Of a DNA stretch of 64,000 bases, positions 1 through 64,000 are shown in pieces (the first letter of the stretch is position 1; each line of letters begins with the position of its first letter). The translations under genes were made by a program, and so were the position numbers. The stretch is taken from contig DFOH01000041.1 in NCBI GenBank assembly GCA_002376545.1, positions 48,250 through 112,249 of the forward strand, given 5' to 3'. The stretch is from Firmicutes bacterium UBA3546. Lineage in GTDB: Bacteria > Bacillota > Clostridia > Tissierellales > Proteiniboraceae. The notes under the pieces are model-generated. The model did not search any database. It was given only the letters and a program-made list of their open reading frames with translations, and had not been told where the DNA came from.

Positions 1-612
1 TGCCTTTAGGAGAGCTAATATTTGCGCCTGAATTGTCACGTCTAAAGCTGTAGTAGGCTCATCACAAACAAGTATTTTGGGCTTGCAAGCTATAGCTATA
101 GCTATGACAACTCTTTGCCTCATACCTCCCGAAAACTCATGGGGGTATTGCTTATATCTTTTTTCAGGATTAGGTATGCCTACATCATGTAAGATTTCAA
201 TTACAGTCTTCTTAGCTTCTTCCTTTTTTAGACCTTGATGAAGCTCTACTGCCTCTTGAACTTGTTTCCCTATGGCTTTAAGAGGATTCAATGAAGTCAT
301 TGGGTCCTGGAATACCATGGCTATTTGTTTACCCCTAATTTTCACCCAATCATCCTCTTTGTCAAATCTAGCTATGTCTTTCCCTCCGTAGATTATGTTT
401 CCACCAGCAATCCAACCATTTGCATCTAGCAGCCCCATGAAAGTTTTAGTAAACACTGATTTTCCTGACCCAGATTCTCCAACTATAGCTAGGCTTTCTC
501 CTTCATAAAGGTCTAGAGAAGCTCCTCTTATTGCGGTCAAAACCTTACCTCTCAGTTTAAACTTAACTACTAGCTCTTTTACTGATAAAATAATTTCCTC
601 ACTGGTCATATT
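1..612 (-). CDS. oppD: Oligopeptide ABC transporter ATP-binding protein, N-terminal part (gene continues beyond window start)
   Basis: Reverse-complement translation from ATG at ~612 gives MTSEEIILSVKELVVKF...GESGSGKSV (Walker A)...FSGGMRQRVVIAIAIACKPKILVCDEPTTALDVTIQ (ABC signature, Walker B/D-loop). It is 13 nt downstream of oppC. Confidence 0.85.
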
Positions 613-624
613 GCCACTCACCCC

Positions 625-1593
625 CTAAACATGATTTCTTGGGTCAGCTGCGTCTGCAAATACGTTGCCCATTACATAGAATGATATAGTAATAATTGAA
701 AGAACTATAGCTGGGAAAATTAATTGATAGCGTAAGGATGGAACCATCATAAGTGCCCTGCCTTCGTTAATCAGATTTCCTAAAGATGGAATACTGACTG
801 GCAGACCAAGTCCTATATAAGTCAGAAAAACCTCGTAGCCTATAGCAGCTGGAATAGCCAGTGCCATTCTAAGCATAATAACTGAAACTAGGTAAGGCAG
901 TAGGTTTTTCGTTATGATTCTTCTAGTTGGTGTACCTAAACATCTGGAGGCTAGATTATATTCTCTATCTCTAATGATTACTATAAGATTTCGTACAAAT
1001 CTTGCCATTCCCAACCATCCTGTCATACACATTGCAAAAATCATAGTAGTTAAGCTAGGTCGCATTATGTATGTTAGGAGTATTAAAATAATAGTTGTTG
1101 GTATATTGTTTATGACATTATAAATTTCAGTAATTGAACGGTCTAGATGCCTTACATATCCCCATAATGCTCCTATTATAATTCCAGCTACTGCCTCCCA
1201 AAGACTGACCACTATACCTATTAGAAGAGAAGTTCTTGTACCACTCCATATACGTGCCCATAAATCCTGACCTATGGAATTAGTTCCGAACCAGAATTCC
1301 CAATCTGGAGGATGATTTCTAAGCTGCATCTTTGTATTTTCATCAATATATATTTTAGTTGGAAGCTTTTGGTTTGGCAAATATGGTTGAATTAATGTGA
1401 AGGTTAGTATTATTGTAATCAATGCTAATAGAAAAACAGCAACTTTTTTCTTGGTAAATACCTGCCAAGTGGAGCGCCAATAAGAATAATTAGAATACCC
1501 TGCACGCTTTGCTGCTTCGTCATCATATTCAGCAAATGCAAATAAGTTTTCTTTTATACTATTTGACAGATTATCGAGTTTTTCTTTACTCAT
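625..1593 (-). CDS. oppC: Oligopeptide ABC transporter permease
   Basis: 322-aa polytopic membrane protein with the characteristic OppC N-terminal extension and an ABC TM1 permease core. Its start overlaps the oppB stop at 1593. Confidence 0.8.
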   Translation of the reverse strand: MSKEKLDNLSNSIKENLFAFAEYDDEAAKRAGYSNYSYWRSTWQVFTKKKVAVFLLALITIILTFTLIQPYLPNQKLPTKIYIDENTKMQLRNHPPDWEFWFGTNSIGQDLWARIWSGTRTSLLIGIVVSLWEAVAGIIIGALWGYVRHLDRSITEIYNVINNIPTTIILILLTYIMRPSLTTMIFAMCMTGWLGMARFVRNLIVIIRDREYNLASRCLGTPTRRIITKNLLPYLVSVIMLRMALAIPAAIGYEVFLTYIGLGLPVSIPSLGNLINEGRALMMVPSLRYQLIFPAIVLSIITISFYVMGNVFADAADPRNHV

Positions 1594-2537
1594 TATCTAG
1601 CGCCTCCTTTTTTCTGCAAATTTATTCGTGGATCAAATGCTGCCATGAGTATATCTCCCAAAAGAAGTCCAATTATGCCTATTGATGAGTATATGAGAAC
1701 TAAAGCCTGAACCAGTGAATTATCTTGTCTTTGTATGGAATCAACTAATAACCCTCCCATACCAGGAATGGAGTATAATGACTCTATATAAATAGAGCCT
1801 GATATGGTAAATAACAGTGATGTGGGTAGGTACTGAGCCATAGGAACAAAGGCGTTACGAAAAACGTGCTTTATCATAATTTTTTTGTCTTTGAGTCCCT
1901 TAGCTCTAGCTAATCTTACATAGTCCTTATTGATTTCATCTACCATATAGCGTCTCATCCACATAGCATAGGATGCCGTACCTCCTAAGGACATAGATAT
2001 GGCTGGCAGAATCCAGCTAACAGGTTTATCGGGATTAAATAGAATCGGCAATTTTAAAATATCTGTAACGTATAGCTGCAAAAACAGATAGTATACTGCT
2101 GCTGGAACTGCATTTATAAATACAATATACCCTGTTCCAAGCTTATCCCATATTTTGCTTTTGCTGCGTGCCATGGCTATTCCTAGAAAAACACCTGCAA
2201 ATAAAGATATTCCCATGGCAGCTAAACCAAAATATAATGAATAAGGAATCTTAGTTTTAAGGATTTCTGAGACTGGTACCTTAGGTCTATATATTATTGA
2301 TGTTCCTAAATCTCCTGATAGAAGCGCTTTGTAAAAGTTACCTAATTGTATATGAAGTGGGTCCCTTAACCCCATACTAGTTAAAATTGCTTCTTTTTGT
2401 GCTTCATCTAGTTTTTCATATCCACTTCCAAAGTATCCTTCCTCTGGCATAAGCCTCATTAGAAGAAATACTACTGTGATAATAATAAGTAGTGTGATTA
2501 AGGATTGAAATAATCTTTTGAGTGAGTACTTTACCAT
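1593..2537 (-). CDS. oppB: Oligopeptide ABC transporter permease
   Basis: 314-aa permease with OppB/DppB-like sequence and EAA-like loop. It lies between oppA and oppC. Confidence 0.8.
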   Translation of the reverse strand: MVKYSLKRLFQSLITLLIIITVVFLLMRLMPEEGYFGSGYEKLDEAQKEAILTSMGLRDPLHIQLGNFYKALLSGDLGTSIIYRPKVPVSEILKTKIPYSLYFGLAAMGISLFAGVFLGIAMARSKSKIWDKLGTGYIVFINAVPAAVYYLFLQLYVTDILKLPILFNPDKPVSWILPAISMSLGGTASYAMWMRRYMVDEINKDYVRLARAKGLKDKKIMIKHVFRNAFVPMAQYLPTSLLFTISGSIYIESLYSIPGMGGLLVDSIQRQDNSLVQALVLIYSSIGIIGLLLGDILMAAFDPRINLQKKGGAR

Positions 2538-2615
2538 ATCCCTCCCCCTTTTTTTGTTGTCTAAAACGCTTTATTTAAATGGCAAGGACTATTAATAGTC
2601 CTTGCCTTATCTTTT

Positions 2616-4508
2616 TTAATGTCCAGCTGCCTTTAATGCCTCAGAACGTTCTTTTTCCCATTGTGCAAGTCCTATAGTAAATTCTTCTGAGTTCATAGGC
2701 TTTGCCATAACCTTCTGACCCTTATATCTTTCTGCAGAAACCCCAAATGGTGAATAAGGTGATTCAAATGGATTTAGTCTAGAAGCTGAATATCCACCAC
2801 CACCCACTGCATAAGGAATTACAAAAGCTTGATCTATAAAGAATGCTTCAGCTTCAGCAAATAAATTATAACGCTTTTCATTATCAAGTACTTCCGCTTT
2901 GGCAGCATCCACCATGTTTTGATACTTAGTGTTTCCATTAGCTTCAACATAACCTTCTGCTAATTCAGGCCAGTTATACGTTCCACCAGGATAGAATGAG
3001 TCTGTATAGGTTTCAGGATCTGCATAGTCTGGTCCCCAGTTACACTCTAAGAATGCATAGTTTCCAGCACGTCTCACCTCTGCTAAGAATCCTGTAGGCG
3101 GTTTTGGCTCTACGATTATGTCTATATAATCTGTTCCCAATAAACCTTCTATCTGCTGTTCTATAACTTGAGCACGATTTGCCCATTCAGTCGAGCCTGT
3201 GTTATAAGGCATTAGAACTTTAATTGGAAAAGTAGCTTTTCCTTTTAGCTCTTCCATTGCCTTATCTCTATATTCCTTTGCTTTACTCTCGTTGAATGAA
3301 TCTGTATTTGCGAAATTAGCTAAGCTTCCAAGCTGTGTATAATCTGTTCCATCTAGGTCAACAAAATTCTTTGGAGTAATAGTATTTGATATTCTCTTTT
3401 CTGGATCATATGGCTCTGCCGTTAGCATAGCTGCTTTTCTATCTAATGAATGGAATAGTGATTTACGGAAGTTTAGATTATTTACTGCTATTTTCCAGTT
3501 TTCTGGTTCATATTCCGCAGGGAATTTTGGATCAAAGTTAAGAGCGTAGAAATAAGTATAGAATCCAGTTCTATTTGGACGTACCATATCTTTCTTTACA
3601 GGGTCCTTCATCCATTCATCAATAATTGATGAAGAAATATCTGCATAATCTATTTCTCCACGCTGTAATAGCTCTGGAGCTAATGTAGCTGCTTCTTTGT
3701 TATAAGTAGATGTGATTTTTTTGATATGAATATTTTCTTTATCCCAATAGTTTTCATTTGCTACTAGGATTCTTCTGGTCTGTGGTTCAAATGTTTCCAT
3801 TATATATGCACCGTTATATAATATAGTAGTATTATCTGTACCAAACCTGTCTCCTACTTCATTTAAATACTGTCCATTAACCGGGAAGAAGCATACATAA
3901 CTAAGCATTGAAAGAAAATATGGAGTAGGCTTTTCTAGGGTATATTCTAATGTGTACTTATCTATAGCTTTTACTCCTACTTCGTTGAAATCTGTAATTT
4001 CCTCATTGTAATATTTTTCAGCGTTTTTAATAACTGAATATGCTATGTTTGCAGTTTGAGATTCATTTTTACTGTCTAAAATATACGCCATAGCATCTAC
4101 AAAATCTTGAGCTACAACTTCCGCATATTCATTTCCATCATAGGTTAACCATTTGACTCCCTCACGAATTTTGAATGTCCAAACTAAACCATCATCGGAT
4201 ACTTTCCACTCAGTCGCTAAACAAGGCTGCGGAACTCCATATCTGTCATAATCAATTAATGTATCCACAAAATTTGCTGCTAATCCAAACTCGCTTGTAG
4301 TTGCAGTTACTAAGTAGTTTATTGTCGATATCTCCCCAGAATAAACTGTTCTGTATTCCTGTACTACGTCTGGAACCTCTTCTACTTTTTCTTCGTCTCC
4401 TATAGTTTCACTCGGCTTTTCGGTATCAGTAGGTGTGTTCTGCTCTCCTTTTGTGCAACCTGCTAGTATCAACAACAGCACTAGCATTAATGCTATTAAT
4501 CTTTTCAT
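2616..4508 (-). CDS. oppA: Oligopeptide-binding lipoprotein (family 5 SBP)
   Basis: 630 aa with lipoprotein signal MKRLIALMLVLLLILAGC and an SBP_bac_5-like body. RBS AGGAGGGGGA precedes the ATG, 18 nt after the upstream decarboxylase stop. Confidence 0.8.
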   Translation of the reverse strand: MKRLIALMLVLLLILAGCTKGEQNTPTDTEKPSETIGDEEKVEEVPDVVQEYRTVYSGEISTINYLVTATTSEFGLAANFVDTLIDYDRYGVPQPCLATEWKVSDDGLVWTFKIREGVKWLTYDGNEYAEVVAQDFVDAMAYILDSKNESQTANIAYSVIKNAEKYYNEEITDFNEVGVKAIDKYTLEYTLEKPTPYFLSMLSYVCFFPVNGQYLNEVGDRFGTDNTTILYNGAYIMETFEPQTRRILVANENYWDKENIHIKKITSTYNKEAATLAPELLQRGEIDYADISSSIIDEWMKDPVKKDMVRPNRTGFYTYFYALNFDPKFPAEYEPENWKIAVNNLNFRKSLFHSLDRKAAMLTAEPYDPEKRISNTITPKNFVDLDGTDYTQLGSLANFANTDSFNESKAKEYRDKAMEELKGKATFPIKVLMPYNTGSTEWANRAQVIEQQIEGLLGTDYIDIIVEPKPPTGFLAEVRRAGNYAFLECNWGPDYADPETYTDSFYPGGTYNWPELAEGYVEANGNTKYQNMVDAAKAEVLDNEKRYNLFAEAEAFFIDQAFVIPYAVGGGGYSASRLNPFESPYSPFGVSAERYKGQKVMAKPMNSEEFTIGLAQWEKERSEALKAAGH

Positions 4509-4526
4509 TGTCCCCCTCCTTTAAAT

Positions 4527-5825
4527 TTAAAATCCTTCAGGTACGATTTCTTTTAAAAGTAGGTCTTCATACGTTTCTCGTTTTACAATTACATACTCCC
4601 TGCCCTTACTTAGCAGCACTACTGCAGGTCTAGGTAATCTATTATAATTACTAGACATAGAGTAGTTGTATGCACCTGTACTTAGAACTGCTAGGATATC
4701 ACCCCTCTCAATTTTAGGTACCATTAAGTCCCATATAAGTATGTCACCTGTTTCACAGCATTTTCCTGCAATAGTCACTAGACTGTTGGGACTGAGATTA
4801 CATTTGTTTGCAACTATTGCACTGTATTTTGCACTATACAAGGCTGGTCTTGGATTGTCAGGCAGCCCACCATCTACGCTTACATAAGTTCTAACTCCAG
4901 GTATATCCTTAATTGTCCCTATTTCATAAAGAGTAACCCCTGCTTCTCCAACTATCCATCTGCCTGGTTCGATTATAATAGTTGGGATATCTAACCTTAG
5001 CTTGTTACAATATGAAATTACCTTTGCCATTATAGCATCTGTGTAGTAGGCAAGCTCCTTGACTTCATCAGCATTGTTATAGTATATTCCAAATCCTCCC
5101 CCAGTGTTAAGTTCTTTTGTAGCAAAACTAAATTCATCATAAAGCCATTTCATTAAGTTCAAAAGTATTTCAATAGCTACTGCATATCCGTCATTATCAT
5201 AGAGATTTGAACCTAAATGAAAATGAAACCCCATAAGCTCAATATTGTCTGACTGAAGGACTTTCAATACAGCTTCATCAATGATTCCTTTTACTAAAGG
5301 AATTCCAAATTTAGAATCCTTTTGTCCTGTTGATATGTACTTATGTGTTTTTCCCTCTACTCCTGGCGATACTCTAATTAGAATCTTCACCTTTTTTTTC
5401 TTTTGGGCTGCTATTTCATGTATCAAATCAATCTCATCAATATTATCAACTATTATTCGTCCTACATTGTTTTCTATAGCCATCTTCAGTTCTTCATAAG
5501 ATTTGTTATTTCCATGAAGCATTATATTTTCGGCAGGAAAGCGAGCCTTTAGAGCAGTATATAATTCTCCTCCTGATACAACATCAAGTAATAAGCCTTC
5601 CCTTTCTATAATTTTGCACATAGTTAGTGTAAGAAAAGCCTTACTCGCATATGCTGCCTTTGTATTTTTATATCTATGCAGAAAATTAGCTTTCAATTCC
5701 CAGCATCTTTGCCTTATTATATCTTCGGAAAGAATATACAATGGAGTACCATATTTTTTTGCCAAGCCTACAGTATCATGCCCTGCAAAAAATAGGTTAG
5801 AATCCTTAAATTCTAGTGTTTTCAT
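4527..5825 (-). CDS. lysA: PLP-dependent fold-type III decarboxylase, diaminopimelate decarboxylase-like
   Basis: 432 aa with motifs AYASKAF (PLP lysine), GGGFGI, EPGR and CETGD. It is the first gene of the opp operon. Confidence 0.65.
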   Translation of the reverse strand: MKTLEFKDSNLFFAGHDTVGLAKKYGTPLYILSEDIIRQRCWELKANFLHRYKNTKAAYASKAFLTLTMCKIIEREGLLLDVVSGGELYTALKARFPAENIMLHGNNKSYEELKMAIENNVGRIIVDNIDEIDLIHEIAAQKKKKVKILIRVSPGVEGKTHKYISTGQKDSKFGIPLVKGIIDEAVLKVLQSDNIELMGFHFHLGSNLYDNDGYAVAIEILLNLMKWLYDEFSFATKELNTGGGFGIYYNNADEVKELAYYTDAIMAKVISYCNKLRLDIPTIIIEPGRWIVGEAGVTLYEIGTIKDIPGVRTYVSVDGGLPDNPRPALYSAKYSAIVANKCNLSPNSLVTIAGKCCETGDILIWDLMVPKIERGDILAVLSTGAYNYSMSSNYNRLPRPAVVLLSKGREYVIVKRETYEDLLLKEIVPEGF

Positions 5826-6170
5826 ATCTGCAACTCCCTTTAATTAATTTCATATCTTGTCCTAAAGCTTATATTTATAAATTATATTAGTGTAATTACA
5901 AATATAGTATTAATACAAAAATTATTCTAAGAAATATCTTTTTGGTTCTTATAAAAATTTATACTAGTTATGATGAGTGAATAGAAGAGTATAAAGATAG
6001 TCGGATAGCTAAAACAAAAAATTAATAGCTCTTAGTCCGTTTTAGGACATCAAGTTCTATTAATCTATATATGTTTTTATATGCATTTTTTTGTTTTTAT
6101 ATTCTTTTATAAGTAATTGTGGCATTAAGAAATTAAGGAAGCTTTTCTTGAATCTCATTTTAGAGCATTC

Positions 6171-6701
6171 CTATTCATTATAAGGAATATTAGTATCGAA
6201 GTTAGCTATTTTGTAAGCTACTTCCTCTAAGTCTTTTCCATTTATATCTGCATTTGCACTTCTTTCTCCTATTTTTGCTGTTTTGCAGCCTGCACTTTTT
6301 CCTGCTTCAACATCAGTTTCCATATCTCCTATCATCCAGCTATTACTTAAGTCAATATCATACTTCTCAGCTAATTCCAATATCATTCCTGGTTTTGGCT
6401 TTCTGCAGTCTGATTCTTTTTTAAAATCAGGACAGTACAATATTTCAGTTATCCTGCAAAATGGCTTTAGCTCAATAAACATCCTTTCATGTATTTTATC
6501 AAGCCTTTCATGGGTCAAATGTCCTCGTTCAATTCCACCTTGATTAGTTACTACAAAAAGCTTATAGCCTGCATTATAAAGAAGCTCTATCCCTTTTTTA
6601 GCTACTTCATATATTATTAAGTCCTCAGGTTTATTGACATGCTTTTTATTGTCATTAATGACACCGTCTCTGTCTAAAAAAATGGCTTTTATTTTAATCA
6701 C
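6171..6701 (-). CDS. HAD-IIIA family phosphatase (GmhB / histidinol-phosphatase-like)
   Basis: 176 aa with FLDRDGVIN (DxDG nucleophile motif), VVTNQ and GDMETD HAD motifs. Confidence 0.7.
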   Translation of the reverse strand: MIKIKAIFLDRDGVINDNKKHVNKPEDLIIYEVAKKGIELLYNAGYKLFVVTNQGGIERGHLTHERLDKIHERMFIELKPFCRITEILYCPDFKKESDCRKPKPGMILELAEKYDIDLSNSWMIGDMETDVEAGKSAGCKTAKIGERSANADINGKDLEEVAYKIANFDTNIPYNE

Positions 6702-6915
6702 CTCTATATCAAATTTTTTTAAAAAATTGAGATATAGGTAAACAAGATTGAAATTGTTTGCCTATATTAACTAATAAATATATTTCCAGTAATGAAATAC
6801 ATTACTTTTTATTATATAATATAGCCAAAGTAAGTTATGTATTATTCTGCTATTTTGGCAAAAGGTTTAAGTACATTTTCTTACACACAATATGACATAA
6901 TAAGGAGATTTTAAA

Positions 6916-7176
6916 ATGGATCATAATTACAAGTTCGTACAAAATTCAAAATGTGAGTACTTCCCTTGTCATAAGGTCAAGGATAATGAAAAATTTAATT
7001 GTTTATTCTGCTACTGTCCTCTTTATATGTTAAAGGATAAATGTGGCGGAAATTTTGTTTATAGTAGCGGCATAAAAGATTGTTCCAAATGCGTTATTCC
7101 CCACAGTTCGGGAGGATATGAATACATAATGGATAAGATGGAACAAGTAATAAGGATAGGAAGTGAAAGAGACTAG
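6916..7176 (+). CDS. Cysteine-rich small domain protein (8 Cys)
   Basis: 86 aa with CEYFPCH, CLFCYCP, KCGG and CSKC Cys clusters. It has its own start after a 214-nt intergenic region. Confidence 0.5.
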   Translation: MDHNYKFVQNSKCEYFPCHKVKDNEKFNCLFCYCPLYMLKDKCGGNFVYSSGIKDCSKCVIPHSSGGYEYIMDKMEQVIRIGSERD

Positions 7177-7191
7177 ACTAAGCTAGTCTCT
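7168..7191. terminator. Bidirectional hairpin terminator shared by convergent genes
   Basis: agagactag-actaag-ctagtctct inverted repeat overlapping both stop codons. Confidence 0.55.
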
Positions 7192-7600
7192 CATTATTTC
7201 TATTCATCCTTTCAGCTACTATATTATCCAATATTTCAGCTGCTTTCATAATTACATCATCACAGCCCTTTTCTTCATTTCTATATTCAGCTTTTAATGG
7301 ACTGCAATCTATGCTTTTCATTTCATCTCTATATCTATTTAAAAACTCACTTGTTATTTCTCTTATTTTACTTTCATGAGCTGTATTTTCTACGAAAAGC
7401 TTGCTTAGTACCATAATTGACGCCGTCAAAGCTCCGCATGTGCTCTCTATACCCATGCCACCACCAAATCCAGCAGCTAGCTTCATGGTTTCCTTTCCTA
7501 GACCGAGATTATAAACTTCATTAGCTCCATATATTATTTTTTCTGCACAATTATATTTTTGTTCTTTTCCATAGTCCTTTAAGAGTAAGCTCTTTAGCAT
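7178..7600 (-). CDS. C_GCAxxG_C_C family putative redox-active protein
   Basis: NCAEKI...GFGGGMG...STCGALTAS motif pattern. ATG at ~7600 (MLKSLL) is preceded by GGAGGG; the track's longer TTG start overlaps that RBS. Confidence 0.6.
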   Translation of the reverse strand: MLKSLLLKDYGKEQKYNCAEKIIYGANEVYNLGLGKETMKLAAGFGGGMGIESTCGALTASIMVLSKLFVENTAHESKIREITSEFLNRYRDEMKSIDCSPLKAEYRNEEKGCDDVIMKAAEILDNIVAERMNRNNERLA

Positions 7601-7799
7601 AAAAATTCCCTCCAAATTATTTTGTCATATAGATATATTATCAGAAAGTTTGCATTACAAGTATGTAAGATTTTCACAATATAAAAATATTTGAACTTAA
7701 TATAACTGTATTTCGAGTGTCTAAATATTTTTATTGAAAATATTATATTTTAACTGTATTATAAGTATATACACAAAATATATATTCTGGGGTGATGTT

Positions 7800-9581
7800 A
7801 TGAACATGAGATGGAGTTTGAAAGAGCTTTGCCCATCCTTTGAATCAGAAGAATTCAATTCTGATATGGATAAACTCTACAAAAAAGCTGATGAATTTAA
7901 GGAATGGACAGAGATAAACTTTAATTCAAAAGAAAATGCAGTAGAAAAGGCAGAGGAATACATAGAGCGTATGTCTGAATTTGTAACTTTATTTTCAAGA
8001 TTATCTTCATTTGCTCATCTTACAGCAAGTGTAGATGCAAAAAATGAAGAAGCACTTAAGGTTTCAGACAGGTTAAGCATTAAATATTCAGAATTGACAA
8101 AAGCTTTTGTAAGCTATCAAAAATGGATTGGTAGCCTTGAAAACCTTAATGAATTATTCAGCTCATCTGATTTGTTAAAAGAGCATGAATTCATAATAAA
8201 AGACGCCGCAAACAATGCAAAATATCTACTTGGCGAAAAAGAAGAAATTATTATTTCTAAGCTGAGAAACACAGGTTCTACGGCTTGGTCTAATCTTCAA
8301 AATATGGTAACTTCAACCCTTCTAGTAGATATAGAATTAAACGACGAGAAGAAACAGCTGCCATTGCCTGCCATAAGAAACTTGGCATATGAAAAAAATC
8401 CTGAAACAAGAAAAACAGCATATTATGCTGAACTAGAATCTTATAAGAAAATCGAACAATCATCAGCAGCTTGCTTAAATGGAATAAAAGGTGAAGTAAT
8501 AGCTACATCTGGACTTAGAGGGTATTCTTCTCCTTTAGAGGAAACACTATTTAAATCTAGAATGGATAAGGAAACTCTTGATGCTATGCTAACTGCTATG
8601 AAAGAGAGTCTACCTGCTTTCCGTAAGTACTTTAGAAAAAAAGCTGAGCTTCTAGGTCATTCTAATGGACTTCCTTTCTATGATATATTTGCTCCAATGG
8701 GTGAGGTAAATATTACATTTACTTATGAAGAGGCTAAAGACTATATTGTTAAGAATTTTAGAAGCTTTAGTAATGAACTTGCAGATTTTGCTGATAATGC
8801 ATTTGCAAAGAACTGGATTGACGCAGAGCCTAGAGAGGGAAAACGTGGCGGAGCTTTTTGTTCAAATCTTCGTCCAATACAGGAAAGCCGCATAATGTCC
8901 AACTTCAATGGAAGCTTTAGCAATATGACTACTTTAGCTCATGAACTAGGTCATGGATATCATGGACACTGCCTAAAAAATCAACCCATTTTAAATTGCA
9001 GCTATCCTATGCCTTTAGCAGAGACTGCCTCTATTTTCTGCGAAACTATAGTTGTTAATGCTGCATTAAAAGAAGCGTCACAAGAAGAAGCCTTTGGAAT
9101 ACTAGAATCTTCTATTTCTGATGCAGGTCAGGTTATTGTAGATATATTGAGCCGTTATATATTTGAAACTAATCTATTTGAAAAGAGAAAAGACAGTGCG
9201 CTATCTGTAAAGGAATTTAAGGAATTAATGATAAATGCACAAAAAGAAGCTTACGGCGATGGATTAGATCCTGAGTACTTACATCCTTATATGTGGATTA
9301 ACAAGACACACTATTATTCTGCTGGAAGAAACTTCTACAACTTCCCATATGCATTTGGACTATTATTTGCCAAGGGAATTTATGCAGAATATCTAAAACG
9401 TGGCAATGACTTTGTTCCTGAATATAATAAGCTTTTAGTAGCTACAGGAAGAAATAATATTGCAGATGTGACTAATATGGTTGGTATAGATGTGCGCTCA
9501 GTAGATTTCTGGAGAAGCTCATTGGAGCTTGTTAAACAGGATATTGAGAAATTTATTGAATTGGCAGATACAATGAAATAG
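7800..9581 (+). CDS. pepF: Oligoendopeptidase F (M3B metallopeptidase)
   Basis: HELGHGYH zinc motif and M3 family length. Start MNMRWS is preceded by GGGGTGA; the track's upstream extension lacks an RBS. Confidence 0.8.
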   Translation: MNMRWSLKELCPSFESEEFNSDMDKLYKKADEFKEWTEINFNSKENAVEKAEEYIERMSEFVTLFSRLSSFAHLTASVDAKNEEALKVSDRLSIKYSELTKAFVSYQKWIGSLENLNELFSSSDLLKEHEFIIKDAANNAKYLLGEKEEIIISKLRNTGSTAWSNLQNMVTSTLLVDIELNDEKKQLPLPAIRNLAYEKNPETRKTAYYAELESYKKIEQSSAACLNGIKGEVIATSGLRGYSSPLEETLFKSRMDKETLDAMLTAMKESLPAFRKYFRKKAELLGHSNGLPFYDIFAPMGEVNITFTYEEAKDYIVKNFRSFSNELADFADNAFAKNWIDAEPREGKRGGAFCSNLRPIQESRIMSNFNGSFSNMTTLAHELGHGYHGHCLKNQPILNCSYPMPLAETASIFCETIVVNAALKEASQEEAFGILESSISDAGQVIVDILSRYIFETNLFEKRKDSALSVKEFKELMINAQKEAYGDGLDPEYLHPYMWINKTHYYSAGRNFYNFPYAFGLLFAKGIYAEYLKRGNDFVPEYNKLLVATGRNNIADVTNMVGIDVRSVDFWRSSLELVKQDIEKFIELADTMK

Positions 9582-9582
9582 T

Positions 9583-9620
9583 AAATTCCCCTGCCTTGTA
9601 AAATAAGGTGGGGAATTTTT
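9583..9620. terminator. Rho-independent terminator (bidirectional)
   Basis: aaattcccc...ggggaattttttaagcttttt hairpin between the convergent pepF and GGDEF genes. Confidence 0.65.
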
Positions 9621-11116
9621 TAAGCTTTTTTCTTATGCAAAAGCTTCTCTTTATACATCTGCCTGTCTGCATTATCAATAATTTGCTCTAAATCAAACTT
9701 CATGCCCGATTTAAAATGAAACAGACCATGACTAGCTGTTATAGGATAAGGCAGACTGCTTAGCTTATTTGTTCTGTCAAAGCTTTGTAGAAGCCTTCTC
9801 CATAGATTTTCGACTTCGTGCATAGTTTTATTCATAAATACTATAATAAATTCGTCTCCTCCCATTCGGAAAAACATATCATCCTCATGTATTTCTTGTA
9901 TTATTAATCTACAAAAGGTTTTAATATAATTATCCCCTTCTAAATGTCCATAAGTATCGTTAACAATCTTTAAATCATTTATATCAATGAAACAGAGAAC
10001 AAATTCCATATATTTATTTTTAGATTCATTTATCAGCTCTTGTATTATTTTCATACCCATTCTTCTATTAAGAATGCCCGTAAGCATATCTGTAGAAGCA
10101 TATTTTGAAAGCTCCTCTTCAATTTTTCTTTTTTCTGTAATATCCATTATGCCAGTTAATATACACTCTTCTCCCTGATAATCAACTAGTTCATGATTAG
10201 AACATACCCATCTGTTTTTTCCTTTAACATTGTATTCGACAATGCGATTATGAATACTCTTATTCCTCTTTAATTCTCTGATAATATCAATCCTATTTTC
10301 TTTTCTTACATATATAGCATTTATGTTAAAGTCTTCTAATTCATCTTGGCTTAATCCTATGAAGCTACAAGCCTGTTCGCTAGCTTTTATAACCTTTCCA
10401 TCTTTTAGCCTTGTAATAAAAACTGGGAATGGATTTATATAAAACAGTCTTTTAAAATTTTCCTCACTTTCCTGAAGCCTTCTCTTGTTTATAAAATCGC
10501 TCATCATAAATCTATAAAAAGAAAAAGAGAGCAGTAAAGCTATACCAAAAATAGCTGTAGAGTTAATTTGCTTTGCTGCAAGTACATACTTATCATCGTT
10601 CAGTATGCCAATGCCCACTAAAAAAATTATGTGATTTACTCCGAATATAAATAACATATACAATGGTTTTATAGTAAATGCAACCGCAGTAACAAGTACC
10701 ATAATTATATAGGAATTTATATTGCCAGTAAGTTTTTGACTATTTATTGAGGAAAGTGTACCGACAAGAACATATAAGAAAGCATACACTCTTGGAGTTA
10801 CAGCTGTTATATTAAACTTATCCCAAGCATCTCTTTTCGAAATCTGCTTATAGAATATTAAATACAAAATAGATGCAACTACACTTGTTACGTGTAAAGA
10901 CATTATAGTTATCTTATAAATCTTATCTGTTATATTCTTAATTACTATTAAATCAAAATATAAAAAAGGCACAGCCATGCAGATTGCGGCAATGGAAATG
11001 GTTCTTATTCTGCTTAGTACTAATAGATTATTATACTGCTCAAAGTCTATATAAATTTTATCTGCTTTCTTACTTGTATTTATGAAAAATTTAAAGCTAT
11101 CTTTTATCCATCTCAT
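9620..11116 (-). CDS. Membrane-anchored PAS-GGDEF diguanylate cyclase
   Basis: About 8 predicted TM helices at the N-terminus, then a PAS-like region and a GGDEF domain (RMGGDEFIIVF). Start MRWIKDSF has RBS AAGGAA and a TATAAT just upstream. Confidence 0.75.
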   Translation of the reverse strand: MRWIKDSFKFFINTSKKADKIYIDFEQYNNLLVLSRIRTISIAAICMAVPFLYFDLIVIKNITDKIYKITIMSLHVTSVVASILYLIFYKQISKRDAWDKFNITAVTPRVYAFLYVLVGTLSSINSQKLTGNINSYIIMVLVTAVAFTIKPLYMLFIFGVNHIIFLVGIGILNDDKYVLAAKQINSTAIFGIALLLSFSFYRFMMSDFINKRRLQESEENFKRLFYINPFPVFITRLKDGKVIKASEQACSFIGLSQDELEDFNINAIYVRKENRIDIIRELKRNKSIHNRIVEYNVKGKNRWVCSNHELVDYQGEECILTGIMDITEKRKIEEELSKYASTDMLTGILNRRMGMKIIQELINESKNKYMEFVLCFIDINDLKIVNDTYGHLEGDNYIKTFCRLIIQEIHEDDMFFRMGGDEFIIVFMNKTMHEVENLWRRLLQSFDRTNKLSSLPYPITASHGLFHFKSGMKFDLEQIIDNADRQMYKEKLLHKKKA

Positions 11117-11357
11117 ATTATCTATTCCTTTTTTAAGATTCAATACTCTATATATTATAAAATAGAGTTATGTAAACTAAATAAATAGAAAAAACCAGTT
11201 CATGTGACAAAAAGAAAAAGATGAACCTGCACAGAAAAATTCAAAGAACAAAAGTTAGCTACGATAAAAGCATTACTTTTATCTACAGTATATCAGTAAT
11301 GTACAAAGTCGTGCAAGTCCCAAAGAAGCTATGATGGGAAAATATTAGGATGTCGTA

Positions 11358-11410
11358 CTAGTTAAACAGCCTTAGCTTGATGTATCAAGCTAAGGCTGTT
11401 TAAGGTTTTT
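11358..11410 (+). terminator. Orphan strong hairpin with T-run (plus-strand orientation)
   Basis: aaacagccttagcttgat-gt-atcaagctaaggctgttt followed by aaggttttt. No ORF of 60 aa or more lies upstream on the plus strand. Confidence 0.45.
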
Positions 11411-11444
11411 CACTATAAACTTAACAAGGTGCTATTAAAGTTTT

Positions 11445-11507
11445 TTATTCTACTCCTGCTATTAATAATATTATTGAGCATAGGCTTGCAAAATTGCTTA
11501 TTTTCTA
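11445..11507 (-). pseudogene. Decayed 3' remnant of a pmbA/tldE paralog
   Basis: Minus-strand translation ...*KISNFASLCSIILLIAGVE* matches the C-terminus KINNFSGPKSIKLLNISIAGVE* of the intact PmbA at 26097. The 22 nt ttttttattctactcctgctat are identical in both places, with stop codons just upstream. Confidence 0.55.
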
Positions 11508-11603
11508 AGTTTTTTAATATCAAATACGTACTTAATATCCTGCTTATAAGCAAATTCTTTTATACTTCTTTTTATTCACTACAGATTTATAAGTCATGAA
11601 ATT

Positions 11604-12863
11604 CTATTTTAAATATTCTACTATTCTGATAAGAGTATCATCACTACCAAAGCCGCCTGCTTTTGTAATTATTTGAACATTATACTTATTGCTAAGTATA
11701 TCTGATGCAACTACCCCTAAAAAAATCTCATTTTGTGGTACAATTCCATTGCACCCTAGTGCTTTTATAATTCCAAAGGCAGTATCTCCTCCAAAAATTA
11801 CTAAATGCCCTATAGTTGTCTTATCTAATACCTGTTTTACCATTTTTCCAATGTTTTCTGCTATCAATAAATGTGCTTTTTTGGGATTTATATTTAACTT
11901 TACTGAATAATCTAGACATTCTTTCACCTGACTTCTATCCTCAGCTGTCTTTATAATAATCTTGTCACCTTTATTAATCTTAGAGACAATATCATGTATG
12001 AAAGCCTCTCCCTCACTACTATTAAAATAGTCATGAGCTAGCAACTGTTTTGGTGTAAGAATTATACTTTTATATCCAAGCTTTTCTGAATACTTTACTT
12101 GGTTGATTGATGCTGTATTGACACTACCTGAGATGATTAAGCTACTCAATTCATATTGCTTAGTTTCTGCTTTGTCTCTTTTTAGCTCTAAAATTTCAGT
12201 CAATATTCCCGCAAACCCTGCACATCCCGCGGTTAACTTTAGCTTTTTTCTTTCCTTAAGCACTTTTCCTATTTTCATTAAATCCAAATCATTCTGAGCA
12301 TCAAAAACATAAATTGCCTGTTTATCTTCCTTTAGCTGGAATGTCTCGTAATCCTTTTGCTTTATTGTCACTACTTCAATATTTGACTGGGAATTAATAA
12401 TCTCCGCAATACTACTGTGTTTAGTAGGTTCAAAAGGGTCATTTGCATATGCAGTTTTATTTAATGGTTTTCCATCTACATAATGCTGACCATTTATTGT
12501 AGTTCGATTTGCCTTTGGAAATGATGGTATGAAGAATAATTCATTGCTGTTACATGCCTTGATTGCGCCAGCAAGCTCACTTCCTATATTACCTCTCAAG
12601 GTTGAATCTGTTTTCTTATAAATATACTTAATTCCATATTCCTTCGCTTTGTCTACAACCTTTTTAACTTTTAAAAATGCCTCAAAAGAATTTATATGCC
12701 TAGTTTCAATATCTAAAACAACTACTTGGATTTTTTCATCTAATAATTCATATTTAATATTTTCATCAGTACTTACAATCGTCGGGATATCTTTTTTTGA
12801 GAATTGAACCCCAGTGTCAAGCGCCCCAGTAAAATCATCTGCTATTACAAGTAGCTTAACCAT
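11604..12863 (-). CDS. DUF1537 four-carbon acid-sugar kinase family protein (OtnK/DtnK-like)
   Basis: N-terminus MVKLLVIADDFTGALDTGVQF is typical of the YgbK/OtnK family. RBS GAGGTGA. It is the last gene of the operon. Confidence 0.7.
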   Translation of the reverse strand: MVKLLVIADDFTGALDTGVQFSKKDIPTIVSTDENIKYELLDEKIQVVVLDIETRHINSFEAFLKVKKVVDKAKEYGIKYIYKKTDSTLRGNIGSELAGAIKACNSNELFFIPSFPKANRTTINGQHYVDGKPLNKTAYANDPFEPTKHSSIAEIINSQSNIEVVTIKQKDYETFQLKEDKQAIYVFDAQNDLDLMKIGKVLKERKKLKLTAGCAGFAGILTEILELKRDKAETKQYELSSLIISGSVNTASINQVKYSEKLGYKSIILTPKQLLAHDYFNSSEGEAFIHDIVSKINKGDKIIIKTAEDRSQVKECLDYSVKLNINPKKAHLLIAENIGKMVKQVLDKTTIGHLVIFGGDTAFGIIKALGCNGIVPQNEIFLGVVASDILSNKYNVQIITKAGGFGSDDTLIRIVEYLK

Positions 12864-12923
12864 TATGTCACCTCTCTTACATTGATAGGCACTCTTAATC
12901 TAAATCCACCATCATAAAAATTA

Positions 12924-13958
12924 TTAATCTACATCAATTATTATCTTTCCAGCATCGCCACTTTGCGCAAGCTGAATTGCCTCTTCTACTTTTTCTAATT
13001 TGAAGTGATGAGTAATTACTTTCTCTGGAGTCACCATTCCTGACCTAATAATCTCGTCAGCAGCATACCAGCTTTTATACATATGTCTTCCTGTAATTCC
13101 GTAAATTCTTGCTTCTTTATATATCACATCATTTACTAAATCCAATGAAGTCTTTTTTGAATGCAGTCCAATTAAAGACACCCATCCGCCTTTTCTCAAA
13201 GCTTTCAATCCAGAGTTTAAGGCAGCTTCACTTCCTGTAAGCTCTATTATGGCTCCTGCCCCCAATCCATTTGTTTTGCTAAGTACAATTTCCTCTAAAT
13301 TGTCAGTATTAGTATTTATTGTGTAGTCCGCACCCATTTGTCTAGCCATTCTTAGTCTAGGTTCATTTCTGTCAACAGCAAATACCTGTGAGGCTCCAAA
13401 TGCTTTTGCTACTTCTGTAGCAAAACATCCTATTGGTCCACATCCTAAGACTACTACTGGAACACCAGCCACTTGCTCAGCTTGTAAAGCATGTACCGCA
13501 ATGCCAAAAGGCTCATATATGGCTCCTATTGACGGATCTGTTGATTCGTCCAATTTCCATGCGCATGCTTCTGGCAGTACTGTATATTCAGCAAAAGCCC
13601 CATCAGTATGGACACCTATTATCTTCATATTATTGCATACATGCTGATTACCTGTTCTACATTGAAAGCAAATACCACAAGGTATGTGAGTCTCTGCACA
13701 CACCAAATCTCCTACTTTGAAGTTCTTAACTAAATTACCTACTTCAACAACTTCTCCACAATACTCATGCCCTATTACCATTGGATTCTTAGCTCCTACA
13801 TTCTCGCACCATTCATTCCAATGATAAAGATGTATATCAGTACCACAAATAGCAGCAGACTTAACTTTTACTAACATTTCATCAGGCTTAATTTTGGGTA
13901 CATCTATGTCTTTAAGAACTACTCCCTTACTTCTGTTAACTTTCATAATGGCTTTCAT
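12924..13958 (-). CDS. Zn-dependent medium-chain alcohol dehydrogenase, L-threonine 3-dehydrogenase-like
   Basis: MKAIMKV...ICGTDIHLY..GHEYCGEV..GCGPIG motifs. Start is preceded by GGAGGG; the track's upstream extension overlaps the pdxA stop. Confidence 0.7.
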   Translation of the reverse strand: MKAIMKVNRSKGVVLKDIDVPKIKPDEMLVKVKSAAICGTDIHLYHWNEWCENVGAKNPMVIGHEYCGEVVEVGNLVKNFKVGDLVCAETHIPCGICFQCRTGNQHVCNNMKIIGVHTDGAFAEYTVLPEACAWKLDESTDPSIGAIYEPFGIAVHALQAEQVAGVPVVVLGCGPIGCFATEVAKAFGASQVFAVDRNEPRLRMARQMGADYTINTNTDNLEEIVLSKTNGLGAGAIIELTGSEAALNSGLKALRKGGWVSLIGLHSKKTSLDLVNDVIYKEARIYGITGRHMYKSWYAADEIIRSGMVTPEKVITHHFKLEKVEEAIQLAQSGDAGKIIIDVD

Positions 13959-13974
13959 GTAATTGCCCTCCATT

Positions 13975-15012
13975 CTACCTTCTATTTTTAGCAAGCTTAG
14001 CTCCATAATCAATTGCATTTAACATGCTTTCGGCATTTGCTGTTCCTTTACCAGCTTTTCCAAAAGCAGTACCATGGTCTACAGATGTTCTTATAATTGG
14101 TAATCCAAGAGTTATATTGACTCCACTTACGGATTCCCACTTATTTTTTTCTTCGTCCCAATTAAATCCTACCACTTTGAGAGGTATGTGTCCTTGATCA
14201 TGATACATAGCAACGACGATATCATATTGTCCTCCCTTTGCTTTAGAAAATAATGTATCTGGAGGAACAGGTCCATCTACATTCATTCCTAGCCTAGTTG
14301 CTTCATTTATAGCTGGTTTTATCTCCTTTTCTTCTTCCCAACCAAACATTCCACTTTCCCCTGCATGAGGATTTAATCCCGCAACCCCTATTCTTGGATT
14401 ATCTATTCCAAATCCTCTCATTGTATCATAAGCTAATTCAATAACCTCTAATACTCTATCCTTTTTAACATTATCACATGCTTGTCTTAGTGAAACATGA
14501 GTAGATACATGAACAACTCTCAAATTTCCATCGGCAAGCATCATGGTATAATTCTTTGTTTTTGTGAAATTAGCATATATTTCAGTATGTCCATTATAAT
14601 GATACCCTGCTAAATTTAGTGCTTCCTTATTTAAAGGTCCAGTTACTGTCCCATCTACTTCTCCCGCCATTGCAAGGTCTATTGCCTTTTTTACAGCATC
14701 AAATGCTGCTTTCCCAGACATAGCTTGTACCTCTCCATGCTTTAATTGGTTAATATCCACATCCTTCAAATCTATTACATCGATTGCTCCATGTTCAAAT
14801 TTAGCATCTCTTACTTCATAGATAGGTCTAACTTTTAAGTTTAATCTGGCTATATGATTCACCGCATGCTCAATAATTTTTGCATCTCCTATTATCAGAG
14901 GTCTGCAAATATTATATATGCTTTCTTCTCCCAATGCTTTTACAGCTATCTCAGGCCCTATTCCTGAAGGATCTCCCATTGTAATTGCAAGTATAGGCAG
15001 TTGAACTTTCAT
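13975..15012 (-). CDS. pdxA: PdxA-family NAD-dependent 4-hydroxythreonate-4-phosphate dehydrogenase-like oxidative decarboxylase
   Basis: MKVQLPILAITMGDPSGIGPEI...AMYHDQGHIPLK with conserved His ligands. RBS GGAGGG. Confidence 0.75.
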   Translation of the reverse strand: MKVQLPILAITMGDPSGIGPEIAVKALGEESIYNICRPLIIGDAKIIEHAVNHIARLNLKVRPIYEVRDAKFEHGAIDVIDLKDVDINQLKHGEVQAMSGKAAFDAVKKAIDLAMAGEVDGTVTGPLNKEALNLAGYHYNGHTEIYANFTKTKNYTMMLADGNLRVVHVSTHVSLRQACDNVKKDRVLEVIELAYDTMRGFGIDNPRIGVAGLNPHAGESGMFGWEEEKEIKPAINEATRLGMNVDGPVPPDTLFSKAKGGQYDIVVAMYHDQGHIPLKVVGFNWDEEKNKWESVSGVNITLGLPIIRTSVDHGTAFGKAGKGTANAESMLNAIDYGAKLAKNRR

Positions 15013-15013
15013 G

Positions 15014-15679
15014 CTAACCCTCCAATTCTAATACATGTTTTAATTGTTCTACCCCAGAACGAGGGCTAGTAAGCACAGGTATTTTTATATGATTAAGATA
15101 TGGTAACAATATAGCCATGCTACCTTGAGCAAGTACGATAACATCGCTATTTTTAGCTACCTCTTCTATAGCCCCTAGTACCATTCTATTATGCTTCTCT
15201 CTATCTCCTTCTTCCATAAGCACTCTTATGGCACCATCTACTAGTACTTTATTAATGTCAACTTTTTTGTCTAATTCAGCAGCAGTCCTTTCAATAAGCC
15301 TCACACTAGGGTCAAGTGTAGTAGCTACTGTGCCAATTACAGATATTCTTCTCCCAATTTTCACTGCTTCTCTAGCCATAGGTTCATCAATCTTCAAATA
15401 TGGAATCGTCAACATATTTCTAGCTACATCTACAGCTTCTCCTACAGATGAGCATTGATTTAAAATAATGTGTGCACCCATTTCCTCAGCTTGTATAGCA
15501 TATATACATATTCTTTTAATAACAGACTCTGTAAGCCCTCCAGACCTCATAACATCTTCTAAGAGGCTGTCATCTATAATATTTATCATTTCAACTTCAG
15601 GTACTATTTCTTTAAATAATTCTTTTAAATCCATTACAGTAAGTAAATTTGTATGAATTACAGCAACCTTTTTTTTCAA
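15014..15679 (-). CDS. Asp/Glu/hydantoin racemase superfamily protein
   Basis: About 220 aa (KKVAVIHT...LNQCSSVG...VLAQGSMA). Probable TTG start after AAAGGTG. The longer track ORF overlaps the upstream gene. Confidence 0.5.
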   Translation of the reverse strand: MKKKVAVIHTNLLTVMDLKELFKEIVPEVEMINIIDDSLLEDVMRSGGLTESVIKRICIYAIQAEEMGAHIILNQCSSVGEAVDVARNMLTIPYLKIDEPMAREAVKIGRRISVIGTVATTLDPSVRLIERTAAELDKKVDINKVLVDGAIRVLMEEGDREKHNRMVLGAIEEVAKNSDVIVLAQGSMAILLPYLNHIKIPVLTSPRSGVEQLKHVLELEG

Positions 15680-15713
15680 TTTTCTCACACCTTTCTTTAA
15701 ACTTGTTTTGGAA

Positions 15714-16808
15714 CTAATAAGAGCCTCTCGCTGCAATCTCCCAGATACCTTCAATTTTTCCTTTCCTGACTACATAAATTTGATTATATAAGTTAGTAGT
15801 AGTGCAGCAATGGCTTGGCACTAGATGTACCTTATCACCTACTGCTAGTCCTATATATGGAGTTAATGCACGACATTTTGCATGCTCCTCAGCTAGCTTT
15901 ACTACCTCAACATTTTCTACTCCTTTGATTTTTGGAACCTCTCTCTCAGGTGATATGGATTTCATTCCTGTATTTAAAATAACTGTTTCATCATCAGGAG
16001 TGCTTACTACAGAAGCAAGAACTGTAAGAGATTGTTCAAAAGGTAATCCTACCTTTTCATAAGTTAAGTCCATGAAAATATATGAACCAGCCTGAATCTC
16101 CGTAATTCCTGGATATTCTCCAGCTATATCAAAGGTTCCGCTTCCAGCTCCACTTACTATTTCTACAGGCACTCCAGCCTTTCTTATAGCCTCAGCAGTA
16201 TCAACAAGATACTTATTAGCTTTTCTGCCTGTCTCTTGTCTTTCATGTCTATCTTTTATGAATACTGCATGTCCTTCATAGCCCATGATTCCAAGGAAAT
16301 TTATATTTTTTAGAGAATTTGCAAGCTTTGCTAGCTCAACTGCTGCTTCAGTGCTTCTTGCGCCACATCTTCCCATTCCTACATCAATCTCAATTATTAC
16401 TCCCAAGTCAACCCCAATTTCAAAGGATGCTTCTGATAATTTCTTTAAATTTTCAGTATCATCTACTGCAACCATCATATTAGCATATCGCGCTAAGCTA
16501 ACTAGACGTCTTATTTTATCTTCGTCCTTCACTTCATTGGCAATTAATATATTATCAAGACCTGAATTTACCATAACTTCTGCTTCACTTATGGTTGCAC
16601 AGCAGAGTCCTATTGCTCCTGATTTTATTTGTTGATGTGCTATCATAGGTGTTTTATGCGTTTTCGTGTGTGGTCTTAAACTTACTCCTTGTTTTAATAA
16701 ATATTGCATCATCTTCTTCATATTACTTTCAAATATATCAGCATCCAACACTAATGCTGGAGTTGGTATCAAATCTTGCGATAATCCTATAAGATAAGAA
16801 TTGTTCAT
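15714..16808 (-). CDS. DSD1-like fold-type III PLP enzyme (D-serine dehydratase-like / D-threonine aldolase family)
   Basis: RPHTKTHKTP PLP-lysine motif with an alanine-racemase-N-like domain. Start MNNSYL is preceded by GGAGGT. Confidence 0.65.
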   Translation of the reverse strand: MNNSYLIGLSQDLIPTPALVLDADIFESNMKKMMQYLLKQGVSLRPHTKTHKTPMIAHQQIKSGAIGLCCATISEAEVMVNSGLDNILIANEVKDEDKIRRLVSLARYANMMVAVDDTENLKKLSEASFEIGVDLGVIIEIDVGMGRCGARSTEAAVELAKLANSLKNINFLGIMGYEGHAVFIKDRHERQETGRKANKYLVDTAEAIRKAGVPVEIVSGAGSGTFDIAGEYPGITEIQAGSYIFMDLTYEKVGLPFEQSLTVLASVVSTPDDETVILNTGMKSISPEREVPKIKGVENVEVVKLAEEHAKCRALTPYIGLAVGDKVHLVPSHCCTTTNLYNQIYVVRKGKIEGIWEIAARGSY

Positions 16809-16826
16809 TTTTATATACCTCCGCAT

Positions 16827-18248
16827 TTATATTCTAGGACGTCCTCCATAGAACCATCCTGATTCAAGGTCTACCACCTTTGCCTTAAGTCCACGCTTCT
16901 TAACAGCATTAACTCCTAGTTCAGTTGTTAATACTGTAGTGCCTTTTCCTAACACCACTCCATCTAACATTATGATATTTCCTGAACATACTGCACCGTA
17001 TGCTCTTCCGCTTGTTCCATCAAGTATTGTAATATCTGCATCTGCACCAACTCCAAGATGTCCTTTATCTTTAAGACCAAAAATTTTAGCAGGATTAATA
17101 CTTGTCTTTGTTACAAACTCTTCCCATGTAAGCATATCCATTCTTACAAGAGCTGTTCCTTTCTCTACAATGAAATTTCTTGGAATAGAGCCACCATCAG
17201 TTGATATTGCATCTACTATGAATCTGCCAGATTTAGCTTTTTGTGTTGCTAGCAAAAATCTAGTCGATGCAGGCGTAACAGGAAAAGTGCATGTTACATC
17301 TGTTCCTTCCTTATCAAAATATTCTATCCCTTCCTTACCTGTAAGTCTTAAATTGTCGTTTCCAACATGACATACCACCGACGCCCATCCATCTAGTATA
17401 GCCTGTCTAAGACCTTTCTCTGTTCCTTCATATCCTCCCATGCTTAAAGAATTTTTAACTCCATTAGATTCAGGCATTCCATCAGAACACTTAGCTGGTG
17501 TTCCACTAAATACAGAAAGATATGATTCACTGAAAATATTTGGATTATCCTCTAAAATTCTCAGTGCCTCCAATGTTTCTTCAATGGGATCACCTAATAC
17601 TTGTCCACGACAATAAGAATTTACATGTACTAGGTCCATAGAAAATCCCTTAGCTATATCTACAGCATCCTTAAAGCTATTAAAATTCCCAACTCCATTT
17701 TTTGTAGTTCCTACATGAAAGGCTACATATGCTTTTTTATGATTTGCAACTTCTACTACTCTTTGTGTTGCCTCTGGAGTCATAGGATAGTGACCACCTA
17801 ATAGCTTCATACCAATTGCTCCTTCATCCAAGCTTTTATCAATAAGCTCACTTATCTCTGTTTTTGTTGGAGCTATTCCACTAATGTTCCAACCTGGTCT
17901 TATCATCTGTAAACAAATCATATTCATTCCAGTACCATTATTGATAGAAAAATCATAGAATTCGTGAAGTGGACCTCCACAATCCATTGCAGTAACTGTT
18001 CCTGCTCTTGCTAGCATACTCATAGCAGCTTGTCCGCCTTTGCCCGTAAAGCCAGTATGTACATGCATGTCTATGATTCCTGGAACAATAGTCTTTCCCT
18101 TAGCATCGAGTACTTTTATGCCCTTATTAGTATTTATTTCTTCAGCAACCTCAACCACTTTGCCTCCATCAATCCCAATATCTCTTTGACCATGTATTTT
18201 ATTTTCCGGGTCTATAACAGTTCCATTTTTTATTATTAAATCGAACAT
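16827..18248 (-). CDS. Metal-dependent amidohydrolase family protein
   Basis: N-terminal ...GIIDMHVHTGF (HxH metal motif), 473 aa. RBS AGGAGG. Confidence 0.65.
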   Translation of the reverse strand: MFDLIIKNGTVIDPENKIHGQRDIGIDGGKVVEVAEEINTNKGIKVLDAKGKTIVPGIIDMHVHTGFTGKGGQAAMSMLARAGTVTAMDCGGPLHEFYDFSINNGTGMNMICLQMIRPGWNISGIAPTKTEISELIDKSLDEGAIGMKLLGGHYPMTPEATQRVVEVANHKKAYVAFHVGTTKNGVGNFNSFKDAVDIAKGFSMDLVHVNSYCRGQVLGDPIEETLEALRILEDNPNIFSESYLSVFSGTPAKCSDGMPESNGVKNSLSMGGYEGTEKGLRQAILDGWASVVCHVGNDNLRLTGKEGIEYFDKEGTDVTCTFPVTPASTRFLLATQKAKSGRFIVDAISTDGGSIPRNFIVEKGTALVRMDMLTWEEFVTKTSINPAKIFGLKDKGHLGVGADADITILDGTSGRAYGAVCSGNIIMLDGVVLGKGTTVLTTELGVNAVKKRGLKAKVVDLESGWFYGGRPRI

Positions 18249-18276
18249 TTAGTAACCTCCTTTCATCGCCAATTCC

Positions 18277-19404
18277 TCAATCCAAGTCTCCATTAAAAGC
18301 TTTAACATAGATTGATTTTATGCTATCCTTACTTAAATCAATTGGATTATTTTTAAGAAGTCTTTCTTGCATCATGGCCTCTTCTAAAACAATGTCAATA
18401 TCCTCCTCTGGAATATTAGCGTCTTTTAGTCTGTAAGGAACATTTATCTTTCTAAATCCATCTATAATAGGATTTATTAAACCTCTTATATCAGAAACCT
18501 CAATAGCTTTTTTCAGAGTATTTACTTTTTCAACTTTTAAAGAATCAAGATACAACATAACATAGGGATACAGCATTGCTACTCCTTGGCTATGTGAAAT
18601 TCCGTATTTAGCCAATGGATAGGCAAGAGCATGTACACTGCACGTACCTGCATTTGTTAATGCTGCACCGCCAAGTAATGAACCTAATGCCATATCTTGT
18701 CTAGCTACTAGATTATCGCCATTATCAATAGCTGCATGTAGAGATTTATATATAAGTTTGGTACCTTTAATTGCCAATTCATCTGACCACAAGGAGCCAT
18801 TCTTAGATAAAAAGGATTCTACACAATGTGCTAATGCATCTATCCCTGTCAATGCAGTAAGTTTTGGTGGAAGAGTAATCATTAGTTCTGGGTCGACTAT
18901 AGCTATTTCTGGTATCATATGTCTGCTTACTACTGCTTTTTTATTTTTTTCTTTATCGAGGAAAATAGCATTTGGAGTAGCTTCAGAACCGGTGCCACTT
19001 GTTGTAGGTATCATAATCATTGGGATACCATGTTTGGAAAAGCTAATATTACTTAAATCGTTTATTTTTGTACATCCATTTCCCTTTACCCAAGCTACTA
19101 ATTTTGCAGTATCTAATACACTTCCACCACCAAGTCCTATACATATGTCTGCGTCGAATCCTTCGGCTAATTTTAAGCATTCATTAACAACCTCAATATC
19201 TGGTTCTCCTTTAAATGAGGAAAAAGTCAATACTTCTAGCCCTATAGATGTTAATTTAGTTTCTAAGTGTGCTCTAAAAGGTCTATCACTTAAAAGCAGT
19301 ACTCTTTCAGCATTCATTTGCTCGATTTCCGTACAAACTTGATTATACGCTCCTGCTCCAAAAATTACTCTGCCTGGAGTATTTAAGCTTATTAAATTAT
19401 CCAC
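18277..19404 (-). CDS. Iron-containing (group III) alcohol dehydrogenase
   Basis: GGGSVLDTAK motif and conserved His residues. GTG start after GGGGGT. Confidence 0.7.
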   Translation of the reverse strand: MDNLISLNTPGRVIFGAGAYNQVCTEIEQMNAERVLLLSDRPFRAHLETKLTSIGLEVLTFSSFKGEPDIEVVNECLKLAEGFDADICIGLGGGSVLDTAKLVAWVKGNGCTKINDLSNISFSKHGIPMIMIPTTSGTGSEATPNAIFLDKEKNKKAVVSRHMIPEIAIVDPELMITLPPKLTALTGIDALAHCVESFLSKNGSLWSDELAIKGTKLIYKSLHAAIDNGDNLVARQDMALGSLLGGAALTNAGTCSVHALAYPLAKYGISHSQGVAMLYPYVMLYLDSLKVEKVNTLKKAIEVSDIRGLINPIIDGFRKINVPYRLKDANIPEEDIDIVLEEAMMQERLLKNNPIDLSKDSIKSIYVKAFNGDLD

Positions 19405-19461
19405 AACTTTACCCCCTTGTTTTTTATGTTATTATCATATGTATTATTTCTCTACTTTCTA

Positions 19462-20961
19462 TTAGCTAAGTGGTTCAGCTTTTTTCTTATTCGCATTAAT
19501 TTGATTCTTAATAAGCGGCCAAACTATAGTTAATACTGCTATAAGTAAAAAAGCTAATGAAACAGGACGTGTTAGAAATGGTAAAAAGCTTCCATCTGAA
19601 TAAGTTAAACCACGTCTTAAATTGACTTCTACCATAGGTCCTAATATAAAACCTAAAATCATAGGGCTTATGGAGATTTTTGCAATTTCAAGTATTATAC
19701 CTACTGCTGCGAATATAAGCATAATCCAGATATTAAATGTAGAATTGTTACTTGCAAAGGCTCCAATGAAGCTCATGACCATTAACGCAGGGTATAGATA
19801 ATGATATGGCACCTTTAATAGCCTCGGGAATAATCTCATACCCCCAAATTGAAGTATTAATGTTAAAATAGCAGATAATGCTGCTGCTGCAAATACTATA
19901 TAAACTACTGATGGATTGTTTACAAATAGTAGTGGTCCTGGTTGAATACCATGTATCATTAGTCCCCCAAGAAGAATTGCAGTTACACTGTCTCCAGGTA
20001 TCCCCATAGTAACCATAGGTATTATTGCACCACCAACTGATGCGTTATTTGATACCTCGCTTGCCCAAACTCCATCTACGCATCCCTTTCCAAATTCTTC
20101 TGGACTCTTAGATGCTTGTTTTGCCTGACCATATGCAACCATGTTTGATAGTCCACTTCCCATGCCAGGTAAAAAACCAATCCATAATCCAATCATAAAT
20201 GAACGAATAATATTCCAGCCATTACTTATGACTTCTTTCATTGTAATTCCAAAGCCAGAAACTTTTAATGATACATCGGGTTGCTGCTGTTGGCCTGTAC
20301 CAAAATCCTTTACAATTTGTTTTATGGCAAATATACCAAGTATCATGGCCAATATGTCTATACCACCACTAAGCATAACATTTCCAAATATAAATCTTGG
20401 ACCTCCGTCAATAGGAGCCATCCCAACTGAGCTTAGTCCTATACCAATAAAAGCACCTGCAAGTCCTCGGAACATATCTCCTTTAGATAAAACAGCTACA
20501 AGCACTAAGGCGCAAGTACATAGAGAAAAGAATTCCCATGGTCCAAGCTTTAATGCAACTTCTGCGATAAATGGACTTAATATTGCTGCAATAATAACAC
20601 TTAAAAATGTACCTATAAATGATGCTACTATACCTGTTCCAAGTGCTTTAACTGCCTGACCTTTTTTAGTCATTGGGTAAGCATCAAAGCATGTAGCAAT
20701 TGATGATGGAGTTCCTGGAATACCAATTAGTGTAGCTGAAATAAATCCACCTGACACTCCTCCTATCCAAATACCTACTAAAAGAGCCATACCCATTTCT
20801 GGAGACATTCCAAATGTTAAAGGTAATAACAAGGAAACCCCTGTAACTGCTGTCAAGCCAGGTATTGCCCCAAATATTATTCCTACTATAGTACCAAATA
20901 GAAGCAATAAAAAGGTTACTGGCTGGAGTAACTGTCCTATACTTGAAATAATATAATCCAT
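19462..20961 (-). CDS. tctA: Tripartite tricarboxylate transporter large permease
   Basis: 499-aa polytopic membrane protein with TctA-family sequence, downstream of tctC and tctB. Confidence 0.75.
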   Translation of the reverse strand: MDYIISSIGQLLQPVTFLLLLFGTIVGIIFGAIPGLTAVTGVSLLLPLTFGMSPEMGMALLVGIWIGGVSGGFISATLIGIPGTPSSIATCFDAYPMTKKGQAVKALGTGIVASFIGTFLSVIIAAILSPFIAEVALKLGPWEFFSLCTCALVLVAVLSKGDMFRGLAGAFIGIGLSSVGMAPIDGGPRFIFGNVMLSGGIDILAMILGIFAIKQIVKDFGTGQQQQPDVSLKVSGFGITMKEVISNGWNIIRSFMIGLWIGFLPGMGSGLSNMVAYGQAKQASKSPEEFGKGCVDGVWASEVSNNASVGGAIIPMVTMGIPGDSVTAILLGGLMIHGIQPGPLLFVNNPSVVYIVFAAAALSAILTLILQFGGMRLFPRLLKVPYHYLYPALMVMSFIGAFASNNSTFNIWIMLIFAAVGIILEIAKISISPMILGFILGPMVEVNLRRGLTYSDGSFLPFLTRPVSLAFLLIAVLTIVWPLIKNQINANKKKAEPLS

Positions 20962-20981
20962 TTTTTCCCCTCCTTAAGTCT

Positions 20982-21428
20982 TTAGAATAATTTTCCTGAT
21001 GGTAACATCACCAGTAACACCTTTTCGAAAATTAAATATACCGAGCCTGTAATACATAATGAAAATATTATTGCTGTCTTATAAATCTTCATATTTCCAT
21101 TCATGACAATTATTGAAGCAAATACTGCAATAGGTGTAGCAATTAAGAACCCAAGTGTTACAAGTCCTATAGCGTATAATAATATTACACCTGACATTAT
21201 ACACAGGCGTTTCCAGCCCTCTGGAGTTAAATATACCTTTGCCTTCTCTGCTGTCTTTTCAAGCATTAACCCTATTCCACATATTATCAACCCAATACCA
21301 GAGATATATGGAAATAATCTAGGCCCTACATCATTTTCAAGATTAGGGTTAGGAATCTGGCTAGCTAGTATTGTAATTATAATTCCTATGATTAATAACA
21401 TGATTCCTGTTTTTTTGTTACTGCTCAT
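20982..21428 (-). CDS. tctB: Tripartite tricarboxylate transporter small permease
   Basis: About 148-aa 4-TM protein between tctC and tctA. Start MSSNKK is preceded by GGAGTGA. Confidence 0.6.
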   Translation of the reverse strand: MSSNKKTGIMLLIIGIIITILASQIPNPNLENDVGPRLFPYISGIGLIICGIGLMLEKTAEKAKVYLTPEGWKRLCIMSGVILLYAIGLVTLGFLIATPIAVFASIIVMNGNMKIYKTAIIFSLCITGSVYLIFEKVLLVMLPSGKLF

Positions 21429-21509
21429 ATTATCACTCCATTTCATTTATTATTTATATATTAGAATCAACTCTTAATAGAGTTGATTCTAATATATTTA
21501 ATAGCACTG

Positions 21510-22523
21510 CTATTTCTTTAATCCTAAATTTTCTGCAACAGCTTCTATAGAATTAAATTCTGCTTCTAAATATGCTTCAGTTTCTTCTAAATCTCTATAT
21601 TTATAGCTTTGTCCAATATTGTTAAGTTTGTCCATAAAATCTTTATCAGCTTCCATTTCTGCAAAAAGTCCATTTATTTTTTTAGCTATTTCATCAGGTA
21701 GTCCTTTTGGAGCATACATAGCATGCATAGTCGGGAGAATTACGTTATAGCCTTGCTCGACTGCCGTTGGAAAATCAGGTGCTAATATATCTCTTTCTTC
21801 TGAAGCTACTGCGAGAACCTTTACTTTATTAGCTTCTACATATTGTGAAGCAGCTCCTACTGTTGCTTGGATAAGATCTAGATGACCGCCTTGAAGTGAA
21901 GCTAACTTTTCTGCTTCTCCACCTGAGTCAACCATTTTAAATTCTACGCCTGCCTCATTCATCAATATACCTGCGATAAATTGACTAACTCCACCATACT
22001 GAACACCAAATATATATTTGTTAGGATTTTGTTTTGCATCTTGAACTAGTTCTTCTAAAGTATTCCATGGAGCATCTGCTCTCACTGATATTGTTTGACT
22101 TACATGTGGCATTGTAGCAATTGGTCTAAAATCTTTGTATGAATAAGCATATGTTCCACCGTGATAATTGCATTGTAAAAGTGTGTGATGGAAAAGAATT
22201 GTGTAGCCATCTGGTTCAGCATTTCTTACGGTTTCTGCTCCTACTGAACCTCCACCACCATCTTGGTTAACCACAACTACAGGTTGTCCTAATTTTCCTT
22301 GCATATATTGTGCAACTAAACGAGCAGCAGCATCTGTAGCCCCCCCTGCTTTTGTAACGCATATAAGCTGAATTGGCTTTGTAGGATAATTAACTTCAGA
22401 ATTTGAAGCATTATCATTGACTCCTTCAGAATCATTGTTTGTAACAGGCTGATTTGATGAGCATGCTGTAATTGAAATACCTAATAATGCAATTGCTAAA
22501 AATAAAGCTAATTTCTTTTTCAT
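21510..22523 (-). CDS. tctC: TctC/Bug-family tripartite transporter substrate-binding lipoprotein
   Basis: Lipoprotein signal ...LLGISITACSS and Bug-family length. Confidence 0.7.
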   Translation of the reverse strand: MKKKLALFLAIALLGISITACSSNQPVTNNDSEGVNDNASNSEVNYPTKPIQLICVTKAGGATDAAARLVAQYMQGKLGQPVVVVNQDGGGGSVGAETVRNAEPDGYTILFHHTLLQCNYHGGTYAYSYKDFRPIATMPHVSQTISVRADAPWNTLEELVQDAKQNPNKYIFGVQYGGVSQFIAGILMNEAGVEFKMVDSGGEAEKLASLQGGHLDLIQATVGAASQYVEANKVKVLAVASEERDILAPDFPTAVEQGYNVILPTMHAMYAPKGLPDEIAKKINGLFAEMEADKDFMDKLNNIGQSYKYRDLEETEAYLEAEFNSIEAVAENLGLKK

Positions 22524-22618
22524 TCTTTAACCCCCCATTTTTTATATAAAATTTAAACAAAAGAAAACTATTAGAGAAAATTAAATATCCATACCTCCTT
22601 TTCGTTTGATAATAACAT

Positions 22619-23671
22619 TTATCTAGAATAAACAGAGCACCTATTAAGTGTCTCAGTATTCACTAGTTTAGAAGCTATGTCTATAGCTTTTTCAAGAACT
22701 TTTGTGTCACCTGTTTTTTTTGCAATCCTATTGATTGTAGATTCATGACTGACTGCTAATCCAATCATTGAGCCTCCTAAAGCTATTTCTATTTCATTAA
22801 TTGAGTTCCACCTATTACTTTTATCATCAAACTCGAAGCCAATAGCTTCCATCTGAATATTGCTCCTTTCATGATACATATCCACTATTGCATCATATTC
22901 TCCTGATGCAGCTTTTAAATAGATACTATCTGGTGAAATAGGCCCATATGCAAGAATTCCTTCTCTATAGGATGCTTCAATGGCACTTAATATTTCATCA
23001 CTGATATTAGTGTCCTTATATTCTCCAGAATAAAATATATCTGCTACAGCGACTCTAGGTGCATCTATATTCATTTTTTTTAAGATTTCATTTGTAAGCT
23101 TAATCATTTCATGTATTCGATTTTGAGTTATATTTTTAAATACAGAATCACTAAAGCTCTCAAAATAAACATATGCAATTCTAAGAGAACCTCTTATTAT
23201 CATTACAGAATAAACATCTGACTCTTCATCGTTCAGGAAAACCTTTTCAATTCCTCTATGAAAACTACATAACAATTTATTATTATAATTATTACTTGCA
23301 GGTCCAAGAATAAATGCATCAAGGCTTTTATTAGCACATAATTCAATAGCCTTTCTGCCATAAGTTAAACTCATCTCGTCAGAACTCGTATTATCATCAT
23401 TATTAAAATAGTCCTTTGAAGAATCCATGTTTATATCTATTAGATTAAGTACTCCTTCTTTAAAACACGCTTCAGAAGGCTCCTTAATTGTATTCAATAT
23501 CAAAGATGAGCCAGTAAAGTTCAATGCATTTATAACTATATCTAAGCTTCCTATAACTACGAATCCTAAATCCATGTAAAGAGATGCTTTTTCCATAGCT
23601 TTAACTACTATCTGTGCACCAGCTCCCAGAGAATCTCCTATTGTAATTCCAATTATTTTTCTGCCCACCAA
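22619..23671 (-). CDS. Divergent PdxA-family paralog lacking canonical metal-binding histidines
   Basis: GITIGDSLGAGAQI aligns with PdxA GDPSGIGPEI, and DMYHERSNIQME aligns with AMYHDQGHIPLK. Two of the three His-ligand positions are replaced. Probable TTG start 6 nt after AAGGAGTG. It is the first gene after the sigma-54 promoter. Confidence 0.6.
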   Translation of the reverse strand: MVGRKIIGITIGDSLGAGAQIVVKAMEKASLYMDLGFVVIGSLDIVINALNFTGSSLILNTIKEPSEACFKEGVLNLIDINMDSSKDYFNNDDNTSSDEMSLTYGRKAIELCANKSLDAFILGPASNNYNNKLLCSFHRGIEKVFLNDEESDVYSVMIIRGSLRIAYVYFESFSDSVFKNITQNRIHEMIKLTNEILKKMNIDAPRVAVADIFYSGEYKDTNISDEILSAIEASYREGILAYGPISPDSIYLKAASGEYDAIVDMYHERSNIQMEAIGFEFDDKSNRWNSINEIEIALGGSMIGLAVSHESTINRIAKKTGDTKVLEKAIDIASKLVNTETLNRCSVYSR

Positions 23672-23728
23672 TGTAAGCACTCCTTTTTTAATCAAATTAG
23701 TTAATGTATAGAGTTACTTATTTTATAT

Positions 23729-23744
23729 GCGAAAACTATGCCAA
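23729..23744 (-). promoter_or_regulatory. Candidate sigma-54 (-24/-12) promoter
   Basis: Minus-strand TTGGCATAGTTTTCGC has GG-N10-GC spacing. TGGCAT matches TGGCAC and TTCGC matches TTGCA. It lies about 45 nt upstream of the first operon gene and downstream of the enhancer-binding-protein gene. Confidence 0.55.
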
Positions 23745-23823
23745 AATTAAATAACCGTAAAAAAGTCATGTAATCGCTATATTTCAACAAAAAATATCTG
23801 ATAGCATGTGGAATATCCTTCCC

Positions 23824-23847
23824 ATGCGTTCCATTATTGAAACGCAT
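23824..23847. promoter_or_regulatory. Inverted repeat, candidate enhancer (UAS) site
   Basis: ATGCGTT-N10-AACGCAT about 90 bp upstream of the sigma-54 promoter. Confidence 0.35.
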
Positions 23848-23904
23848 TTATTAAAAATTTAAATAAATGCTTAAAATTCAGTTTTTATCAAGTATACAAA
23901 CAAA

Positions 23905-23938
23905 GAAACATAAGTTCCATTAATGGAACTTATGTTTC
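23905..23938. terminator. Perfect 17-bp-arm palindrome overlapping the regulator stop codon
   Basis: gaaacataagttccatt|aatggaacttatgtttc followed on the minus strand by tttgtttg. It is either a terminator for the regulator gene or a protein-binding site. Confidence 0.5.
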
Positions 23939-25825
23939 TTTGTTGAAACCATATTTATTCATTTTTCTCCAGAGAGTTGTCCTGCTTATGTTTAACTCCT
24001 TAGCTGTTTTTTTAATACTCCACCCATTATTATCCAATACTTTAAGTATTGCTTTTCTTTCTGCTATATCTAGCGTTGTCACTTCATTTTTACCCTCATC
24101 ATGTACTTCTCTTACTATATGTTTCTCATATAATCCATAAAGATCATTTACAGTAACTATAGCTCCATTTTTTAAAACCACTAATCTTTCGATTACATTC
24201 TCAAGCTCTCTTATATTCCCGGGCCAAGAGTATTTTTTAAGCTCATTTATAGCACTGTTTTCAATACCTACCATTTTACACCCAGTCTTTCTTACTGATT
24301 TATTAATAAATACTTCAATAAGATATGGAATATCTTCAGTTCTTTCCCTTAAAGGAGGTAGATGTAATGATAATACATTAAGACGATAATATAAGTCTTC
24401 TCTAAATTTACCATTATTAACTTCTTCAAGTAAGTTCTTATTTGTTGCAGAAATAATTCTTACATCTAGAGGAATTACTCTATCATCTCCAATTCTACGA
24501 ACTACCTTTTCTTGTAGTACTCTCAATAGTCTCGCCTGTAATTTTAATGGCATCTCTCCAATCTCATCTAAAAACAACGTTCCCTGATGCGCCATTTCAA
24601 ACAAACCTGGTTTACCCCCTTTTTTTGCCCCTGTGAAAGCGCCCTCATTGTATCCAAAAAGTTCACTCTCCAAGAGGGATTCGGGTACTGCTGCGCAGTT
24701 AATTGCTACAAAAGGTTCCTCTCTCCTTAAACTATAGTTATGTATACTTTGAGCTAATACCTCTTTACCTGTTCCTGTTTCTCCGCTTATTAAAATTGTA
24801 GAATTAACAATAGCAAACTTTTTTGCATTTTCGCTTAATTCCTTCATCTTTTCATTAACAGTTTTCATATCATCAAATGTATATCTGGCAGAGTTCCCTT
24901 TTAAATACAACTCCCTTCGAACCTTTTCTTCTGCTTTCTGTATTTTATGGGCTTCCTGAATTGTTATTATTACTCCAACTAATTTTTTCTTACTAATAAC
25001 AGGAATTATATCTTTTACAATTAGACCTGACGATACGTAACTTACTTCTCCAAGTAATGGTTTGCTAGTCTTAAAAATATCATCAGTTAATAATCCTGGC
25101 AACATATCATTTGCATAATGTCCTATTATCTCCTCAGCATTTGTATTGAGAATTCTTTCGGCAATAGGATTTATGTATTTAACTTTTCCTAATGCATCTA
25201 GTGTAATGATTCCGTCATGTACAAAGTTGATTAAAGTCCTAATTTCCTCTGTTCTCTCCCTTTCTCTGTTTACCATTTCTATAGTGTTATATGCTTCTCT
25301 TATAGCTTGAATAATAGCTTCTTTACCCGAATGAACTAAAACAGTAAAAAAACCATTTTGAGAAGCTTTTCTTACAGCAATAGTGTCTCCAACAACCATT
25401 TTTATCTCTTCATCGTTCATTCTTATAATTACATCATCCACATCTTTATCAGAACCTATCAAAAATTCTTTTAAATCTATCTTCAAAATATCTCTTAAGG
25501 TTCCTACACCATAAATAATGTTCTTATAGCCAACTACACCAATAGAAGCACTAAATCTCATAGCATTATTAATTGCTCTCATTAAGTCATATCCAGTAAC
25601 AGCAATTTCTATTACAGGAACCTTGACAGCTTCTCTAATTGCTATGGCGGTACCTCCGCGGCTTATTATTGCTTGTGCTCCATTGTCTATGGCATCTAGA
25701 GCTTCTTTTACCCCTTCTTCCATATCTCCTATTCTTATATCCAATTGCTCATTAAATTCATTACATACTTCTTCCCCTAATTCTGCCAACTTGGGGAACG
25801 GTGCAATTAATGCTATCTTACCCAC
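23930..25825 (-). CDS. Sigma-54-dependent transcriptional activator (PrpR-N-like sensory domain, PAS, AAA+, Fis HTH)
   Basis: ESELFGYNEGAFTGAKKGG (GAFTGA sigma-54 contact motif), Walker A GETGTGKE and a C-terminal HTH. GTG start after GGGGGA. Confidence 0.8.
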   Translation of the reverse strand: MGKIALIAPFPKLAELGEEVCNEFNEQLDIRIGDMEEGVKEALDAIDNGAQAIISRGGTAIAIREAVKVPVIEIAVTGYDLMRAINNAMRFSASIGVVGYKNIIYGVGTLRDILKIDLKEFLIGSDKDVDDVIIRMNDEEIKMVVGDTIAVRKASQNGFFTVLVHSGKEAIIQAIREAYNTIEMVNRERERTEEIRTLINFVHDGIITLDALGKVKYINPIAERILNTNAEEIIGHYANDMLPGLLTDDIFKTSKPLLGEVSYVSSGLIVKDIIPVISKKKLVGVIITIQEAHKIQKAEEKVRRELYLKGNSARYTFDDMKTVNEKMKELSENAKKFAIVNSTILISGETGTGKEVLAQSIHNYSLRREEPFVAINCAAVPESLLESELFGYNEGAFTGAKKGGKPGLFEMAHQGTLFLDEIGEMPLKLQARLLRVLQEKVVRRIGDDRVIPLDVRIISATNKNLLEEVNNGKFREDLYYRLNVLSLHLPPLRERTEDIPYLIEVFINKSVRKTGCKMVGIENSAINELKKYSWPGNIRELENVIERLVVLKNGAIVTVNDLYGLYEKHIVREVHDEGKNEVTTLDIAERKAILKVLDNNGWSIKKTAKELNISRTTLWRKMNKYGFNKET

Positions 25826-26046
25826 AAAAATCCCCCACTCTTTTTTACAGATAGTATTTAAATGTAATTATATATTTTCGTCAAATTAATACAATATTCT
25901 TTCATCTCAAAATCTATTAAGTATTATTATATTGAATAATTCTTATGAGGTCAAAGACACTTTCTGTATTTCTATGATATTTGAAATAATCTCTTTTCAT
26001 CTATAAATCTTAATCCTACTTTAACGAAATCATAAAAAACAATAAA

Positions 26047-26090
26047 AAACACCGTTTAATCAACTTATTACTCTTGATTAGACGGTGTTC
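26047..26090 (-). terminator. Rho-independent terminator of the peptide/TldDE operon
   Basis: aacaccgtttaatcaa...ttgattagacggtgtt hairpin followed on the minus strand by TTTTTTATTGTTTT. Confidence 0.7.
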
Positions 26091-26096
26091 AATTTT

Positions 26097-27407
26097 TTAT
26101 TCTACTCCTGCTATACTTATATTTAATAGCTTAATTGATTTTGGTCCACTAAAATTATTTATTTTCTGTGTTTCTTTTGATAGGTACATTTCTTTATGAA
26201 CATCACTGATATTGCCTGAAATAGAGCCTCCTGTCACTGGTATTGTTTTCTGTCCGTCATTATACCAGCCTAATCTAATTTCTCCAGCAAAATCGCCTGT
26301 TAATGTGTCCATTTGAAAATCTGAGAACACTTTGAGCTCTAGGTAAGGTCCTTCTTTAATTTCTTGCAGAGTCTTGCTTCCGCCTTCTACTACAATATTT
26401 CTTATATTGCCTGTAGGCTTGATACCCAAATAGTGGGAAAACCTTGTACTTCCCCAGTATCTCTTTAATATGCCATCTTCATAAAGCGAAACATTTGCCA
26501 GCTTATGACCATCTTCATCATAAGGCGCTGAAGCCGTAGAGCTATGTATAAATGGGTCAAGAGATATGTTTACCTTGTCTCCTATAATAGCATCACCCTG
26601 TATGCTTTCATCTATCTTAGCGATTGAAGTCTGCTCATAAACTGAACGAGCTCCTGCTTGGTCATAATAATAATTGAAAAATTCCTTTACAGGCTCTCCT
26701 GTTAATATTACTGCTATATCCTTTAATACAGGTGTTGGCTTTGCTATTGCCTTATCTTTGCTTATTTGTAGCATTTCATCTACAGACTCAGTAATTAATT
26801 TCTCATCATAATCTGAAAAAACAATGTCATTATAAAGCTCCACTTCCTCGCTTTCTCCGTCTTCCTTCCAGCTTGTAATAAATTCAAGCTCTCCTCTATA
26901 GGTTTCGTATGATGCATCTACTCCCTCTGAATTAAGTATTCTTGTATTTATCTTATCTAAGAAAAGCTCAGCCGAATTAACCCAGCCATTATTGTATTTA
27001 TCTGCTTTAAATATTTCTTCTGTAAGCTTAGGCATCCAGCTTGAATGAGAATGCTTTGAAAATGTGTTTTCCATTACAGGTTGAATCTCTACCTTAGGCT
27101 TCACTAATGGATAATATTCATTTTTTACAAAGCCCGCAGCATATAATGCACTCTTTATTGCATTTCTTATATCTTCATCATTCATTGTAGGATGTATTGT
27201 AGTTGTTGATGAGCCTCTGTATTTCTTTCCATCCTCCTCAAAATCCTTATAAACAGTAATCTTAATATGGTGTACATCCTTAGCTCTATTCATATCAAGT
27301 TCTTTTTTTATAAAGAATAATTCCTTTGATTCAATTCTCTTCTCATTGAGCTTCCAACCATCTATTCCATCAAGCTTTGATAATATTTCTTTTATTTTCT
27401 CTATCAT
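26097..27407 (-). CDS. pmbA: TldE/PmbA family metalloprotease subunit
   Basis: 436 aa with PmbA_TldD-fold sequence. Its start overlaps the tldD stop. Confidence 0.75.
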   Translation of the reverse strand: MIEKIKEILSKLDGIDGWKLNEKRIESKELFFIKKELDMNRAKDVHHIKITVYKDFEEDGKKYRGSSTTTIHPTMNDEDIRNAIKSALYAAGFVKNEYYPLVKPKVEIQPVMENTFSKHSHSSWMPKLTEEIFKADKYNNGWVNSAELFLDKINTRILNSEGVDASYETYRGELEFITSWKEDGESEEVELYNDIVFSDYDEKLITESVDEMLQISKDKAIAKPTPVLKDIAVILTGEPVKEFFNYYYDQAGARSVYEQTSIAKIDESIQGDAIIGDKVNISLDPFIHSSTASAPYDEDGHKLANVSLYEDGILKRYWGSTRFSHYLGIKPTGNIRNIVVEGGSKTLQEIKEGPYLELKVFSDFQMDTLTGDFAGEIRLGWYNDGQKTIPVTGGSISGNISDVHKEMYLSKETQKINNFSGPKSIKLLNISIAGVE

Positions 27408-28837
27408 TATCCCAACCTCACTCTTGCTTTAATATATGGTCCTCCATCAGCTGCTTTAACCCATTCCTTGTACCCCTTGCCACAAGCTCCTGAGCCAAAT
27501 ATCTCAACTTCCTCAGATACCATAGAGATGGATTTTAGAACATCTGGCACATATCCAGTCATAATAACAGGAGACATGATGTTTCCAGTAAGCTCTCCAT
27601 CCTTTATTTCCTTTGCTACTAGTATCATACATTGTATTCCCCAGTTTTTGGGGTCCTCCATACCACTTAACATAACGTCAAGCAAGTATCCTTCTTTTAT
27701 TGAAGCTATCATATCTTCAAGTCTGTCTATTCCTCCTTCAAAGAAGGTATTAGTCATTCTGGCATAGGCTTTTCTCTCAAAAGATTCTCTTTTACCATTT
27801 CCTGTAGGCTTTGTACCTAATCTAAGAGCTGAAAGCAAATCCGATATCCCAGTTTTAAGGATTCCCTTGTCTATAATTATAGTATCTGTTCCAAGAACAC
27901 CTTCGTCATCAAAAAAGTACGAAGACACATTCTCTGCTGCAGCTGCTCCATCATGCATAATCACTAATTCCGATGCTACTTCCTTGTCTACATATTCTAT
28001 AGCCTTTGCTCTATTTTTAACAAACATATCCATCTCAACACCATGCCCAAAGGCTTCATGAGCTATTAATCCTGATATCCCAGGTGAACAGATGACATCA
28101 TATTCTCCCGGTACAATCTTCTTTGCATCTAGTAGTTTTTCTGCATATATTACTACTTCCTTTACTTTATTCTGAAGTTCATCAAGGAGTTCAACACCTT
28201 TTAATCCAGCTGCACTATCATAGTAAAACTTTGTATTATCATCTCTTCTAACCACTGCTGAAAGACTACCTTGACTCCATATGTAGGATTGCTCAAGGTC
28301 TTTATTTTGAGAAATAAATATTTTAGACACATGACATTCTCCGTAGTTTATTCTGAAGTCTACCAATAGACTAGAATATGTAAAGGCCTCATCTTTAATT
28401 TTGGTCATTCTCTTGATCTTTTCTTCTGCACTTACTGCTTCAGGTAGTACTTCCACCTCTTTAAAAAGAGCATCTGTGATTTCATCTTCTTCAATTACTG
28501 GATAAGTGCTTATCCTCACTGATGAATCTTTTAAATTTTTAATGTCTTCGTTAACTCTATTCTTTATGCTTTCAATTAGTGCATCTAATCCTTCTTCTGA
28601 AAGTTCATTAAATGAATACTCAGAATAGTTGTATCCATTATGAATTCTTACTACAAATCCTCTCTCAGTCCACTCTGAATCGTTAATGCCAGCCCCAGTC
28701 CTATAGACAGAATATGTCTTGCCACATATATCTGTACCTAAAACTGAAGCATATCTAAAAGATTTGGATAATTCAGAGACTAGTTCCTTCAATAGCTGCT
28801 TCTTCCCTTGCAAATACCTTGACATACTAACCTGCAT
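27407..28837 (-). CDS. tldD: TldD family metalloprotease
   Basis: 476 aa with HEAFGHGVE metal-binding motif. RBS GAGGGGG. Confidence 0.75.
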   Translation of the reverse strand: MQVSMSRYLQGKKQLLKELVSELSKSFRYASVLGTDICGKTYSVYRTGAGINDSEWTERGFVVRIHNGYNYSEYSFNELSEEGLDALIESIKNRVNEDIKNLKDSSVRISTYPVIEEDEITDALFKEVEVLPEAVSAEEKIKRMTKIKDEAFTYSSLLVDFRINYGECHVSKIFISQNKDLEQSYIWSQGSLSAVVRRDDNTKFYYDSAAGLKGVELLDELQNKVKEVVIYAEKLLDAKKIVPGEYDVICSPGISGLIAHEAFGHGVEMDMFVKNRAKAIEYVDKEVASELVIMHDGAAAAENVSSYFFDDEGVLGTDTIIIDKGILKTGISDLLSALRLGTKPTGNGKRESFERKAYARMTNTFFEGGIDRLEDMIASIKEGYLLDVMLSGMEDPKNWGIQCMILVAKEIKDGELTGNIMSPVIMTGYVPDVLKSISMVSEEVEIFGSGACGKGYKEWVKAADGGPYIKARVRLG

Positions 28838-28949
28838 TGTTGCACCCCCTCAAAATATTGCTGCTAATAACATATATTACTAACTTACCACATTGATTAC
28901 TAAAAATCAAAGATATATAGCATAACTTATCGTTTATATTAAAGCTTAC

Positions 28950-29807
28950 TTACTTCTGTAGCTTGCTAAACACACGTAGCGCATTCCTGTAGAATACATG
29001 CTCATGAAATTCTGTAGGAATAAGCTCCTTAATAAATTCAATATATGGACCTATTTGGACAAGCGGCCAATCTGAGCCAAATAATATTTTAAAGTTGTTA
29101 TCTGCATATACTAATGCCCTCTTAATATGCTCCACAAAGAGCTTTTCACTTTTCATTCGTTCAATTTCTTTCTTATCTCCAACAATAAGCCCTGAAATGT
29201 CAGTAAATACATTTGAATTCTTGCGAACTAATTCTGCTGTTTCCATGACCCAAGGGTCACCTAAATGTGCTATTACAAACTTTATATTTCTGTATTTAAC
29301 TGCTAGCTCATCTACTGTCAAGGGATGTGAGTATTTAAGCAACCCTCTGTCAGAATAAGTATCTCCACTATGGATTACAACAGGTATATCGTATTTTTCA
29401 GCCAAGGCATATATTGGGTCATATACAGAGTCGTACACATAAAACGGATAATATCCAGCATATATCTTTATGCCAATGGCATTGTTCTTTAATTCTTCTT
29501 CTATTTGTAAAAGCTCTTTTTCTTTTGATTCTCCTACCAGCTTAACTGGGTTAACACCAACACAATATGCTAATTTCCTTGGTAGCTTATCTTCTAGGTC
29601 GAGAGCCATGGGATTAGAGGAGGAAACATCTGGGAATCCCCCTCTAATTTCCTCTGTTACTCCCATCCCAATCCCTGCTATAATGTTATTATTCTCAAAT
29701 TCCCTTGTCAGTCCTATTGCAGAATAATCTACAAAAGAAATATCCTTAGCTGTCTTTTCAAAGCTTTCAATTTTTGAAAAGTGCAAGTGAGCATCTATTA
29801 TTTTCAT
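28950..29807 (-). CDS. Amidohydrolase-2 (PF04909-like) TIM-barrel metal hydrolase
   Basis: MKIIDAHLHF (HxH)...VIHSGD...IAHLGDPW...FGSDWP motifs. Confidence 0.65.
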   Translation of the reverse strand: MKIIDAHLHFSKIESFEKTAKDISFVDYSAIGLTREFENNNIIAGIGMGVTEEIRGGFPDVSSSNPMALDLEDKLPRKLAYCVGVNPVKLVGESKEKELLQIEEELKNNAIGIKIYAGYYPFYVYDSVYDPIYALAEKYDIPVVIHSGDTYSDRGLLKYSHPLTVDELAVKYRNIKFVIAHLGDPWVMETAELVRKNSNVFTDISGLIVGDKKEIERMKSEKLFVEHIKRALVYADNNFKILFGSDWPLVQIGPYIEFIKELIPTEFHEHVFYRNALRVFSKLQK

Positions 29808-29819
29808 ATGACTATTCTC

Positions 29820-32800
29820 CTAAAATCTTATATTTTTTAAATTCTTTAATAAGTCGTCGTCCATCGCTTCCTTAGTGAATATTAAGAAGCTTGCTGGTAA
29901 AAAGACCCTCTCGTTATTCTTAATATCCATCTTGTTAATTATATATGCTCCTATTGCTTGGCTATCAGTAAAGCCCCCTATAGGAATGTCGCCATTATTA
30001 CAAACCATCAGTTTATCTTCTCTATTTGCACTGCTGAAAATTAGGACCCCCTCTGTTCTCATCCCGTAATCCTTTACAGCCTTATATGTCGCTAATTGTC
30101 CTGAGAGATTTCTTACGGTTACCATGCTGTCTTTATACTCCTCATCTAGCTTCAGATACATATCTGTCATGAAAGGCATTGAACTAAAATAATAGCCTGT
30201 CTCTTGGGTAATTTCTGTAGTTTGACACAATACTGGAACTCCTGGAAGCATTAAATAGTATTGTGCTATCTTAAGACCCTTGAATTTCTCATTCTTCTTT
30301 ATATTTGTTCTTACGACTATTCCACTCCAAGTATTTCCCACACTGTCCTTTAGCTGTACGAAATCTGCTTCTCTATCTTCTTCCATAAGTGACCTTATAG
30401 TCATTTCATTTGGTATTGTTACTATTCCGCCAACCCATGGATTCCACCATGACTTAGGTCTAGGTGTAGGAAATGAAGTATCCAGCCATTCCTTAGAGTT
30501 ATATAATAGAGAATATATAGTACTTGAAAACTGTGGAGAGGTTTTAATCATCATTTCTCCATTATCAAGTGATAGGGTCTCAATTCCGTTTTCCATATCT
30601 CTATTTTTCTTAATTACTACATTGTCATCAATCTTAAATACTGCCGATTTCTTTTGTAGCAATACTGTGTCAAAATCAATATTCAATGAAAGTGTATCAA
30701 TTTTGGGAATATTATTTCCAGTAACAGAAAATACAGTTTCATTAATTTGATCAGCAATACTGAATTTTTTGTCAAGCTCCTTAAACGAATCCTTAATTGA
30801 GCTTAGCTTCATTTTTCCATCAAAATACGATTCCCTATAGTCTTTTATCCTTACATCAAATCTGTCACCTACAAATGGGTTTCCATTGTGAATATTTAGT
30901 TCAAGCTTATCAGTGGTATTCAGCTTATTATTATCTTGACAATCATCCTTCGTAGCAAATCTTCTTAATTCCTTCCAATCCTTAAAGGTATCTATTGCCA
31001 TATAGCAGGGTTCTGTACACATACTTGAATGAGCAGGAATCTTTCCTAGGTTTTTGTCAATTGATAAGTACCAGTTGTTGAATTTTATTTTATCCTTCAC
31101 TGGCCAGCATAGACTGATAGTTGCCTTTTTTTCATTGGAGTAAATCCAATTCTCAGTAAATTTACTGCTATCCCAAAAATCTAGACCGCTGCTATCCTCC
31201 CCAGCTATTTTTATGTACTTACCTTCATATGGAATAATAGCATCTATAAGCTCATAATAGTAGCTCTGACTAAACCATACTTCCTCATCAGCATCTACAT
31301 CAGTAATGTTTTGTATCTCATAGCTGTGTTCAACTAAACCATTAGCATATAGCTTAGATATAGATATAATCTGAATGTGTTTAAAATCTCTTGAGCTATA
31401 AAAAGCTTTTAAGGCAATGTAATCGCTTTCACAATAGTTCTCTACTTTGTGAGGCCTTTCCTTTGAAAACTCAAGAGAAAATGGTAATCCAAGCTTTGGA
31501 TAGAATACTATCATTTCATGACTGATTTCAGGTATTCTCTTTAATATTAAATCATTGTCGAACTTAGTTAACTGTAATGAATAGCTGCCATTAAATACAC
31601 ACCAATGTTCATCTGTTTCTCCACCGAATCTACTATCATATCCACTAAATTGTAAGGATATCTTTCTCTTGAATTCTACAGAGCTGTTTGAATGCTTTGC
31701 CTTAATACTCAATGTAGCATCATATGAAAATGGCTTGTTTAAAATGTATGGCACAATTATGGAAGCTCTTTCCTGTGAAGCTAAGGTTATACTAAAGCTC
31801 CTATTTTCAATTGCTATATTATTTGATTCAGGTAAAATAAACTGGAATACAGCGTCTTCATTAAAGTTATTTTCAATATCAATATAGAATTCTGAGCTTA
31901 TATTTTTCAGCTTATGTGTATTAGGTGCTGATAAAGAAAGCTTTGCTGGAAACTTAGGCTTTATTCCTACTTTAAATAAAGCACTTTTTCCATTGAGTGT
32001 TATATCAGCTACTACACAAGGATGGGTTCTCCAATGACTTTGCTCCTCTTCTATTGCATCAACAAAAAAACTTGCAGTAAAGGTTTGCTTATCTTCTACT
32101 GATGAAGCTGCCCTAAAGGAAAACTTAATATTTTTATCATCCTTACCACTAATAGCTATATCTAGTTTTTTACCAGTTTTATTTACAATATTATAGCTTA
32201 TATTATATTCTCTTCCGAAAACTAGCTCTTGCTCTTTAATATCTGCACTTATTTGATAATCATCAGTCTCGATTAAACGCAAGCCTCTCCCTTTTCTATC
32301 AAAACCCATTCTTAGATGCTTTCCGTCTTTTTTCCATATGTACTCATAATTTGAAAACTTGTCTTCTTCCTTTCCATCTGGCTTTATTTCAATATTTCTT
32401 TTACAATCTTCATACCAGTCAAACACTTCAAAGAATTCCTTTACAGCTTCTGTTTGCAATACTGTAGGTATGAAATTCATTAAATGTGTTGAATCATCTC
32501 TTTTTTCCCAGAAGAATCCACACTTCTTATATAGTGGAACCGCCTTTGTATTGCCAGGCCAAGTGTATAAATCAAGTCTAGGCCACCCTAGCTCTACAGT
32601 TCTTTTAACAGCTTGAAGTACTAGTGCTTTTCCTACCTTTTTCCCATGATAATCTGTACGAACATTTAATGTAGGAATATATAATGCTCCTTCATCCTGT
32701 CTATATTCTGAAAAGCTGCAATATCCAACAGCCTCATCTCCATCTAAAGCTATGTATGTATTTAAATTACCTGTATTTTCATTTTCCTCAATTACACTTT

Positions 32801-32912
32801 CTTCAGTAGATATACTATCAGAGCCCCCCCAACTGTCCATGCTCATATTCCACATGTCTGCTAATGATTTAGCATACATTTTATCGTATTCTACTATCTT
32901 AATATCTCCCAT
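29820..32912 (-). CDS. GNAT acetyltransferase N-terminal domain fused to a roughly 860-aa uncharacterised C-terminal region
   Basis: Residues ~60-165 carry a GNAT core (...HGKKVGKALVLQAVKRTVELGWPRLDLYTWPGNTKAVPLYKKCGFF). The rest has no recognisable motif. RBS GAGGGGG. Confidence 0.6.
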   Translation of the reverse strand: MGDIKIVEYDKMYAKSLADMWNMSMDSWGGSDSISTEESVIEENENTGNLNTYIALDGDEAVGYCSFSEYRQDEGALYIPTLNVRTDYHGKKVGKALVLQAVKRTVELGWPRLDLYTWPGNTKAVPLYKKCGFFWEKRDDSTHLMNFIPTVLQTEAVKEFFEVFDWYEDCKRNIEIKPDGKEEDKFSNYEYIWKKDGKHLRMGFDRKGRGLRLIETDDYQISADIKEQELVFGREYNISYNIVNKTGKKLDIAISGKDDKNIKFSFRAASSVEDKQTFTASFFVDAIEEEQSHWRTHPCVVADITLNGKSALFKVGIKPKFPAKLSLSAPNTHKLKNISSEFYIDIENNFNEDAVFQFILPESNNIAIENRSFSITLASQERASIIVPYILNKPFSYDATLSIKAKHSNSSVEFKRKISLQFSGYDSRFGGETDEHWCVFNGSYSLQLTKFDNDLILKRIPEISHEMIVFYPKLGLPFSLEFSKERPHKVENYCESDYIALKAFYSSRDFKHIQIISISKLYANGLVEHSYEIQNITDVDADEEVWFSQSYYYELIDAIIPYEGKYIKIAGEDSSGLDFWDSSKFTENWIYSNEKKATISLCWPVKDKIKFNNWYLSIDKNLGKIPAHSSMCTEPCYMAIDTFKDWKELRRFATKDDCQDNNKLNTTDKLELNIHNGNPFVGDRFDVRIKDYRESYFDGKMKLSSIKDSFKELDKKFSIADQINETVFSVTGNNIPKIDTLSLNIDFDTVLLQKKSAVFKIDDNVVIKKNRDMENGIETLSLDNGEMMIKTSPQFSSTIYSLLYNSKEWLDTSFPTPRPKSWWNPWVGGIVTIPNEMTIRSLMEEDREADFVQLKDSVGNTWSGIVVRTNIKKNEKFKGLKIAQYYLMLPGVPVLCQTTEITQETGYYFSSMPFMTDMYLKLDEEYKDSMVTVRNLSGQLATYKAVKDYGMRTEGVLIFSSANREDKLMVCNNGDIPIGGFTDSQAIGAYIINKMDIKNNERVFLPASFLIFTKEAMDDDLLKNLKNIRF

Positions 32913-32942
32913 TTTATAGCCCCCTCGTTTGATTTGATATGC

Positions 32943-32973
32943 AGGCAGATATTACATTTATTAATATCTGCCT
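32943..32973 (-). promoter_or_regulatory. Perfect 12-bp-stem hairpin between the small-ORF array and the enzyme operon (no U-tract)
   Basis: aggcagatatta-catttat-taatatctgcct. On the minus strand it is followed by gcatatcaaatc..., not by Us. Candidate partial terminator, processing or stability element. Confidence 0.5.
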
Positions 32974-32998
32974 ATATTTAATTTGTCTCATAGCACAG

Positions 32999-33088
32999 CT
33001 AGGTATCATTTTCAAATTCAATCTTATAGGATTCATAAAGACCTCTATCAAATGTAGATTTGAAATTGCTCATAATATTTAAATACAT
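32999..33088 (-). CDS. Small ORF 1 (29 aa) of paralogous peptide family: MYLNIMSNFKSTFDRGLYESYKIEFENDT
   Basis: RBS GAGGAG 8 nt upstream, overlapping the stop of ORF 2. Shares GLYExxxxEF with ORF 2. Confidence 0.45.
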   Translation of the reverse strand: MYLNIMSNFKSTFDRGLYESYKIEFENDT

Positions 33089-33092
33089 TACA

Positions 33093-33218
33093 TTATCTCC
33101 TCTCAATATTTTTATCTTTTTTGAATTCTAATCTTAAATACTCATATAAACCAGTATCTTTTTTATGCTCATATTTTTTTGGCTCATATTCTATAACAGT
33201 TAGTCCTAATAAATTCAT
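33093..33218 (-). CDS. Small ORF 2 (41 aa): MNLLGLTVIEYEPKKYEHKKDTGLYEYLRLEFKKDKNIERR
   Basis: RBS AGGTGA 4 nt upstream. Shares LRLE-KK with ORF 3 and MNxLLxL...Y with ORF 4. Confidence 0.55.
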   Translation of the reverse strand: MNLLGLTVIEYEPKKYEHKKDTGLYEYLRLEFKKDKNIERR

Positions 33219-33302
33219 ACATATCACCTGCCTATCCTGTAATCTATATTTAGAAAATCTAATTACTTATCTGATTTAGCTTAGAAGCTCTAAATATAAT
33301 AC

Positions 33303-33425
33303 TTACTTCACCTGTCTTTTCTTTTTGGTCTTTTTGCTTTCTAGCCTTAAAAATTCATCTAAAGGAGAAGTTCTATTTAAATAATATTGTAAAATATTTG
33401 CTTCTATGGGATTTTGTCTAAACAT
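33303..33425 (-). CDS. Small ORF 3 (40 aa): MFRQNPIEANILQYYLNRTSPLDEFLRLESKKTKKKRQVK
   Basis: Strong RBS GGAGGTGA 5 nt upstream. Lysine-rich C-terminus. Confidence 0.6.
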   Translation of the reverse strand: MFRQNPIEANILQYYLNRTSPLDEFLRLESKKTKKKRQVK

Positions 33426-33454
33426 ATCTATCACCTCCAATTCTATATGTTATA

Positions 33455-33577
33455 CTAATATACTCTTTTTTCAGTATCTGGGTTTAACTTAAAATCCTTA
33501 TGTCTTTTGTTTTCCTTTGCCTTGACGCTTTTTTCAAGTAAATAAAATGAAGCGGCTAATTGTAATAAGTCATTCAT
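33455..33577 (-). CDS. Small ORF 4 (40 aa): MNDLLQLAASFYLLEKSVKAKENKRHKDFKLNPDTEKRVY
   Basis: Strong RBS GGAGGTGA 5 nt upstream. N-terminus is paralogous to ORF 2. Confidence 0.55.
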   Translation of the reverse strand: MNDLLQLAASFYLLEKSVKAKENKRHKDFKLNPDTEKRVY

Positions 33578-33869
33578 GCAAATCACCTCCTTATATATTT
33601 TTAATACATCACATCTCCCTCCTCTTCTGTGCTTTAATATGTATAGCTATATAAAATGCATTAAACAAGTTACATCACCTTTATGATATCTGAGCGATAG
33701 CAAAGTATCTTCTATTAAGTTACACTTATCTAGAGATTCTTCGAGCTTTGCTCTCAGAATGACAAGTAAGAGAATGCAATATTATTAGTGGATTTTATAT
33801 ATTTAGCAAGTAAAAATATCTAGTATGGTTCTGTTATACATTTATTGTATATTTTTGAAGCTCAGGCAC

Positions 33870-34016
33870 AATAAAAGCCGCAGATAATTACTCTACGGCT
33901 TTTAAATACAAAAATACAATAAAAAAAGTCGCGAGCATCAAGCCCACGACTATATTATTCTTCAAGACACAAAAAGTGTATAAATATAGAAAGTCGCAGA
34001 CTATACACCTGCGACT
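33870..34016 (-). terminator. Three consecutive GC-stem hairpins (terminators after the aminotransferase operon)
   Basis: The three are aaaagccg..cggctttt, agtcg..cgact followed by T7 on the minus strand, and agtcgcag..ctgcgact. They sit in an otherwise AT-rich spacer. Confidence 0.45.
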
Positions 34017-34046
34017 AGAAACATCATAATTATTTTATCATAAAAA

Positions 34047-34133
34047 ATAACTATAAATTAATTTTTCTACCTATTCGCAGGCCGTTATTATTTGTGTTTT
34101 CAATTTTATAAGTTCTGTTTAAAATTCTCATCA
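34047..34133 (-). CDS. Possible 28-aa small ORF MMMRILNRTYKIENTNNNGLRIGRKINL
   Basis: AGGAGG 9 nt upstream of an ATGATGATG start. No other support. Confidence 0.25.
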
Positions 34134-34242
34134 TCATCTTTCACGGCCTCCTTTCATTATTGGTAAACTCTACTAGATTAAGCTACCTTTTCATATTACC
34201 ACCATTTTTTACATAATGCAATACCTTTTTAGAAATTTTATT

Positions 34243-35079
34243 TTATTTTCTCAAATTTATTTTTATATACTCCTGCATCTTTTGTAAATAACCTTCTGCT
34301 ATCTTTTTGATAATAGTGTTATTTACTGAATCTAATTTAATATCATCTATAGTTGCTATTGGAAGGGCATTAACTGATGTTCCTGTCATAAATGCTCCGT
34401 CAAGGTCTCTTAAAGTATCCTTATGAACTTCCTTTTCTATTACTTCTATGTTTTGCTCATTACACACATTCATGATTTCATTTCTTGTTATTCCTAGTAA
34501 CACATCTCCTGCTGGTGCTGTAAAGACCTTATCATCCTTTACAAAGAACATATTAGAGCGACTGCCTTCAGTTATATAGCCATTTCTATTTACTAGGAGT
34601 GCTTCATAGGCATTTTGTTCTTTTATTTCATCATTAATTCTCTGTCTTAAACCAGCATTTACTATTTTAGCATTAGGGTTTTCTCTTTCTGAATGGAATA
34701 GAATAGTGTGTATTCCTTTTTCATATACTTCTTTTTCCGGATAGCTGCTTTTTATATAGTAAACCATGAAGGTTTGCTCTGGACTATCAACATTTGTACA
34801 TAAAAGCTTTATATTCATGTTATACTCTTTATTAGCATCTATTAGCTTATGTATTTCTTCTGTAATTTCTTCATCTGATTTCTTTATGGTCTTGTCTATG
34901 AGCTCTGCTGATTTTCTCATCCTCTTTATATGTCCTTCTAAAAAAATAGGAACACTATCTATAAGCCTAATTACTTCGTATATTAATGGTGAAGTAGCCT
35001 CCATAAAGCCTTTAGCATCTGAAGTAGGTACTAATTCCCCATTATACATATAATACTTTAGCAATGCTTCATTATCCAT
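34243..35079 (-). CDS. Class IV aminotransferase (D-amino-acid / branched-chain / ADC-lyase family)
   Basis: About 278 aa from MDNEALLKYYMYNGELV, with RBS GAGGTGA. PLP fold-type IV-like sequence. Confidence 0.65.
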   Translation of the reverse strand: MDNEALLKYYMYNGELVPTSDAKGFMEATSPLIYEVIRLIDSVPIFLEGHIKRMRKSAELIDKTIKKSDEEITEEIHKLIDANKEYNMNIKLLCTNVDSPEQTFMVYYIKSSYPEKEVYEKGIHTILFHSERENPNAKIVNAGLRQRINDEIKEQNAYEALLVNRNGYITEGSRSNMFFVKDDKVFTAPAGDVLLGITRNEIMNVCNEQNIEVIEKEVHKDTLRDLDGAFMTGTSVNALPIATIDDIKLDSVNNTIIKKIAEGYLQKMQEYIKINLRK

Positions 35080-35249
35080 TGTATTCACCTCTAGTATATT
35101 GTTAGTATCTTCATATACATTATAGCTTATTAGAAAAAAAATTATAGTACTTTTTAAATAAATTACCACGATTCTTGATTTCGTACAATCTGCTTATACT
35201 ATGGACTTAAAAGAGGAAGAGTCTTCACATTCGTTCAGATAGCCAAAAT

Positions 35250-36242
35250 CTATTCTTCATCTTTATCGATTTTTTTGTTTTGTTTTTTACTAACCTTTTT
35301 AAAAATATAAAATATTACTAATCCTATGATTAATAAAACAAATACTACAGGTAATAGTGCAGCTATTGCAACTAAGAGCTCTTTTCCTAGGTTAATAATT
35401 CCTTTTATTGATTTATTAAATCCATCAACTATTCTATCTCCAAGTGTAACAGGCTCTGGCGTTTTTATTTCTCTTACTTCATAAACTATTACATCTATAG
35501 TTGAAAAACTAACTAGATTATCCCATTTTCTAAGAGTGCCAGTGTAGCTTTCTATTTGATATCTAACATTTGAAAGCTCTCTTTCTAGATTTATGATATC
35601 CTCTATTTTATCTGCTTTTCTCAATATATCTAGTAGTCTTTCTTCTTGTATCGTTAAGGACTTTAGTCTTGCCTCAGAATCAAAATATTGACTCGTAATG
35701 TCTTCTCCGCCACGTTGAATACTTATTACATTTCCAATGTCATCAAAGTCAAGCAAAAGCTTTTCAAAGCTTTTTTCAGGAATTCTTAGCTTAAATGAAG
35801 CTACTCTATTTCTAAAATCTTCTTTATTAACTGATCGCCCTCCTGTTATACTAGAGTTTTCAATATATCCTCCAAGAAAGTTTGTTTTCTCAGTGATTGT
35901 ATTAACTGTTTTATCAAATTCCTTTGTTTCTAGCTCCACGTTTGCGGATCTTATGATTTTACGACTGCTTTGAGATTGATTATTTGTATTTTCTACACCC
36001 TGCTCTGCCTCTTCTGCATCGCTCCTATTACCAAAGCCAGCATTTCCTGTGAATTCCACAGTTGCGTTACTTGCATTATCCATAGATTGAGATTCATTTT
36101 TAGAAGAAGTCGCTTTCTCAGATGGTGCTGCACTATCTTTAGTACTCATATATCCCTTAGAAGAACAGCCTGAAATCATCAGCACTAATAAGAAAATAAT
36201 TAGCAAGAAGCTAGTTAGTCTTTTTTTACCCCTTAATAACAT
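35250..36242 (-). CDS. DUF4349-like lipoprotein with C-terminal TM anchor
   Basis: MLLRGKKRLTSFLLIIFLLVLMISGC lipobox, a C-terminal hydrophobic helix followed by basic residues, and RBS GGAGGTG. Confidence 0.55.
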   Translation of the reverse strand: MLLRGKKRLTSFLLIIFLLVLMISGCSSKGYMSTKDSAAPSEKATSSKNESQSMDNASNATVEFTGNAGFGNRSDAEEAEQGVENTNNQSQSSRKIIRSANVELETKEFDKTVNTITEKTNFLGGYIENSSITGGRSVNKEDFRNRVASFKLRIPEKSFEKLLLDFDDIGNVISIQRGGEDITSQYFDSEARLKSLTIQEERLLDILRKADKIEDIINLERELSNVRYQIESYTGTLRKWDNLVSFSTIDVIVYEVREIKTPEPVTLGDRIVDGFNKSIKGIINLGKELLVAIAALLPVVFVLLIIGLVIFYIFKKVSKKQNKKIDKDEE

Positions 36243-36298
36243 ATTAGCCACCTCCGTACCTTTTTTATATTAGACGGAAATAGGTGGCCTTTGTTCCA

Positions 36299-37225
36299 TT
36301 ATAACTTATCCTTTATTTCATCTGCATTTTTTAATACTATGTCTCTTTTAATCTTTAAAAGCTCAATATTTTTCATAGGTATTGAGGTTTTCATATTTGC
36401 TATAGACAATCCTAGCTTTTCCATAAGCTCTTGGTCTTCCTTGTCTAGTTTTATCTTTGCTCTTGCAGTATTCATAGATTCCTCTGCTTGAGCTATACTT
36501 TCTTGACTCTTATCCCAATCTCCCTGCATGCCATATAAAAGTGCCTGTCTTGTAAAATATCTTAATCTCATTAGCTCGCCCTCATGATTTCCTTTGTATG
36601 AATCAAAGAAAGGTGCCATATCATAAGTAATATCATTAGAATATACTAAGGATTCTTCAACGCTTTTTTTATCAATAGCTATTGTAAGCTTATTTATTGT
36701 TTCTTCAAATTTTCTTAGTTCTTGTTTTTTGATGCCGTTCTCTATGGCTTGTATTTCGTAATCTCCCCATGAATTATGGATTTCCCCAGAGATTTTCTTT
36801 ACTCCATTCCACATTTCTTCAATTTTCTGTTCCTTTGTCTGTGGTTCCTTCTCTTGTCCACCAGATTTTTCAGAGGTTTTCTGCTGGTTTTGTTCATTTC
36901 CTCCTTCTGAGCTTGGGCTACCGCCTTCGCTTCCTCCGCCGCCTCCACCTTGCTGTGAGTTTTGTCCTTGCTGCTGTTGGCCCTTTTCCTCAGGTTTCTT
37001 TGGCTCTTCTGGCTTCTTTATTTCTTCAACGATTTTTTCTATTTCTTTTATTATATCTTCGTTTCTTCCTTGCATTGCTTTTAGCTTTTCAGGAATCTTC
37101 TCTTCCTGGCTCTGTGTTTTTGGTTTTTCTTGCTTTTTAGTGCAAGCTGTGGGTGTAAGCATAATTACAAATAAAAGAATAACAAATAAAAGCCTTATGG
37201 CTATATTTTTCTTGAAAATAAACAA
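36299..37225 (-). CDS. Lipoprotein with Gln/Gly-rich low-complexity linker
   Basis: Signal ...LTPTAC and a QQQQGQNSQQGGGGGGSEGG tract. Confidence 0.5.
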   Translation of the reverse strand: MFIFKKNIAIRLLFVILLFVIMLTPTACTKKQEKPKTQSQEEKIPEKLKAMQGRNEDIIKEIEKIVEEIKKPEEPKKPEEKGQQQQGQNSQQGGGGGGSEGGSPSSEGGNEQNQQKTSEKSGGQEKEPQTKEQKIEEMWNGVKKISGEIHNSWGDYEIQAIENGIKKQELRKFEETINKLTIAIDKKSVEESLVYSNDITYDMAPFFDSYKGNHEGELMRLRYFTRQALLYGMQGDWDKSQESIAQAEESMNTARAKIKLDKEDQELMEKLGLSIANMKTSIPMKNIELLKIKRDIVLKNADEIKDKL

Positions 37226-37393
37226 AGCAATCACCTCAGATTTAGTATATCCAAGATAATTGCTTTTAATTTATTGTGAGCTTTTATTTTTTACACTCCA
37301 CAAAAAGTCAAAATTTTCCTTAATATGAACTTTTCGTATATGAATTTCAGAAAAGGCTACCTAAATTTATTAATAATTTTATGGAAGTATTTT

Positions 37394-38812
37394 TTAAATG
37401 CTTTCTTGTTCTTGACTAGCTGCATTTTCACCACCTACTTCTGGCTCCTTAGTAGATGCTGATAAATATTTAGGTAATTCCATTCCAGCCATCTTAAATA
37501 AATCCTCATATGGTGGTATTGATTTTAACATTCCTGATAAAAAGTTTGCTGTAGCTGGAGTTCCATCACCTTTGCCATTCATAGTGTCCCATACTGTTAC
37601 TTTATCTATCTTAATATTCTTAATAGCTTCAACTTGAGTCTTCACAAGCTCTGGCAGCTTATCAGCTATCATAAGCATAACAGCATCCTTAGAATCTCCG
37701 CCTGCTGCATTAATAAGCTTTTGGAAGCCTTCTGCCTGTTTGCTTAGGATTTCCATAATACCTTGGGCTTCGGCCTGCATTTTAAATAGTATTGCATCTG
37801 CCTCCCCTTTTGCTTGGCGACGAATTCTCTCTGCTTCTGCCTCTGCGGCTATCTCTACCTTTTCTTTTTCTATCTGAGCATGAATAATAACATCTGCTTC
37901 TTTTGTAGCTCTTTCCTTACTTGCCCTAGCTTTTTCTGCCTGCTCCTCCGCTGAATAAGATTCTTCTAGAGCTTTCGCAGCTTGGACCTTTTCTGCTGCA
38001 ACTGCCCTTCTTTCTGCCTCTGCTTTCTTTTCTCTTTTTTCTGCTTCTGAGTTAGCTATAGTAATGTTAGATCTATTTTCCCCTTCTACAGCTGTAGCAT
38101 TGGCTTCAGCAACCTTAACTCTCTCTTCCATTTGTGCATTTGCCTGACCTATTGCTCCATCACGGTCTTTTTCTGCGACATTTTTCTTTGCATCGTTTAT
38201 TGCCTTAGCTGCGGCTTCTTTTCCCAGTGCTTCTATGTAACCTGATTCATCTCTGATATCTGTTACGTTTACATTTATAAGCTTTAACCCAATTTTCTTA
38301 AGCTCAGCCTCAACGTTTTTAGTAACATTTGCAAGAAATTTATCTCTATCTGAGTTGATTTCTTCTATTTCCATTGTAGCTATTACAAGTCTTAACTGCC
38401 CAAAAATAATATCCTTTGCCAGCTCTTGAACTTCTCTAAGCTGAAGTCCTAATAATCTTTCTGCTGCATTAGTCATTACTCCTGGCTCTGTTGAGATACC
38501 TACTGTAAACCGTGAAGGTACATCCACTCTTATGTTTTGGTTACTAAGTGCATTTGTAAGATTTACTTCAATAGATATTGGCGTCAAATCCAAAAATTCA
38601 TAGCTTTGTATTACTGGCCAAATAAAAGCTGCTCCACCATGGATACATTTAGCAGATCTGTAATTTCCATCTGCACCTTTCCCTGTCTTACCATAGACTA
38701 CAAGTATTTTATCAGAAGGACATTTCTTATACCTTCTAAAGATGGCAGCAATAGTACCAAATATTACTATTACTATTACAGTAACTAGTATTACTGAATA
38801 CAATGAATTCAT
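37394..38812 (-). CDS. floT: Flotillin (SPFH/band-7) family protein
   Basis: N-terminal TM, an SPFH domain and Ala/Glu-rich EA repeats (AEAERRAVAAEKVQAAKALEE). Confidence 0.75.
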   Translation of the reverse strand: MNSLYSVILVTVIVIVIFGTIAAIFRRYKKCPSDKILVVYGKTGKGADGNYRSAKCIHGGAAFIWPVIQSYEFLDLTPISIEVNLTNALSNQNIRVDVPSRFTVGISTEPGVMTNAAERLLGLQLREVQELAKDIIFGQLRLVIATMEIEEINSDRDKFLANVTKNVEAELKKIGLKLINVNVTDIRDESGYIEALGKEAAAKAINDAKKNVAEKDRDGAIGQANAQMEERVKVAEANATAVEGENRSNITIANSEAEKREKKAEAERRAVAAEKVQAAKALEESYSAEEQAEKARASKERATKEADVIIHAQIEKEKVEIAAEAEAERIRRQAKGEADAILFKMQAEAQGIMEILSKQAEGFQKLINAAGGDSKDAVMLMIADKLPELVKTQVEAIKNIKIDKVTVWDTMNGKGDGTPATANFLSGMLKSIPPYEDLFKMAGMELPKYLSASTKEPEVGGENAASQEQESI

Positions 38813-38833
38813 ATATTTTCCCCCTTTAAATTT

Positions 38834-39478
38834 CTAATATGCTTCCTCTTCTACTGCATAGCTTTTGGAATGCTTTTCTACTAGAAGAATCTGGTTATTC
38901 ACTACTCCTACAACTTTTATCAATTCTCCCGTCTTTATTTCTTCTCCTTCGGTGGTTGCTTCTATTTCTCTCAATGAACCTTGTAAGGTTATGTTAACTT
39001 TTCCGATGCCACTTCCGTTGGCAGGAATGGTTATATATACTTCACCTATACAATGCATAGCATTTGCTAAGCTCATGGTGCCATTTTCAACAAGCTTATT
39101 TGTAAGATAAAATATACCTGAAACTATTGCCATGACTACTAAGCCTAAAAATACTGATAGTATAACTGTTGCTGCACCGCTTAAATTAGAATTTGCACCT
39201 ACTATCCCTGTCCAACCAAAAACAGTGAAAAATATGATGAAATTTCTTACTGTAAAAAAATGAAATGATGACATACTATCTAAGCTTTCTCCACTGTCAA
39301 GGTCTAAATCATGTGCATCAGAATGGTCAAATATACTGTGGTCCTCTCCGACATCTGTGTCATCATTCATTCCCATGAAGGTTAATATTAGCTGTATAAT
39401 AAAAACTAAGCTAAAGGGTATCGCAAAATACCAAAAAACTTTTTCAAATGCAGGAATGCCATTCCACCATTCAATCAA
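38834..39478 (-). CDS. NfeD-like membrane protein, flotillin partner
   Basis: N-terminal TM helices plus a C-terminal OB-fold-like region. It is immediately upstream of the flotillin gene, matching the yuaF-floT arrangement. Confidence 0.65.
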   Translation of the reverse strand: MIEWWNGIPAFEKVFWYFAIPFSLVFIIQLILTFMGMNDDTDVGEDHSIFDHSDAHDLDLDSGESLDSMSSFHFFTVRNFIIFFTVFGWTGIVGANSNLSGAATVILSVFLGLVVMAIVSGIFYLTNKLVENGTMSLANAMHCIGEVYITIPANGSGIGKVNITLQGSLREIEATTEGEEIKTGELIKVVGVVNNQILLVEKHSKSYAVEEEAY

Positions 39479-39844
39479 GGCTTATCCCTCCTTTATGTAA
39501 AATATATCACTATTGAAACTATATTAAATATTGCTTTTGATTATACTGATTAATATGTTATTTCTATGTCAAAGGCGGAAGTTCCTTCTTTTTAAATTAT
39601 CAAATATTTACCAAGCAAATATCTGACCATAAATATAAAAATGTAAATATGAGCATACATTATTCGAAGATATCACCAAAACTTGTATGGTTCCCAAACA
39701 ATAACATTATCAGCATCACCCCAGTTAGAATAGGCAACAAATGAAGTAAATAGAAATTAGGATAAAAAAGCTCCTCCTTGTAATAAGCAGTTTTATTATT
39801 TAAACTGTCCACACAGGAGGAACATTCATTCAAATATTATTTAT

Positions 39845-41461
39845 TTACCAAACTGCTACCTGTCCGTCTGTCCTCGGTTCTGTAGCACCACATAACACAC
39901 CATCATCATTTCTCCAAATTATCTGACCTCTTCCAAAAGCTACACTGTTTGCCTTTACTACAATATCATGCCCTGCTCTCATTAGCTCTAAAGCCAGCCT
40001 ATTATCAAAGCTTTGCTCTACCTCTATAGTTTTACCTCCAACCCATTGCCATCTAGGTCTATCCAGTGCCTCTTGGGGGTTCATATTATAATCTATAGTA
40101 TTTATCATAACTTGAAGATGTGCCTGTGGCTGCATAAATCCTCCCATGATTCCAAAAGGTCCTACTGGCTTTCCATCCTTAGTTAAAAATCCTGGAATAA
40201 TTGTATGGTAAGGTTTCTTACAGCCTCCGATGCAATTATCTGATTCCTCGTCTAAATTGAAGTTGGCTCCTCTATTATGAAGTGAAATTCCTGTATTAGG
40301 AACTACTATTCCAGAGCCAAAACCCATATAGTTACTTTGTATGAATGAAACCATGTTTCCTTCTTCGTCAGCTGTACATAGATAAACTGTTCCTCCCTTA
40401 GAAGGCTGTCCCGCCTCAGGCAATATTGCCCTATCTGATATCAGCTTTCTTCTTTCCGCAGCGTATTCCTGAGAAAGCAATTCTTCTGTTTTTATTCTCA
40501 TTATTTTTGGATCAGCCACATATTTTTGTGCATCTACAAAGGCTAGCTTTAAAGCTTCTATTTGCAAGTGCGTACTGTTAAAGGAATCTCTTGAGCCTAG
40601 TTCCATTTCTTTTAATATATTTAATGCCATAAGTACAGTTATTCCATGACCATTTGGTGGTATTTCGTATATTTCATATCCCTTATAATTAGTGCTTATT
40701 GGCTCAACCCATTCTGGATAGAAGTCTGCTAAATCCTCTTTAGTAATATACCCGCCATATTTCTTAGAAAATGAATCGATTTTTTCTGCCAATTCTCCAC
40801 GATAGAAGCTCTCTGCCATAGTTTTTGCTATTTCTCTTAAGGTTCTTCCATGGTCTTTTAATGTGACATAGTCTCCAATCTTAGGACAATTCCCATTTGA
40901 TGCGAATGTATCAAACCATGTCTGAAATTCTTCTTTATTTTCTCTTTCCTTAGTATAGTTTCTAAAGGCTGCTGCCCATCCTGCTCCTACCCCTGGCTGA
41001 ATAGTAAAGCCTTCCTCTGCATATTTAATAGCAGGCTCTAGAACTTCCTCAAATGGAAGTTTTCCAAACTTTTTGGATAGCTCTGCCCAAGCAGCAGGTG
41101 CACCTGGTACATTAACTGGTATTAGACCATATTTAGGCATTTCTGTATGTCCTAATTCCTTTAATGCTTTTGCACTTATTGATTTAGGTGAAGGACCACT
41201 GCTATTTAAACCGTGAAGCTTATTTCCTGTCCATACTAGTGCAAAAGCATCTCCACCTATTCCATTGGCTGTAGGCTCCACAACTGTTAGGGTGGCGGCA
41301 GTTGCAATAGCTGCATCAATTGCATTGCCACCTTTTTTTAGTATCTCTAATCCTGCTTGTGCGGCTAATGGATTACCTGTGGCTACCATACCTCTTTTAC
41401 CATAAATTACGTTACGCTTTGATGGATAGCTATAAGTCAATGGATCGAATTTAAATCTCAT
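39845..41461 (-). CDS. ggt: Gamma-glutamyltranspeptidase family protein (no signal peptide)
   Basis: GGT-family sequence with a putative autoprocessing Thr in ...SKGGTVYL.... Confidence 0.7.
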   Translation of the reverse strand: MRFKFDPLTYSYPSKRNVIYGKRGMVATGNPLAAQAGLEILKKGGNAIDAAIATAATLTVVEPTANGIGGDAFALVWTGNKLHGLNSSGPSPKSISAKALKELGHTEMPKYGLIPVNVPGAPAAWAELSKKFGKLPFEEVLEPAIKYAEEGFTIQPGVGAGWAAAFRNYTKERENKEEFQTWFDTFASNGNCPKIGDYVTLKDHGRTLREIAKTMAESFYRGELAEKIDSFSKKYGGYITKEDLADFYPEWVEPISTNYKGYEIYEIPPNGHGITVLMALNILKEMELGSRDSFNSTHLQIEALKLAFVDAQKYVADPKIMRIKTEELLSQEYAAERRKLISDRAILPEAGQPSKGGTVYLCTADEEGNMVSFIQSNYMGFGSGIVVPNTGISLHNRGANFNLDEESDNCIGGCKKPYHTIIPGFLTKDGKPVGPFGIMGGFMQPQAHLQVMINTIDYNMNPQEALDRPRWQWVGGKTIEVEQSFDNRLALELMRAGHDIVVKANSVAFGRGQIIWRNDDGVLCGATEPRTDGQVAVW

Positions 41462-41675
41462 AATACTTACCTCCTAATAAATAGAATCCCCAAAAAAACT
41501 GAAAACATCTATAAAAATCTTAACATAGATAATGTTAGCAAAAAATAGATGTTTTGAAAAGTTGTATATGATTGAATTTGAGGTATAATGTCAAAGCATT
41601 ATATTTTAAAAACATTTATTAAAGGCAATCACATCTTTATTCTAGTTGAAAATATAGTCTAATAATTAAAAAGGC

Positions 41676-41694
41676 AGGTATTCAACGAATACCT
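41676..41694 (-). terminator. Terminator after MFS copy 1
   Basis: aggtattc-aac-gaatacct followed on the minus strand by gccTTTTTaattatt. Confidence 0.5.
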
Positions 41695-41699
41695 ACCCA

Positions 41700-43100
41700 A
41701 CTAGTTTTGCTTTAACCAGCAGTTATTTTTACAAAACAGATTTTAATCTAATAGCATATTAATATTGAATTTCATTTTTGCTTCTACGATAGAAAATAGC
41801 CCATACAATTGATAAAGCCAAGGCTACAACTACTATTGTTAATGCTGTATTGTAACCCGCTGGATTGAATCTACCATCGGCTAGTGGTTCGTATAGGTCA
41901 ATAATCGCACCAATTCCTGATTGAATAACAGTAGACATAACGAATACTATCATATTATAAGTCGTCTGCACACGACCTGATAACTTTGCATCAAACATAG
42001 ATGAAAAAATTGGATATGTAAGTAATGAAAACGGTCCCAATATTACAAATATAGGCCATAATATATTACCATATTGAGGTAAGAGAATAATTAGCCCTAA
42101 AATTGCAGTATATATAGACATTGCAACAATTGTTATAGTAAATACTTTTGTACCAAAACGTGCTTTCAATACGTTAGCACATAATCCATTTATTAGATAG
42201 CCTACTGTAATGGCAAATGCACAAACAAACAGAAGATTTGGAACGGCATCTTTTGAGTAACCTGCAACATCACGATACCATGGTCCAATCCATAAAGAGT
42301 TCAGTGCTAGATAGACTGACTGACCCAATACAGCTACAGGAGCTAATCTCCAAAATCGTTTAGATATAGAGATATCTAATGTTCCTTTTAGCTGCTGTCC
42401 AATGCTTTCCCCTACATTTTTCTCGTCAGGATGACGTGGAGAAAAGTATAGCATAAACGCAACAAATAATGTAAGAAACCCTAATACAACGAACACACCT
42501 CTCCAGCTCATAAATCCTAATGCGGCATTGATTGGAGTAGTAGCAACCATTCCACCAACACCACCAATAAATGATAATAAACTATTGTAGATAGGTAACT
42601 TTTCCTTTGGAAGCCAATCCCCAAATGCCTTGTATGCAGCCATCATACAACCTGATACACCTAAACCCACTAAAGCCCTTCCAATAAACAAGAAGAATAT
42701 GTTTTGAGCTGATGCAAATACAAAACATCCAACAACCCCAAATATCATAAAACCTGCAAGTGTACGTCCAGAACCATATCTATCTAGGCATACTCCTAGC
42801 GGGATTTGCGCAAACGCGACACTTAAAAAATATGCACTTGTCATAATCCCAAGATCACTAGCACTCATACTAAATGTTTGAATGAATGTTGGTGATAAAA
42901 CACTATTAATTGTTCTCAAAAGAACTGACATAAAGAAAGCTAATGCAAAAGGAATAAATAATTTAAAAAAGAAGCTGACAGTTACCTCTTTTTTGTTGAG
43001 TGACACCTGAGCCATTGTGAAACCCCCTTAGCCTTTAATTTTGTTGAATCTATCAGGGAATCCGCTTACCTATTTGAAAGTTTCTTATATATATTTTCAT
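41700..43100. repeat. About 1.35-kb direct repeat, copy 1
   Basis: Covers the MFS gene plus about 60 bp of both flanks, and is about 90% identical in nucleotides to 45095-46490 (copy 2). Confidence 0.7.
41759..43015 (-). CDS. MFS transporter (copy 1)
   Basis: 418 aa, 12 TM, MFS family. About 88% identical in amino acids to the copy at 45154-46410. Confidence 0.75.
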   Translation of the reverse strand: MAQVSLNKKEVTVSFFFKLFIPFALAFFMSVLLRTINSVLSPTFIQTFSMSASDLGIMTSAYFLSVAFAQIPLGVCLDRYGSGRTLAGFMIFGVVGCFVFASAQNIFFLFIGRALVGLGVSGCMMAAYKAFGDWLPKEKLPIYNSLLSFIGGVGGMVATTPINAALGFMSWRGVFVVLGFLTLFVAFMLYFSPRHPDEKNVGESIGQQLKGTLDISISKRFWRLAPVAVLGQSVYLALNSLWIGPWYRDVAGYSKDAVPNLLFVCAFAITVGYLINGLCANVLKARFGTKVFTITIVAMSIYTAILGLIILLPQYGNILWPIFVILGPFSLLTYPIFSSMFDAKLSGRVQTTYNMIVFVMSTVIQSGIGAIIDLYEPLADGRFNPAGYNTALTIVVVALALSIVWAIFYRRSKNEIQY

Positions 43101-43606
43101 GGTTATATTAAGTAATTTTCTAATAAATGATTATTGATTAGAATAGGGACTATCACTATTACTAGCAGATGTTTTAGTAATAGAATATATATACTTATTC
43201 AATGTAAGCAGTATTTCACCTAGTTACTATTAAAAAAGGTTATTAGTTCCCTAGAGTTATAGCGTAACAGAACTTTGCCAAAAAGGGTAAAATATTTCTA
43301 AATATATTTATAGAAAACTAGTATCTATTTTCGTTATCTTGTTCATTTTTTAATGCAATTCTTTTTTTAATAATTTCTTAGTTGTGTCAACTATTTTATA
43401 ACCTAAATCCTTTATAAATATAAGTTCTGAAAATGTATATGAATTATAAGAATTATAGCCAAGGGAACCATGTACAAAATTTTTTTAGAATACTAAACAT
43501 GTGAAATTTTATCTCTTATTCTAGACTCGAATTATATAATATTTTATCACAAATTTTCTAAAAAGTTAGTAATAGATTTCTATACTAGAATTAGAAATAG
43601 ATTAAG

Positions 43607-43637
43607 TTTCCCTGTTTTTTGGTACAAAACAGGGAAA
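43607..43637 (-). terminator. Terminator after the M20 peptidase gene
   Basis: tttccctgtttt-ttggtac-aaaacagggaaa 12-bp stem. Confidence 0.5.
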
Positions 43638-43699
43638 TCATTAGATTAAATAAAACTATTCTTAGAACCTAATTATATATAATAAATCTGTTTAATTTT

Positions 43700-44950
43700 C
43701 TATGCTTGTAAAAAATCATATGCAGATAATGTATGTATCTGTGCAATTTTTACCATCTCATCAATAGAGACATGTTCGTTTGGTCCGCCTAAGCCGTATG
43801 GAGTTAACCCACAGTTTATACTTGGGACACCCTTTCTCAATCTATATATTCTAGCATCAGATGCACCTACACGGAATGTTACTACAACTTCCTCGCCAAG
43901 AACTTCTTCACTGCATGATTTAACAACTTTAAACAAAATATCATCTACATCAGACCAGTTTGCTTCGTATGAACGCATAACAGAATAAGATACATTATCT
44001 ATAGAGGATACTATTTCTTTAAGCTTGTCCTCTATCTGTTGTATGGTAACCCCAGCTGGAATTCTTATATCTGCCTCTGCCATTGCTGATGCAGGAACAA
44101 GATTTGGAGAAATTCCTCCTTTAATGGTGCCAAAGTTTACAGTTACTTTTTGCAAAATTTCCGTTTCACCTGGTCCTGCGCCTACCTCGGAAATTCTTGC
44201 ACCATCTAAAATTGCCCTTCTTACCTTTTCTGGAGCATTCACTTGTAATTTAGGAAGCTCTTCATTTATCATAGATATCGCCTTAATCAAGCTATTAATT
44301 GCACTGCTTCCTTTATGAAGATGTGCACCATGAGCTGATTTTCCAGTAGCTTCTAGCTTAATCCATAGTAGACCTTTTTGCCCAAATCGTAATGCATTAG
44401 GAGCACCTACGTCAGCACAAATCATTGCGTCTCCTGTAGTTTCTGGAACAGTAGCTAGTAAAAACTCTGTTCCTCTAGGTCCCATTGCTTCTTCATCTCC
44501 TGCAAGAGTAAGAATAATCTCACCATTCCATAAGTCTTTTCTTTCTGCTAATATTTTGGATGCAGTAATGAAACAAGCAATTCCACCTTTCATATCAGAA
44601 GAACCACGTCCATATATAAAATTATCCTTTACAATTCCAGACCAAGGGGATTCATCCCAGTCATCAGGATTTCCAACTGGGTAAGTATCTAGATGTCCAT
44701 TAAAGATTAATCTTTTACCTGGCTTGCCACTCTTTATTCTAGCAACAAGATTTCTTACAGGCTCTTCTTGTGTATAATAATTTAGTTCTATACCAGGAAT
44801 CTCCTTAAGAACATCATATACATATTCTGCAACCTCTATTGTGTTAGATGGCGGAGTTTCACTAGGAATCTGAACCATTTTGATACATAAATCTACCATG
44901 TTTTGTTTTTGCTTTAGAATTTCTTCGCATAATTCTTTTCTTAAGTCCAC
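43700..44950 (-). CDS. M20 family metallopeptidase/deacylase (ArgE/DapE-like)
   Basis: HLDTYP, GSSDMKGG and EEAMG motifs, 416 aa. Confidence 0.7.
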   Translation of the reverse strand: MDLRKELCEEILKQKQNMVDLCIKMVQIPSETPPSNTIEVAEYVYDVLKEIPGIELNYYTQEEPVRNLVARIKSGKPGKRLIFNGHLDTYPVGNPDDWDESPWSGIVKDNFIYGRGSSDMKGGIACFITASKILAERKDLWNGEIILTLAGDEEAMGPRGTEFLLATVPETTGDAMICADVGAPNALRFGQKGLLWIKLEATGKSAHGAHLHKGSSAINSLIKAISMINEELPKLQVNAPEKVRRAILDGARISEVGAGPGETEILQKVTVNFGTIKGGISPNLVPASAMAEADIRIPAGVTIQQIEDKLKEIVSSIDNVSYSVMRSYEANWSDVDDILFKVVKSCSEEVLGEEVVVTFRVGASDARIYRLRKGVPSINCGLTPYGLGGPNEHVSIDEMVKIAQIHTLSAYDFLQA

Positions 44951-45153
44951 AAAAGTTCCCTCCTTATATATTGTATTTAGACATAGTTTTATAACATCTA
45001 AAAATACTAATATTTTATTTTTGTTTTTTATTTAGGATATCCTAACGCTAAAATTGAACTAGAGTAATTGGCAAAAGATAGCTCTTTGATTCCTGAAAAG
45101 CTATTAGTTTATTATCTTAATAGCATGCTCATAGATTTTAACCTAATAATCTA

Positions 45154-46410
45154 TTAATATTGAATTTCATTTTTATTTCTACGATAGAAAATAGCCCATA
45201 CAATTGATAAAGCTAAAGATACAAATACTATTATTAACGCTGTTCTATAACCCATTGGATTAAATCTACCATCGGCTAGTGGTTCATATAGGTCAATAAT
45301 CGCACCAATTCCTGACTGAATAACAGTAGACATAATAAATACTAGCATATTATAAGTAGTCTGCACACGACCTGATAACTTTGCATCAAACATAGATGAG
45401 AAAATTGGGTATGTAAGTAGTGAAAACGGTCCCAATAGTACGAATGCAGGCCATAATATATTACCATATTGGGGTAAGAGAATAATTAGCCCTAAAATCG
45501 CAGTATATATGGACATTGCAACGATTGTCACAGAAAATACTTTTGTACCTAAACGTGCTTTCAATGCGTTAGCGCAAAATCCATTTATTAGATATCCTAC
45601 TGTAATGGCAAATGCACAGATAAATAGAAGATTTGGCACAGCATCTTTTGAGTAACCTGCAACATCGCGGTACCATGGCCCAATCCATAAAGAGTTCAAT
45701 GCTAGGTATACTGACTGACCCAATACGGCTACAGGAGCTAATCTCCAAAATCGTTTCGATATAGAGATATCCAATGTTCCTTTTAGCTGTTGTTTAATGC
45801 TTTCTCCTACATTTTTCTCGTTAGGATGACGTGGAGAAAAGTATAGCATAAACGCAACAAATAATGTAAGAAGACCTAATACAACGAACACTCCTCTCCA
45901 GCTCATAAATCCTAATGCAGCATTGATTGGAGTAGTAGCAACCATTCCACCAACACCACCAACAAATGATTCTAGGCTATTGTACATAGGTAGCTTTTCC
46001 TTTGGAAGCCAATCTCCAAATGCTTTATATGCAGCCATTAAACAACCCGATACACCTAAGCCAACTAAAGCCCTTCCAATAAACAAGAAAAATATGTTTT
46101 GAGCTGATGCAAACACTAGACATCCAATAACTGCAAATACCATAAAAATAGAAAGTGTACGTCCAGAACCATATCTATCTAGGCACACCCCTAATGGAAT
46201 CTGTGCAAATGCAAAACTTAAAAAATATGCACTTGTCATGATTCCAAGATCACTAGCACTCATATTAAATGTTTCAATAAATGTTGGTGACAAAACACTA
46301 TTAATTGTTCTCAGAAGACATGACATAAAGAAAGCTAATGCAAAAGGAATAAATAGTTTAAAAAAGAAGCTGACAGTTACCTCTTTTTTATTGAGTGTTG
46401 CTTGACTCAT
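45154..46410 (-). CDS. MFS transporter (copy 2)
   Basis: 418 aa, paralog of 41759-43015. Confidence 0.75.
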   Translation of the reverse strand: MSQATLNKKEVTVSFFFKLFIPFALAFFMSCLLRTINSVLSPTFIETFNMSASDLGIMTSAYFLSFAFAQIPLGVCLDRYGSGRTLSIFMVFAVIGCLVFASAQNIFFLFIGRALVGLGVSGCLMAAYKAFGDWLPKEKLPMYNSLESFVGGVGGMVATTPINAALGFMSWRGVFVVLGLLTLFVAFMLYFSPRHPNEKNVGESIKQQLKGTLDISISKRFWRLAPVAVLGQSVYLALNSLWIGPWYRDVAGYSKDAVPNLLFICAFAITVGYLINGFCANALKARLGTKVFSVTIVAMSIYTAILGLIILLPQYGNILWPAFVLLGPFSLLTYPIFSSMFDAKLSGRVQTTYNMLVFIMSTVIQSGIGAIIDLYEPLADGRFNPMGYRTALIIVFVSLALSIVWAIFYRRNKNEIQY

Positions 46411-47014
46411 TGTAAAACCCCCTTATTTTTTATTTTTTGAACCTTACAAGGAAATCGATTGCCTATCTTATGTATTTTAGTAATGCGTCGTTAGTAAATG
46501 TTTTAATATAAAGTAATATGATTTCTTTAGTAATGTTCTTGTAAACAATAATAGCATATGGTTTACGAAATGTAAATAATTATTTTTCTTATGTTAGTTA
46601 TTTTATTGAAACATATAACAAATAGAAACTTATTGTTTGCATTTAGCAATGTGAATGTTATAATGTTTATAATGCCTTAAATAAATTTAGTAATTTAGAC
46701 ATCAAAATATATCTAGCTCAATTTTGATATCAATTAGCTAACTTTATTTGCACATATCATGTCATTTATTTACTATTTATTCTAGCTGTGGTATTATTTT
46801 TAATGTAAGTGTGAAAGAATACTTGTCTGAAATACGAGTTTTGATTCACCAAATATAATACGGATGAAAAATTGGGGGAAAAGTACACACAAAGGCCTAT
46901 AAAGAATTCATGGTTTTATATTTTGTCTTGATATGTAACTATTACTAAATAAAAATAAGGAGGTATATAGCAAAACTAACATATAGGATTTTCACAAAAC
47001 TGAATATTTCCAAA

Positions 47015-47497
47015 ATGATTGAAAGGGGTATTAAAATTAATATGATAAATGGTCTTGATGAAATTGACAATAAGATTTTGCAGCTTCTTGCTGAAAATGC
47101 AAGGGCATCTTTTGTAGATATAGGAAAAGAAGTTAACCTGTCCCGAACTGCCGTAAAATTGAGAATCCAAGCTCTCGAAAGTAAAGGGATTATCGAAAAA
47201 TATAGTATTATTATTAATCCTGAAAAAGTAGGCAATACTTTAGCTGTCTTCTTTGATATTGAAGTTAACCCAATACACCTTAACGAAGTATGTGATATTT
47301 TAGTCGAAAATCCTTACATTATAAAAATGTACCAGATGACAGGCAATACCAGTTTACACATTCATGCAATGTTAGAGTCTAACGAACATTTGGAGTCATT
47401 TTTAAAAAATGTAATTTATGAACTGCCAGGAATAGTAAATGTAAGATGCAGTACAATTGTCTCAAGAATAAAAGATAGTAAGGAAATTAGAATATAA
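47015..47497 (+). CDS. Lrp/AsnC family transcriptional regulator
   Basis: HTH_AsnC N-terminus (LDEIDNKILQLLAENARAS) plus a RAM domain. The true start may be MINGLDE at 47042. Confidence 0.7.
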   Translation: MIERGIKINMINGLDEIDNKILQLLAENARASFVDIGKEVNLSRTAVKLRIQALESKGIIEKYSIIINPEKVGNTLAVFFDIEVNPIHLNEVCDILVENPYIIKMYQMTGNTSLHIHAMLESNEHLESFLKNVIYELPGIVNVRCSTIVSRIKDSKEIRI

Positions 47498-47521
47498 TAG
47501 CATTATTTTATACTTATTAAG

Positions 47522-47563
47522 AATGCCTCCCAAAATATAATCAACTATATTTTGGGAGGCATT
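47522..47563. terminator. Bidirectional rho-independent terminator
   Basis: aatgcctcccaaaatat...atattttgggaggcatt 17-bp stem between the convergent lrp and chrA genes. Confidence 0.7.
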
Positions 47564-47669
47564 TATTAAGTTCATTTTTATAGAACCTATTTTCAATTTA
47601 CCTGCTCCTTACCATCATAATCCTTCATAAAGATTATGATGGGCGTCTTCAATTGTTTTTAGACTACTG

Positions 47670-48194
47670 CTAATAAATAATATATCCTAAAATCCCTGCT
47701 ACCAATGTAAGTAGTATTGGGTGCATTTTATATTTATATGTTGCAAAGAAAGCCAATGCAAAAAATATAACGCTTTTATAATCTATAAATGTTTCTCTAT
47801 TGATTAACAGCATCATTGCTGATAATACAAGTCCTACTACTACTGGTCTAAGACCTACAAAGGCATTCTCTACATATTTATTATTCTTAAATTTAAAAAA
47901 GAAATTACATATTATAAGCATTATAATTATTGATGGCGCTGCAACTCCTAATGTTGCTAAAGCAGAGCCTAAAGCACTATTTGTAACTGTGTACCCAATA
48001 TATGTAGCACTGTTTATTGCAATAGGTCCAGGAGTAACCTGTGATATGGCAACTATATCTGTGAACTCACTGACACTAAGCCAATTGTTTACATCTACTA
48101 CCTCGGTTTGTATCAAGGGCAGCATAGCATATCCTCCACCAAAGCTAAAAAGTCCTATTTTGAAAAATGTAATGAAAAGTCTTAAATAAATCAT
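47670..48194 (-). CDS. chrA: Chromate transporter family protein (short-chain, second half)
   Basis: 174 aa, about 6 TM, ChrA-family. Confidence 0.65.
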   Translation of the reverse strand: MIYLRLFITFFKIGLFSFGGGYAMLPLIQTEVVDVNNWLSVSEFTDIVAISQVTPGPIAINSATYIGYTVTNSALGSALATLGVAAPSIIIMLIICNFFFKFKNNKYVENAFVGLRPVVVGLVLSAMMLLINRETFIDYKSVIFFALAFFATYKYKMHPILLTLVAGILGYIIY

Positions 48195-48736
48195 TATTTC
48201 TTACCTCCCTTTTTAGCCATGTACAAATTTCCTCCAATTACTGCTAAAATAATAAACAAAATAGGAGTAATTTTTAAGAAGGTAACACCTGCTGCAACTA
48301 CTACAGGTATAATAAAGGCCTTTCCTTTTAGCTTTGAGCTTTTAGATAAACTAATAACAGATGTTGCTATCAAAGCTACTACTGCTGGTCTTATAGCCTT
48401 AAATGCACTTTCTACTGCTTCTAAATCTTTAATTTCTCTAAAAAACATTGCAATAGCTAAAATAATTAGAAATGACGGCAGTATAGCTCCTAATGTAGTA
48501 AAAAAAGCACCCTTATACCTGTCCATTTTAAATCCCACAAATACTGCTGTATTTACAGCTATTGGACCCGGTGATGATTGAGCTAGTGCCAAGGTATCTA
48601 TAAATTCATCCTTTTCAATCCACTTTTTCTTATCTACAACCTCTGCCTCAATAAGTGGCACCATTGCATATCCTCCGCCTATTGTAAAAGCACCTATTTT
48701 GAAAAAAACTGAAAACATTTCTAAATACTTTTTCAT
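48194..48736 (-). CDS. chrA: Chromate transporter family protein (short-chain, first half)
   Basis: 180 aa with ChrA N-type motif GGGYAMVPLI. Its stop overlaps the start of the second half. Confidence 0.65.
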   Translation of the reverse strand: MKKYLEMFSVFFKIGAFTIGGGYAMVPLIEAEVVDKKKWIEKDEFIDTLALAQSSPGPIAVNTAVFVGFKMDRYKGAFFTTLGAILPSFLIILAIAMFFREIKDLEAVESAFKAIRPAVVALIATSVISLSKSSKLKGKAFIIPVVVAAGVTFLKITPILFIILAVIGGNLYMAKKGGKK

Positions 48737-48972
48737 TGTGTCACCTCTTTTTTGTTTTGAGTCCCTAATAATTACTTTATCAGATAAAAAAGAAAAAGTA
48801 TAGGTATAAAGGTAACATAATAAAAATAGTAAAGGTTGATATTCCCATATCTCCCCTTACTATTAATAGTGAATAGATTAATCTTAACCCAGCATGAAAA
48901 GATTAATCAGCAGCTAAAACTCCATTAGTTACTTCTGGATTTATATTATGAAAGAAATCCTAAATTATCAAA

Positions 48973-49446
48973 TTAAAATTTACAATGCTCGTTTCTTATT
49001 GAGCTTACTTCATTTATTATATCATCAACATCTAGAACCATTTCCATCATACCAATTTGCTCATCATATACATCTACGTCAAATTCATCTTTAACTTCTG
49101 GCTCTACAACATGATATACTTTAAGTCCTAACTGGACTCCTGCTAATGGACCTGCAAAAGTTGGATCTCCTGCTGTAACTGTTTCAGCTGCTAAACCTGC
49201 AGCTTCACCTTCAGCAGCACCTAAAAGAACGATTATGTTCTCTGCACCGTGCTTCTCAGCTAAATCCTTAACTCTTTGTTGATTTTCTAGGTCCATAGCT
49301 CCTGCAGCCGTTCAGACAAAACACTCTGTAGATGCAAAAACTACTTCTGCGCTAGTTCCTTTAAGACATTCTTCTACCGCTGGAGCTGGTATACCGTCTC
49401 TATCGCCTATTATGATAACTTTTTTATCATCAAATAGTCTCATCAT
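48973..49446 (-). CDS. grdA: Glycine/betaine reductase selenoprotein A with in-frame UGA (Sec)
   Basis: Translation through TGA at 49312-49314 gives [59 protein letters not shown].... The track shows only the 107-aa portion after the UGA. Confidence 0.8.
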
Positions 49447-49619
49447 CACACTTCCTTTCTCAAGTTATATTATATTTGTGTTATTTAATACAGTTCAGAA
49501 AGAGATACGCTTCTCCTTCTGAATTAAGTCTTAAATTATCTTAATATTGAAGTTTTACCTTAAATATCGTTTATCAGTAGGTAAGAATCATCCTTGTCAC
49601 ATTTCTAGTTATCTAATGA

Positions 49620-50696
49620 TTAAAAAGCTTTATTTTTAATACTCTTAATTAGCATCAGCACTAATAATAATATACCTACATATCCATTAATTACGTAAAT
49701 AATATTAATTAATTTATCAAAAGGTACTTTTAATCCAATAAAAATCCCTACGACTGCTAAAACTATAGTAACTATTTTAAATTTACGGCTCTTCTCATCT
49801 GTAATTCTGGCCGAAGCAGTCCAAAGAAGTGGTACTGCTGTAGTATAAATTCCTGCTACAACTGTTATTGAAAACACTACAGCTATAGTTGGATGTATGT
49901 TGGCTGCTAATATTAATGATGGAATCATAGAGCCAGCAACTTGTTCAATGTTTGCCATAAGTCCTAAAGCTACAATTATAACAGCTATTGAAAAAGCTAT
50001 AGCGCCAAAAATTGCACCAAGAGCAGCTTCTTTTTTGCTATTTGCTGTTGCTCCCATAGAAGACACAAAAGATGCTAACCAAAGCATGCAGAAGCCAACA
50101 TAGGAACCTGCTGCAAACAACCAATTAGTCGATGCCTTCATTAAATTCAAAGTAGGTATAACCTCACTTGCTTTATTTAATCCTCCAGGATTTTTAATGA
50201 TAGCTGTCAACCCTAATAATATAGATAATACAACTATTGCTGGACCAATTTTCCCTATTACATCAACTATTTTACCTAGTCCAAAAATAACTGTTCCTCC
50301 TGCAAGTATACCCATGACTATACCACCAATAGAAACAGGTAACTCATATTGTTGATTTAGCGTAGCTCCAGCTCCTGCAATCATTACAATAAATGACATA
50401 TAAATAAATATCACCGAGAAATAGTCGTAAAACTTGCCTATGGTTTTACCACAATAATAGGTAAAAATATCACTACCTTTTGGAAACTTATGCTCCTGTC
50501 CTACTGTTATAAAGCTAACTCCAACATACAGAAACATAATAAACATAACTATGGCGCCTACAATACCCATATATCCATAAGATGCAAAATACTGCATTAT
50601 TTCTTGCCCTGTAGCAAATCCGGAACCTATTAAAAATGCTATGAATGCTCCTGCAAAAGAAATCACCTTTTTCATGCTTACTGTTTGATTACTCAT
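49620..50696 (-). CDS. Polytopic membrane protein, putative amino-acid permease (YkvI/APC-like)
   Basis: 358 aa, about 10-11 TM, embedded between grdB and grdA. Confidence 0.45.
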   Translation of the reverse strand: MSNQTVSMKKVISFAGAFIAFLIGSGFATGQEIMQYFASYGYMGIVGAIVMFIMFLYVGVSFITVGQEHKFPKGSDIFTYYCGKTIGKFYDYFSVIFIYMSFIVMIAGAGATLNQQYELPVSIGGIVMGILAGGTVIFGLGKIVDVIGKIGPAIVVLSILLGLTAIIKNPGGLNKASEVIPTLNLMKASTNWLFAAGSYVGFCMLWLASFVSSMGATANSKKEAALGAIFGAIAFSIAVIIVALGLMANIEQVAGSMIPSLILAANIHPTIAVVFSITVVAGIYTTAVPLLWTASARITDEKSRKFKIVTIVLAVVGIFIGLKVPFDKLINIIYVINGYVGILLLVLMLIKSIKNKAF

Positions 50697-50763
50697 AAGT
50701 ATCCACCCCTATCTAGAATAAGTCGAGCTGTTCCCATTCTGATTGCAATTTTTAGTTATTGCA

Positions 50764-50789
50764 TTTGAACCCCCTCTCGGGAGTTCAAA
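50764..50789 (-). promoter_or_regulatory. GC-rich hairpin with GAGA tetraloop in grdB-permease intergenic region
   Basis: Minus-strand TTTGAACTCCC-GAGA-GGGGGTTCAAA (11-bp stem, one mismatch), with no U-tract. Confidence 0.4.
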
Positions 50790-50808
50790 CGCAAGGATGC
50801 TCATGCTT

Positions 50809-52116
50809 CTATTCAAATTGAGTTACTTCAGTGATTTCAGTTGTCAAAGCACCTAATGCTTTCTTTACTAAATTACGTCTTAATGCCAGCTCATCCTCCG
50901 GTGTAAGGCTTGGATTTCCAACTGGGTATGGTATTGCTATAGTTGGTACTATTCTGTTTGCTCCTACTGATTCAGAAATTGTAGTAATTGTTGCCATATG
51001 AACTATTGGAATACCATATCTTTCAATTTCTTTTACCATCGTTGCACCGCAACGTGTACAGGTGCCTCAGGTTGATGTTAAAATAACTCCATCTACTCCG
51101 GCTTCTTTTAGTTCCTTTCCAATTTCTTTTCCAAACTTAACTGAATTTCCTACTGATGTACCTGTTCCAGTAGTTGTGTAGAAGTAATTAAATACTTTTC
51201 CTATGACTCCTTCTTTTTCGTATTGCTTTAATAAATCAAGTGGAGCTACTCTATCAGGCACTTCATTTGCATATACTGGGTCAAATCCACCATGGATAGT
51301 GCAATATTCGCCCTTAAGCTCATCTAGATTTTCTACATCATATTTTCCCCATTTTTGAGCACTAGCTGATTGTATTCTATCAGGGTTTCCTAATGGTACC
51401 ATACCACCACTAGTAACTAAAGCTATAGTTGCCTTACTTAGCTCCTTTATAGCAGGAGCTGGGTCTACCATGTCAAATACAGGCATTGGAAGCTCTGTTT
51501 CAAATTCCTGATTATTTAATCTTGCTAATAGCATTTCTACAGCTCTTTGAGAACCTCTTTTTTCTGTAAATACTGTCAGTCTCTTGCCTTGAGGTATATA
51601 GCCTTCTTCCTGTGGAAGTCCTAATTCTTCTTTATTGAGTACCTTCTTCACTATTTTTGCAATAGCATCTAATGCTTTGCGCATACTTGCTGCTGAATCA
51701 GATACACTTACAACTATTGCTTTATCCTTACAAACATCTACCCCCGGATTTTCAACATACATACCAGTTACTACAGGAATATTTAATTTATCTACAACTT
51801 CCTCTGCTATTTCTCCACATGCCATACCGTATCTACCTGCATTAAAGGCTGGCCCTGCAACTAATATATCTGGATTAACCTTTTTAACTACATTAAATAT
51901 ATAATCTAATGCTTCTTCCTTGTTTTCATTGAAATAATTGTCACCGCAAATAATTGTGCCTACAACTTTACCTACATCCTTCAACAATCCATTAAGCCCC
52001 ATTGCTGGCCCTACTGTTTCCTCTTTGTATTCAGGAGCCATACCTGCCTTGTCTTCTCCTCCTACTTGTCCAAAGAATTGATTAACATAATATAAAACTC
52101 TGTATTTATCTGTCAT
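50809..52116 (-). CDS. grdB: Glycine reductase component B selenoprotein (gamma subunit) with in-frame UGA (Sec)
   Basis: ...GVDGVILTST-U-GTCTRCGATMVKEIERYGIP.... The UGA is at 51067-51069. The track splits this gene into ORFs of 349 aa and 76 aa. Confidence 0.8.
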
Positions 52117-52140
52117 GTTTGTACCTCCTTTCAGTTACGA

Positions 52141-53436
52141 TTAGTATAATCTTGCTGTACAGTTGTGATAGCCTATTTCAGAAGTAGAACCAATAACTGC
52201 ATTTAATTCACACATTAATGTTCCATCTTCTAGCAAGGCTCCATCCCAGCCTCCTGCTAAAGTCGATATGGCTTCAGGATTTCCGATAACTCTATCAGCA
52301 GGTGGAAGAGTCACTACATGGCTTACATTGCCTCCCGATACTACTGCTATTGCTTCTTTAGCTGTATCTGCTAGTGGCTGAGACATTCCATCTCTGCCTG
52401 AACATTCATCAGTAATTAGTACAGTTTTTATTCCTGCATTTTCTAATCTCTTACAAATCATTAGTAAATCTGAGTCAGGATTTCCATATCCTTCTTCTGA
52501 TACTATAACACCGTCTGCACCTAACATTTTGCATAGCTTAGCTGTATAATCACAGGTTCTGAATTTACCTTCTAGTGTAGTAAGCTCTGGAGTCAATATT
52601 ACTCCTAAGAAATTTAACGTTTTCCCATGTTGTGAATATAAATCTAGTATAGCTGCATTATTTTGATGTTGATATGTTGTAATCTTATCACATGCTGCAA
52701 CACAGTTACCGCTGATTACAGCTCCATCTAGTTCTTCATTTGGATGTAATAGAGTTGGTAATATTTTTTGACTATTTACTCCATATATATATCCATCATG
52801 AAGTAATCCTTGAGAAATTAACATTTCTACATATAGTACCTTTGGTAAATTTGGATGTTTTGAAATCTCTTGTGCCATACTTCCTATTTCATAGGTTAAT
52901 ACTTCATCAGGCTCTACTTCTCTTCCTGCTTCACCTACAAGCTCAGTAGTTCTTAGCCCTGCTGCTCTAACTACAGCCTCATGAGTATGTGGAGCAAGCC
53001 CTTCAACTGGTGTAATATCTACAACTAAATTATAGGTTTTTGAAAATGGAGTCCATTTAGCTCCTTCATCCCACATGTCAATTACACCTTCTTGGAATCC
53101 CACTATATCACCTATAGTAACAATGGCTGCACCGTATAAAACATTTACTTTACCTTCTCCTAATTGTGCCATTTTTGATGTTACTCCAGGAAAACCATTA
53201 CCTTCACCTTCAATCTTAACTCTTGGCTCAATAACGTCTTTTACTGGAATTATTCTAACCTTCTCTCCAGGTCTTGCAATGTCTAATTTAATCTCTTTAA
53301 TTCTTTCATCTTCCATAAGCTTTTCAATTATGTCTTCTTTTCTTACTGTTAAAACACCATCTTTTACAGCAGTTTCATTTCCAAACTGAATGTCTTTAAT
53401 ATGAATTCTTCTAAGTTCTAATTTCAAAAAAGTCAC
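52141..53436 (-). CDS. grdE: Glycine reductase component B proprotein (alpha/beta subunits)
   Basis: 431-aa GrdE-like sequence directly upstream of grdB. Confidence 0.7.
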   Translation of the reverse strand: MTFLKLELRRIHIKDIQFGNETAVKDGVLTVRKEDIIEKLMEDERIKEIKLDIARPGEKVRIIPVKDVIEPRVKIEGEGNGFPGVTSKMAQLGEGKVNVLYGAAIVTIGDIVGFQEGVIDMWDEGAKWTPFSKTYNLVVDITPVEGLAPHTHEAVVRAAGLRTTELVGEAGREVEPDEVLTYEIGSMAQEISKHPNLPKVLYVEMLISQGLLHDGYIYGVNSQKILPTLLHPNEELDGAVISGNCVAACDKITTYQHQNNAAILDLYSQHGKTLNFLGVILTPELTTLEGKFRTCDYTAKLCKMLGADGVIVSEEGYGNPDSDLLMICKRLENAGIKTVLITDECSGRDGMSQPLADTAKEAIAVVSGGNVSHVVTLPPADRVIGNPEAISTLAGGWDGALLEDGTLMCELNAVIGSTSEIGYHNCTARLY

Positions 53437-53465
53437 CTCCAGATTATTTAAATAAAAAATATGAA

Positions 53466-53831
53466 TTATAATATCTGTGCTTCCTGTAATGCTGATTGTA
53501 AAAGTTTAAAGTCAATCATTGCATAGTCATCAGCATTTTTCTGGTCTGGATTTCTCACCTCCATATTTTTCTTATAGGTTGAAATGCTATTTTCTAATAT
53601 TTCTATATGAAAATCATTAATAGCCTTTTTCTTTTCTCCAACTATTACAGAGCGATATGGAGAATACAACATCCTTATACTAGCACCTAGTGGAGAACTA
53701 ATTAATTCATAACCATCATGTAATAAATCTCTTACTTTAACTAATACATCCTCATAAGTACCTTTAATGAAATAAATATTGTCTAAGTCTTCTTTTACCA
53801 TTGGATTATTGGTGACAATTATATTTTTCAA
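53466..53831 (-). CDS. grdX: GrdX-like small protein of glycine reductase operons
   Basis: 121 aa, first gene of the grd cluster. Confidence 0.5.
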   Translation of the reverse strand: MKNIIVTNNPMVKEDLDNIYFIKGTYEDVLVKVRDLLHDGYELISSPLGASIRMLYSPYRSVIVGEKKKAINDFHIEILENSISTYKKNMEVRNPDQKNADDYAMIDFKLLQSALQEAQIL

Positions 53832-54076
53832 GTGCTCCCACCTTTCATAAAAGATTTTAGGTTTTTAATAGATTGAGTAGTATGTCTAATGAGTGATTAA
53901 CAGAATATATAACAGATGAAATTTAATATAGTTTTTCTGATTTGTTTTTTGTTGTATTTTAATAGTATCTTTTATGTATTTCTTAATTTTATTATACATT
54001 AACTTATAAAATCTTTCAAGTGCTTTAAGGATTTTTTTGTTACTATTTTATCAATGCATTAAAAAAAAGTATAAAA

Positions 54077-54128
54077 AAACCTTAACGCTAGCTTAATCCA
54101 CGTTGAAATTAAGCCAGTGTTAAGGTTT
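54077..54128 (-). terminator. Strong terminator after the GntR gene
   Basis: 21-bp stem aaaccttaacgctagcttaat...attaagccagtgttaaggttt followed on the minus strand by TTTTTTTATACTTTTTTTT. Confidence 0.7.
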
Positions 54129-54176
54129 TACCTTATAAGTTTAATTATTTTAATTACTTTTTTATAGAAGTCTTTT

Positions 54177-54809
54177 TTATAACAATTCTTGCTTTATTTT
54201 CTCTACAAAATCATCAATATGCTCTCTTGCATACTTTTCTGCATTAGCTGTATCTTTCTCTTTAATAGCTTTTAATACTTTACTTAATGTATTGGTAAAT
54301 AGCTCCATTGAATCAAAAAATTGCTCTGAATAATGCCACAATCTTTCAGTATGAATATGCAGACTAGATAGGATTTCAGACAAGCAAGGATTGCCACAGC
54401 TTTGAGATATTATTTTATGAAATCTTTCATCATCATCTATGGCTTTTTGATAATCGCTTTCTATATCATAGCTATTCAATCTTTCTACTATAGCCTCAAG
54501 CTCTTGTAAATTTTCCTTGCTAATTCTTTCAACTGCTAACTTTGTAGCAAATGGATCCATTTCTCTAGTTACTTCAAATACAGATTTTATATATTTAAAA
54601 TCTAAGGGAGTAACCTGTGCTCCAAATCTAGGTATTATATTAAGTAATTTATCATCACTTAGCTGCTGAAAAACCTTTCTTATGGGTGTTCTGCTTAAAC
54701 TAAATTCATTTGCAACATCTTCCTCATTTAATACTTCCCCAGGACTATATTCTAGCTCTATGATTCTTCGTTTTAATAAATCATATATTTCATCTGATTG
54801 AACTTTCTT
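54177..54809 (-). CDS. GntR-family (FadR/FCD subfamily) transcriptional regulator
   Basis: N-terminal wHTH (EEDVANEFSLSRTPIRKVFQQL) plus an FCD-like C-terminal domain. Probable GTG start after AAGGGG; the track N-terminus extends to 54869. Confidence 0.65.
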   Translation of the reverse strand, partial: KKVQSDEIYDLLKRRIIELEYSPGEVLNEEDVANEFSLSRTPIRKVFQQLSDDKLLNIIPRFGAQVTPLDFKYIKSVFEVTREMDPFATKLAVERISKENLQELEAIVERLNSYDIESDYQKAIDDDERFHKIISQSCGNPCLSEILSSLHIHTERLWHYSEQFFDSMELFTNTLSKVLKAIKEKDTANAEKYAREHIDDFVEKIKQELL

Positions 54810-55029
54810 AGTCACTATATTCAAACCCCTTATCGTCAATTTAGTAAAGATAATATCTAAATTAGACACATTATCCTGTATTTTAAATATATCATCAATT
54901 TATCTATTAGTAAAGTACAATAGGTATTCCTTATGTATTTATAATGTTCTATTGTATTTTTGAATGCAGGTAAATATATTATCTAAAGATTATATATTTT
55001 TTGGCGGCTTCATTTTTTCTACTAATTCC

Positions 55030-56331
55030 TCATTCACCTCTCGAAATCACATCTTTTATTAATTCATCAATTAGCAGCTCTTGGTACCCTGCTCTTTTTT
55101 CTCGTTTAATAAATTGTGATAAATGAATCAATGAACTATCCCGCAGTCTATCTAATTTTCTTATTCTGTTTTCTTCAATATGCTCTTCTGACATTACTTT
55201 TTCATAATCATCTATAGAAAACCTCCACAGCTCCAAGCTTTCTCCATATCTTCTTTTAAGCTTATCTGCAATGATTAGACCCTCAGGGTCAAAATCTCCT
55301 GAATAATATATTTTAGCATTTTCTTTTACCAATAAATCTAGAAGAACTAATGAAGCCAGCTTTACATTACCATAGGTACAAATTAAGGCAGATTTTGTTT
55401 CATATGTTCTGTATAGAACTTCACTAAAAACTGTTGGATTCTCAAATACATATACTACACCCTTAGGCGCTATGGCTCTATTTAGTAAGCTAATATTCCA
55501 TAGAGATACTTGTAATGGCTCTCCCTGATTGTAGAAGCCTTGCCAGCCTTGATGAATCCTTTGTTCTGTATATGCTAAAAGACCACTTAATGTAGTATAG
55601 TTGGATATCTCATCTCTTATTAAGCCAGCCTTATATAATATTTCTGCTCTTTCCTCTGCATTTTCTGGATAATTTTCCTTTAGAAAATATACTATTCCAT
55701 ACATGAGCAGAATACCACTATCTGTATTATCATCAAATTCATGGGGATTTTTGCTGATTTGCGAGGAGAAAACAGCCAGTCTTTCCTTTCTATTTGTTAG
55801 GTATGGCAAGTTATCTAAAGCATTGGACACTAATATTAAGCCTTTTCTCAGCTTGTCTTTGTCAGAATCATATTTTCTTAATAATAGGTTGTAGGGATTA
55901 ATCCTATTTTCTAATATATCCTCAAGCCAGTTGTGTCCCCGCTCCCCCCTTATCTGATGTAAAACATCAGCATAAAACTGCCTCTTCTCTTCTTCATAAA
56001 TGCTTTGGCTTTCTTTTTTAGTTATTATATCCCTACTAAAATATTCACTTAGTATATCAACTAAATCTAATCCTTTAAATGGAGTATCCTCAAGGGCATT
56101 TTGAAATTTTTCAACTTTTATAGCTACTGAATCCTTATAATAGTTTTCCTTTAAGTATCCAGATATTGCTTCCTTTTCTGCTTGAGATAGCTTTTCAAGC
56201 TTTATTGTACCTCCAATTTTTCCTAAGGATATATATTTATCTCTGATTTTTAAGAGAACCCTGTTAAACCCAGGGTTACTCTTAAAATATTTACAGCATT
56301 GTTGCAGCAGCTTCTTCTCCATAAGCTTCAC
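55030..56331 (-). CDS. jetD: Wadjet JetD (TIGR02679/DUF2220-like, Toprim fold)
   Basis: VYVFENPTVF...YYSGDFDPEGL: a Toprim-like acidic Glu plus a DxD motif. It overlaps the jetC end. Confidence 0.7.
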   Translation of the reverse strand: MKLMEKKLLQQCCKYFKSNPGFNRVLLKIRDKYISLGKIGGTIKLEKLSQAEKEAISGYLKENYYKDSVAIKVEKFQNALEDTPFKGLDLVDILSEYFSRDIITKKESQSIYEEEKRQFYADVLHQIRGERGHNWLEDILENRINPYNLLLRKYDSDKDKLRKGLILVSNALDNLPYLTNRKERLAVFSSQISKNPHEFDDNTDSGILLMYGIVYFLKENYPENAEERAEILYKAGLIRDEISNYTTLSGLLAYTEQRIHQGWQGFYNQGEPLQVSLWNISLLNRAIAPKGVVYVFENPTVFSEVLYRTYETKSALICTYGNVKLASLVLLDLLVKENAKIYYSGDFDPEGLIIADKLKRRYGESLELWRFSIDDYEKVMSEEHIEENRIRKLDRLRDSSLIHLSQFIKREKRAGYQELLIDELIKDVISRGE

Positions 56332-59300
56332 CTTCGTTTAAAATTAATTCTTTAAATTGTCCATTCCATTTGTATCTAAGAACTGTAACAAAGTTTGCAT
56401 TATTTGGTCTAAGAAGCTCGCATATGGCAAGTGAAGGTACCGTGTCATAGTCTCCCCACAATATCTGGGAATTTATGATATAATTTAGTCCTAATTCATT
56501 TAGCAACCTAAACATATCTCTTATATTATTCTCATCCACACCTGCAAAAGCTTCATCTAAGGAAATTATTCTAGGGCAATCTTTTCTGCCCCCTTCGTAT
56601 TTTGAATATACAGCCGAAAATAAAGGAACATACATTGCCATGGCTTTTTCTCCGCCACTAAATTTATAAAATGCATTGTTTGTAAGCTCTTTTTTATTTT
56701 CGTTAGTTTTTTTATAAAACAGCCTGAATTCAAACCATTTTCTGTAATCTAGTACTTCCTTCATTATAGAGTGGAAGGTAGTACTCGTTTCTTTTTCTTC
56801 TATTTTTCTTCTAGCTTCTTCTATTTTAGATCTAAAATGAGCTGACAGCTTGTTAATTTCGTTTTCAGTTAATAGATTCCCATCCTTCTTTAATAGCTGA
56901 ACCAGTTCTTTAGTATCTAATTGTTCCTCTGTTTCTGCGCTCTTGCTTTTCCAGCTTAAACTAAATGATAGTCCACTTGATGTATTCATAGATTCCATGA
57001 GAGAATTCATCTTTTTTACCCATTCTTCACTGCTGTATATTCTTCCTCTTATTTTTTTACTAATATTTTTAGCCAGTATATCTTCAAATAGCTGCCTATC
57101 ACTTTCTCTGAGTAGCTTTTCATTTTCAGCTATTCCTTCTTTTATGTGTTCCAGCAAACTGTAAAAGCTCACATAGGTACCTCTAATTCTTCCCATAAGC
57201 TCTAATCTTTTATGCTTTAGATAAGCTTCCTTAATTTCATCCTCTAACTCTTCAATATTTTTCTCAAAAATATATTCTATTTTAAGATTATACTCTGCCA
57301 TAAACTGTCGGTTTTCATGGTATTTAGTTTGTAAATTTCCCATATAATCATCTCTTGATTTTCCTTGCTTTTCAAGATACTTCAATTCTCCATATATATT
57401 ATCAGCAGCTTTTTCAATATCTGCATTTTCCTCTGCTTTAAATACATACTGGAGCATATATTCTTCTTTAAAGCCTTCTTTTAAAATCTCGTTTAAGCTT
57501 TCATTAATGCAAATTTCTCTACCAGTGTTCTCCAGCTTTTCAGAAATAATTTTAAGCTCAGAAAACATACTAGTCTTTTTCTCTATGTTTTCTTTAATCA
57601 TTTTGGGTAAATTGTTTAATTCTTCTATACAATTACTAATTTCTTTTTCTATATCCTCAAAGCCTGATATTTGGAGCTGCTCATATAAGCTGTTTGTCTT
57701 TTCTTGGCTTTGCTTAAATCTCAGCTCTATCTTGGATAAATCATATCTTATTTCTTCTATGTCTCCATCTATTTCTTCTTTTCTATCTTCAGCATTTTTC
57801 TCTAAACTTACCACTTGTAAAAGCATTAGATGCTCTCTTTCTAAATCGCTTAAGACCTCCTTGTATGTGGTCGCATCCTCCTCAGCATCCATGAAGGCTT
57901 TAAGATTTTTCCCTATTTCCATATTATAAGTAAGGGAATGTACTTTTTGTCTCACTTCCTTAAGGATTTTGTACAGTCTATCTACTATTTCCTCTTTAAG
58001 CTCTACATCCTTTAACGAATTATCATATTCGAATTCTGATGTCTTCAACTCCCCTATAGCAGTTTCTAAATCTTTTTTATCTGGAAAAGAGCTGTATTCC
58101 TTGCTCAAAACTAATAATCTATCCTTTATTCCACTAATGCCTAATTGTAATTCTTTGATTCTTTCTTCAATTTCTTTCTTTTCCTCTGTAAGCCTTAGTA
58201 TAATTTCTTCTCTATAGGTTTTTCTAGCAGATGAGCCTATGAACTTAGGAGTGTAGGCTTTGCTTGTCTTTCCTTTTATCAATCCTATTCCATATTCCCC
58301 ATGCTCATTTATATAGGTGGTTTCTTCTTTTTCATCTACTAGTATAGTTCTTAGTACATCTTCAACTTCCTCTCTGCTTAGACCCTCTACCAAAGAATTT
58401 TCTGATTTTAACTTTAATGATAACTCATGGGTGAAAATTTTTGGCGATGCAAACAAATACTTATCCGCCATATCCTTATCCATTTCAAATACTCTTTTTC
58501 TGTATTTGTGAGGAATTATAAGAGCATCTAGTATTCCCATGTCTAACAGTGCTTCCTCGTATTTGCCCTTTTCTTCCTCTTTTAATAATTCTTCCTTAAA
58601 GTCTACAGCTAGATAAAAAGGCATAAATGGAATATTTTCCCCTGTTAATCTCTTACGATTTAGCAGTACCTTTTCTGTTCTCTCTGGTTCTGGATCTTTT
58701 TTGTTTTTCCAATCTAATATTTTCTGCTCTTTCTCATCTCTTTGTTCCTTATACTGTTTCTCTGCTGAGTTCAATTTATATAGTTTTTGATTAAGGTCAC
58801 CCTCAAATCTGTTATGCTCTGTTCTAATGTCTCCTATAATATCGTCAAAGGTGGTCTTTTCTCCATATAGATTTACCTTTCTCCTTACTTCTACTAGAAT
58901 CTCTTCAGAAGGCTTAAGCTCTTTGTTGTTTTTTTGCCATATATGCATGTTCTCTATGAATTCTTCTTTTATTTCAGAAAAAAGAAGACTTACCCTCTCT
59001 AGGTTTTTTCCCCTGTCTTCCTTTGCTTTTTTACTTCTCTCTAGCTCTATAAGTCCATTATCGTATTCAGCATTTTTGCTTCCTCTTCCTCTAAAGCTTT
59101 TCTTGCATTTGTTATTCTTTCGCTATAAGCTCTGACTTGAGACTTTACATATGAGAAATCATAGGGTTCATACATTTTTTTCAATATCTCATCTCTCATA
59201 AATACTTCTTCATGAAACTTAAATGCCTCTGCCAGCTCGTCCATTTCTCGTAACTTTTCTTTTATCTCATTTGCCTTGCATGTTTTTTCTTCTTCTCTTT

Positions 59301-60435
59301 TTTTAATTTCCTGGTAAAGCTCTCTTTCCTTATCTAGCTTTATATTTAGAGAATCATTTTTTTGATTTTTTTCTTTACTAAGCTCCTTTAAACCTTCTTC
59401 TAATTTAGCTAATTCTACCTTGATGTTGTAGCTATCATGCTTTTCCAGTTCTCTTTTCTTTTCTTCTAGGGTTTTTTGTCTTATTTCAAGGTCCGTTATT
59501 CTTTTATCTGCCTCATCATGTTGTTTCTGGAATTCTTCTTTTTTAGTGGTAAGTGCGTTTTTCTCCTTTTTAATATTTCTTAAAATTTCATTTGATTTAG
59601 TAAAATCCTTAGATTTTTCAAGCAATACAAATCTATTATATTGATCATAGGATTTTTCAAGCTGTTCTGCTGCTTTCAAGCTAGTTTTCAAGTCCTCAAG
59701 CTTCACCTTTATATTATCCATATTCTCTATGGCCTCTGACATTGGTCTTAAGTCCTCATCAGATAAAGGCTGTAAAGAATTCTCCATTATTTCATAGACT
59801 ACTGTTGGTTTAAAATCCTTTGAAAGCTTAGGGGTTCTGAGCTGAATAAGCAGCTTTATAAGCTCATCATAATCATCTATATTATCAAATCCAAATAAAT
59901 ATCTATTAACTAAGGACATATATTGCTTCTGGTCATCTGCTACTTCTCCGCCGTTTTCTATTCTATTTTTAAGTTCTTTTTTGCTTAAGGGTACTTTTCC
60001 CCCTACATTTTTATATAGGAAAAGCTCTTTTCCTATTCTCCTCCCGTCGCTTATGACAAAGCCCCAGGAATTTAAGCCTTTCCCTCTTTTAGCATTAAGT
60101 CCCATCCCAATAGTTATATACTTTTCACTGTCCTGCTTTTTAAATTCCATGTATATATAGCCTGTGCTTTCATCTTTTCCTGTGTCTTCTTCTCCTAGGA
60201 GATAGTTCTCCATTTTTCTAGCTCTAGAGCCAAAGGGGTCTAGTCTTTCTGGGCTTTTGTTTCCATCTAGTAAAAGAGGTATAAAGCTCTGCATTGTTAC
60301 AGATTTTCCTGAACCATTTGAGCCTCTTAGTAGTAGCTTTCCGTACAAAAAATCGAACTCTTCTTCATCGTAATACCAGAAGTTTATGAGTCCTGCTCTG
60401 TTCATCATCCATTTATCATTATACATCTTCTTCAC
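56291..60435 (-). pseudogene. jetC: Wadjet JetC SMC-like ATPase, interrupted by a +/-1 frameshift near the T5/A5 run at ~59073-59077
   Basis: The N-terminal ORF (59047-60435) has Walker A LLLRGSNGSGKSV plus coiled coil. The C-terminal ORF (56291-58948) has coiled coil, ABC signature FSGGEKA and Walker B IISLDEAFAGVD. The downstream frame stays open up to 59122, so both frames are open across 59047-59122. Confidence 0.7.
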
Positions 60436-61576
60436 TCTCCTTATGGGAGTCTAGGAAATCCTGCGGGTATTTTCCTATGATTTTTCCTGCCATGGGCATT
60501 ATTTTCACTTCATTAAAGTCTTCATTTATCTCTATCATGCTATAGTCCTTCATATATGACACAATATTTTCACAGAGCTTTTCTTCCTTCATTTCCCTAT
60601 ATTCCTTGCTCCAGCCAAAGGAGTTTTTCTCCTTTAGTTCTCTAGTTAAAGCATTAAAGCCTTGTATGGATATGCTTATGATGTCATTAGCTTCCTTATT
60701 TAGTTTTCCTTCCCTTAACTTCTCTAGGATTAATCCATTAGTTTGCAGCACAATATCACTGATGGTCTTGTTTTCTGGAAAGGCCTTTTTATAGTTTTTG
60801 TCTTCACTAAGCACCAGAAGTGCCCCATTCTTGTGAACATGAAGCTCTGAATCAAAATATTTGTCAACATCTGCTTGTATCATATTTCTATAATTTTTTA
60901 CATATAGATAATCCTGATCCTCCACTCCTTCGTTATATATGGCAGGAGACATTATAATCCTTCTATATACTCTATTTCTTCTAATTCTTCCTCTGTCTCT
61001 ATCTATATCAATCCATTCATCATTTTCAAAGTCTTCTAATGAGCTGTAGTCCATTATATTCCCTGTGAAATTTCTTACAAAATAAGTAGATATTCCTGTA
61101 TTTTCATACAGTACCTCTGAATCCTCCGTATTAGTAAAATCATATTCGTCCTCATCATTAATTTTTATAATTCCCATGTTTACTAAAAATTTCATTACAT
61201 TAATAAGGTATTTTCTATGTCTATATAATGTCCAGTCAACCTTTTCTTCTCCTGGAAATGTGGCTTCTATGAATTCCGTTACCTCTGATAGTAAAAATTG
61301 CTCTTCTCTTCCCTTATCTTCTAAAAACATAAGCATTAGGCACAGAAAGCTGTACTCCATCTTATCTTCAAAGTCCTCTATTCCCATCCAGCTTTCGCTT
61401 TTGCCAGGCATTTTTTCCAGCTTTACTAGATAGGGGTTTACTATAATCTGATATCCTAGCTTCTCATATAAAAATGGTCTTATTTCCTGTAATGAATCTC
61501 TTGTTTTATAATAAAGCTCTTTGTCATTTTCTTTTAATATCCAATAATTCTCTAAAAGTAGGTCTAGTTCTTTCAT
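60419..61576 (-). CDS. jetB: Wadjet JetB (TIGR02678/DUF4194-like)
   Basis: 385 aa in the position and order of TIGR02678, between jetA and jetC, overlapping both. Confidence 0.55.
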   Translation of the reverse strand: MKELDLLLENYWILKENDKELYYKTRDSLQEIRPFLYEKLGYQIIVNPYLVKLEKMPGKSESWMGIEDFEDKMEYSFLCLMLMFLEDKGREEQFLLSEVTEFIEATFPGEEKVDWTLYRHRKYLINVMKFLVNMGIIKINDEDEYDFTNTEDSEVLYENTGISTYFVRNFTGNIMDYSSLEDFENDEWIDIDRDRGRIRRNRVYRRIIMSPAIYNEGVEDQDYLYVKNYRNMIQADVDKYFDSELHVHKNGALLVLSEDKNYKKAFPENKTISDIVLQTNGLILEKLREGKLNKEANDIISISIQGFNALTRELKEKNSFGWSKEYREMKEEKLCENIVSYMKDYSMIEINEDFNEVKIMPMAGKIIGKYPQDFLDSHKESEEDV

Positions 61577-63063
61577 AAGGCATTCTCCTGAGTAAACTTA
61601 ATTATATAATGAGGCATATTTAAGCTTCCATCCTCACTTTCTAGAGTACAATACTTGTTTTTATCTGGCAGTAATATTCTGTACTTTCTTCCGTCCTCAG
61701 TTTTTCCTTCTCCATTAGATGAATTGTTGCCTTTACTAAGCCACCTTAGCAAGGTTATCCTTACGTGGGATTCTATTTTAGGCAGCTTTCCAAAATCAAT
61801 GACATTATCCTTTACATAGCTATCTATTATTTTCTTTTCCTCGTCTCTTTTTTTCACTATTTCCTCTAGAACCTTTCTCTTGTTTTCTCTATTATCAGCT
61901 ATGCCGCTTCTACCCCTTGTTTCTCTATAGGTTCTTACTCTGGGCTTTATGATTACTTCATGAGGCTTTTCCTCGTATACACTGCTGTTTATGCTTTCCG
62001 TTTCTCTTATGATGTTTCCTTTTATATGTCTAGTGTTAAATATTCCAAATACCACTGATGAAAGCTTATTGGCTTCATCTATACTATTAACCTTCAGGAA
62101 CATTTCACATAGCTTTTTGTATTCCTCTTTTCTATTGGCTGCACTGTTTCTAGCTTCAACTATTTGAGACGCATATCTGGTTATTTTCCTTATTATTTCA
62201 TTTGTATTGTCAAATAGCTTAGATACTTCGCTGTCTATGCCTTCTTCACCTAAAAACCACCTTTTCAGGCTTTCCCATCTTCCAAAAATGTTTTCTTTTA
62301 TATTTTCTAGGCTTACTTCATTATCTAGTCTTGGAATAGAGCTTTCATATTCAAAAACCTTTTCTAAGACTTTTATTTCCTCTTGACTGTCTAAGTTCTT
62401 TAGTATTGCCTCTATGGCATAGGCATTTTGCTGGAGTCCCTTGATAAAATTTCTTAGATAGTCAATAAACTTATCCTTGAATACTAGAAATTCTCTTGTT
62501 CTCATCATTTCTTCTGCCTTTAGGGAATTTAAATCTCTTATATAGTCTTGATAGTTTTGATTTAGCCTTCTAAAGTCTGCATATAATGAACTCCACCACA
62601 TTCCTATTATGCTCGAATCTTCATCTACTATATCTTTAAATCTTTTAAGCTCGTTTTTAAGTCTTTCAAGAAGAGATGGCTCTAGGGATGCACTTTCAAC
62701 TTTTAAGTTCTCAAGCCTTATGGTCATACGCTCTATTTCTACGCTATATTCAGATAACTGGTATCTAAACTGTTTGTTTTTAAATTCCTCTACTGTAGTT
62801 GCCTTGGAAGTATCCTGTGCCGGAATAAGGTTTCCCCATTCTGCTAATGTATCCAAATCCTGTTTGCACATGTCCATATTGTACTCTAAGAAATATTCAT
62901 GCTTTTTTAGCTCATTGAACACTTCTTCTTTGTACATCCAATGCTTCATTTTTTCATATTGTAAATAGAAAAACCTAAGGATTGTCCTATATCTCCAAGC
63001 ATTTTCAGCAGATAAATATTTAGTTTCTGTTATTTGCTTTAAGAGTCTGTCATCTATTTGCAT
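61573..63063 (-). CDS. jetA: Wadjet JetA (TIGR02677/DUF3375-like, kleisin-like)
   Basis: 496 aa, first gene of the four-gene cassette. Confidence 0.55.
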   Translation of the reverse strand: MQIDDRLLKQITETKYLSAENAWRYRTILRFFYLQYEKMKHWMYKEEVFNELKKHEYFLEYNMDMCKQDLDTLAEWGNLIPAQDTSKATTVEEFKNKQFRYQLSEYSVEIERMTIRLENLKVESASLEPSLLERLKNELKRFKDIVDEDSSIIGMWWSSLYADFRRLNQNYQDYIRDLNSLKAEEMMRTREFLVFKDKFIDYLRNFIKGLQQNAYAIEAILKNLDSQEEIKVLEKVFEYESSIPRLDNEVSLENIKENIFGRWESLKRWFLGEEGIDSEVSKLFDNTNEIIRKITRYASQIVEARNSAANRKEEYKKLCEMFLKVNSIDEANKLSSVVFGIFNTRHIKGNIIRETESINSSVYEEKPHEVIIKPRVRTYRETRGRSGIADNRENKRKVLEEIVKKRDEEKKIIDSYVKDNVIDFGKLPKIESHVRITLLRWLSKGNNSSNGEGKTEDGRKYRILLPDKNKYCTLESEDGSLNMPHYIIKFTQENAL

Positions 63064-63262
63064 TTTTCCACCTTTTTTTATGATTTTATACTAATTATAA
63101 CATATATTGAAAGTGTGGTGCCTAGTTTGTTAGTTGTTTTTATAAGCATTGACAATATATTAGAAAGCTAAAAGTAATAATTAAGAGAATAGCAAAAAAA
63201 TTAAATCGAAGGGACAGGCATATTAATTTTGGCTTCAATCTCGGAAGGATAATTATTACAAC

Positions 63263-63310
63263 AAACAGAAAGAACAAGAGGTTAAATCTTTCCTCTTGTT
63301 CTTTCTGTTT
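63263..63310 (-). terminator. Strong terminator after the GNAT gene
   Basis: 19-bp stem aaacagaaagaacaagagg...cctcttgttctttctgttt followed on the minus strand by TTTGTTGT. Confidence 0.7.
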
Positions 63311-63337
63311 GATAGTGGTATTTCAGTTACCTCTTAT

Positions 63338-63811
63338 CTAAAGTGCCAATCTTGCAACAACTTCACCATCAGATATCTCTCCAGTTTCAACAAAACCAAA
63401 TGAAGCATATAGCTTTCGTGCTGCTTCATTTTGGGGAGCATATGAAAGAAATACAGAAACTGCATCTCCTTGTGGGAATGTTTTGATTAAATACAATGCT
63501 TTTGCAAATGCTTCTTTTCCATATCCTTTCCCTTGGAAATCCTTATCAATCATAAATCTACAGATTCCATAGCTTTCTTCTGAATAATCGCTCTCTTCAG
63601 CTGTATCGTGATACATCATCACGAATCCAATAACACTGTTGTCCTTACATATAGCGTATGTCATAGGTGGAAGTTCGTCATTCAATAATGCAACATATGA
63701 TTGTGCTAAGCTATACATGTTAGAAGCAATAAAATCATCTTGCTCATCTTTAACTCTAAGCCTTAAGCATGATTCCCAATTATCCCATGTGATCTTTTCC
63801 AAAGTAATCAT
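63338..63811 (-). CDS. GNAT family N-acetyltransferase
   Basis: 157 aa with motif A region RFMIDKDFQGKGYGKEAFAKAL. Confidence 0.7.
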   Translation of the reverse strand: MITLEKITWDNWESCLRLRVKDEQDDFIASNMYSLAQSYVALLNDELPPMTYAICKDNSVIGFVMMYHDTAEESDYSEESYGICRFMIDKDFQGKGYGKEAFAKALYLIKTFPQGDAVSVFLSYAPQNEAARKLYASFGFVETGEISDGEVVARLAL

Positions 63812-64000
63812 TCTTTTATCTCCTAAAAATATATTTAATCTTCTATAAGCTGCAATAATAAACCCCTAAGGTACTCCTCTTGGTGGAGTTTTTCTTCCTT
63901 TGTATTCTATGGTTTATCCATTTTCAGTATACAGTCTACAGCATAATAACTCAATCTCCAATTCATTTCAGAAGAGAAATAGTAAAGGAAGGTCATAAAT

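What the first reader, a model, noticed from the sequence alone, without database searches (positions are those of the whole stretch)
11358..11520. Relic 3' end of a second pmbA/tldE gene at the distal edge of the catabolic island
Directly after the last island gene, the minus strand encodes ...KISNFASLCSIILLIAGVE* with in-frame stops just upstream. The intact PmbA 14.6 kb away ends KINNFSGPKSIKLLNISIAGVE*. The final 22 nt, including the stop and T-run, are identical. The island (11604-25825) is therefore bracketed by an intact pmbA 3' end on one side and a decayed pmbA 3' end on the other. This looks like a footprint of insertion or rearrangement at the 3' end of tldE, or a deleted second tldD/E pair.
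Basis: seen in the sequence. Interest (0 to 1): 0.55.

Follow-up and report, generated by a model that had tools for sequence, protein, structure and literature searches.

The report
Decayed pmbA tail beside inserted operon
A dead 75-base copy of the end of the pmbA/tldE gene sits behind a 14-kb catabolic operon, an ordinary scar of DNA insertion next to pmbA in one Proteiniborus lineage.

Summary
The 22-mer at 11441-11462 recurs exactly at 26093-26114, the end of intact pmbA. The 53 nt upstream are 67% identical and significant when anchored to it. The minus strand reads KISNFASLCSIILLIAGVE*.

The fragment is non-coding. It has an in-frame TAG, indels, no GP motif and substitutions spread evenly over codon positions. 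It matches this genome's own pmbA end best.

Seven Proteiniborus-clade relatives put pmbA next to convergent pepF. In six only a conserved hairpin separates them; the seventh has a different 3-kb insert. The window is nested in that clade and keeps the hairpin beside intact pmbA. So about 16.5 kb (operon, relic and GGDEF gene) is lineage-specific. The relic marks the seam between the operon and the GGDEF gene, not the outer edge of the insertion.

I found no integrase, no further tldD/tldE remains and no Rfam match.

Best reading: a functionless scar of the rearrangement that placed the operon beside pmbA. It arose either by duplication of the pmbA end or by displacement of a resident end. The exact route cannot be resolved, because no intermediate genomes were found in the collections searched.

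The second tldD/E pair idea is not supported. Interest is low.

The parts
11441..11515 (-). Relic: a decayed, non-coding copy of the last ~25 codons of pmbA/tldE, its stop codon (11445-11447) and the six A's after it. An in-frame TAG lies at 11505-11507. Relative to pmbA there is a 2-nt deletion and a 9-10-nt deletion.
11441..11462 (-). Distal copy of the exact 22-nt repeat ATAGCAGGAGTAGAATAAAAAA (minus-strand reading).
26093..26114 (-). Proximal copy of the exact 22-nt repeat: the last five codons of intact pmbA, the stop codon and part of the A-run.
26097..27407 (-). Intact pmbA/tldE (436 aa; Pfam PmbA_TldD_3rd). It overlaps tldD (27407-28837) by one base.
26048..26088 (-). Hairpin A (AACACCGT...ACGGTGTT), orthologous to the bidirectional terminator that separates pmbA from pepF in six relatives (a similar hairpin follows pmbA in L001, where a 3-kb insert lies before pepF). 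Here it is still attached to intact pmbA.
26032..26051 (-). Perfect tandem duplication TGTTTTTTAT x2, at the junction between the ancestral hairpin and the lineage-specific DNA.
   Evidence: read from the sequence
11604..25825 (-). Twelve-gene catabolic operon, in order: PrpR-type sigma-54 activator, PdxA-like, TctC, TctB, TctA, Fe-ADH, amidohydrolase, D-Ser-dehydratase-like, Asp/Glu racemase, PdxA, Zn-ADH, DUF1537 four-carbon-acid kinase. No integrase or transposase.
11362..11403 (+). Hairpin B: perfect 19-bp stem with a 4-nt loop. Its T-run lies on the + strand only. One same-species contig carries a compensatory A-T to G-C change at 11366/11399.
11407..11424 (-). Weak third collinear block (18/20 with two 1-nt gaps) matching 25994-26013. 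That target lies beyond hairpin A on the pmbA side. The similarity is suggestive only.
9620..11116 (-). PAS/GGDEF diguanylate cyclase gene. It is also absent from this site in all relatives, and its nearest homologues (71%, 68%, 60%) lie in unrelated contexts.
9589..9613 (+). Hairpin C, a bidirectional terminator shared by GGDEF and pepF. The lineage-specific DNA ends at the pepF stop codon (9579-9581).
7800..9581 (+). pepF (oligoendopeptidase F, M3 family), the ancestral convergent neighbour of pmbA.

Best explanation
The relic is a functionless pseudogene fragment. It is a direct-repeat copy of this lineage's own pmbA 3' end: about 25 codons, the stop codon and six A's.

It arose as a by-product of the rearrangement that placed the 14-kb operon between pmbA's terminator and the already foreign GGDEF module. 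It has since decayed neutrally.

Shown:
- The relic is homologous to the pmbA 3' end.
- It is non-coding.
- The ancestral state was pmbA, then a hairpin, then convergent pepF.
- The ~16.5 kb between them is derived in this lineage and composite.
- The ancestral hairpin was retained next to intact pmbA.
- No recombinase gene is present.

Inferred: the duplication route. I slightly favour a duplication of the resident junction segment (pmbA end, hairpin and a short flank) on either side of the incoming operon. This could be a Campbell-type single crossover of a circular molecule carrying that segment, or a tandem duplication later trimmed by deletion. The hairpin copy in the distal repeat would then have been lost.

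The stated confidence is for this duplication-of-own-allele route. That the relic is an insertion or rearrangement scar of some kind I put at about 0.85.
For: Homology and its significance.

Non-coding state:
- An in-frame TAG, a 2-nt deletion and a 9-10-nt deletion.
- Loss of the GP motif and the N-[VI]-S tripeptide, which are kept in nearly all of the 45 PmbA C-termini inspected, out of 120 homologues retrieved.
- The 18 mismatches in 54 nt fall 6/5/7 on codon positions 1/2/3. I counted these by hand on the alignment.

Origin from this genome's own allele:
- Among 11 pmbA 3' ends the relic scores highest against the window's own (63 against 56 for the next).
- It shares the post-stop AAAAAA with the window's copy. 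All seven relatives differ there.

Synteny:
- Relatives L011, L016, L018, L021, L024 and L028/L029 have pmbA, a conserved hairpin and then convergent pepF.
- The window is nested in that clade, sister to L024.
- The window keeps the same hairpin next to pmbA.

Composite nature of the insert:
- GGDEF homologues lie in other contexts.
- The operon homologue L015 lies beside pcrA-ligA and carries no pmbA fragment.

Weak support for duplication of the flank beyond the hairpin: 17/3000 shuffles and 0.4% of genome decoys reach the observed score.

No RNA family matches. No fold stands out other than hairpin B.
Against: - The distal repeat lacks hairpin A, so an extra deletion has to be assumed.
- The flank similarity beyond the hairpin was tested post hoc and is weak.
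- The 22-mer has 0 mismatches, while the adjacent 54 nt have 18. If the mismatches were spread evenly, the chance of this is (54/76)^18, about 0.002, for that partition. Uniform neutral decay does not explain it. A short gene-conversion patch, a crossover at that block, or some constraint has to be invoked.
- No genome with an intermediate state was found. The nearest PmbA is 84% identical, the nearest kinase 63% and the nearest GGDEF protein 71%. The order of events is therefore untested.
- The source of the circular or duplicated intermediate is unknown.
Confidence: 0.5

Rival explanations
1. Displacement by homology-facilitated illegitimate recombination (HFIR). DNA from a congener carried the pmbA 3' part, hairpin A and the operon. 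It recombined homologously within tldD/pmbA. Its far end joined illegitimately about 75 nt before the resident pmbA stop codon. This pushed the resident 3' end, which was then followed by hairpin B and GGDEF, downstream.
For: - The relic is truncated at its 5' end but complete at its 3' end, as this model predicts.
- The intact gene keeps the genus-type hairpin, while the relic is followed by a different one.
- The same logic has been proposed for orphaned 3' regions in T6SS effector-immunity arrays and Rhs loci (PMC5361080).
- HFIR has been demonstrated experimentally in several bacteria (PMC3240628).
- In the last 300 nt of pmbA the nearest relative changes from L024 to L018 (0.88 against 0.83).
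Against: - It needs two unobserved states: a donor with the operon behind hairpin A, and a recipient with GGDEF directly behind pmbA and no hairpin A.
- Under this model the two copies come from different lineages. Yet they share the post-stop AAAAAA, which differs in all seven relatives.
- The mosaic signal along tldD-pmbA is within noise.
- It does not predict the weak flank similarity beyond hairpin A.
Confidence: 0.27
2. The two 22-mers are attL and attR cores of a site-specific integration into the pmbA 3' end. The recombinase has either been lost or acts in trans.
For: - An exact 22-bp direct repeat sits at a gene 3' end and brackets a 14.6-kb accessory block.
- The same intergenic site carries a different insert in L001.
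- The sharp contrast between 100% identity in the core and 67% outside it fits a crossover core.
Against: - No integrase, recombinase or transposase domain is found in any of the 13 genes, and the intergenic gaps are at most 460 nt.
- The similarity continues outside the core, possibly on both sides. attL/attR arms are not expected to resemble each other.
- The L001 insert has no repeat of the pmbA end.
- The ancestral hairpin lies between the core and the operon.
- The GGDEF gene beyond the distal repeat is also non-ancestral.
- A scan of viral contigs for the conserved 18-mer gave only one hit that looks like a chance match.
Confidence: 0.05
3. The relic is the last remnant of a second, paralogous tldD/tldE pair that once lay downstream and was deleted.
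For: Only the presence of a pmbA-like 3' end.
Against: - tblastn with TldD and PmbA finds no other fragment in the window.
- The relic is closest to this genome's own pmbA end, not to a divergent paralogue.
- Seven relatives have a single tldD/pmbA pair, and in six pepF follows directly.
- The operon homologue elsewhere (L015) has no tldD/E neighbour.
Confidence: 0.03
4. The relic, or at least its 22-mer, is retained because it has a function. It might be part of the operon's 3' UTR or a protein-binding site shared with the pmbA end.
For: - The 22-mer is perfectly conserved next to 33% divergence.
- The relic is invariant in three same-species samples.
- The neighbouring hairpin B shows a compensatory change.
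Against: - No Rfam match.
- The relic forms no notable structure of its own.
- Hairpin B has a T-run only for the opposite strand.
- The same-species samples are almost identical everywhere, so invariance carries no information.
- The relic contains no ORF or start codon.
Confidence: 0.05
5. Chance similarity of two AT-rich stretches.
For: The genome is 34% G+C. The upstream block taken alone and unanchored is only marginal (49/2000).
Against: - None of 100 shuffles gave two copies of the 22-mer.
- None of 1000 shuffles reached the alignment score.
- The anchored upstream block is exceeded by 10 of 2000 shuffles.
- The match is in frame and ends at the stop codon.
Confidence: 0.01

Closest known systems
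Orphaned 3' gene regions left by successive displacement at T6SS effector-immunity, Rhs and CDI loci (the HFIR model; PMC5361080)
   Same: A conserved upstream gene serves as an anchor. Incoming DNA supplies a new 3' end. A truncated older 3' end is shifted downstream and persists as a relic at the seam between acquired modules.
   Different: In those systems the 3' ends are variable toxin domains with linked immunity genes, and the orphans can be functional or selected. Here the 3' end is a conserved housekeeping-type peptidase tail with no associated cargo logic. The relic is dead, and it resembles the resident allele rather than a different variant.
Direct repeats made by Campbell-type single-crossover integration or by tandem duplication
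   Same: A 5'-truncated copy of the target segment lies at the far end of the inserted DNA. The similarity lies upstream of the identical block and, weakly, downstream of it. No recombinase is needed.
   Different: The distal copy lacks the hairpin that lies inside the proximal copy. The copies are only ~67% identical outside a 22-nt block. The intermediate is hypothetical.
attL/attR repeats of genomic islands and prophages integrated in the 3' ends of tRNA or protein genes
   Same: An exact short direct repeat that includes a gene's 3' end and brackets accessory DNA, with the target gene kept intact.
   Different: There is no integrase. The repeats are separated from the cargo by the ancestral terminator. 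Similarity extends beyond the core. DNA outside the distal repeat is also non-ancestral.

Membership tests
Integrative genomic island or prophage (site-specific integration) | Encodes, or is demonstrably served by, a tyrosine or serine recombinase | tested here: not met
   Pfam hits for all 13 genes between pmbA and pepF show metabolic, transport and regulatory domains only. The HTH_7 hit in the PrpR-type activator is just its C-terminal Fis-type helix-turn-helix.
Integrative genomic island or prophage (site-specific integration) | Exact direct repeats (att core) at both ends of the element | tested here: met
   An exact 22-bp repeat at 11441-11462 and 26093-26114.
Integrative genomic island or prophage (site-specific integration) | The empty site in relatives equals one att core with the flanks joined | tested here: not met
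   In relatives pmbA is joined through a hairpin to pepF. The DNA beyond the distal repeat (hairpin B and GGDEF) is absent there, so removing the operon between the repeats does not restore the ancestral site.
Integrative genomic island or prophage (site-specific integration) | The same attachment sequence is used by related mobile elements | tested here: not met
   The 18-mer scan of viral contigs gave one unrelated hit. The L001 insert at the same site has no repeat.
Pseudogene fragment (decayed partial duplicate of pmbA/tldE) | Significant, collinear homology to the parent gene | tested here: met
Pseudogene fragment (decayed partial duplicate of pmbA/tldE) | Reading frame disrupted and family-invariant residues lost | tested here: met
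   An in-frame TAG, frameshifting and 9-10-nt indels, and loss of the GP and N[VI]S motifs.
Pseudogene fragment (decayed partial duplicate of pmbA/tldE) | A substitution pattern without codon-position bias | tested here: met
   6/5/7 mismatches at codon positions 1/2/3, counted by hand on the alignment. The sample is small (18 changes).
HFIR-type displacement scar | A mosaic ancestry of the anchor gene, with a donor-type 3' part | tested here: inconclusive
   Sliding-window identity along tldD-pmbA shows no clear breakpoint. There is only a small shift in the last 300 nt.
HFIR-type displacement scar | Existence of recipient-type and donor-type arrangements in related genomes | tested here: not met
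   None was found among the relatives retrievable. The nearest relatives are only 84% identical in PmbA, so absence is weak evidence.
Second tldD/tldE operon | Further remnants of tldD or tldE, or a second pair in relatives | tested here: not met

The most novel reading that the evidence does not exclude
The pmbA/pepF terminator region of Proteiniborus may be a recurrent, sequence-directed landing site. The 22-bp pmbA tail would then act as the crossover core for integrase-less cargo modules moved by a recombinase encoded elsewhere. Supporting hints are the operon here, a different 3-kb insert in L001, and MITE-like inserts inside the hairpin in L016 and L021.
Probability: 0.04. Interest if true: 0.45.

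Novelty: new member of a known kind. Interest (0 to 1): 0.15.

Why it matters
It matters mainly for annotation and for reading the history of this locus.
- It shows that the threonate/erythronate-like catabolic operon and the neighbouring GGDEF gene are separate, lineage-specific acquisitions.
- They are stacked in one permissive gap between two convergent housekeeping genes.
- The pmbA-like tail should be annotated as a pseudogene fragment, not as a small ORF.

It opens no new biological question. Gene-end relics at the seams of inserted DNA are a familiar by-product of recombination.

Tried and rejected
1. **pepF 3'-end relics.** I searched beside hairpin A and beside hairpin B and found none.
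2. **Protein-level search for more TldD or PmbA fragments.** I searched the window, the operon homologue L015 and the GGDEF homologue loci and found none.
3. **Does the relic travel with GGDEF or with the operon?** The upstream regions of GGDEF homologues (L012, L013, L026) show no similarity to the relic region. Nor does the downstream region of the kinase homologue L015.
4. **Extension of the relic up to the kinase stop codon.** Not significant. The scattered BLAST hits to the pmbA of L002 and L004 were not reproducible as homology.
5. **A natural PmbA variant ending like the relic.** A pattern search of all 120 homologue C-termini found none.
6. **Rfam scan of 9400-12000.** Only sub-threshold noise.
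7. **Base composition.** The operon (34-38% G+C) does not stand out from its flanks (31-36%).
8. **Recombination breakpoint in pmbA.** Inconclusive.
9. **Viral-contig scan for the conserved 18-mer as an attP.** One hit that looks like a chance match.
10. **Within-species polymorphism.** All same-species contigs (L005-L009) show the same arrangement.

Full report
**1. What is in the sequence**

Read on the minus strand, 11504 down to 11445 gives KISNFASLCSIILLIAGVE*. An in-frame TAG lies immediately upstream at 11505-11507. One search was translated in the wrong frame and was superseded by reading the sequence directly.

Intact pmbA/tldE (26097-27407, minus strand, 436 aa) ends KINNFSGPKSIKLLNISIAGVE*.

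The 22-mer TTTTTTATTCTACTCCTGCTAT occurs exactly twice in the window, at 11441-11462 and 26093-26114. No further site matches within three mismatches, and none of 100 shuffles gave two copies.

**2. Does the similarity go beyond the 22-mer?**

Yes, but not far.

- The local alignment of the two regions scores 48, against 22.5 +/- 3.1 in 1000 dinucleotide shuffles.
- Without the 22-mer the upstream part is only marginal when free to align anywhere (49/2000).
- It is collinear and in register, however. Anchored to the 22-mer, the adjacent 53 nt (36/54 identical) are exceeded by only 10 of 2000 shuffles.
- The next 88 nt, up to the kinase stop codon at 11604, show nothing.

The relic is therefore about 75 nt long (11441-11515). 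It covers the last ~25 codons, the stop codon and six A's.

A third, weaker collinear block (11407-11424 against 25994-26013, 18/20) lies beyond the terminator hairpin on the pmbA side. Its anchored score is reached by 17 of 3000 shuffles and by 0.4% of genome decoys. I found it post hoc, so I treat it as suggestive only.

**3. The relic is dead**

- It has an in-frame stop codon, a 2-nt deletion and a 9-10-nt deletion.
- It lacks the GP motif and the N-[VI]-S tripeptide. These are kept in nearly all of the 45 PmbA C-termini I inspected out of 120 retrieved, and a pattern search of all 120 found no natural variant ending like the relic.
- It contains no start codon.
- Its 18 mismatches fall 6/5/7 on codon positions 1/2/3 (my count on the alignment). 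This is the pattern of neutral decay, not of divergence between working orthologues.
- No Rfam family matches.
- The only strong fold nearby is an unrelated hairpin at 11362-11403.

**4. Whose pmbA end is it?**

Among eleven pmbA 3' ends the relic scores best against the window's own (63; next best 56).

It also shares the post-stop AAAAAA with the window's copy. All seven relatives have a different sequence at that position.

tblastn with TldD and PmbA finds no other fragment in the window. Nothing therefore points to a lost second tldD/tldE pair.

**5. Synteny**

The organism is a Proteiniborus. The nearest named PmbA homologues, about 83% identical, are from Proteiniborus strains.

In six relatives pmbA is followed directly by convergent pepF. 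Only a conserved hairpin (ACACCGT...ACGGTGT) separates them. These relatives are:

- L011
- L016 (strain MB09-C3)
- L018 (strain DW1)
- L021
- L024
- L028/L029

. A seventh relative, L001, carries two unrelated genes at that spot.

In a TldD+PmbA tree the window is nested inside this clade, sister to L024. Adjacency of pmbA and pepF is therefore ancestral.

Everything from the pepF stop codon (9581) to just past hairpin A (about 26040), roughly 16.5 kb, is derived in the window's lineage.

The window still has the genus-type hairpin attached to intact pmbA (26048-88). A perfect TGTTTTTTAT tandem duplication follows it, and then the foreign DNA.

**6. The insertion is composite, and the relic sits at its internal seam**

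- The GGDEF gene beyond the relic is absent from this site in all relatives.
- Its nearest homologues (71%, 68% and 60% identical) lie in unrelated neighbourhoods.
- The closest homologue of the operon (kinase 63%, PrpR-type activator 66% identical) lies beside pcrA-ligA-gatCAB in another organism and has no pmbA fragment.
- None of the 13 inserted genes has a recombinase or transposase domain.
- Base composition does not single out the operon.
- All same-species contigs show the same layout.

The operon is indeed absent in relatives. But pmbA is followed by pepF, not by GGDEF.

**7. How it arose**

The robust conclusion is that the relic is a scar of the rearrangement that put the operon next to pmbA. 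Two routes fit.

(a) *Duplication of the resident junction segment* (pmbA end, hairpin, short flank) on either side of the incoming operon. This could happen by a Campbell-type single crossover or by a tandem duplication trimmed by deletion. The hairpin in the distal copy would have been lost afterwards.

- In favour: the match to this genome's own allele, the shared post-stop A6, and the weak similarity beyond the hairpin.

(b) *Homology-facilitated illegitimate recombination.* DNA from a congener, anchored in tldD/pmbA, brings a new 3' end, the hairpin and the operon, and shifts the resident 3' end downstream. The same has been proposed for orphaned 3' regions at T6SS and Rhs loci (PMC5361080). 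HFIR itself is experimentally documented (PMC3240628).

- In favour: the relic's 5' truncation and the different hairpin behind it.
- Against: it needs two unobserved intermediate genomes. The mosaic signal in pmbA is within noise.

I put (a) at about 0.5 and (b) at about 0.27.

A site-specific att reading is weak (about 0.05). There is no integrase, removing the DNA between the repeats does not restore the ancestral site, and a viral-contig scan gave only one hit that looks like a chance match.

**8. What remains unexplained**

The 22-mer has no mismatch, while the adjacent 54 nt have 18. If the mismatches were spread evenly, the chance of this is about 0.002 for that partition.

A short gene-conversion patch, a crossover located in that block, or some constraint could explain it. 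None of these could be tested.

**9. Verdict**

- The insertion-footprint interpretation is partly supported, with three corrections: the position is an internal seam, the ancestral neighbour is pepF, and the ancestral terminator is retained.
- The second tldD/E pair reading is not supported.
- This is an ordinary pseudogene-fragment scar of a known kind, and interest is low.

Noticed in passing
window 32914-33586 (minus strand); also L005 1-856, L021 4185-4873, L022 and L023: A tandem array of small ORFs (35-45 aa here; 30-41 aa as called in relatives), several of which share a motif like LYE(Y/S)(L/Y)(R/K)(L/I)E(F/S)KK. The array lies directly upstream of a 1030-aa protein with an N-terminal GNAT domain, an amidohydrolase, tldD and pmbA. 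This could be a RiPP-like cluster in which TldD/TldE act as the processing peptidase.
   Followed up: partly
L016 about 11353-11445; L021 about 11350-11440: In two relatives the loop of the genus-wide pmbA/pepF hairpin carries a ~90-nt palindromic insert (GTCATTCTGAGCG.AAGCGAAGGATCTC ... GAGATTCTTC.GC...CAGAATGAC). It looks like a MITE or REP-type element.
   Followed up: no
window 11366 and 11399 (hairpin B, 11362-11403); L008: Across the 524 nt around the relic, one same-species contig differs from the window at only two positions. These are the two partners of a single base pair in the 19-bp stem (A-T to G-C). This suggests either selection on the hairpin or quasi-palindrome correction. The hairpin has a T-run only for the + strand.
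   Followed up: partly
window 26032-26051: A perfect tandem duplication TGTTTTTTAT x2 lies exactly where homology to the relatives' hairpin region ends and the lineage-specific DNA begins. It may be a junction footprint or simple slippage.
   Followed up: no
L001 11303-14413: A relative carries a different ~3-kb insert at the same pmbA/pepF site: a 417-aa gene and a 495-aa repeat-rich gene. It has no repeat of the pmbA end, so this convergent gap has taken up DNA more than once.
   Followed up: partly
window 11604-25825; L015 1-13964: The operon combines a DUF1537 four-carbon-acid kinase and two PdxA-like dehydrogenases with a D-Ser-dehydratase-like PLP enzyme, an amidohydrolase, an Asp/Glu racemase, TctABC and a PrpR-type sigma-54 activator. 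A homologue (kinase 63%, activator 66% identical), with an added aldehyde:ferredoxin oxidoreductase, sits next to pcrA-ligA-gatCAB in another organism. The substrate is unknown.
   Followed up: no
L006 about 25829-25873 in window coordinates: One same-species contig shows a run of mismatches just upstream of the PrpR-type gene start, consistent with a small indel. The operon's proximal flank therefore varies within the species.
   Followed up: no

Follow-up and report, generated by a model that had tools for sequence, protein, structure and literature searches.

Which compound would be degraded by the products of an operon in which a DUF1537 kinase and PdxA-family proteins are encoded together with a TctCBA importer, an amidohydrolase and enzymes of amino-acid type? 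The operon lies in the window (the whole 64-kb stretch of DNA that was analysed) of a low-GC anaerobe. It is a real, separately regulated unit of eleven minus-strand genes (11604-23671), and the gene coordinates give intergenic gaps of 0-95 nt, which confirms the tightly spaced run described in the initial annotation. The gene families named there were all reproduced by Pfam and NCBIfam. The genes are listed below from the upstream end; L numbers denote loci in other genomes, and L089 is from an uncultured relative.

22619..23671, minus strand: degenerate PdxA-fold protein of 350 aa, likely start TTG at 23671, preceded by AGGAG
21510..22523, minus strand: TctC-family solute-binding lipoprotein; identity 74% with its L089 counterpart, 51% with that of L088
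20982..21446, minus strand: TctB small membrane subunit (family profile match)
19462..20961, minus strand: TctA large membrane subunit; identity 83% with its L089 counterpart, 78% with that of L086
18277..19404, minus strand: iron-type alcohol dehydrogenase (Fe-ADH) of the lactaldehyde-reductase type, 65% identical to the L089 protein
16827..18248, minus strand: binuclear-metal amidohydrolase of an uncharacterised family (metal-site residues, AlphaFold model)
15714..16808, minus strand: fold-type III PLP enzyme of the D-threonine-aldolase clade (Ala_racemase_N/D-ser_dehydrat domains), with an atypical His-x-Cys metal motif, PSHCCTT
15014..15754, minus strand: Asp/Glu/hydantoin-racemase-family protein (Asp_Glu_race) with a single catalytic Cys
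13975..15012, minus strand: PdxA2-type 4-phospho-tetronate (or 4-phosphohydroxythreonine) dehydrogenase, decarboxylating, with all PdxA motifs present
12924..13958, minus strand: Zn-dependent dehydrogenase (Tdh-like Zn-ADH), placed in the L-threonine 3-dehydrogenase clade by similarity scores
11604..12863, minus strand: DUF1537 four-carbon acid-sugar kinase; the best curated model (NCBIfam) is D-threonate kinase

The statement that the run has no internal terminators also stands: 7 terminator-like matches were found in the region against 6.5 expected from shuffles, and both minus-strand ones fall within coding sequence. The control elements and borders of the unit are as follows.

23728..23743, minus strand: sigma-54 promoter TGGCAT-N5-TCGCA (TGGCATAGTTTTCGCA)
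23828..23843, minus strand: upstream site 2, palindrome GTTTCAATAATGGAAC (minus-strand reading), preceding the -24 element by about 95 nt
23914-23929, minus strand: upstream site 1, GTTCCATTAATGGAAC, the centre of the next feature
23903..23940, minus strand: 38-nt perfect palindrome overlapping the activator stop codon
23930..25825, minus strand: sigma-54 enhancer-binding activator (PrpR_N sensor, weak PAS, AAA+ with GAFTGA, Fis-type HTH)
25926..25954, minus strand: sigma-70-like promoter of the activator gene, TTGACC-17-TATAAT, 11/12 matches
26044..26089, minus strand: terminator-like hairpin, AACACCGT...ACGGTGTT and then a run of T, found by reading the sequence itself
26093..26114, minus strand: left copy of a 22-nt direct repeat, ATAGCAGGAGTAGAATAAAAAA, spanning the last codons and the stop of a PmbA/TldD-like gene (26097-27407)
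11441..11462, minus strand: right copy of the repeat, 142 nt beyond the kinase stop codon
11362..11403, no strand assigned: perfect 19-bp hairpin in the gap that separates the operon from the GGDEF gene downstream

The candidate -24/-12 promoter proved to be real: it alone fits TGGCAYN5TYGCW in the 64 kb, where 0.23 matches would be expected, and is located in the 234-nt gap before the first operon gene; the equivalent position in L089 carries a perfect box, TGGCAT-N5-TTGCA. The 16-bp palindrome GTTNCAN4TGNAAC has exactly two matches in 64 kb, both in the activator-operon intergenic region (0.03 expected), and exactly two in L089, both in the equivalent region. We predict that these two conserved sites bind the activator; the 38-nt palindrome around one of them could be a terminator hairpin, an activator-binding site, or both. 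The activator itself comprises PrpR_N, Sigma54_activat, AAA_lid_14 and HTH_8 domains, its GAFTGA motif is readable in the translation, and it is 66% identical to the L089 activator across the C-terminal 246 aa present there. The proposed sigma-54 dependence is thus upheld by the unique site, the GAFTGA activator and the conservation of promoter and palindromes in a second species, which support the prediction that the operon is driven by this promoter and switched on by the adjacent PrpR_N-type activator.

The activator is indeed encoded immediately upstream, as had been noted; it should nevertheless be regarded as a separate transcription unit, because it has its own sigma-70-like promoter (25954-25926, the top-scoring site of the scanned region) and a terminator-like hairpin upstream, which would isolate it from the preceding gene. 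The direct repeat is exact over 22 nt (29/32 when extended), and its copies bracket the activator and the operon (about 14.65 kb). The 19-bp hairpin probably marks the 3' end of the transcript, though its T run is on the plus strand only.

The kinase/PdxA pair had been assigned to a four-carbon acid-sugar route, and the D-threonate type is the best match for both proteins: the kinase scores 243 bits against the D-threonate kinase model (cut-off 450), and the canonical PdxA (78% identity with its L089 counterpart) reaches 302 and 289 bits with solved structures of PdxA2/D-threonate-4-P dehydrogenases vs about 190 with E. coli PdxA. In a genome-context survey of about 80 loci around related DUF1537 kinases, PdxA adjoins 58 of the kinases, and about 30 have a PrpR_N-type regulator close by. 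These data support a pair of the D-threonate/D-erythronate type, with a PdxA that is predicted to be catalytically intact.

The automatic name of this protein, "4-hydroxythreonine-4-phosphate dehydrogenase PdxA", would make the locus one of vitamin B6 (PLP) biosynthesis or salvage, and the protein does pass the TIGR00557 pdxA cut-off (353.6 bits vs 290). We find this hardly credible considering its greater similarity to the PdxA2/D-threonate-4-P dehydrogenase structures, the presence of a kinase partner as in acid-sugar routes, and the catabolic setting (TTT importer, amidohydrolase, aldolase-like enzyme, alcohol dehydrogenases and an inducible sigma-54 activator).

The initial annotation counted two PdxA paralogs; two PdxA-family genes are present, but only one product is plausibly catalytic. 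In the upstream protein GHTE is changed to GIEK and RTSVDHG to GLAVSHE, and two of the three metal-binding histidines are replaced (by Glu and Tyr), while a subfamily-specific insertion is retained; its L089 ortholog has 245 aa and is only 38% identical over 159 aa. The gene is a decayed copy of the pdxA in the same operon, and an enzymatic role of its product is very unlikely.

The remaining enzymes point to amino-acid chemistry. The amidohydrolase (mean pLDDT of the AlphaFold model 94.7) has the family-invariant residues H62, H64, K148, H178, H208 and D346, and its metal site shows the carbamyl-lysine binuclear pattern known from hydantoinases, dihydroorotases and isoaspartyl dipeptidase, which differs from that of D-aminoacylase. 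We infer that it is a D-specific deacylase or dipeptidase; considering the hydantoinase/dihydroorotase type of its metal site, a cyclic amide or a dipeptide is as likely a substrate as an N-acetyl compound. The PLP enzyme had been described as DSD1-like. It does belong to the fold-type III family; yet it is closer to aldolases (245 bits to D-threonine aldolase 4v15 and 222 to BhcC) than to DSD1-type dehydratases (about 105). Its PLP lysine is conserved, and the HCC motif is common to all amidohydrolase-linked homologs; His-x-Cys replaces the His-x-Asp ligands of the aldolases and matches Zn-dependent D-serine dehydratases, so beta-elimination should be kept in mind. The Asp/Glu-racemase superfamily assignment of the next protein (true start probably near 15670) stands, but only one of the two catalytic cysteines is kept: NQCSS is conserved, and at the second position the proteins of the window, L089 and L126 have LAQGSM. 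The Zn-ADH scores 315-318 bits against archaeal threonine dehydrogenases vs 164 against sorbitol dehydrogenase, and the Fe-ADH presumably interconverts an aldehyde and an alcohol.

L089 contains the same cluster in the same order with different genomic flanks: activator, degenerate PdxA, TctCBA, Fe-ADH, amidohydrolase, PLP enzyme, PdxA, DUF1537, AFOR (aldehyde:ferredoxin oxidoreductase) and racemase-like protein, the core proteins being 63-83% identical to those of the window. The Tdh-like gene is missing there, and AFOR is found instead. In gene content, the cluster is a mosaic of two modules, each recurring alone elsewhere. Module 1 consists of TctCBA, the binuclear amidohydrolase and the D-threonine-aldolase-like PLP enzyme; the amidohydrolase and PLP genes adjoin in all six close contexts examined (L084-L089), accompanied by TctA or TctCBA in three of them (L086, L088, L089) and by peptide transporters plus MLE-type epimerases in the other three (L084, L085, L087). 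In L088 the next gene encodes a DgaE-family (D-glucosaminate-6-P ammonia-lyase type) enzyme. This conservation, together with the transporters and D-amino-acid enzymes nearby, bears out the suggestion that the extra genes serve an N-acyl or D-hydroxy-amino-acid substrate. Module 2 consists of the PrpR_N regulator, the DUF1537 kinase and the PdxA2-type dehydrogenase, often with Zn-/Fe-ADH or AFOR: the order PdxA, Tdh-like Zn-ADH, DUF1537 recurs in L099, L103 and L167, and AFOR adjoins PdxA-DUF1537 in L089 and L134, which fits an aldehyde-to-acid step. Both modules together were found at none of the 80 loci around related kinases.

One alternative would be two unrelated pathways under one promoter, without metabolite flow between them. 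Module 1 would convert an N-acyl-D-serine, an N-acyl-D-threonine or a dipeptide with a D residue to pyruvate, or to glycine and acetaldehyde, with Fe-ADH handling the aldehyde, and module 2 (Zn-ADH, kinase, PdxA2), of the D-threonate/D-erythronate type, would act on a different imported compound. The separate occurrence of each module (module 1 in L084-L088, module 2 in about 80 loci) agrees with this, as do the neighbours of module 1 elsewhere, all of them D-amino-acid themes (peptide transporters, MLE-type epimerases, alanine racemase, RidA). We consider it rather doubtful nonetheless: the two modules have a single encoded transporter between them; the combination, order, promoter and upstream sites are kept in a second species at the identities given above; and the regulator is of the type accompanying module 2, yet the module 1 genes are driven first.

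We tentatively prefer a single route, on less than even confidence. The compound imported by TctCBA would be a carboxylate that carries a beta-hydroxy-alpha-amino acid of D configuration in amide linkage; an N-acyl 2-amino-2-deoxy-hexonate, e.g., N-acetyl-galactosaminate or N-acetyl-glucosaminate, is the most economical candidate. The amidohydrolase would strip the acyl group, the racemase-family protein with its one catalytic Cys may adjust the stereochemistry at C2, and the PLP enzyme would cleave the C-alpha to C-beta bond, releasing glycine and a C4 aldehyde. (A selenoprotein B set of the glycine/sarcosine-reductase type is encoded in the window as well, an observation that bears on the fate of glycine.) The aldehyde would be converted to D-threonate or D-erythronate by dehydrogenases (the Tdh-clade Zn enzyme in the window, AFOR in the relative, Fe-ADH), then to the tetronate 4-phosphate by the kinase, and to dihydroxyacetone phosphate and CO2 by oxidative decarboxylation on the intact PdxA2-type enzyme; the leading PdxA-like product would be a non-catalytic relic or an accessory protein. 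The published Ong pathway handles an amino-sugar acid by the same logic, first with an amidohydrolase and then with a fold-type III PLP enzyme (PMC9537276). Full-text literature searches gave no published pathway matching the whole combination, in agreement with the initial annotation, which could not name one. Several points count against the proposal: the PLP enzyme has the metal motif of D-serine dehydratases; the amidohydrolase has a metal site of the hydantoinase type; none of the 80 kinase loci combines both modules; Fe-ADH has no necessary role in the scheme; the Zn-ADH, by its clade, would suit an amino-acid substrate no less than a tetrose; and the product of module 1 need not be a C4 sugar, since the module occurs without kinase or PdxA (L086, L088) or with peptide transporters (L084, L085, L087).

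Another candidate for the central metabolite is 4-hydroxythreonine, released from an N-acyl or cyclic derivative. From the D form the aldolase-like enzyme would produce glycine together with glycolaldehyde, to be reduced by Fe-ADH or oxidised by AFOR; the L form, obtained via the racemase-family protein, would go to the Tdh-clade enzyme, or to DUF1537 in the role of 4-hydroxy-L-threonine kinase and PdxA in that of 4-phosphohydroxythreonine dehydrogenase. Threonine analogues are known substrates of the downstream families (D-threonine aldolase, L-threonine 3-dehydrogenase, PdxA), DUF1537 members are reportedly 4-hydroxythreonine kinases (Thiaville et al. 2016), and Fe-ADH is of the lactaldehyde/glycolaldehyde-reductase type. 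Even so, we regard this as unlikely: the PdxA product would be an aminoketone phosphate for which no gene here offers a catabolic outlet, pdxJ was not seen among those window genes that were annotated, the canonical PdxA is closer to D-threonate-4-P dehydrogenases than to biosynthetic PdxA, L103 has the PdxA/Zn-ADH/DUF1537 triad in a sugar-ABC/LtnD-like context without amino-acid enzymes, and we know of no natural source of N-acyl-4-hydroxythreonine.

An amide that links a tetronic acid to a D-amino acid (N-threonoyl- or N-erythronoyl-D-serine or -D-threonine type) would account for the joined modules without an aldehyde-to-acid step, the amidohydrolase freeing the acid for the kinase and PdxA2 and the D-amino acid for the PLP enzyme; it is also consistent with module 1 acting on other acyl groups elsewhere. 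This is very unlikely in our opinion, since Zn-ADH, AFOR and Fe-ADH are left without a role, though dehydrogenases and AFOR recur beside kinase/PdxA elsewhere, and to our knowledge no N-tetronoyl-D-amino acid occurs in nature.

Returning to the single route, we deduce from gene content that the substrate would be an N-acylated D-beta-hydroxy amino acid of the amino-sugar-acid type. The operon may thus join a module for the uptake and cleavage of a modified D-amino acid to the known four-carbon sugar-acid route into glycolysis.

The region 11604-25825 carries twelve ORFs, all on the minus strand, in a window of about 34% G+C whose GC skew is strongly negative throughout. All family assignments of the initial annotation were reproduced with Pfam and NCBIfam, and gene starts were set from ribosome-binding sites together with gene predictions made independently for identical contigs. 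The tripartite tricarboxylate transporter (TTT) is complete, with TctC, TctB and TctA encoded side by side. The genes are listed together with the identity of their products to those of L089, a metagenome bin of an uncultured relative with a syntenic cluster.

Genes of the cluster, their family matches and the identity of their products to the L089 counterparts
Activator gene, 23930-25825, minus strand: PrpR_N/AAA+/HTH_8; 66%
Leading PdxA-like gene, 22619-23671, minus strand: weak PdxA match (99 bits); 38%, over 159 residues only
TctC, TctB and TctA genes, minus strand, three adjacent: PF03401, PF07331 and PF01970, each above the gathering score; 74%, 68% and 83%
Fe-ADH gene, minus strand: Pfam/NCBIfam assignment; 65%
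Amidohydrolase gene, minus strand: Pfam/NCBIfam assignment, product of 473 aa; 79%
PLP enzyme gene, minus strand: Ala_racemase_N/D-ser_dehydrat; 77%
Racemase-family gene, minus strand: Asp_Glu_race; 45%
Intact PdxA gene, 13975-15012, minus strand: strong PdxA match (367 bits); 78%
Tdh-like Zn-ADH gene, minus strand: between the intact PdxA and DUF1537 kinase genes
DUF1537 kinase gene, minus strand: Pfam/NCBIfam assignment; 63%

The eleven genes behind the activator (11604-23671) had been read as a tightly spaced operon free of internal terminators, and both points hold: the intergenic gaps are 0-95 nt, and terminator-like motifs do not exceed their level in shuffled sequence, the two minus-strand ones falling within coding sequence. 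An Rfam scan gave neither a riboswitch nor any further RNA element for the cluster. The cluster proteins are singletons in 90%-identity clustering.

The sigma-54 promoter proposed for the operon was recovered as TGGCATAGTTTTCGCA at 23728-23743 (minus strand), with the -24 GG and -12 GC at canonical spacing; it is the sole match to TGGCAYN5TYGCW across the 64 kb and sits in the 234-nt gap ahead of the first operon gene. At the equivalent position L089 has TGGCATTAAAATTGCA. The enhancer-binding regulator said to be encoded upstream is borne out by PF00158 (239 bits) and by EGAFTGAKKGG in the translation, which corresponds to GAFTGA. Of the palindrome GTTNCAN4TGNAAC the window has just two copies, at 23828-23843 and 23914-23929 (0.03 copies are expected by chance), both in the activator-operon intergenic region; L089 has exactly two copies too, only between activator and operon. 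We regard the two window copies as putative activator-binding sites. Since the L089 elements match, promoter and upstream sites are conserved across species whose core proteins are 63-83% identical, and we consider this conservation the strongest non-experimental evidence for sigma-54/activator control. No rpoN/sigL was found among the annotated genes of the 64-kb window. In its layout (PrpR_N, AAA+ with GAFTGA, HTH_8) and in having a catabolic operon as target, the activator resembles the PrpR/PrdR-type sigma-54 activators of Clostridia (PMC6615313), but it stays below the equivalog cut-offs of both PrdR (430 against 795 bits) and PrpR (427 against 499 bits). The survey of the Clostridiales sigma-54 regulon mentions no PdxA, DUF1537 or Tct targets (PMC6615313).

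The activator gene is predicted to form a transcription unit of its own. Between it and the PmbA/TldD-like gene upstream lies a hairpin followed by a T run, and TTGACC-17-TATAAT at 25954-25926 is the best sigma-70-like site of the scanned region. A 38-nt perfect palindrome (23903-23940) overlaps the activator stop codon and has one of the putative activator-binding sites as its core. The hairpin resembles a terminator of the activator gene, and the same DNA may act as terminator and enhancer both, allowing autoregulation. In independent short-read assemblies of the same organism (Logan assemblies of SRR1749832, L174 and L001, and of ERR12068941, L175 and L002), contigs end between the activator gene and the first gene of the operon, which may be due to the palindromes located there.

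The order in L089 is activator, a 245-aa PdxA remnant, TctC, TctB, TctA, Fe-ADH, amidohydrolase, PLP enzyme, PdxA, DUF1537, aldehyde:ferredoxin oxidoreductase (AFOR) and racemase-like protein. The flanks are unlike: in L089 pcrA, ligA and gatCAB follow, whereas in the window the neighbours are a GGDEF gene at one end and PmbA/TldD-like genes at the other. The activator and operon of the window are flanked by an exact direct repeat of 22 nt (29/32 when extended), one copy forming the 3' end of a PmbA/TldD-like gene (26093-26114) and the other lying 142 nt beyond the kinase stop (11441-11462). This repeat is an insertion signature, and we take the cluster to be one unit, and a mobile one. No integrase gene is present; nor was a strain without the island found, all contigs with the flanking PmbA/TldD-like protein carrying the adjoining activator. 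About 85 nt preceding the downstream repeat copy resemble a decayed duplicate of the PmbA/TldD-like gene end.

The cluster falls into two modules, the first being TctCBA, the amidohydrolase and the PLP enzyme. The amidohydrolase belongs to a large, unnamed family (1,827 matches at E<=1e-10, with identities of 45-77% among the top 119 listed). In 6/6 contexts with an amidohydrolase at least 56% identical (loci L084-L089), the same PLP enzyme subfamily is encoded next door or across the Tct genes. The further partners are TctA or TctCBA in L086, L088 and L089, and Opp-type ABC transporters with several MLE-subgroup enolase-superfamily proteins (Ala-Glu-epimerase or DgcA-like) in L084, L085 and L087; in L088 a DgaE-family ammonia lyase lies beside the homologous amidohydrolase and TctCBA. 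Where the amidohydrolase is 51% identical (locus L172), the neighbour is an alanine racemase, and RidA and a threonine-aldolase-like gene are found nearby. A genome scan with the amidohydrolase alone returned just chance N-terminal matches that had no common context.

The family invariants of the amidohydrolase (HxH, Lys148, His178, His208 and Asp346) constitute a carbamyl-lysine binuclear pattern, and the closest structures to its confident AlphaFold model (pLDDT 94.7) are D-hydantoinase and isoaspartyl dipeptidase. OngB, the D-aminoacylase-like deacetylase of the Ong pathway discussed below, is among the top three structural neighbours at only ~17% identity; neither the bridging Cys of the D-aminoacylase metal site nor close kinship to OngB was found. 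Against D-threonine and 3-hydroxy-D-aspartate aldolases the PLP enzyme reaches 245, 222 and 213 bits, and against D-serine and D-threo-3-hydroxyaspartate dehydratases ~105 bits. Its best sequence matches are D-threonine aldolase and BhcC (PDB 4v15, 6qkb), with which it has the PLP lysine (Lys59 in 4v15; RPHTKTHK aligned with RPHAKAHK) and the fold-type III architecture in common. It differs from them in that it reaches 293 bits against a BhcC equivalog cut-off of 690, and in that an amidohydrolase invariably accompanies its subfamily. In place of the His-x-Asp metal ligands (His347 and Asp349 in 4v15) it has PSHCCTT, the His being retained and the Asp replaced by Cys, and this Cys variant is kept in every amidohydrolase-linked PLP homolog (L084-L089). 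From these comparisons of the two enzymes, the most likely action of module 1 is hydrolysis of an amide of a beta-hydroxy amino acid with D configuration, followed by cleavage or deamination of this amino acid.

Module 2 consists of the PrpR_N regulator, the DUF1537 kinase and a PdxA2-type dehydrogenase. The kinase has both SBD_N and NBD_C; its best model is D-threonate kinase (243 bits, cut-off 450), and the 3-oxo-tetronate kinase model gives 128 bits. The intact PdxA retains GHTE, STH, NPHAGE, MYHDQGH and RTSVDHGTAF and scores 302 and 289 bits to PdxA2/D-threonate-4-P dehydrogenase structures against ~190 to E. coli PdxA, the D-threonate equivalog giving 349 bits at a cut-off of 583. Vitamin B6 biosynthesis was considered as a reading of the cluster and rejected. 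The Zn-ADH gives 391 bits with NF003808 (cut-off 380) and 394 with TIGR00692 (cut-off 458), 315-318 bits to solved archaeal threonine dehydrogenases and 164 to sorbitol dehydrogenase; by the last two comparisons we take it for a true threonine-dehydrogenase-clade protein. The cluster has no kbl partner for it. For the kinase, TctC and the racemase-like protein, solved structures are too distant for inferring a ligand.

Eighty metagenome loci were fetched around kinase relatives (33-45% identity) and counted together with L089-L091. PdxA adjoins the kinase in 58 of these loci, and about 30 have a PrpR_N-type regulator near it. PdxA, Tdh-like Zn-ADH (41-43% identical) and DUF1537 stand in this order in L099, L103 and L167 as well, the setting in L103 comprising a sugar-type ABC transporter, an LtnD-like dehydrogenase and an SDR; L134 combines PdxA, DUF1537, Zn-ADH and AFOR. 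In about a dozen loci an Fe-ADH (~30% identical) is encoded between kinase and PdxA or next to them. On L151, a human gut metagenome contig, 7975-19476 encodes a PrpR_N-type regulator with a weak sigma-54 domain, DUF1537, Fe-ADH, a DHDPS-family aldolase, PdxA, a 2-hydroxyacid dehydrogenase, a TRAP transporter and an EF_0837-type amidohydrolase. This appears to be an analogous design made from other families: acid import, deacylation, aldolase cleavage and kinase/PdxA. The regulator, DUF1537, Fe-ADH and PdxA core of L151, the only one of these loci with full annotation, was also seen in L112, L113, L123, L128, L139, L144, L148, L150, L158 and L164. A further variant of the kinase/PdxA module, with transketolase, was observed at L090/L091 (2325-12260: PrpR_N sigma-54 activator, DUF362/LarA-N-like protein, Zn-ADH, split transketolase, AbrB, DUF1537 and PdxA), adjoining a TRAP transporter.

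The initial annotation counted two PdxA paralogs. Both PdxA-family genes are indeed present, but the second (22619-23671) has lost catalytic motifs: GHTE has become GIEK, STH YFE, NPHAGE IFYSGE and RTSVDHG GLAVSHE. The histidine of GHTE is gone, and so are two of three histidines that bind the metal and the arginine motif that binds phosphate. An 11-residue insertion (GFEFDDKSNRWNS vs GFNWDEEKNKWES) is common to this protein and the subfamily of the operon's active PdxA. The L089 ortholog has lost ~100 internal residues and keeps the N-terminal domain and the last helix. A word-index search followed by a full HMMER scan of 1.84 billion representatives gave no closer relative besides L089, the near-full-length alignments being at most 30% identical. 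The 12 best HMMER matches examined are ordinary PdxA, 10 of them with all motifs intact and most with the insertion; the L089 ortholog is the one other protein seen to be similarly degenerate. That the protein represents a hidden conserved family was rejected, its best relatives in the scan being ordinary PdxA and L089 its only close kin. Because the motifs are lost, the subfamily insertion is kept and only the L089 ortholog is alike, we believe it to be a lineage-specific duplicate that is no longer a PdxA enzyme and is retained as the operon-head ORF in two species. Partial loss of catalytic motifs was also seen in a few further PdxA-family proteins from public data, such as P0265 and P0270 (in the latter, for example, GHTE is GPPE), and degenerate PdxA paralogs may have arisen more than once.

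The racemase-family protein has the first catalytic Cys (NQCSS), and its second site reads LAQGSM, as in the proteins of L089 and of L126 (a 60%-identical homolog, again near PdxA/DUF1537); a two-cysteine pattern was not found. With only one catalytic Cys kept, its being a classical two-base racemase is doubtful. A hydantoinase process, combining a hydantoinase-like enzyme with a hydantoin-racemase-like protein, was rejected, no carbamoylase being encoded.

Elsewhere in the window, 50700-53831 (minus strand) encodes GrdX, a GrdE/GrdG-like proprotein and a GrdB/GrdF-like selenoprotein B with an in-frame TGA followed by SECIS_4 at 51029-51066. The GrdX/GrdB-type scores lie below the specific cut-offs, and we interpret the set as a glycine/sarcosine/betaine-type reductase B component, and the organism as an amino-acid-fermenting anaerobe. 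The region is generally rich in amino-acid and peptide salvage functions; it includes a class IV (D-amino-acid/branched-chain) aminotransferase (34243-35169), a gamma-glutamyltranspeptidase (39845-41461) and an ArgE/DapE-type deacylase (43700-44950). A 1030-aa protein with an N-terminal GNAT domain is encoded at 29820-32912. A run of large minus-strand genes at 55030-63063 contains a TIGR02679-family protein (55030-56331) and an SbcC/Rad50 Walker-B protein (56291-58948), those of the others that were scanned giving no Pfam match; we take this run to resemble a Wadjet/JetABCD-type SMC-like defence locus (the TIGR02677-02680 set).

Each part of the cluster is of a known kind: sigma-54/PrpR_N activator, TTT importer, amidohydrolase superfamily, fold-type III PLP enzyme and DUF1537/PdxA2. 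Zhang et al. are said to have described in 2016 the catabolism of D-threonate and D-erythronate by a DUF1537 kinase and PdxA2. The cluster resembles that route in having a DtnK-like kinase and an intact PdxA2-clade enzyme in one operon, with DHAP as the expected product; unlike it, the pair lies within a TTT/amidohydrolase/PLP-enzyme operon under a sigma-54 activator, a Zn-ADH separates the two genes, and a dead PdxA copy heads the operon. The Salmonella dga operon, for D-glucosaminate, has the sigma-54 activator DgaR, the lyase DgaE, a mannose-type PTS and KDPG aldolase. Amino-sugar acid catabolism under a sigma-54 enhancer-binding protein and the DgaE-family lyase of L088 are points of likeness, but the window cluster has neither a mannose-type PTS nor a KDPG aldolase. 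The closest precedent for the logic of module 1 is the Ong pathway of Pseudoalteromonas, which takes N-acetyl-D-glucosaminate from oxidised chitin (PMC9537276, PMC12017989) by means of a D-aminoacylase-like deacetylase and a fold-type III PLP deaminase and is described by its authors as "akin to D-amino acid catabolism" (PMC9537276). OngB, however, is mononuclear and of the D-aminoacylase type, whereas the window amidohydrolase is carbamyl-Lys binuclear; OngC deaminates to KDG, which KdgK then phosphorylates, whereas the window cluster lacks both KdgK and RidA and encodes DUF1537/PdxA2 in their place; and the Ong transporter is SSS and its regulator a repressor, against TTT and a sigma-54 activator here. 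A KDG route following beta-elimination of glucosaminate was rejected, as it leaves PdxA without a substrate. The cluster thus stands outside the Ong and dga systems, their defining components being absent or, where tested, not found; its way of working plausibly resembles theirs as far as the PLP step.

Since only one transporter is encoded and the two modules stay joined, along with their control region, in two species, the simplest reading is that the product of module 1 is the substrate of module 2. The TTT system would import a 2-amino-2-deoxy-hexonate or a close relative in N-acyl form, the amidohydrolase would remove the acyl group, and the PLP enzyme would perform a retro-aldol reaction on the D-2-amino-3-hydroxy acid, giving glycine and the side-chain aldehyde. 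As it must feed a four-carbon acid-sugar kinase, this aldehyde would be a tetrose or tetruronate, from which the nature of the parent compound follows. Oxidation to the tetronate could be due to AFOR (in L089 and L134) or Zn-ADH (in the window), and kinase and PdxA2 would convert the tetronate to DHAP. We propose this whole route, from import to DHAP, as a tentative model, short of probable. Circumstantial support comes from the DgaE-family neighbour in L088, the structural likeness to OngB, the L151 design and the selenoprotein B set. The weak points of the model are a dehydratase-like His-x-Cys metal site, an amidohydrolase whose metal centre is hydantoinase-like, a Zn-ADH of threonine-dehydrogenase character, an Fe-ADH left without a role, and the occurrence of module 1 free-standing. 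That the two modules are co-regulated and metabolically separate pathways, against which stands their joint conservation in two species, we hold to be rather unlikely. A route centred on 4-hydroxythreonine is improbable, and the remaining alternatives were given less weight than that.

The fullest form of the tentative model is an undescribed anaerobic route for oxidised amino sugars, in which an N-acyl 2-amino-2-deoxy-aldonate would enter by TTT import and pass through a new amidohydrolase family and a PLP retro-aldolase with a Cys metal site; the tetrose would become tetronate and, through DUF1537 and PdxA2, DHAP, the glycine would go to a glycine-type reductase, and the dead PdxA would sense a ligand in partnership with either the PrpR_N activator or the active PdxA. 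In all these particulars together it is a long shot. The initial annotation could not name a pathway for the combination, and neither can we: the gene set, the Cys-variant subfamily with its amidohydrolase partner and the dead PdxA are not in the searched literature. Nothing was found there on a glucosaminate aldolase yielding erythrose, and the papers on the Clostridiales sigma-54 regulon, L-threonate 3-dehydrogenase and LarA do not describe the cluster.

We consider the cluster a good lead for pathway discovery, not a new biological principle. It offers a clean case for sigma-54 control in Clostridia-like bacteria, with promoter and putative activator sites defined, and exemplifies an enzyme duplicate that has decayed and is kept as a non-enzyme; automatic labels ("PdxA", "threonine dehydrogenase", "racemase") call for caution in clusters of this type. 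Its elucidation would give a first function to the amidohydrolase family (more than 1,800 homologs at E<=1e-10) and to its constant PLP partner, would broaden the DUF1537/PdxA2 acid-sugar route of anaerobic Firmicutes to include substrates that contain nitrogen, and would tie the breakdown of amino-sugar acids to glycine-based energy metabolism.

Follow-up and report, generated by a model that had tools for sequence, protein, structure and literature searches.

An operon for uptake and breakdown of a nutrient, dependent on sigma-54 and located in a 64,000-nucleotide stretch of DNA (hereafter the window), begins with a gene for a member of the PdxA family that has lost its metal and phospho-substrate sites together with most of the residues conserved in the family, and that evolves fast yet not neutrally. 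It is probably a lineage-restricted pseudoenzyme of PdxA fold, whose folded N-terminal domain is kept by selection and which would act via binding. Thus, of the options raised in an earlier note on this DNA, the pseudoenzyme is the one favoured here, the gene combining homology to an enzyme family with the loss of catalytic residues.

The degenerate gene lies, as first noted, at 22619-23671, on the minus strand. The features of the locus, in the direction of transcription, are as follows (L003 is a syntenic locus, and L001 a contig identical to this one that carries precomputed annotation and gene calls):

23930..25825, minus strand: sigma-54-dependent activator with PrpR_N, PAS, AAA+ and HTH_8 domains (Pfam, NCBIfam)
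23897..23931, minus strand: terminator-like hairpin AAGTTCCAT-TA-ATGGAACTT with a T-rich tail, 3' of the activator gene (read from the sequence; hairpin also in L003)
23828..23843, minus strand: imperfect palindrome GTTTCAATAATGGAAC, candidate activator-binding site (unique in the window; at the same place in L003)
23728..23743, minus strand: sigma-54 promoter TGGCATAGTTTTCGCA with -24 GG and -12 GC elements (match to TGGCAY-N5-TYGCW)
23680..23684, minus strand: ribosome-binding site AGGAG, 8 nt 5' of the TTG start at 23671 (read from the sequence)
22619..23671, minus strand: degenerate PdxA-like gene, 350 aa, TTG start (open reading frame and translation)
21510-22523, minus strand: tctC, tripartite tricarboxylate-type transporter (Pfam; annotation of L001)
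20982-21428, minus strand: tctB (annotation of L001)
19462-20961, minus strand: tctA (annotation of L001)
18277-19404, minus strand: Fe-alcohol dehydrogenase (Pfam, NCBIfam; gene calls on L001)
16827-18248, minus strand: amidohydrolase (Pfam, NCBIfam; gene calls on L001)
15714-16808, minus strand: PLP enzyme resembling D-Ser dehydratase/3-hydroxy-D-aspartate aldolase (Pfam, NCBIfam; gene calls on L001)
15014-15754, minus strand: Asp/Glu-racemase-like protein (Pfam, NCBIfam; gene calls on L001)
13975..15012, minus strand: canonical PdxA paralogue, all catalytic motifs intact (Pfam 367 bits; TIGR00557 353.6, cut-off 290)
12924-14006, minus strand: threonine-dehydrogenase-like Zn-ADH (NCBIfam NF003808, 391 bits, above the cut-off of 380)
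11604-12863, minus strand: DUF1537 four-carbon acid-sugar kinase with SBD_N and NBD_C domains, last gene of the operon
11362..11403, no strand: 19-bp hairpin terminator 3' of the kinase gene, end of the operon (terminator scan)

These genes would form an 11-gene sigma-54-dependent operon under control of the adjacent PrpR_N-type activator, in which the degenerate gene is transcribed first, ahead of the transporter, the amidohydrolase, the PLP enzyme, the dehydrogenases, PdxA and the DUF1537 kinase. The TGGCAY-N5-TYGCW pattern occurs once in the 64 kb window, at this promoter, yet one or more matches turn up in 19 of 100 shuffled sequences as well; L003 keeps the promoter as TGGCATTAAAATTGCA. 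For the palindrome GTTTCAATAATGGAAC, the putative binding site of the activator, 0.01 chance matches are expected in the window. The sigma-54 transcription unit is set apart from the activator gene by the hairpin. In both the window and L003 the degenerate gene adjoins the PrpR_N activator (68% identity between the two loci) and is the first cistron behind the promoter, which agrees with its description as the first operon gene. Two PdxA-like proteins are indeed encoded in one operon, their start codons 8.66 kb apart, close to the 8.7 kb first given. The database protein P0001 is identical to the 350-aa product, has the same TTG start and is present on five contigs from independent runs, which excludes an assembly artefact. 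A search of Rfam in and before the gene returned no RNA element.

Membership in the PdxA family, claimed from the sequence alone in the earlier note, is borne out by both sequence profile and two-domain alpha/beta fold. The protein matches Pfam PF04166 (PdxA) over profile positions 6-286 with 99.1 bits (E=3.9e-28, gathering cut-off 27), and BLASTP aligns it to the PdxA of the same operon with 29% identity over 336 residues (E=4e-50), with the motif pairs GDSLGAGAQI/GDPSGIGPEI and DMYH/AMYH in register as proposed. Foldseek searches with its AF2 model (pLDDT 73, pTM 0.78) put PdxA structures on top, with a probability of 1.0 to 2HI1, 4JQP, 6E85 and 1PS6, and E-values of 1e-20 to 1e-25 and TM-scores of 0.66-0.74 against PdxA/PdxA2 structures. 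Fold and family are thus those of PdxA (E. coli, 1PS6/1PTM) and of PdxA2, i.e. D-threonate-4-phosphate dehydrogenase (Salmonella, 2HI1; Klebsiella, 6E85), whose operon partners are matched in the window by the DUF1537 kinase and the intact PdxA. Nevertheless the protein misses every curated PdxA/PdxA2 equivalog cut-off by a factor of 3-6 (TIGR00557, 92.8 against 290; NF002992, 141.3 against 470; NF002891, 98.6 against 583).

We take H166, H211 and H266 of E. coli PdxA to be its three Zn ligands, an assignment reportedly due to Sivaraman et al. in 2003. It is supported by the near-invariance of these positions, which are His in 137, 138 and 142 of 145 representatives respectively, and by the statement that PdxA-family histidines coordinate the metal (PMC12978539). 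In the degenerate protein H166 (VSTHV) is replaced by E171 and H211 (NPHAGE) by Y214, while the third, H266 (MYH), is kept as H267, so that one of the three histidines shared by PdxA and PdxA2 enzymes is left. The earlier note had seen both losses and the histidine retained in YHERSN; the loss is wider than it described. It had also counted the second His of HDQGH as a metal ligand, but this position is Leu270 in E. coli PdxA and varies across homologues, so its replacement carries no meaning.

The phospho-substrate and active-site motifs LNK, GHTE and RTSVDHGT, present in PdxA and PdxA2, are also gone: GPLNKE has become GPASNN, GHTE has become GIEK and IRTSVDHGTA has become IGLAVSHEST. With them are replaced H136, which contacts the substrate in PdxA (PMC10471632), T137, the lysine of LNK, R292, S294 and D296. 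The low-confidence segments of the AF2 model include 127-152 and 310-319, the sites of the lost LNK/GHTE and DHGT motifs. Of the 71 columns conserved in at least 80% of 91 intact PdxA representatives, the degenerate protein deviates at 42, whereas other divergent members of the family do so at 17-31 of 73. D248, H267, E268 and part of the Gly-rich loop (GDSLGAGAQ) are kept, through which the protein may, judging from its sequence, still bind a ligand or a metal.

A single relative of the same kind came out of searches over 5.8 and 1.8 billion proteins. It occupies the same position in the syntenic operon L003, which runs from the activator and the sigma-54 promoter through the degenerate gene and tctCBA on to PdxA and the kinase. 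The two proteins are 38% identical over their N-terminal 156 residues, the only part still recognisably alike. In the L003 orthologue an in-frame deletion has removed about 100 internal residues, two ligand positions among them, and AF2 folds residues 1-123 alone with confidence. Candidate-based and TctC-based scans of genome contigs yielded no relatives, a metagenome scan for the family-specific motifs LILN[TI]IKE and LNLIDI found none, and a profile search with the degenerate protein and P0081 gave no third member. A metagenome scan with a TctC profile returned one close locus, L012, where the upstream gene encodes an unrelated cNMP/HD regulator; L004, L005 and L009 are likewise related operons without a gene of this type.

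The degenerate protein shares an 11-residue insertion, FxxDxxxNxWxS, with operon-type PdxAs, and its best single-domain intact match by HMMER is the PdxA of its own operon (154 bits). Directly upstream of tctC in L008, a related locus, lies an intact PdxA with 80% identity to that of the window. The gene would thus derive from the PdxA subfamily that carries the insertion, of which the intact PdxA of the same operon is also a member. A neighbour-joining tree instead groups the protein with P0022 and P0049 (78% bootstrap). This is probably long-branch attraction: we judge the grouping unreliable because it joins the longest branches and because HMMER ranks canonical PdxAs first, and we base the proposed origin on the shared insertion and the HMMER ranking.

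Between the window and L003 the operon neighbours show 63-83% identity, with dN of 0.11-0.24 and dN/dS of 0.09-0.18. For the degenerate gene dN reaches 0.50 over the N-terminal 156 codons and 0.78 beyond them. With dS near saturation (0.9-1.8 throughout), dN/dS values are rough; that of the degenerate gene is high, at about 0.4-0.7 (N-domain, ~0.42). Its rate of evolution is 2-5 times that of the operon neighbours, and several times that of the intact PdxA paralogue. All these conservation statistics describe one pair, since just two members of the kind occur in very large databases. The loss of GHTE is common to both proteins, each of which reads EKVFLN, and is therefore older than the split of the lineages.

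Such a rate raises the question of a decaying relic, i.e. what is left of a pdxA that was duplicated or rearranged, with no function of its own as a protein. Its frame would stay open for indirect reasons, for instance because a closed one would cause polarity or destabilise the long mRNA of the operon, and loss would proceed piecemeal, the in-frame deletion of 100 codons in the orthologue being one step. The gene is the fastest-evolving of the operon (dN 0.5-0.8 against 0.11-0.24), its distribution is very narrow (two lineages), it is redundant given the intact paralogue, and the four related operons manage without it. The loss of ~100 residues in L003, with the poor folding of what follows (AF2 cannot fold the C-terminal part), fits a gene on its way out. 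Against this, as little as 0.1 substitutions per site leaves a 350-codon frame open in fewer than 0.4% of neutral simulations, and here it is intact in two lineages dS ~1 apart, retained under selection rather than as a pseudogene. Moreover, stop-free neutral simulations at d=0.9-1.2 predict 15-21% amino-acid identity against the 38% observed in the N-domain, a value above all 300 such simulations at d>=0.9 (maximum 0.32). Second codon positions are far more conserved than third ones (0.70 against 0.49), and 34 shared-derived residues are held in both lineages. Because of these three results we conclude that selection acts on the protein sequence and not just on the open frame, and we consider a relic rather unlikely. 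In this one pair the N-terminal alpha/beta domain (~residues 1-156) is still under weak purifying selection; by the statistics, the C-terminal part is nearly neutral.

Two further readings keep the protein an enzyme. That it is an ordinary PdxA or PdxA2, with histidines that seem absent through misalignment only, has next to no probability and nothing in its favour beyond the Pfam match. An HMMER alignment to PDB chains and two MAFFT alignments, of 11 and of 162 sequences, independently read E, Y and H at the ligand columns, where the flanking residues (APRVAVADI.., ..YDAIVDMYH) align well. Shifted histidines were sought in all three, as the earlier note had proposed, and none was found, no His lying within 3 residues of E171 or Y214; the alignments, with the curated cut-offs missed 3-6-fold, refute misalignment. 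The other reading, the altered chemistry that the same note had put forward, is unlikely in our estimation. A harder metal might in principle be bound by E171, Y214 and H267, which with D248 and E268 would make up a new site, for instance one for Mg, Mn or Fe; loss of the phosphate-binding residues would then point to a substrate without phosphate, as for cis-dihydrodiol dehydrogenases/decarboxylases of the TphB type (4ATY, 8ZHY), which have the PdxA fold and also lack these residues. The protein is full length, keeps part of the G-x-G loop, and is closer to canonical PdxAs in its middle domain (31-35% identity) than in its N-domain (21-27%). It also has six same-residue replacements, including H166E, in common with the TphB-like P0049, which is encoded beside a Rieske dioxygenase and groups with the degenerate protein in the tree, although that grouping is suspect as stated above. 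However, P0022, the other member of the group, retains all three histidines, and structures of PdxA-family cis-dihydrodiol dehydrogenases hold a metal (Zn in 4ATY; PMC12978539). In contrast to the TphB type, whose genes adjoin Rieske oxygenases (as that of P0049 does), the degenerate protein has lost two of the three histidines, and the open reading frames and Pfam matches of the operon include no Rieske oxygenase gene. No other family member examined has lost as many conserved positions, the putative metal site is wholly deleted in the orthologue, and a dN/dS this high would be unusual for an enzyme of a catabolic operon.

As a pseudoenzyme, the full-length protein would no longer oxidise and decarboxylate a 4-phospho-hydroxy acid, the NAD- and metal-dependent reaction of PdxA and PdxA2, and would serve its own operon as an accessory or regulatory protein, by binding and not by catalysis. 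Its likeliest partners would be the catalytic paralogue PdxA or the DUF1537 kinase, which many organisms have as a fusion with PdxA; homologues include proteins of DUF1537-PdxA fusion length (720-789 aa). PdxA is an obligate dimer. Its active site is composed of both monomers (PMC10471632), but the deletion in L003 removes much of the dimer-forming domain, so a heterodimer with PdxA is not a conserved function of both proteins.

Alternatively, the protein might be a feedback modulator of the sigma-54 activator. The conserved first-cistron position behind the sigma-54 promoter fits the regulatory subunit suggested in the earlier note. Some activators of this class have feedback partners within their own regulons: PspA, encoded by the first gene of the psp operon, inhibits PspF, and NifL-NifA and HrpV-HrpS are comparable pairs. 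The likeness would be one of analogy, i.e. the first gene of a sigma-54-dependent operon beside its activator, with no homology. That such a fold may work through binding alone has a precedent in MaeB (6ZN9, 9KRW), a hybrid malic enzyme whose PTA domain is non-catalytic and reused for regulation (PMC12978539). This domain belongs to the same broad fold group (a weaker Foldseek match) but differs in being phosphotransacetylase-like and fused to its enzyme; its relation to the degenerate protein is one of fold only. In the literature searched, no paper connects PdxA with pseudoenzymes or with Clostridiales sigma-54 regulons.

A second PdxA-like protein, P0054 (loci L024 and L025), has lost all three metal histidines and GHTE, has H211 replaced by Y and carries the same insertion. 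Its gene is the first behind a perfect sigma-54 promoter and adjoins a PrpR_N activator 39% identical to that of the window; a transporter binding protein comes next, as in the window, but of ABC type and not TctABC. P0054 is far less degenerate: it deviates at 22 of 73 conserved columns and scores 237-244 bits against intact PdxAs. Common ancestry with P0054 was considered and rejected: the two proteins are 25% identical with only two shared replacements, so the losses are probably independent, and the degenerate protein ranks 160th of 164 for P0054. Among the other ligand-altered PdxA-like proteins, P0090 adjoins PfkB kinases, P0131 a UxaA-like dehydratase and P0049 a Rieske oxygenase; the contexts of these three and of P0022 show no sigma-54 link. 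P0022 lies on a short contig and its context is uninformative.

P0054 and the degenerate gene, the latter in this Proteiniborus-like genome and in the syntenic bin L003, hint at a recurring arrangement with PrpR_N/sigma-54 units. The broader proposal is that histidine-less PdxA-like proteins are a recurrent, selected, non-catalytic first-gene component of PrpR_N sigma-54 operons, acting as co-sensors or feedback modulators of the activator, or as gatekeepers of the PdxA/DUF1537 branch; we regard it as speculative and unlikely. If true, it would define a new class of enzyme-derived regulators and, should the PrpR_N/sigma-54 link hold, an unrecognised mode of control for catabolic operons of anaerobic Firmicutes.

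The routine annotation of PdxA-family genes is 4-hydroxythreonine-4-phosphate dehydrogenase. Since the degenerate gene cannot encode that enzyme, the annotation, and any pathway reconstruction derived from it, would be wrong here. The gene is a clean bacterial case of an enzyme duplicate between loss and re-use, with an intact paralogue in the same operon, an orthologue shrunk to little beyond the N-terminal domain, and a residual selection that can be measured.

Stop codons are abundant on the plus strand of 22619-23671; the gene is encoded by the minus strand, where the mechanical ORF (23695 to 22619) would give 358 aa. The start is likely the TTG at 23671, with AGGAG 8 nt before it, which yields a protein of 350 aa. 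Five contigs, among them some from NCBI and from two independent sequencing runs, encode a database protein of the same length and sequence (P0001), which rules out an assembly artefact. Proteins that cluster at 90% identity or more with products of neighbouring window genes bear the names Proteiniborus sp. or Tissierellales, and this gives the placement of the organism.

This protein scores 99 bits against Pfam PdxA (cut-off 27). The canonical PdxA (13975-15012, minus strand) scores 367 bits; following the coding strand, it lies 8.66 kb further downstream, in agreement with the 8.7 kb of the earlier note. Over 336 residues the two proteins share 29% identity (E=4e-50). In E. coli PdxA, zinc is reported to be bound by H166, H211 and H266 (Sivaraman et al. 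2003). Histidines of the family coordinate metal (PMC12978539), H136 hydrogen-bonds the substrate, and PdxA is a tight dimer in which both monomers build the active site (PMC10471632). E. coli PdxA was added to the alignment for residue mapping.

Residues of E. coli PdxA and their counterparts in the window protein
H166: E171
H211: Y214
H266: H267 (kept)
H136, T137 (GHTE): I141, E142
D247: D248 (kept)
D267: E268
R292, S294, D296: G304, A306, S308
H297: H309 (kept)

The histidine loss claimed in the earlier note is thus borne out for two of the three metal ligands, and extends to GHTE, to the LNK motif (GPLNKE to GPASNN) and to 42 of the 71 covered family-conserved columns (73 columns, at least 80% conserved across 91 intact representatives). 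The other divergent members examined deviate at 17-31, so the window protein has the most deviations among them. Its scores are also 3-6 times lower than the NCBIfam PdxA/PdxA2 cut-offs, all of which it misses. His occupies the three ligand columns in 137, 138 and 142 of 145 full-length representatives. The second His of HDQGH, also counted as a lost ligand in that note, does not stand: the position is Leu in E. coli PdxA, variable and uninformative.

The AlphaFold2 model proposed as a check (pLDDT 73, pTM 0.78) retains the two-domain fold, with low confidence in segments that include 127-152 and 310-319, the sites of the lost LNK/GHTE and DHGT motifs. Foldseek returned PdxA, PdxA2 and TphB structures first and the phosphotransacetylase group after. 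The window protein has the fold of PdxA but not its catalytic machinery.

Features of the operon
Upstream of the degenerate gene: sigma-54 activator, 631 aa, PrpR_N + PAS + AAA+ + HTH_8 (domain matches)
End of the activator gene: hairpin terminator
About 85 nt further upstream than the sigma-54 promoter match: imperfect palindrome GTTTCAATAATGGAAC
23743-23728: sigma-54 promoter match TGGCATAGTTTTCGCA, between activator and degenerate gene
22619-23671, minus strand: degenerate gene
3' of the degenerate gene: tctCBA, Fe-alcohol dehydrogenase, amidohydrolase, D-Ser-dehydratase/3-hydroxy-D-aspartate-aldolase-like PLP enzyme
3' of the PLP enzyme: Asp/Glu-racemase-like protein, intact PdxA, threonine-dehydrogenase-like Zn-ADH, DUF1537 kinase
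11362-11403: strong terminator, operon end

From promoter, gene order and terminator, the degenerate gene is therefore the first cistron of an 11-gene sigma-54 unit, with predicted expression from this head position; the gene order agrees with the earlier description of a first operon gene and of two PdxA-like proteins in one operon. The promoter sequence is the sole sigma-54 consensus match in the 64 kb window, the consensus being loose, with at least one match also in 19 of 100 shuffles; the weight of the call therefore rests on its conservation in L003, a syntenic locus from a metagenomic bin. The PdxA/DUF1537 module present in the unit is associated with four-carbon acid-sugar catabolism in work cited in PMC9997740 and PMC10580937.

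L003 carries the PrpR_N activator, the conserved palindrome, the conserved sigma-54 promoter and the degenerate gene, followed by tctCBA, Fe-ADH, amidohydrolase, PLP enzyme, PdxA and DUF1537 kinase. Its degenerate protein, P0081 (245 aa), is 38% identical to the window protein over the first 156 residues, has no counterpart of residues 160-257 and is weakly similar at the C-terminus. Taken alone it is unrecognisable as PdxA (no Pfam match; best intact match E=0.03). No other relative above 30% identity was found by a word-indexed search of 5.8 billion proteins or by exhaustive HMMER over 1.84 billion representatives, in both of which the top matches were all intact PdxAs; a profile built from the two proteins recovered no third member of the kind.

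Selection on window versus L003 genes
Nine neighbouring orthologues: identity 63-83%; dN 0.11-0.24; dS 0.9-1.8; dN/dS 0.09-0.18
Degenerate gene, first 156 codons: identity 38%; dN 0.50; dS 1.18; dN/dS about 0.42
Degenerate gene, remainder: identity 28%; dN 0.78; dS 1.09; dN/dS about 0.7

Constraint on the degenerate gene is far weaker than on any other gene of the operon. The two proteins have the replacement of GHTE in common (EKVFLN in each); the catalytic loss is therefore older than the window/L003 split. The gene is nevertheless not neutral, its constraint being weak but real. In neutral simulation an AT-rich 350-codon frame stayed open in less than 0.4% of cases at 0.1 substitutions per site and in none once this reached 0.2; neutral simulations that avoided stop codons ended at 15-21% identity for d=0.9-1.2, with no run of 300 above 0.32, whereas 38% is observed. 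Second codon positions are more conserved than third ones (0.70 vs 0.49), 34 residues derived relative to PdxA are kept in both lineages, and AlphaFold2 gives P0081 a confident fold for residues 1-123 only. Selection thus acts on the N-terminal alpha/beta domain, for which the branch lengths of the two proteins are similar. The middle domain of the window protein has kept its likeness to PdxA (31-35% identity to intact PdxAs). Among the interpretations of the earlier note, that of a pseudoenzyme is supported, the catalytic machinery being lost and the gene non-neutral; a regulatory role is plausible and a changed chemistry unlikely.

An 11-residue insertion (FEFDDKSNRWNS) present in both the window protein and P0081 is the mark of one PdxA subfamily; the operon's intact PdxA belongs to it and, among single-domain intact proteins, is the best match (154 bits). 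In L008, a related locus (TctC 62% identical to that of the window), an intact PdxA 80% identical to the intact window PdxA lies directly upstream of tctC, where the window has its degenerate gene; in other related operons that place is taken by unrelated genes. Duplication or rearrangement likely produced two pdxA copies, of which the head copy then degenerated. A neighbour-joining tree places the window protein with P0022 and P0049 (78% bootstrap), but these are other long branches and the grouping is probably long-branch attraction; the duplication origin is therefore likely, not proven.

Nine other representatives of the 145 lack at least one ligand histidine. At the ligand positions P0054 (374 aa; L024 3936-5102, L025 1900-3024) shows N, Y and R; its GHTE motif is gone and the 11-residue insertion is present, as in the window protein. 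P0054 is much less degenerate overall. Its gene is the first behind a perfect sigma-54 promoter (TGGCACCCTTATTGCT), adjoins a PrpR_N-PAS activator 39% identical to that of the window, and is followed without gap by a periplasmic binding protein gene (Peripla_BP_6). The two proteins have only two replacements in common, and the best relatives of P0054 are the intact PdxAs of L003 (244 bits) and of the window (237 bits); the losses therefore look independent. Two occurrences of this arrangement are a hint, not a pattern. Such proteins are absent from a review of Clostridiales sigma-54 regulons (PMC6615313) and from a search of the pseudoenzyme literature.

Elsewhere in the family, P0090 and P0075 (L026) have Cys at the H166 position and Ala and Cys, respectively, at that of H211; their genes adjoin PfkB kinases. 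P0131 (L027) has G, Y and Q at the ligand positions and adjoins a UxaA/GarD-like dehydratase. There seem to be several unexplored non-canonical branches. P0013, the top intact homologue (453 aa), contains a tandem duplication of about 100 residues in the PdxA C-terminal half (EEITPAIEAAKAEG...VDHGTDFYHAGK repeated), either real or an assembly artefact. L006 (525-1873 and 5143-5544) is a tctCBA locus of more distant relationship, in which SBD_N and NBD_C of the DUF1537 kinase are on separate ORFs and only a fragment of PdxA, 133 aa long, is encoded; this points to decay of the module or poor assembly.

The window protein would act through binding. It may associate with the intact PdxA, an obligate dimer whose active sites are composite, so that pairing of the two proteins would change both sites. 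P0081 lacks much of the dimer-forming part, which speaks against this as the conserved role. A second candidate mode is association with the DUF1537 kinase. Ten homologues of 720-789 aa with the PdxA domain at either end (P0018, P0025, P0026, P0029, P0037, P0070, P0076, P0084, P0104, P0118) are, by their length, probably DUF1537 kinase-PdxA fusions, which suggests that the two are fused in many organisms; if so, their activities occur in physical proximity. Finally, other sigma-54 activators have first-gene modulators, and by analogy the protein could feed back on the PrpR_N activator.

Three other minus-strand loci of the window were recorded. At 51029-53436, a glycine/sarcosine/betaine reductase locus comprises a GrdE-like gene (52141-53436) and selenoprotein GrdB (51067-52116); the ORF of GrdB runs to an in-frame stop with Rfam SECIS_4 directly after it (51029-51066, 64.8 bits), and is therefore a UGA-selenocysteine read-through gene shortened in ORF lists. 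A complete type II Wadjet anti-plasmid system (JetA2-JetB2-JetC2-JetD2) occupies 55030-63063, with jetC in two ORFs (59047-60435, profile positions 2-452; 56291-58948, 497-1362), which suggests that it is disrupted or frameshifted. At 41759-46410, an M20 peptidase gene (43700-44950) has an MFS transporter gene on either side (41759-43015 and 45154-46410); the two transporters cluster together at 90% identity or more, in what looks like a recent local duplication.

Within a well-known enzyme family, the degenerate gene represents an extreme variant, new and restricted to its lineage. Its interest lies in being a case of duplicate decay versus re-use and an annotation trap; its general importance is moderate unless the sigma-54 association proves general.

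Follow-up and report, generated by a model that had tools for sequence, protein, structure and literature searches.

In Salmonella and Escherichia coli, PrpR activates prpBCDE from a divergently placed prpR gene, with 2-methylcitrate as the effector and a need for IHF. In the 64,000-nucleotide stretch of DNA analyzed here (the window), an activator gene of related build adjoins an 11-gene operon. Its product carries PrpR_N (PF06506, E-value 3.9e-44), PAS, AAA+ Sigma54_activat (PF00158, 2.4e-71), and Fis-type HTH_8 (PF02954, 2.9e-13) domains, which is the Pfam domain set of a complete bEBP, and the motifs GETGTGKE, GAFTGA, and LFLDEIGE can be read in its translation; the adjacent sigma-54 activator proposed in an initial annotation of this DNA is thus borne out, with an intact GAFTGA loop. 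The likeness to PrpR extends over the PrpR_N sensor, the AAA+ sigma-54 interaction domain, and the Fis-type HTH, which together satisfy the domain definition of a PrpR-type bEBP, and over the association with an organic-acid catabolic operon; unlike PrpR, the present activator also contains a PAS domain, and its gene points the same way as the operon. By function the comparison fails, since the target operon holds TctCBA, PdxA-like, and other genes and is devoid of prp genes: the activator has the PrpR domain, yet it is no functional ortholog of PrpR.

Two further systems offer a frame for the regulatory region. In the Clostridiales survey of Nie et al. (2019, PMC6615313), the predicted UAS of EBPs lie ~100–250 bp upstream of the promoter, and the YpdR and YctR groups have triplets of TCA-N4-TGA-type sites ~20 bp apart. 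The present locus resembles these Clostridiales modules in its candidate promoter, which comes close to the TTGGCAT-N5-TTGC-type consensus, in the EBP gene beside its target, and in its multiple candidate dyad UAS, and it resembles the YpdR and YctR groups in its TCA-N4-TGA-type dyad core and in the ~20 bp that separate neighboring sites. It differs from the former in the 86 bp that separate a third site from the pair and in the overlap of that pair with both the activator's stop codon and a 46-bp palindrome, and from the latter in that those regulators are PAS-AAA-HTH_8 proteins without PrpR_N, which the activator here possesses. No EBP group controlling a TctCBA/PdxA-like operon was found in the legible part of the survey's supplementary table. 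In the second system, NorR at E. coli norVW, activity of the hexamer needs three enhancers (Tucker et al., PMC2831303). There, as here, three dyad sites serve one bEBP and are read as three dimers nucleating one hexamer, although NorR has another sensor domain, another dyad, and a divergent gene arrangement, and the function of its sites was demonstrated biochemically, whereas we infer that of the three sites described below. Taken as a whole, the sequence makes it reasonably likely that the 258-bp gap between activator and operon holds a complete sigma-54 control region, the features of which are collected in Table 1.

Table 1. Features of the activator–operon junction and its surroundings (window positions)
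Feature	Position	Strand	Sequence, properties, or basis
Hairpin after last operon gene	11362..11403	-	long and perfect; 20-nt arms; -28.5 kcal/mol
Target operon, 11 co-oriented genes	11604..23671	-	domain matches; intergenic gaps <=95 nt
RBS and start codon of first operon gene	23669..23687	-	RBS AAAGGAG 23687-23681; TTG 23671-23669; read directly
Predicted transcript start	23717	-	~12 nt past the C of the -12 GC; standard -24/-12 geometry
Candidate sigma-54 promoter	23728..23744	-	TTGGCATAGTTTTCGCA; GG 23742-23741, GC 23730-23729
Block conserved with L001	23770..23800	-	ATCAGATATTTTTTGTTGAAATATAGCGATT; alignment
Inverted repeat ATGCGTT-N10-AACGCAT	23824..23847		encloses site A
Candidate enhancer site A	23828..23843 (core)		GTTCCATTATTGAAAC; 0 mismatches; aligns with L001 7994-8009
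Perfect palindrome, 46 bp	23899..23944	-	RNA: 21-bp stem, 4-nt loop
Candidate enhancer site B	23914..23929		GTTCCATTAATGGAAC; 0 mismatches; palindrome center; one base past stop codon
Candidate enhancer site C	23934..23949		GTTTCAACAAAGAAAC on minus strand; 1 mismatch; activator's last codons (GFNKET)
Activator gene, 631 aa	23930..25825	-	Pfam matches and end-to-end alignment with homologs
Sigma-70-type promoter-like site for activator gene	25926..25954	-	TTGACC-17-TATAAT; 11/12 consensus match alone

The operon and its relatives

Genes 1–6 of the operon encode a divergent PdxA-like protein, TctC, TctB, TctA, an Fe-ADH, and an amidohydrolase, and genes 7–11 a D-serine-dehydratase-like protein, an Asp/Glu racemase, PdxA, a Zn-ADH, and an SBD_N/NBD_C acid-sugar kinase. 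The 11 genes presumably form a single transcription unit, and the hairpin after the last of them is likely the operon terminator. The 350-aa product read from the TTG start of the first gene is identical to a public protein record. Among the homologs of this gene, which were sought for further syntenic loci, the nearest is 28% identical.

The sequence relatives of the activator itself adjoin SBD_N/NBD_C kinase and PdxA genes, and they supply the loci compared below. The closest, L001, is a syntenic locus at 68% identity. Searches of genome contigs (activator alone; N-terminal alignment) returned no confirmed relatives, and a metagenome search gave relatives at <=36% identity at best, too distant for footprinting. 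Neither rpoN nor sigL occurs among the ORFs of the 64-kb window.

A candidate sigma-54 promoter ahead of the first gene

The initial annotation had placed a sigma-54 motif with GG-N10-GC spacing on the minus strand upstream of the operon. The motif is there: TGGCATAGTTTTCGC is the minus strand at 23743..23729, and the interval from GG to GC is exactly 10 nt. Its alleged single mismatch in each half-site holds against the proteobacterial TGGCAC only; set against the TTGGCATNNNNNTTGCT consensus of Clostridiales (PMC6615313), the site has a -24 half free of mismatches, and the departures are a T-to-C change at -14 and an A for T after the GC. The site matches 10 of the 12 specified bases of the extended Clostridiales consensus TTGGCAT-N5-TTGCT, and with TCGC as its -12 element, versus TTGC in the consensus, it is sub-consensus. 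The annotated distance of about 45 nt is correct if measured from the predicted transcript start at ~23717 to the likely TTG start at 23671.

By pattern count, the motif alone is within chance and not significant: across the 64-kb window, the relaxed pattern TGGCA-N6-TNGC has 2 matches against 1.27 expected, and the consensus with <=2 mismatches has 8 against 10.5 expected. The chance that the relaxed motif would land in the gap on the right strand is ~1.27 x 258/128,000 = 0.003. Weight matrices built from independent promoters rank the site first or second of the ~128,000 positions of the window, with a score of 13–15 bits versus 20–27 for the training sites (5–12 bits lower).

Conservation in the relatives bears on the same site. 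The consensus promoter of L001, TTGGCATTAAAATTGCA (TTGGCAT-N5-TTGCA), aligns base for base with the window site, in alignment columns that run through TTGGCAT...GCATATA...TAAGT. The pattern TGGCA[CT]-N5-TTGC[AT] is present between the regulator and the next gene in all seven relatives whose sequence reaches that gene (L001, L002, L010, L011, L012, L013, and L014, with regulators 46–68% identical); L003 (58% identity) stands outside this count, its contig stopping 200 bp past the regulator.

The chance-level counts and the score below that of the training promoters would fit a motif that has decayed or arisen by chance, in which case an unrecognized sigma-A promoter or read-through would serve the operon and another regulator would bind the dyads. 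The -12 element points the same way, as TCGC occurs at -12 in 0 of the ~117 Clostridiales promoters of PMC6615313, a list derived by consensus search. However, such an origin would have to be reconciled with a position and alignment orthologous to the consensus promoters of the relatives, with the intact GAFTGA activator next door, and with dyads that accompany the regulator family across the scanned loci (6/7, not L003). A promoter scan of the minus strand of the gap, moreover, found no sigma-70-like site, and a sigma-70 promoter for the operon was rejected; we regard the decay or chance origin of the motif as very improbable. The stretch 23744-23728 is instead, to judge from its sequence, very probably a sigma-54 promoter, in agreement with the initial annotation. 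What makes this assignment credible is its place between a GAFTGA activator and the first operon gene, together with the L001 alignment and the sigma-54 promoters in 7/7 related loci.

Other elements of the gap were also considered. The block conserved between the window and L001 begins, in L001, with the 3' half of a canonical terminator and its T-run, and the window's copy of the block has no stable hairpin before its T-run. A cre/CcpA site, ATGTAATCGCTATATT at 23770-23785 with one mismatch to WTGNAANCGNWNNCW, was rejected because L001 does not preserve its CG core. An AT-rich palindrome at 23844-23870 was likewise rejected as a functional element, as it is not conserved in L001, and an Rfam search of the region returned no RNA families.

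Three dyads upstream of the promoter

The inverted repeat ATGCGTT-N10-AACGCAT, which the initial annotation read as a bEBP enhancer, was found upstream of the promoter element, at 81 bp edge to edge and 100 bp center to center. That reading stands insofar as the dyad is conserved in orthologs, but the conserved core is the 16-bp GTTNCA-N4-TGNAAC and not the 7-bp outer arms. The core is present in three copies, A, B, and C, the third of which had been missed and lies inside the activator coding sequence. Relative to the predicted start, the sites center at ~-118 (A), ~-204 (B), and ~-224 (C), so that B and C are 20 bp and A and B 86 bp apart; all three fall inside the UAS distance range expected from PMC6615313.

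Exact matches to the dyad pattern number 2 in 64 kb, both in this region, and with <=1 mismatch there are 7 matches against 1.4 expected, 3 of them within 122 bp. These counts are partly circular, because the pattern was generalized after L001 had been inspected, and a reciprocal matrix test answers the circularity. A matrix built from L001 only ranks 23828 first, 23934 second, and 23914 third of the whole window; a matrix built from the window only returns 7894 and 7874 in L001 and 7892 in L002 as its top matches.

The array recurs in the relatives. L001 repeats the three-site arrangement, with sites at 7874, 7894, and 7994 at spacings of 20 bp and then 100 bp, and its GTTTCAACAATGAAAC (7894, one base past the stop codon) occupies the same stop-relative position as site B. 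Homologs of site C are found at 7874-7889 in L001 and at 7892-7907 in L002, where the site is perfect and lies in the C-terminal codons. The more distant loci L011 and L014 likewise carry two sites at the stop codon, separated by ~20 bp, and one proximal site. A relaxed family dyad is enriched at the regulator junction in six of the seven loci scanned, L003 being the exception; in L003 and L012 (57–58% identity), the match to the 16-bp dyad is poor or the spacing is reduced by one base, the latter being the case in L003. Based on the matrix test and this conservation, we consider it probable that the three dyads are the activator's binding sites.

The palindrome at the activator stop codon

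The initial annotation described a 34-bp perfect palindrome at the end of the regulator gene; the palindrome is real and does overlap the activator's last codons, but it is 46 bp long, the longest in the window. It covers the final four codons of the activator gene with their TAA stop (23932-23930), and it takes in site B together with the inner half of C. The annotation had suggested either a terminator or a second binding site, and both suggestions find support, compatibly, in the hairpin and in the conserved dyads. There are no copies of the palindrome elsewhere in the window, and an origin from a mobile element or repeat family was rejected.

As RNA, the palindrome is predicted to fold at -28.5 kcal/mol (z = -7.9), a value equalled by none of 200 shuffles. 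The stem is AT-rich (6/21 pairs G-C), and the full stem is followed by UGUAUACUUG; a 12-bp core of the stem, at -14.6 kcal/mol, is followed by UUCUUUGUUUGU, in which 9 of 12 bases are U. Rho-independent terminators of the A-tract/hairpin/U-tract kind are alike in having a stable hairpin at the 3' end, the A-rich 5' and U-rich 3' flanks of which pair and extend the stem. Here, in contrast to such terminators, the 21-bp AT-rich stem overlaps a stop codon and doubles as candidate protein-binding dyads. Long perfect hairpins lacking a clean T-run are also borne by other gene ends in the window.

If the palindrome were a terminator only, its likeness to the inverted repeat at 23824-23847 would be incidental and site A the sole enhancer. 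A strong hairpin does sit at the end of the gene, and other gene ends in this genome also bear long perfect hairpins. However, the palindrome core and site A agree in 17 of 21 positions, and L001 and L002 retain the dyad at the same stop-relative position without a strong hairpin. The L001-trained matrix, furthermore, places sites B and C within its three best matches in 64 kb, and L011 and L014 again show pairs ~20 bp apart; we therefore think a purely terminating role quite improbable.

Somewhat less improbable, but still unlikely, is the converse, in which the palindrome is a symmetric pair of sites that does not terminate, and read-through from the activator gene would give the operon a basal, sigma-54-independent expression. 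L001 and L002 conserve the site array but not the hairpin, with weak folding at the same position (-7 to -13 kcal/mol). The terminator scan did not call the palindrome hairpin, owing to the AT-rich stem and to the lack of a clean T-run after the full stem, and a ribosome halting at the TAA would occupy the 5' arm of the hairpin, a further point against a terminator role. On the other side, the perfect symmetry reaches 7–10 bp past what site B needs, and the core stem with UUCUUUGUUUGU resembles an A-tract/hairpin/U-tract terminator. Every relative, moreover, has a separate canonical terminator (-3.5 to -20.9 kcal/mol) that insulates its promoter, whereas the window has none and its intergenic region contains no other terminator-like hairpin; the core hairpin here is as strong as those canonical terminators. 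Because each relative has a terminator of its own and the window does not, we lean toward the view that the palindrome, besides binding the activator, also terminates the activator transcript. The full combination, in which one 46-bp stretch would act as the activator's C-terminal codons and stop, as an RNA terminator, and as a distal enhancer pair, is put forward as a tentative reading.

The mechanism that we propose for the complete sigma-54 control region builds on the observed sequence features, domains, and conservation in relatives. The activator would be made from its own sigma-70-type promoter, and its dimers would bind the three 16-bp dyads, with B and C straddling the activator's own stop codon; the three dimers together would make up one hexamer. 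With the sensor domain switched on by a small-molecule signal, the putative inducer, the hexamer would loop to sigma-54 RNA polymerase, which would wait as a closed complex on TTGGCAT-N5-TCGCA (23744-23728) until ATP hydrolysis opens the promoter. Transcription would then run from ~23717 across all 11 genes of the TctCBA and PdxA-like catabolic operon, and the RNA hairpin of the palindrome would end the activator transcript and keep the operon free of read-through.

The regulatory layout is ordinary, with one neat twist in the overlap at the palindrome, and it should not surprise a specialist, since it rests on the textbook mechanism of sigma-54 activation. It provides a testable regulatory map (promoter, three activator sites, and terminator) for an uncharacterized 11-gene operon that joins a Tct-type transporter and a very divergent PdxA-like enzyme with acid-sugar and amino-acid enzymes. 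A coding sequence, a terminator hairpin, and an enhancer in one perfect palindrome would be a compact, multi-layered use of sequence. If this is true, binding at the 3' end of its own gene could make the activator a roadblock, with feedback on its synthesis or on read-through, and the enhancer in this lineage would have taken over from the separate terminator that all relatives kept. The regulator would, moreover, define an undescribed PrpR_N-PAS group of EBPs tied to acid-sugar kinase/PdxA/Tct-transporter operons, and would thereby extend the known sigma-54 regulons of the Clostridia by one such group.

The activator, its operon and the candidate promoter

The activator is a full bacterial enhancer-binding protein with PrpR_N (3.9e-44), weak PAS, Sigma54_activat AAA+ (2.4e-71), AAA lid and HTH_8 (2.9e-13) domains, and its sequence contains GETGTGKE, GAFTGA and LFLDEIGE. 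Beyond a gap of 258 nt lie eleven genes in the same orientation, with intergenic gaps of at most 95 nt, encoding in order a very divergent PdxA-like protein, TctC, TctB, TctA, an Fe-alcohol dehydrogenase, an amidohydrolase, a D-serine-dehydratase-like enzyme, an Asp/Glu racemase, a typical PdxA, a Zn-alcohol dehydrogenase and an SBD_N/NBD_C acid-sugar kinase; a long hairpin (11362-11403) closes the array. The first gene (22619-23671, minus) most likely starts at TTG 23671, with AAAGGAG 8 nt before it, and the resulting 350-aa product is identical to a protein in the public collection. It belongs to the PdxA family (Pfam, 4.2e-28), with its nearest relative in a 5.8-billion-protein collection only 27-28% identical; the typical PdxA of the same operon (13975..15012) scores 7.6e-110.

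The sigma-54 promoter-like element described in the initial annotation is present on the minus strand with the GG-N10-GC spacing; the mismatch counted in its -24 half, however, exists only relative to proteobacterial TGGCAC, since the Clostridiales consensus, TTGGCAT, is matched exactly (PMC6615313). The motif alone is not beyond chance: in the window a relaxed pattern gives 2 matches (1.27 expected) and the Clostridiales consensus with up to two mismatches gives 8 (10.5 expected). Weight matrices trained on the promoters of five relatives and on ten published for Clostridiales rank the site first or second among ~128,000 positions, at 13-15 bits versus 20-27 bits for the training sites, a shortfall due to T->C at -14. 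TCGC at -12 occurs in none of the promoters that Nie et al. list (PMC6615313), a list made by consensus search, and basal occupancy may be reduced by this weaker -12 half. A scan of the gap's minus strand for sigma-70-like sites found none. The credibility of the putative sigma-54 promoter rests on context and orthology.

Close relatives of the regulator are few (68, 59, 58 and 57% identical, followed by many at ~48%), and genome scans and a metagenome scan yielded no further ones. The closest, in locus L001, is syntenic, with regulator, PdxA-like remnant, TctC, TctB, TctA, Fe-alcohol dehydrogenase and amidohydrolase. In pairwise alignment the two junctions are mostly diverged, and the promoter is kept column for column (window TTGGCATAGTTTTCGCATATAAAATAAGT, L001 TTGGCATTAAAATTGCATATATTTTAAGT). 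A consensus sigma-54 promoter lies between regulator and next gene in all seven relatives whose sequence reaches that gene, and the candidate in the window is the relatives' element with one substitution. Regulators of ~46-49% identity adjoin SBD_N/NBD_C kinase and PdxA genes; kinase, PdxA and Zn-alcohol dehydrogenase genes also stand at the distal end of the window operon.

Two observations concern the relatives themselves. In L010, L011, L013 and L014 (46-49%), the PrpR_N-PAS regulator lies directly upstream of an SBD_N/NBD_C (DUF1537-type) kinase and PdxA, with the sigma-54 promoter between, a recurrent linkage pointing to a so far undescribed sigma-54 regulon among thermophilic and halophilic Firmicutes. 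In L002, another PrpR_N-type sigma-54 activator gene lies on the opposite strand, ~1.2 kb downstream (9140-10945), and a divergent operon of PdxA, 2-hydroxyacid dehydrogenase and kinase lies upstream; the upstream gap contains TGTTT-N7-AAACA-type dyads.

Features of the window and of loci encoding relatives of the regulator
Feature	Locus	Position	Strand	Sequence or remark
Activator gene	window	25825..23930	minus	631 aa
Candidate promoter of activator gene	window	25954..25926		TTGACC-17-TATAAT
Sigma-54 promoter-like element	window	23744..23728	minus	TTGGCATAGTTTTCGCA
Palindrome	window	23899-23944		46 bp
Site A	window	23828-23843		GTTCCATTATTGAAAC; centre ~-118 from predicted start
Site B	window	23914-23929		GTTCCATTAATGGAAC; begins one base past stop codon; ~-204
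Site C	window	23934-23949	minus	GTTTCAACAAAGAAAC; within codons GFNKET, 20 bp from B; ~-224
Dyad	L001	7874		GTATCAAAAATGAAAC; in last codons
Dyad	L001	7894		GTTTCAACAATGAAAC; one base past stop codon
Dyad	L001	7994		GTTACAAAAATGCAAC; ~114 bp before predicted start
Promoter before next gene	L002			TTGGCACAAATATTGCT; regulator 59%
Promoter before next gene	L012			TTGGCATAAATATTGCT; regulator 57%, PdxA-like gene next
Promoter before next gene	L010			CTGGCACAGATATTGCA; Tepidanaerobacter, regulator 48%
Promoter before next gene	L011			CTGGCACGCATCTTGCA; regulator 49%
Promoter before next gene	L013			TTGGCATATTATTTGCT; Thermohalobacter, regulator 46%
Promoter before next gene	L014			CTGGCACGCTTTTTGCA; Moorella, regulator 47%
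JetA2	window	61573..63063	minus
JetB2	window	60419..61576	minus
JetC2, first ORF	window	59047..60435	minus	profile 2-452
JetC2, second ORF	window	56291..58948	minus	profile 497-1362
JetD2	window	55030..56331	minus

Putative enhancer dyads at the junction

The inverted repeat ATGCGTT-N10-AACGCAT noticed earlier lies at 23824-23847. A repeat finder shows it to be 81% identical to the core of the palindrome at the activator stop, the common unit being a 16-bp dyad, GTTNCA-N4-TGNAAC, of which sites A, B and C are the three copies. Only A and B match it exactly in the 64 kb; with one mismatch there are 7 matches versus 1.4 expected, three of them inside the 122-bp stretch of sites A-C. The layout in L001 is the same, and L002 has a perfect GTTTCAATAGTGAAAC within the C-terminal codons. 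Because the dyad pattern was generalised after L001 had been seen, a reciprocal matrix test was run. The matrix from the window sites alone ranks 7894 first and 7874 second in the 13.9 kb of L001 and 7892 first in L002; conversely, with the matrix from the three L001 sites alone, the three highest-ranking positions anywhere in the window are 23828, 23934 and 23914. A looser pattern, T[TA]NCA-N3-4-TGNA[AT], is concentrated at the junction in six of seven loci scanned, with no match at the L003 junction; L011 and L014 each have two sites ~20 bp apart at or just past the stop codon and one promoter-proximal site. Between sites A and B lies an AT-rich near-palindrome (GCATTTATTAAAA/TTTAAATAAATGC, 23844-23870), which is not conserved in L001.

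The palindrome and its possible role in termination

The perfect palindrome reported at the activator stop is real; its length is greater than first described, and it is the longest in the window, spanning the last four codons and the TAA stop (23932-23930). As RNA it would form a 21-bp stem with a 4-nt loop (-28.5 kcal/mol, z = -7.9) or, partitioned differently, a 12-bp core hairpin (-14.6 kcal/mol) between an A-rich (AACAAAGAAAC) and a U-rich (UUCUUUGUUUGU) flank, an arrangement at least as strong as the relatives' canonical terminators (-3.5 to -20.9 kcal/mol). Every relative has a separate terminator between regulator and promoter; no second candidate was found in the corresponding interval of the window, which keeps the T-run and flanking block (ATCAGATATTTTTTGTTGAAATATAGCGATT) of L001's terminator, apparently as a relic, the pairing partner being gone. 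Against termination, the stem is AT-rich, the terminator scan made no call at the palindrome, and a ribosome at the activator stop would occupy the 5' arm of the hairpin. On balance, we lean slightly toward the palindrome terminating the activator transcript. The relatives conserve the site array, not the hairpin; thus the enhancer role is probably primary and the terminator role an addition in the window's lineage.

Long perfect hairpins that lack a clean T-run are found at other gene ends of the window as well; those at 11362-11403 and 2581-2606 have perfect arms of 20 and 13 nt (-28.5 and -17.6 kcal/mol), and stems of such unusual length and perfection may be characteristic of terminators in this genome. 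Between site A and the promoter, the block 23770-23800 (minus; ...TTTTTTGTTGAAATATAGCGATT, compared with ...TTTTTCTGTTGAAAAATAGGGATT at L001 8030-8068) may combine the T-run relic with an extra half-site (TTGTTGAAA, resembling site C), or may be another factor's site; a cre-like reading was rejected, as it is not conserved.

Other genes of the window and relation to described systems

Elsewhere, 55030-63063 (minus) holds a complete type II Wadjet (JetABCD) anti-plasmid cluster, in which the split of jetC suggests a frameshift, internal stop or sequencing error. A 349-aa ORF (51067..52116, minus; PF07355) encodes a GrdB-type selenoprotein, with glycine reductase component B upstream (52141..53436); since a SECIS_4 element (51029-51066, 64.8 bits) immediately follows its stop, that stop presumably encodes selenocysteine, and the gene would extend beyond it. 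Two 418-aa MFS transporter genes (41759..43015 and 45154..46410, minus) flank an M20 peptidase gene (43700..44950) within 41759-46410, which looks like a local duplication. A 1030-aa ORF (29820-32912, minus) has an N-terminal GNAT acetyltransferase domain (residues ~19-134), and no Pfam domain is recognised at 1e-6 in its other ~900 residues.

We propose that the activator, expressed from its own promoter on a transcript that would end at the palindrome, binds sites A, B and C as dimers. A ligand sensed by PrpR_N-PAS would free the ATPase activity, and the hexamer would reach sigma-54 polymerase at -24/-12 through a loop of ~100-200 bp of AT-rich DNA, with transcription predicted to start near 23717 after this contact. 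NorR provides experimental precedent for three dyads, three dimers and one hexamer (PMC2831303). Clostridiales enhancer sites lie mostly 100-250 bp upstream of the promoter, with multiple sites in most groups, and for YpdR and YctR, TCA-N4-TGA-type dyads are predicted in triplets whose members are ~20 bp apart (PMC6615313); the layout in the window matches this pattern. YpdR and YctR, however, lack the PrpR_N domain of our activator, and in the part of PMC6615313 available to us no group controls Tct or PdxA genes, both of which are in the window operon. PrpR shares the sensor domain, but the target here is not a prp operon, so the activator is not a PrpR ortholog. The whole is a standard sigma-54 activator/enhancer/promoter module; what is new is an undescribed regulator group with its target operon, and the way one perfect 46-bp palindrome combines coding sequence with enhancer dyads and a probable terminator hairpin.
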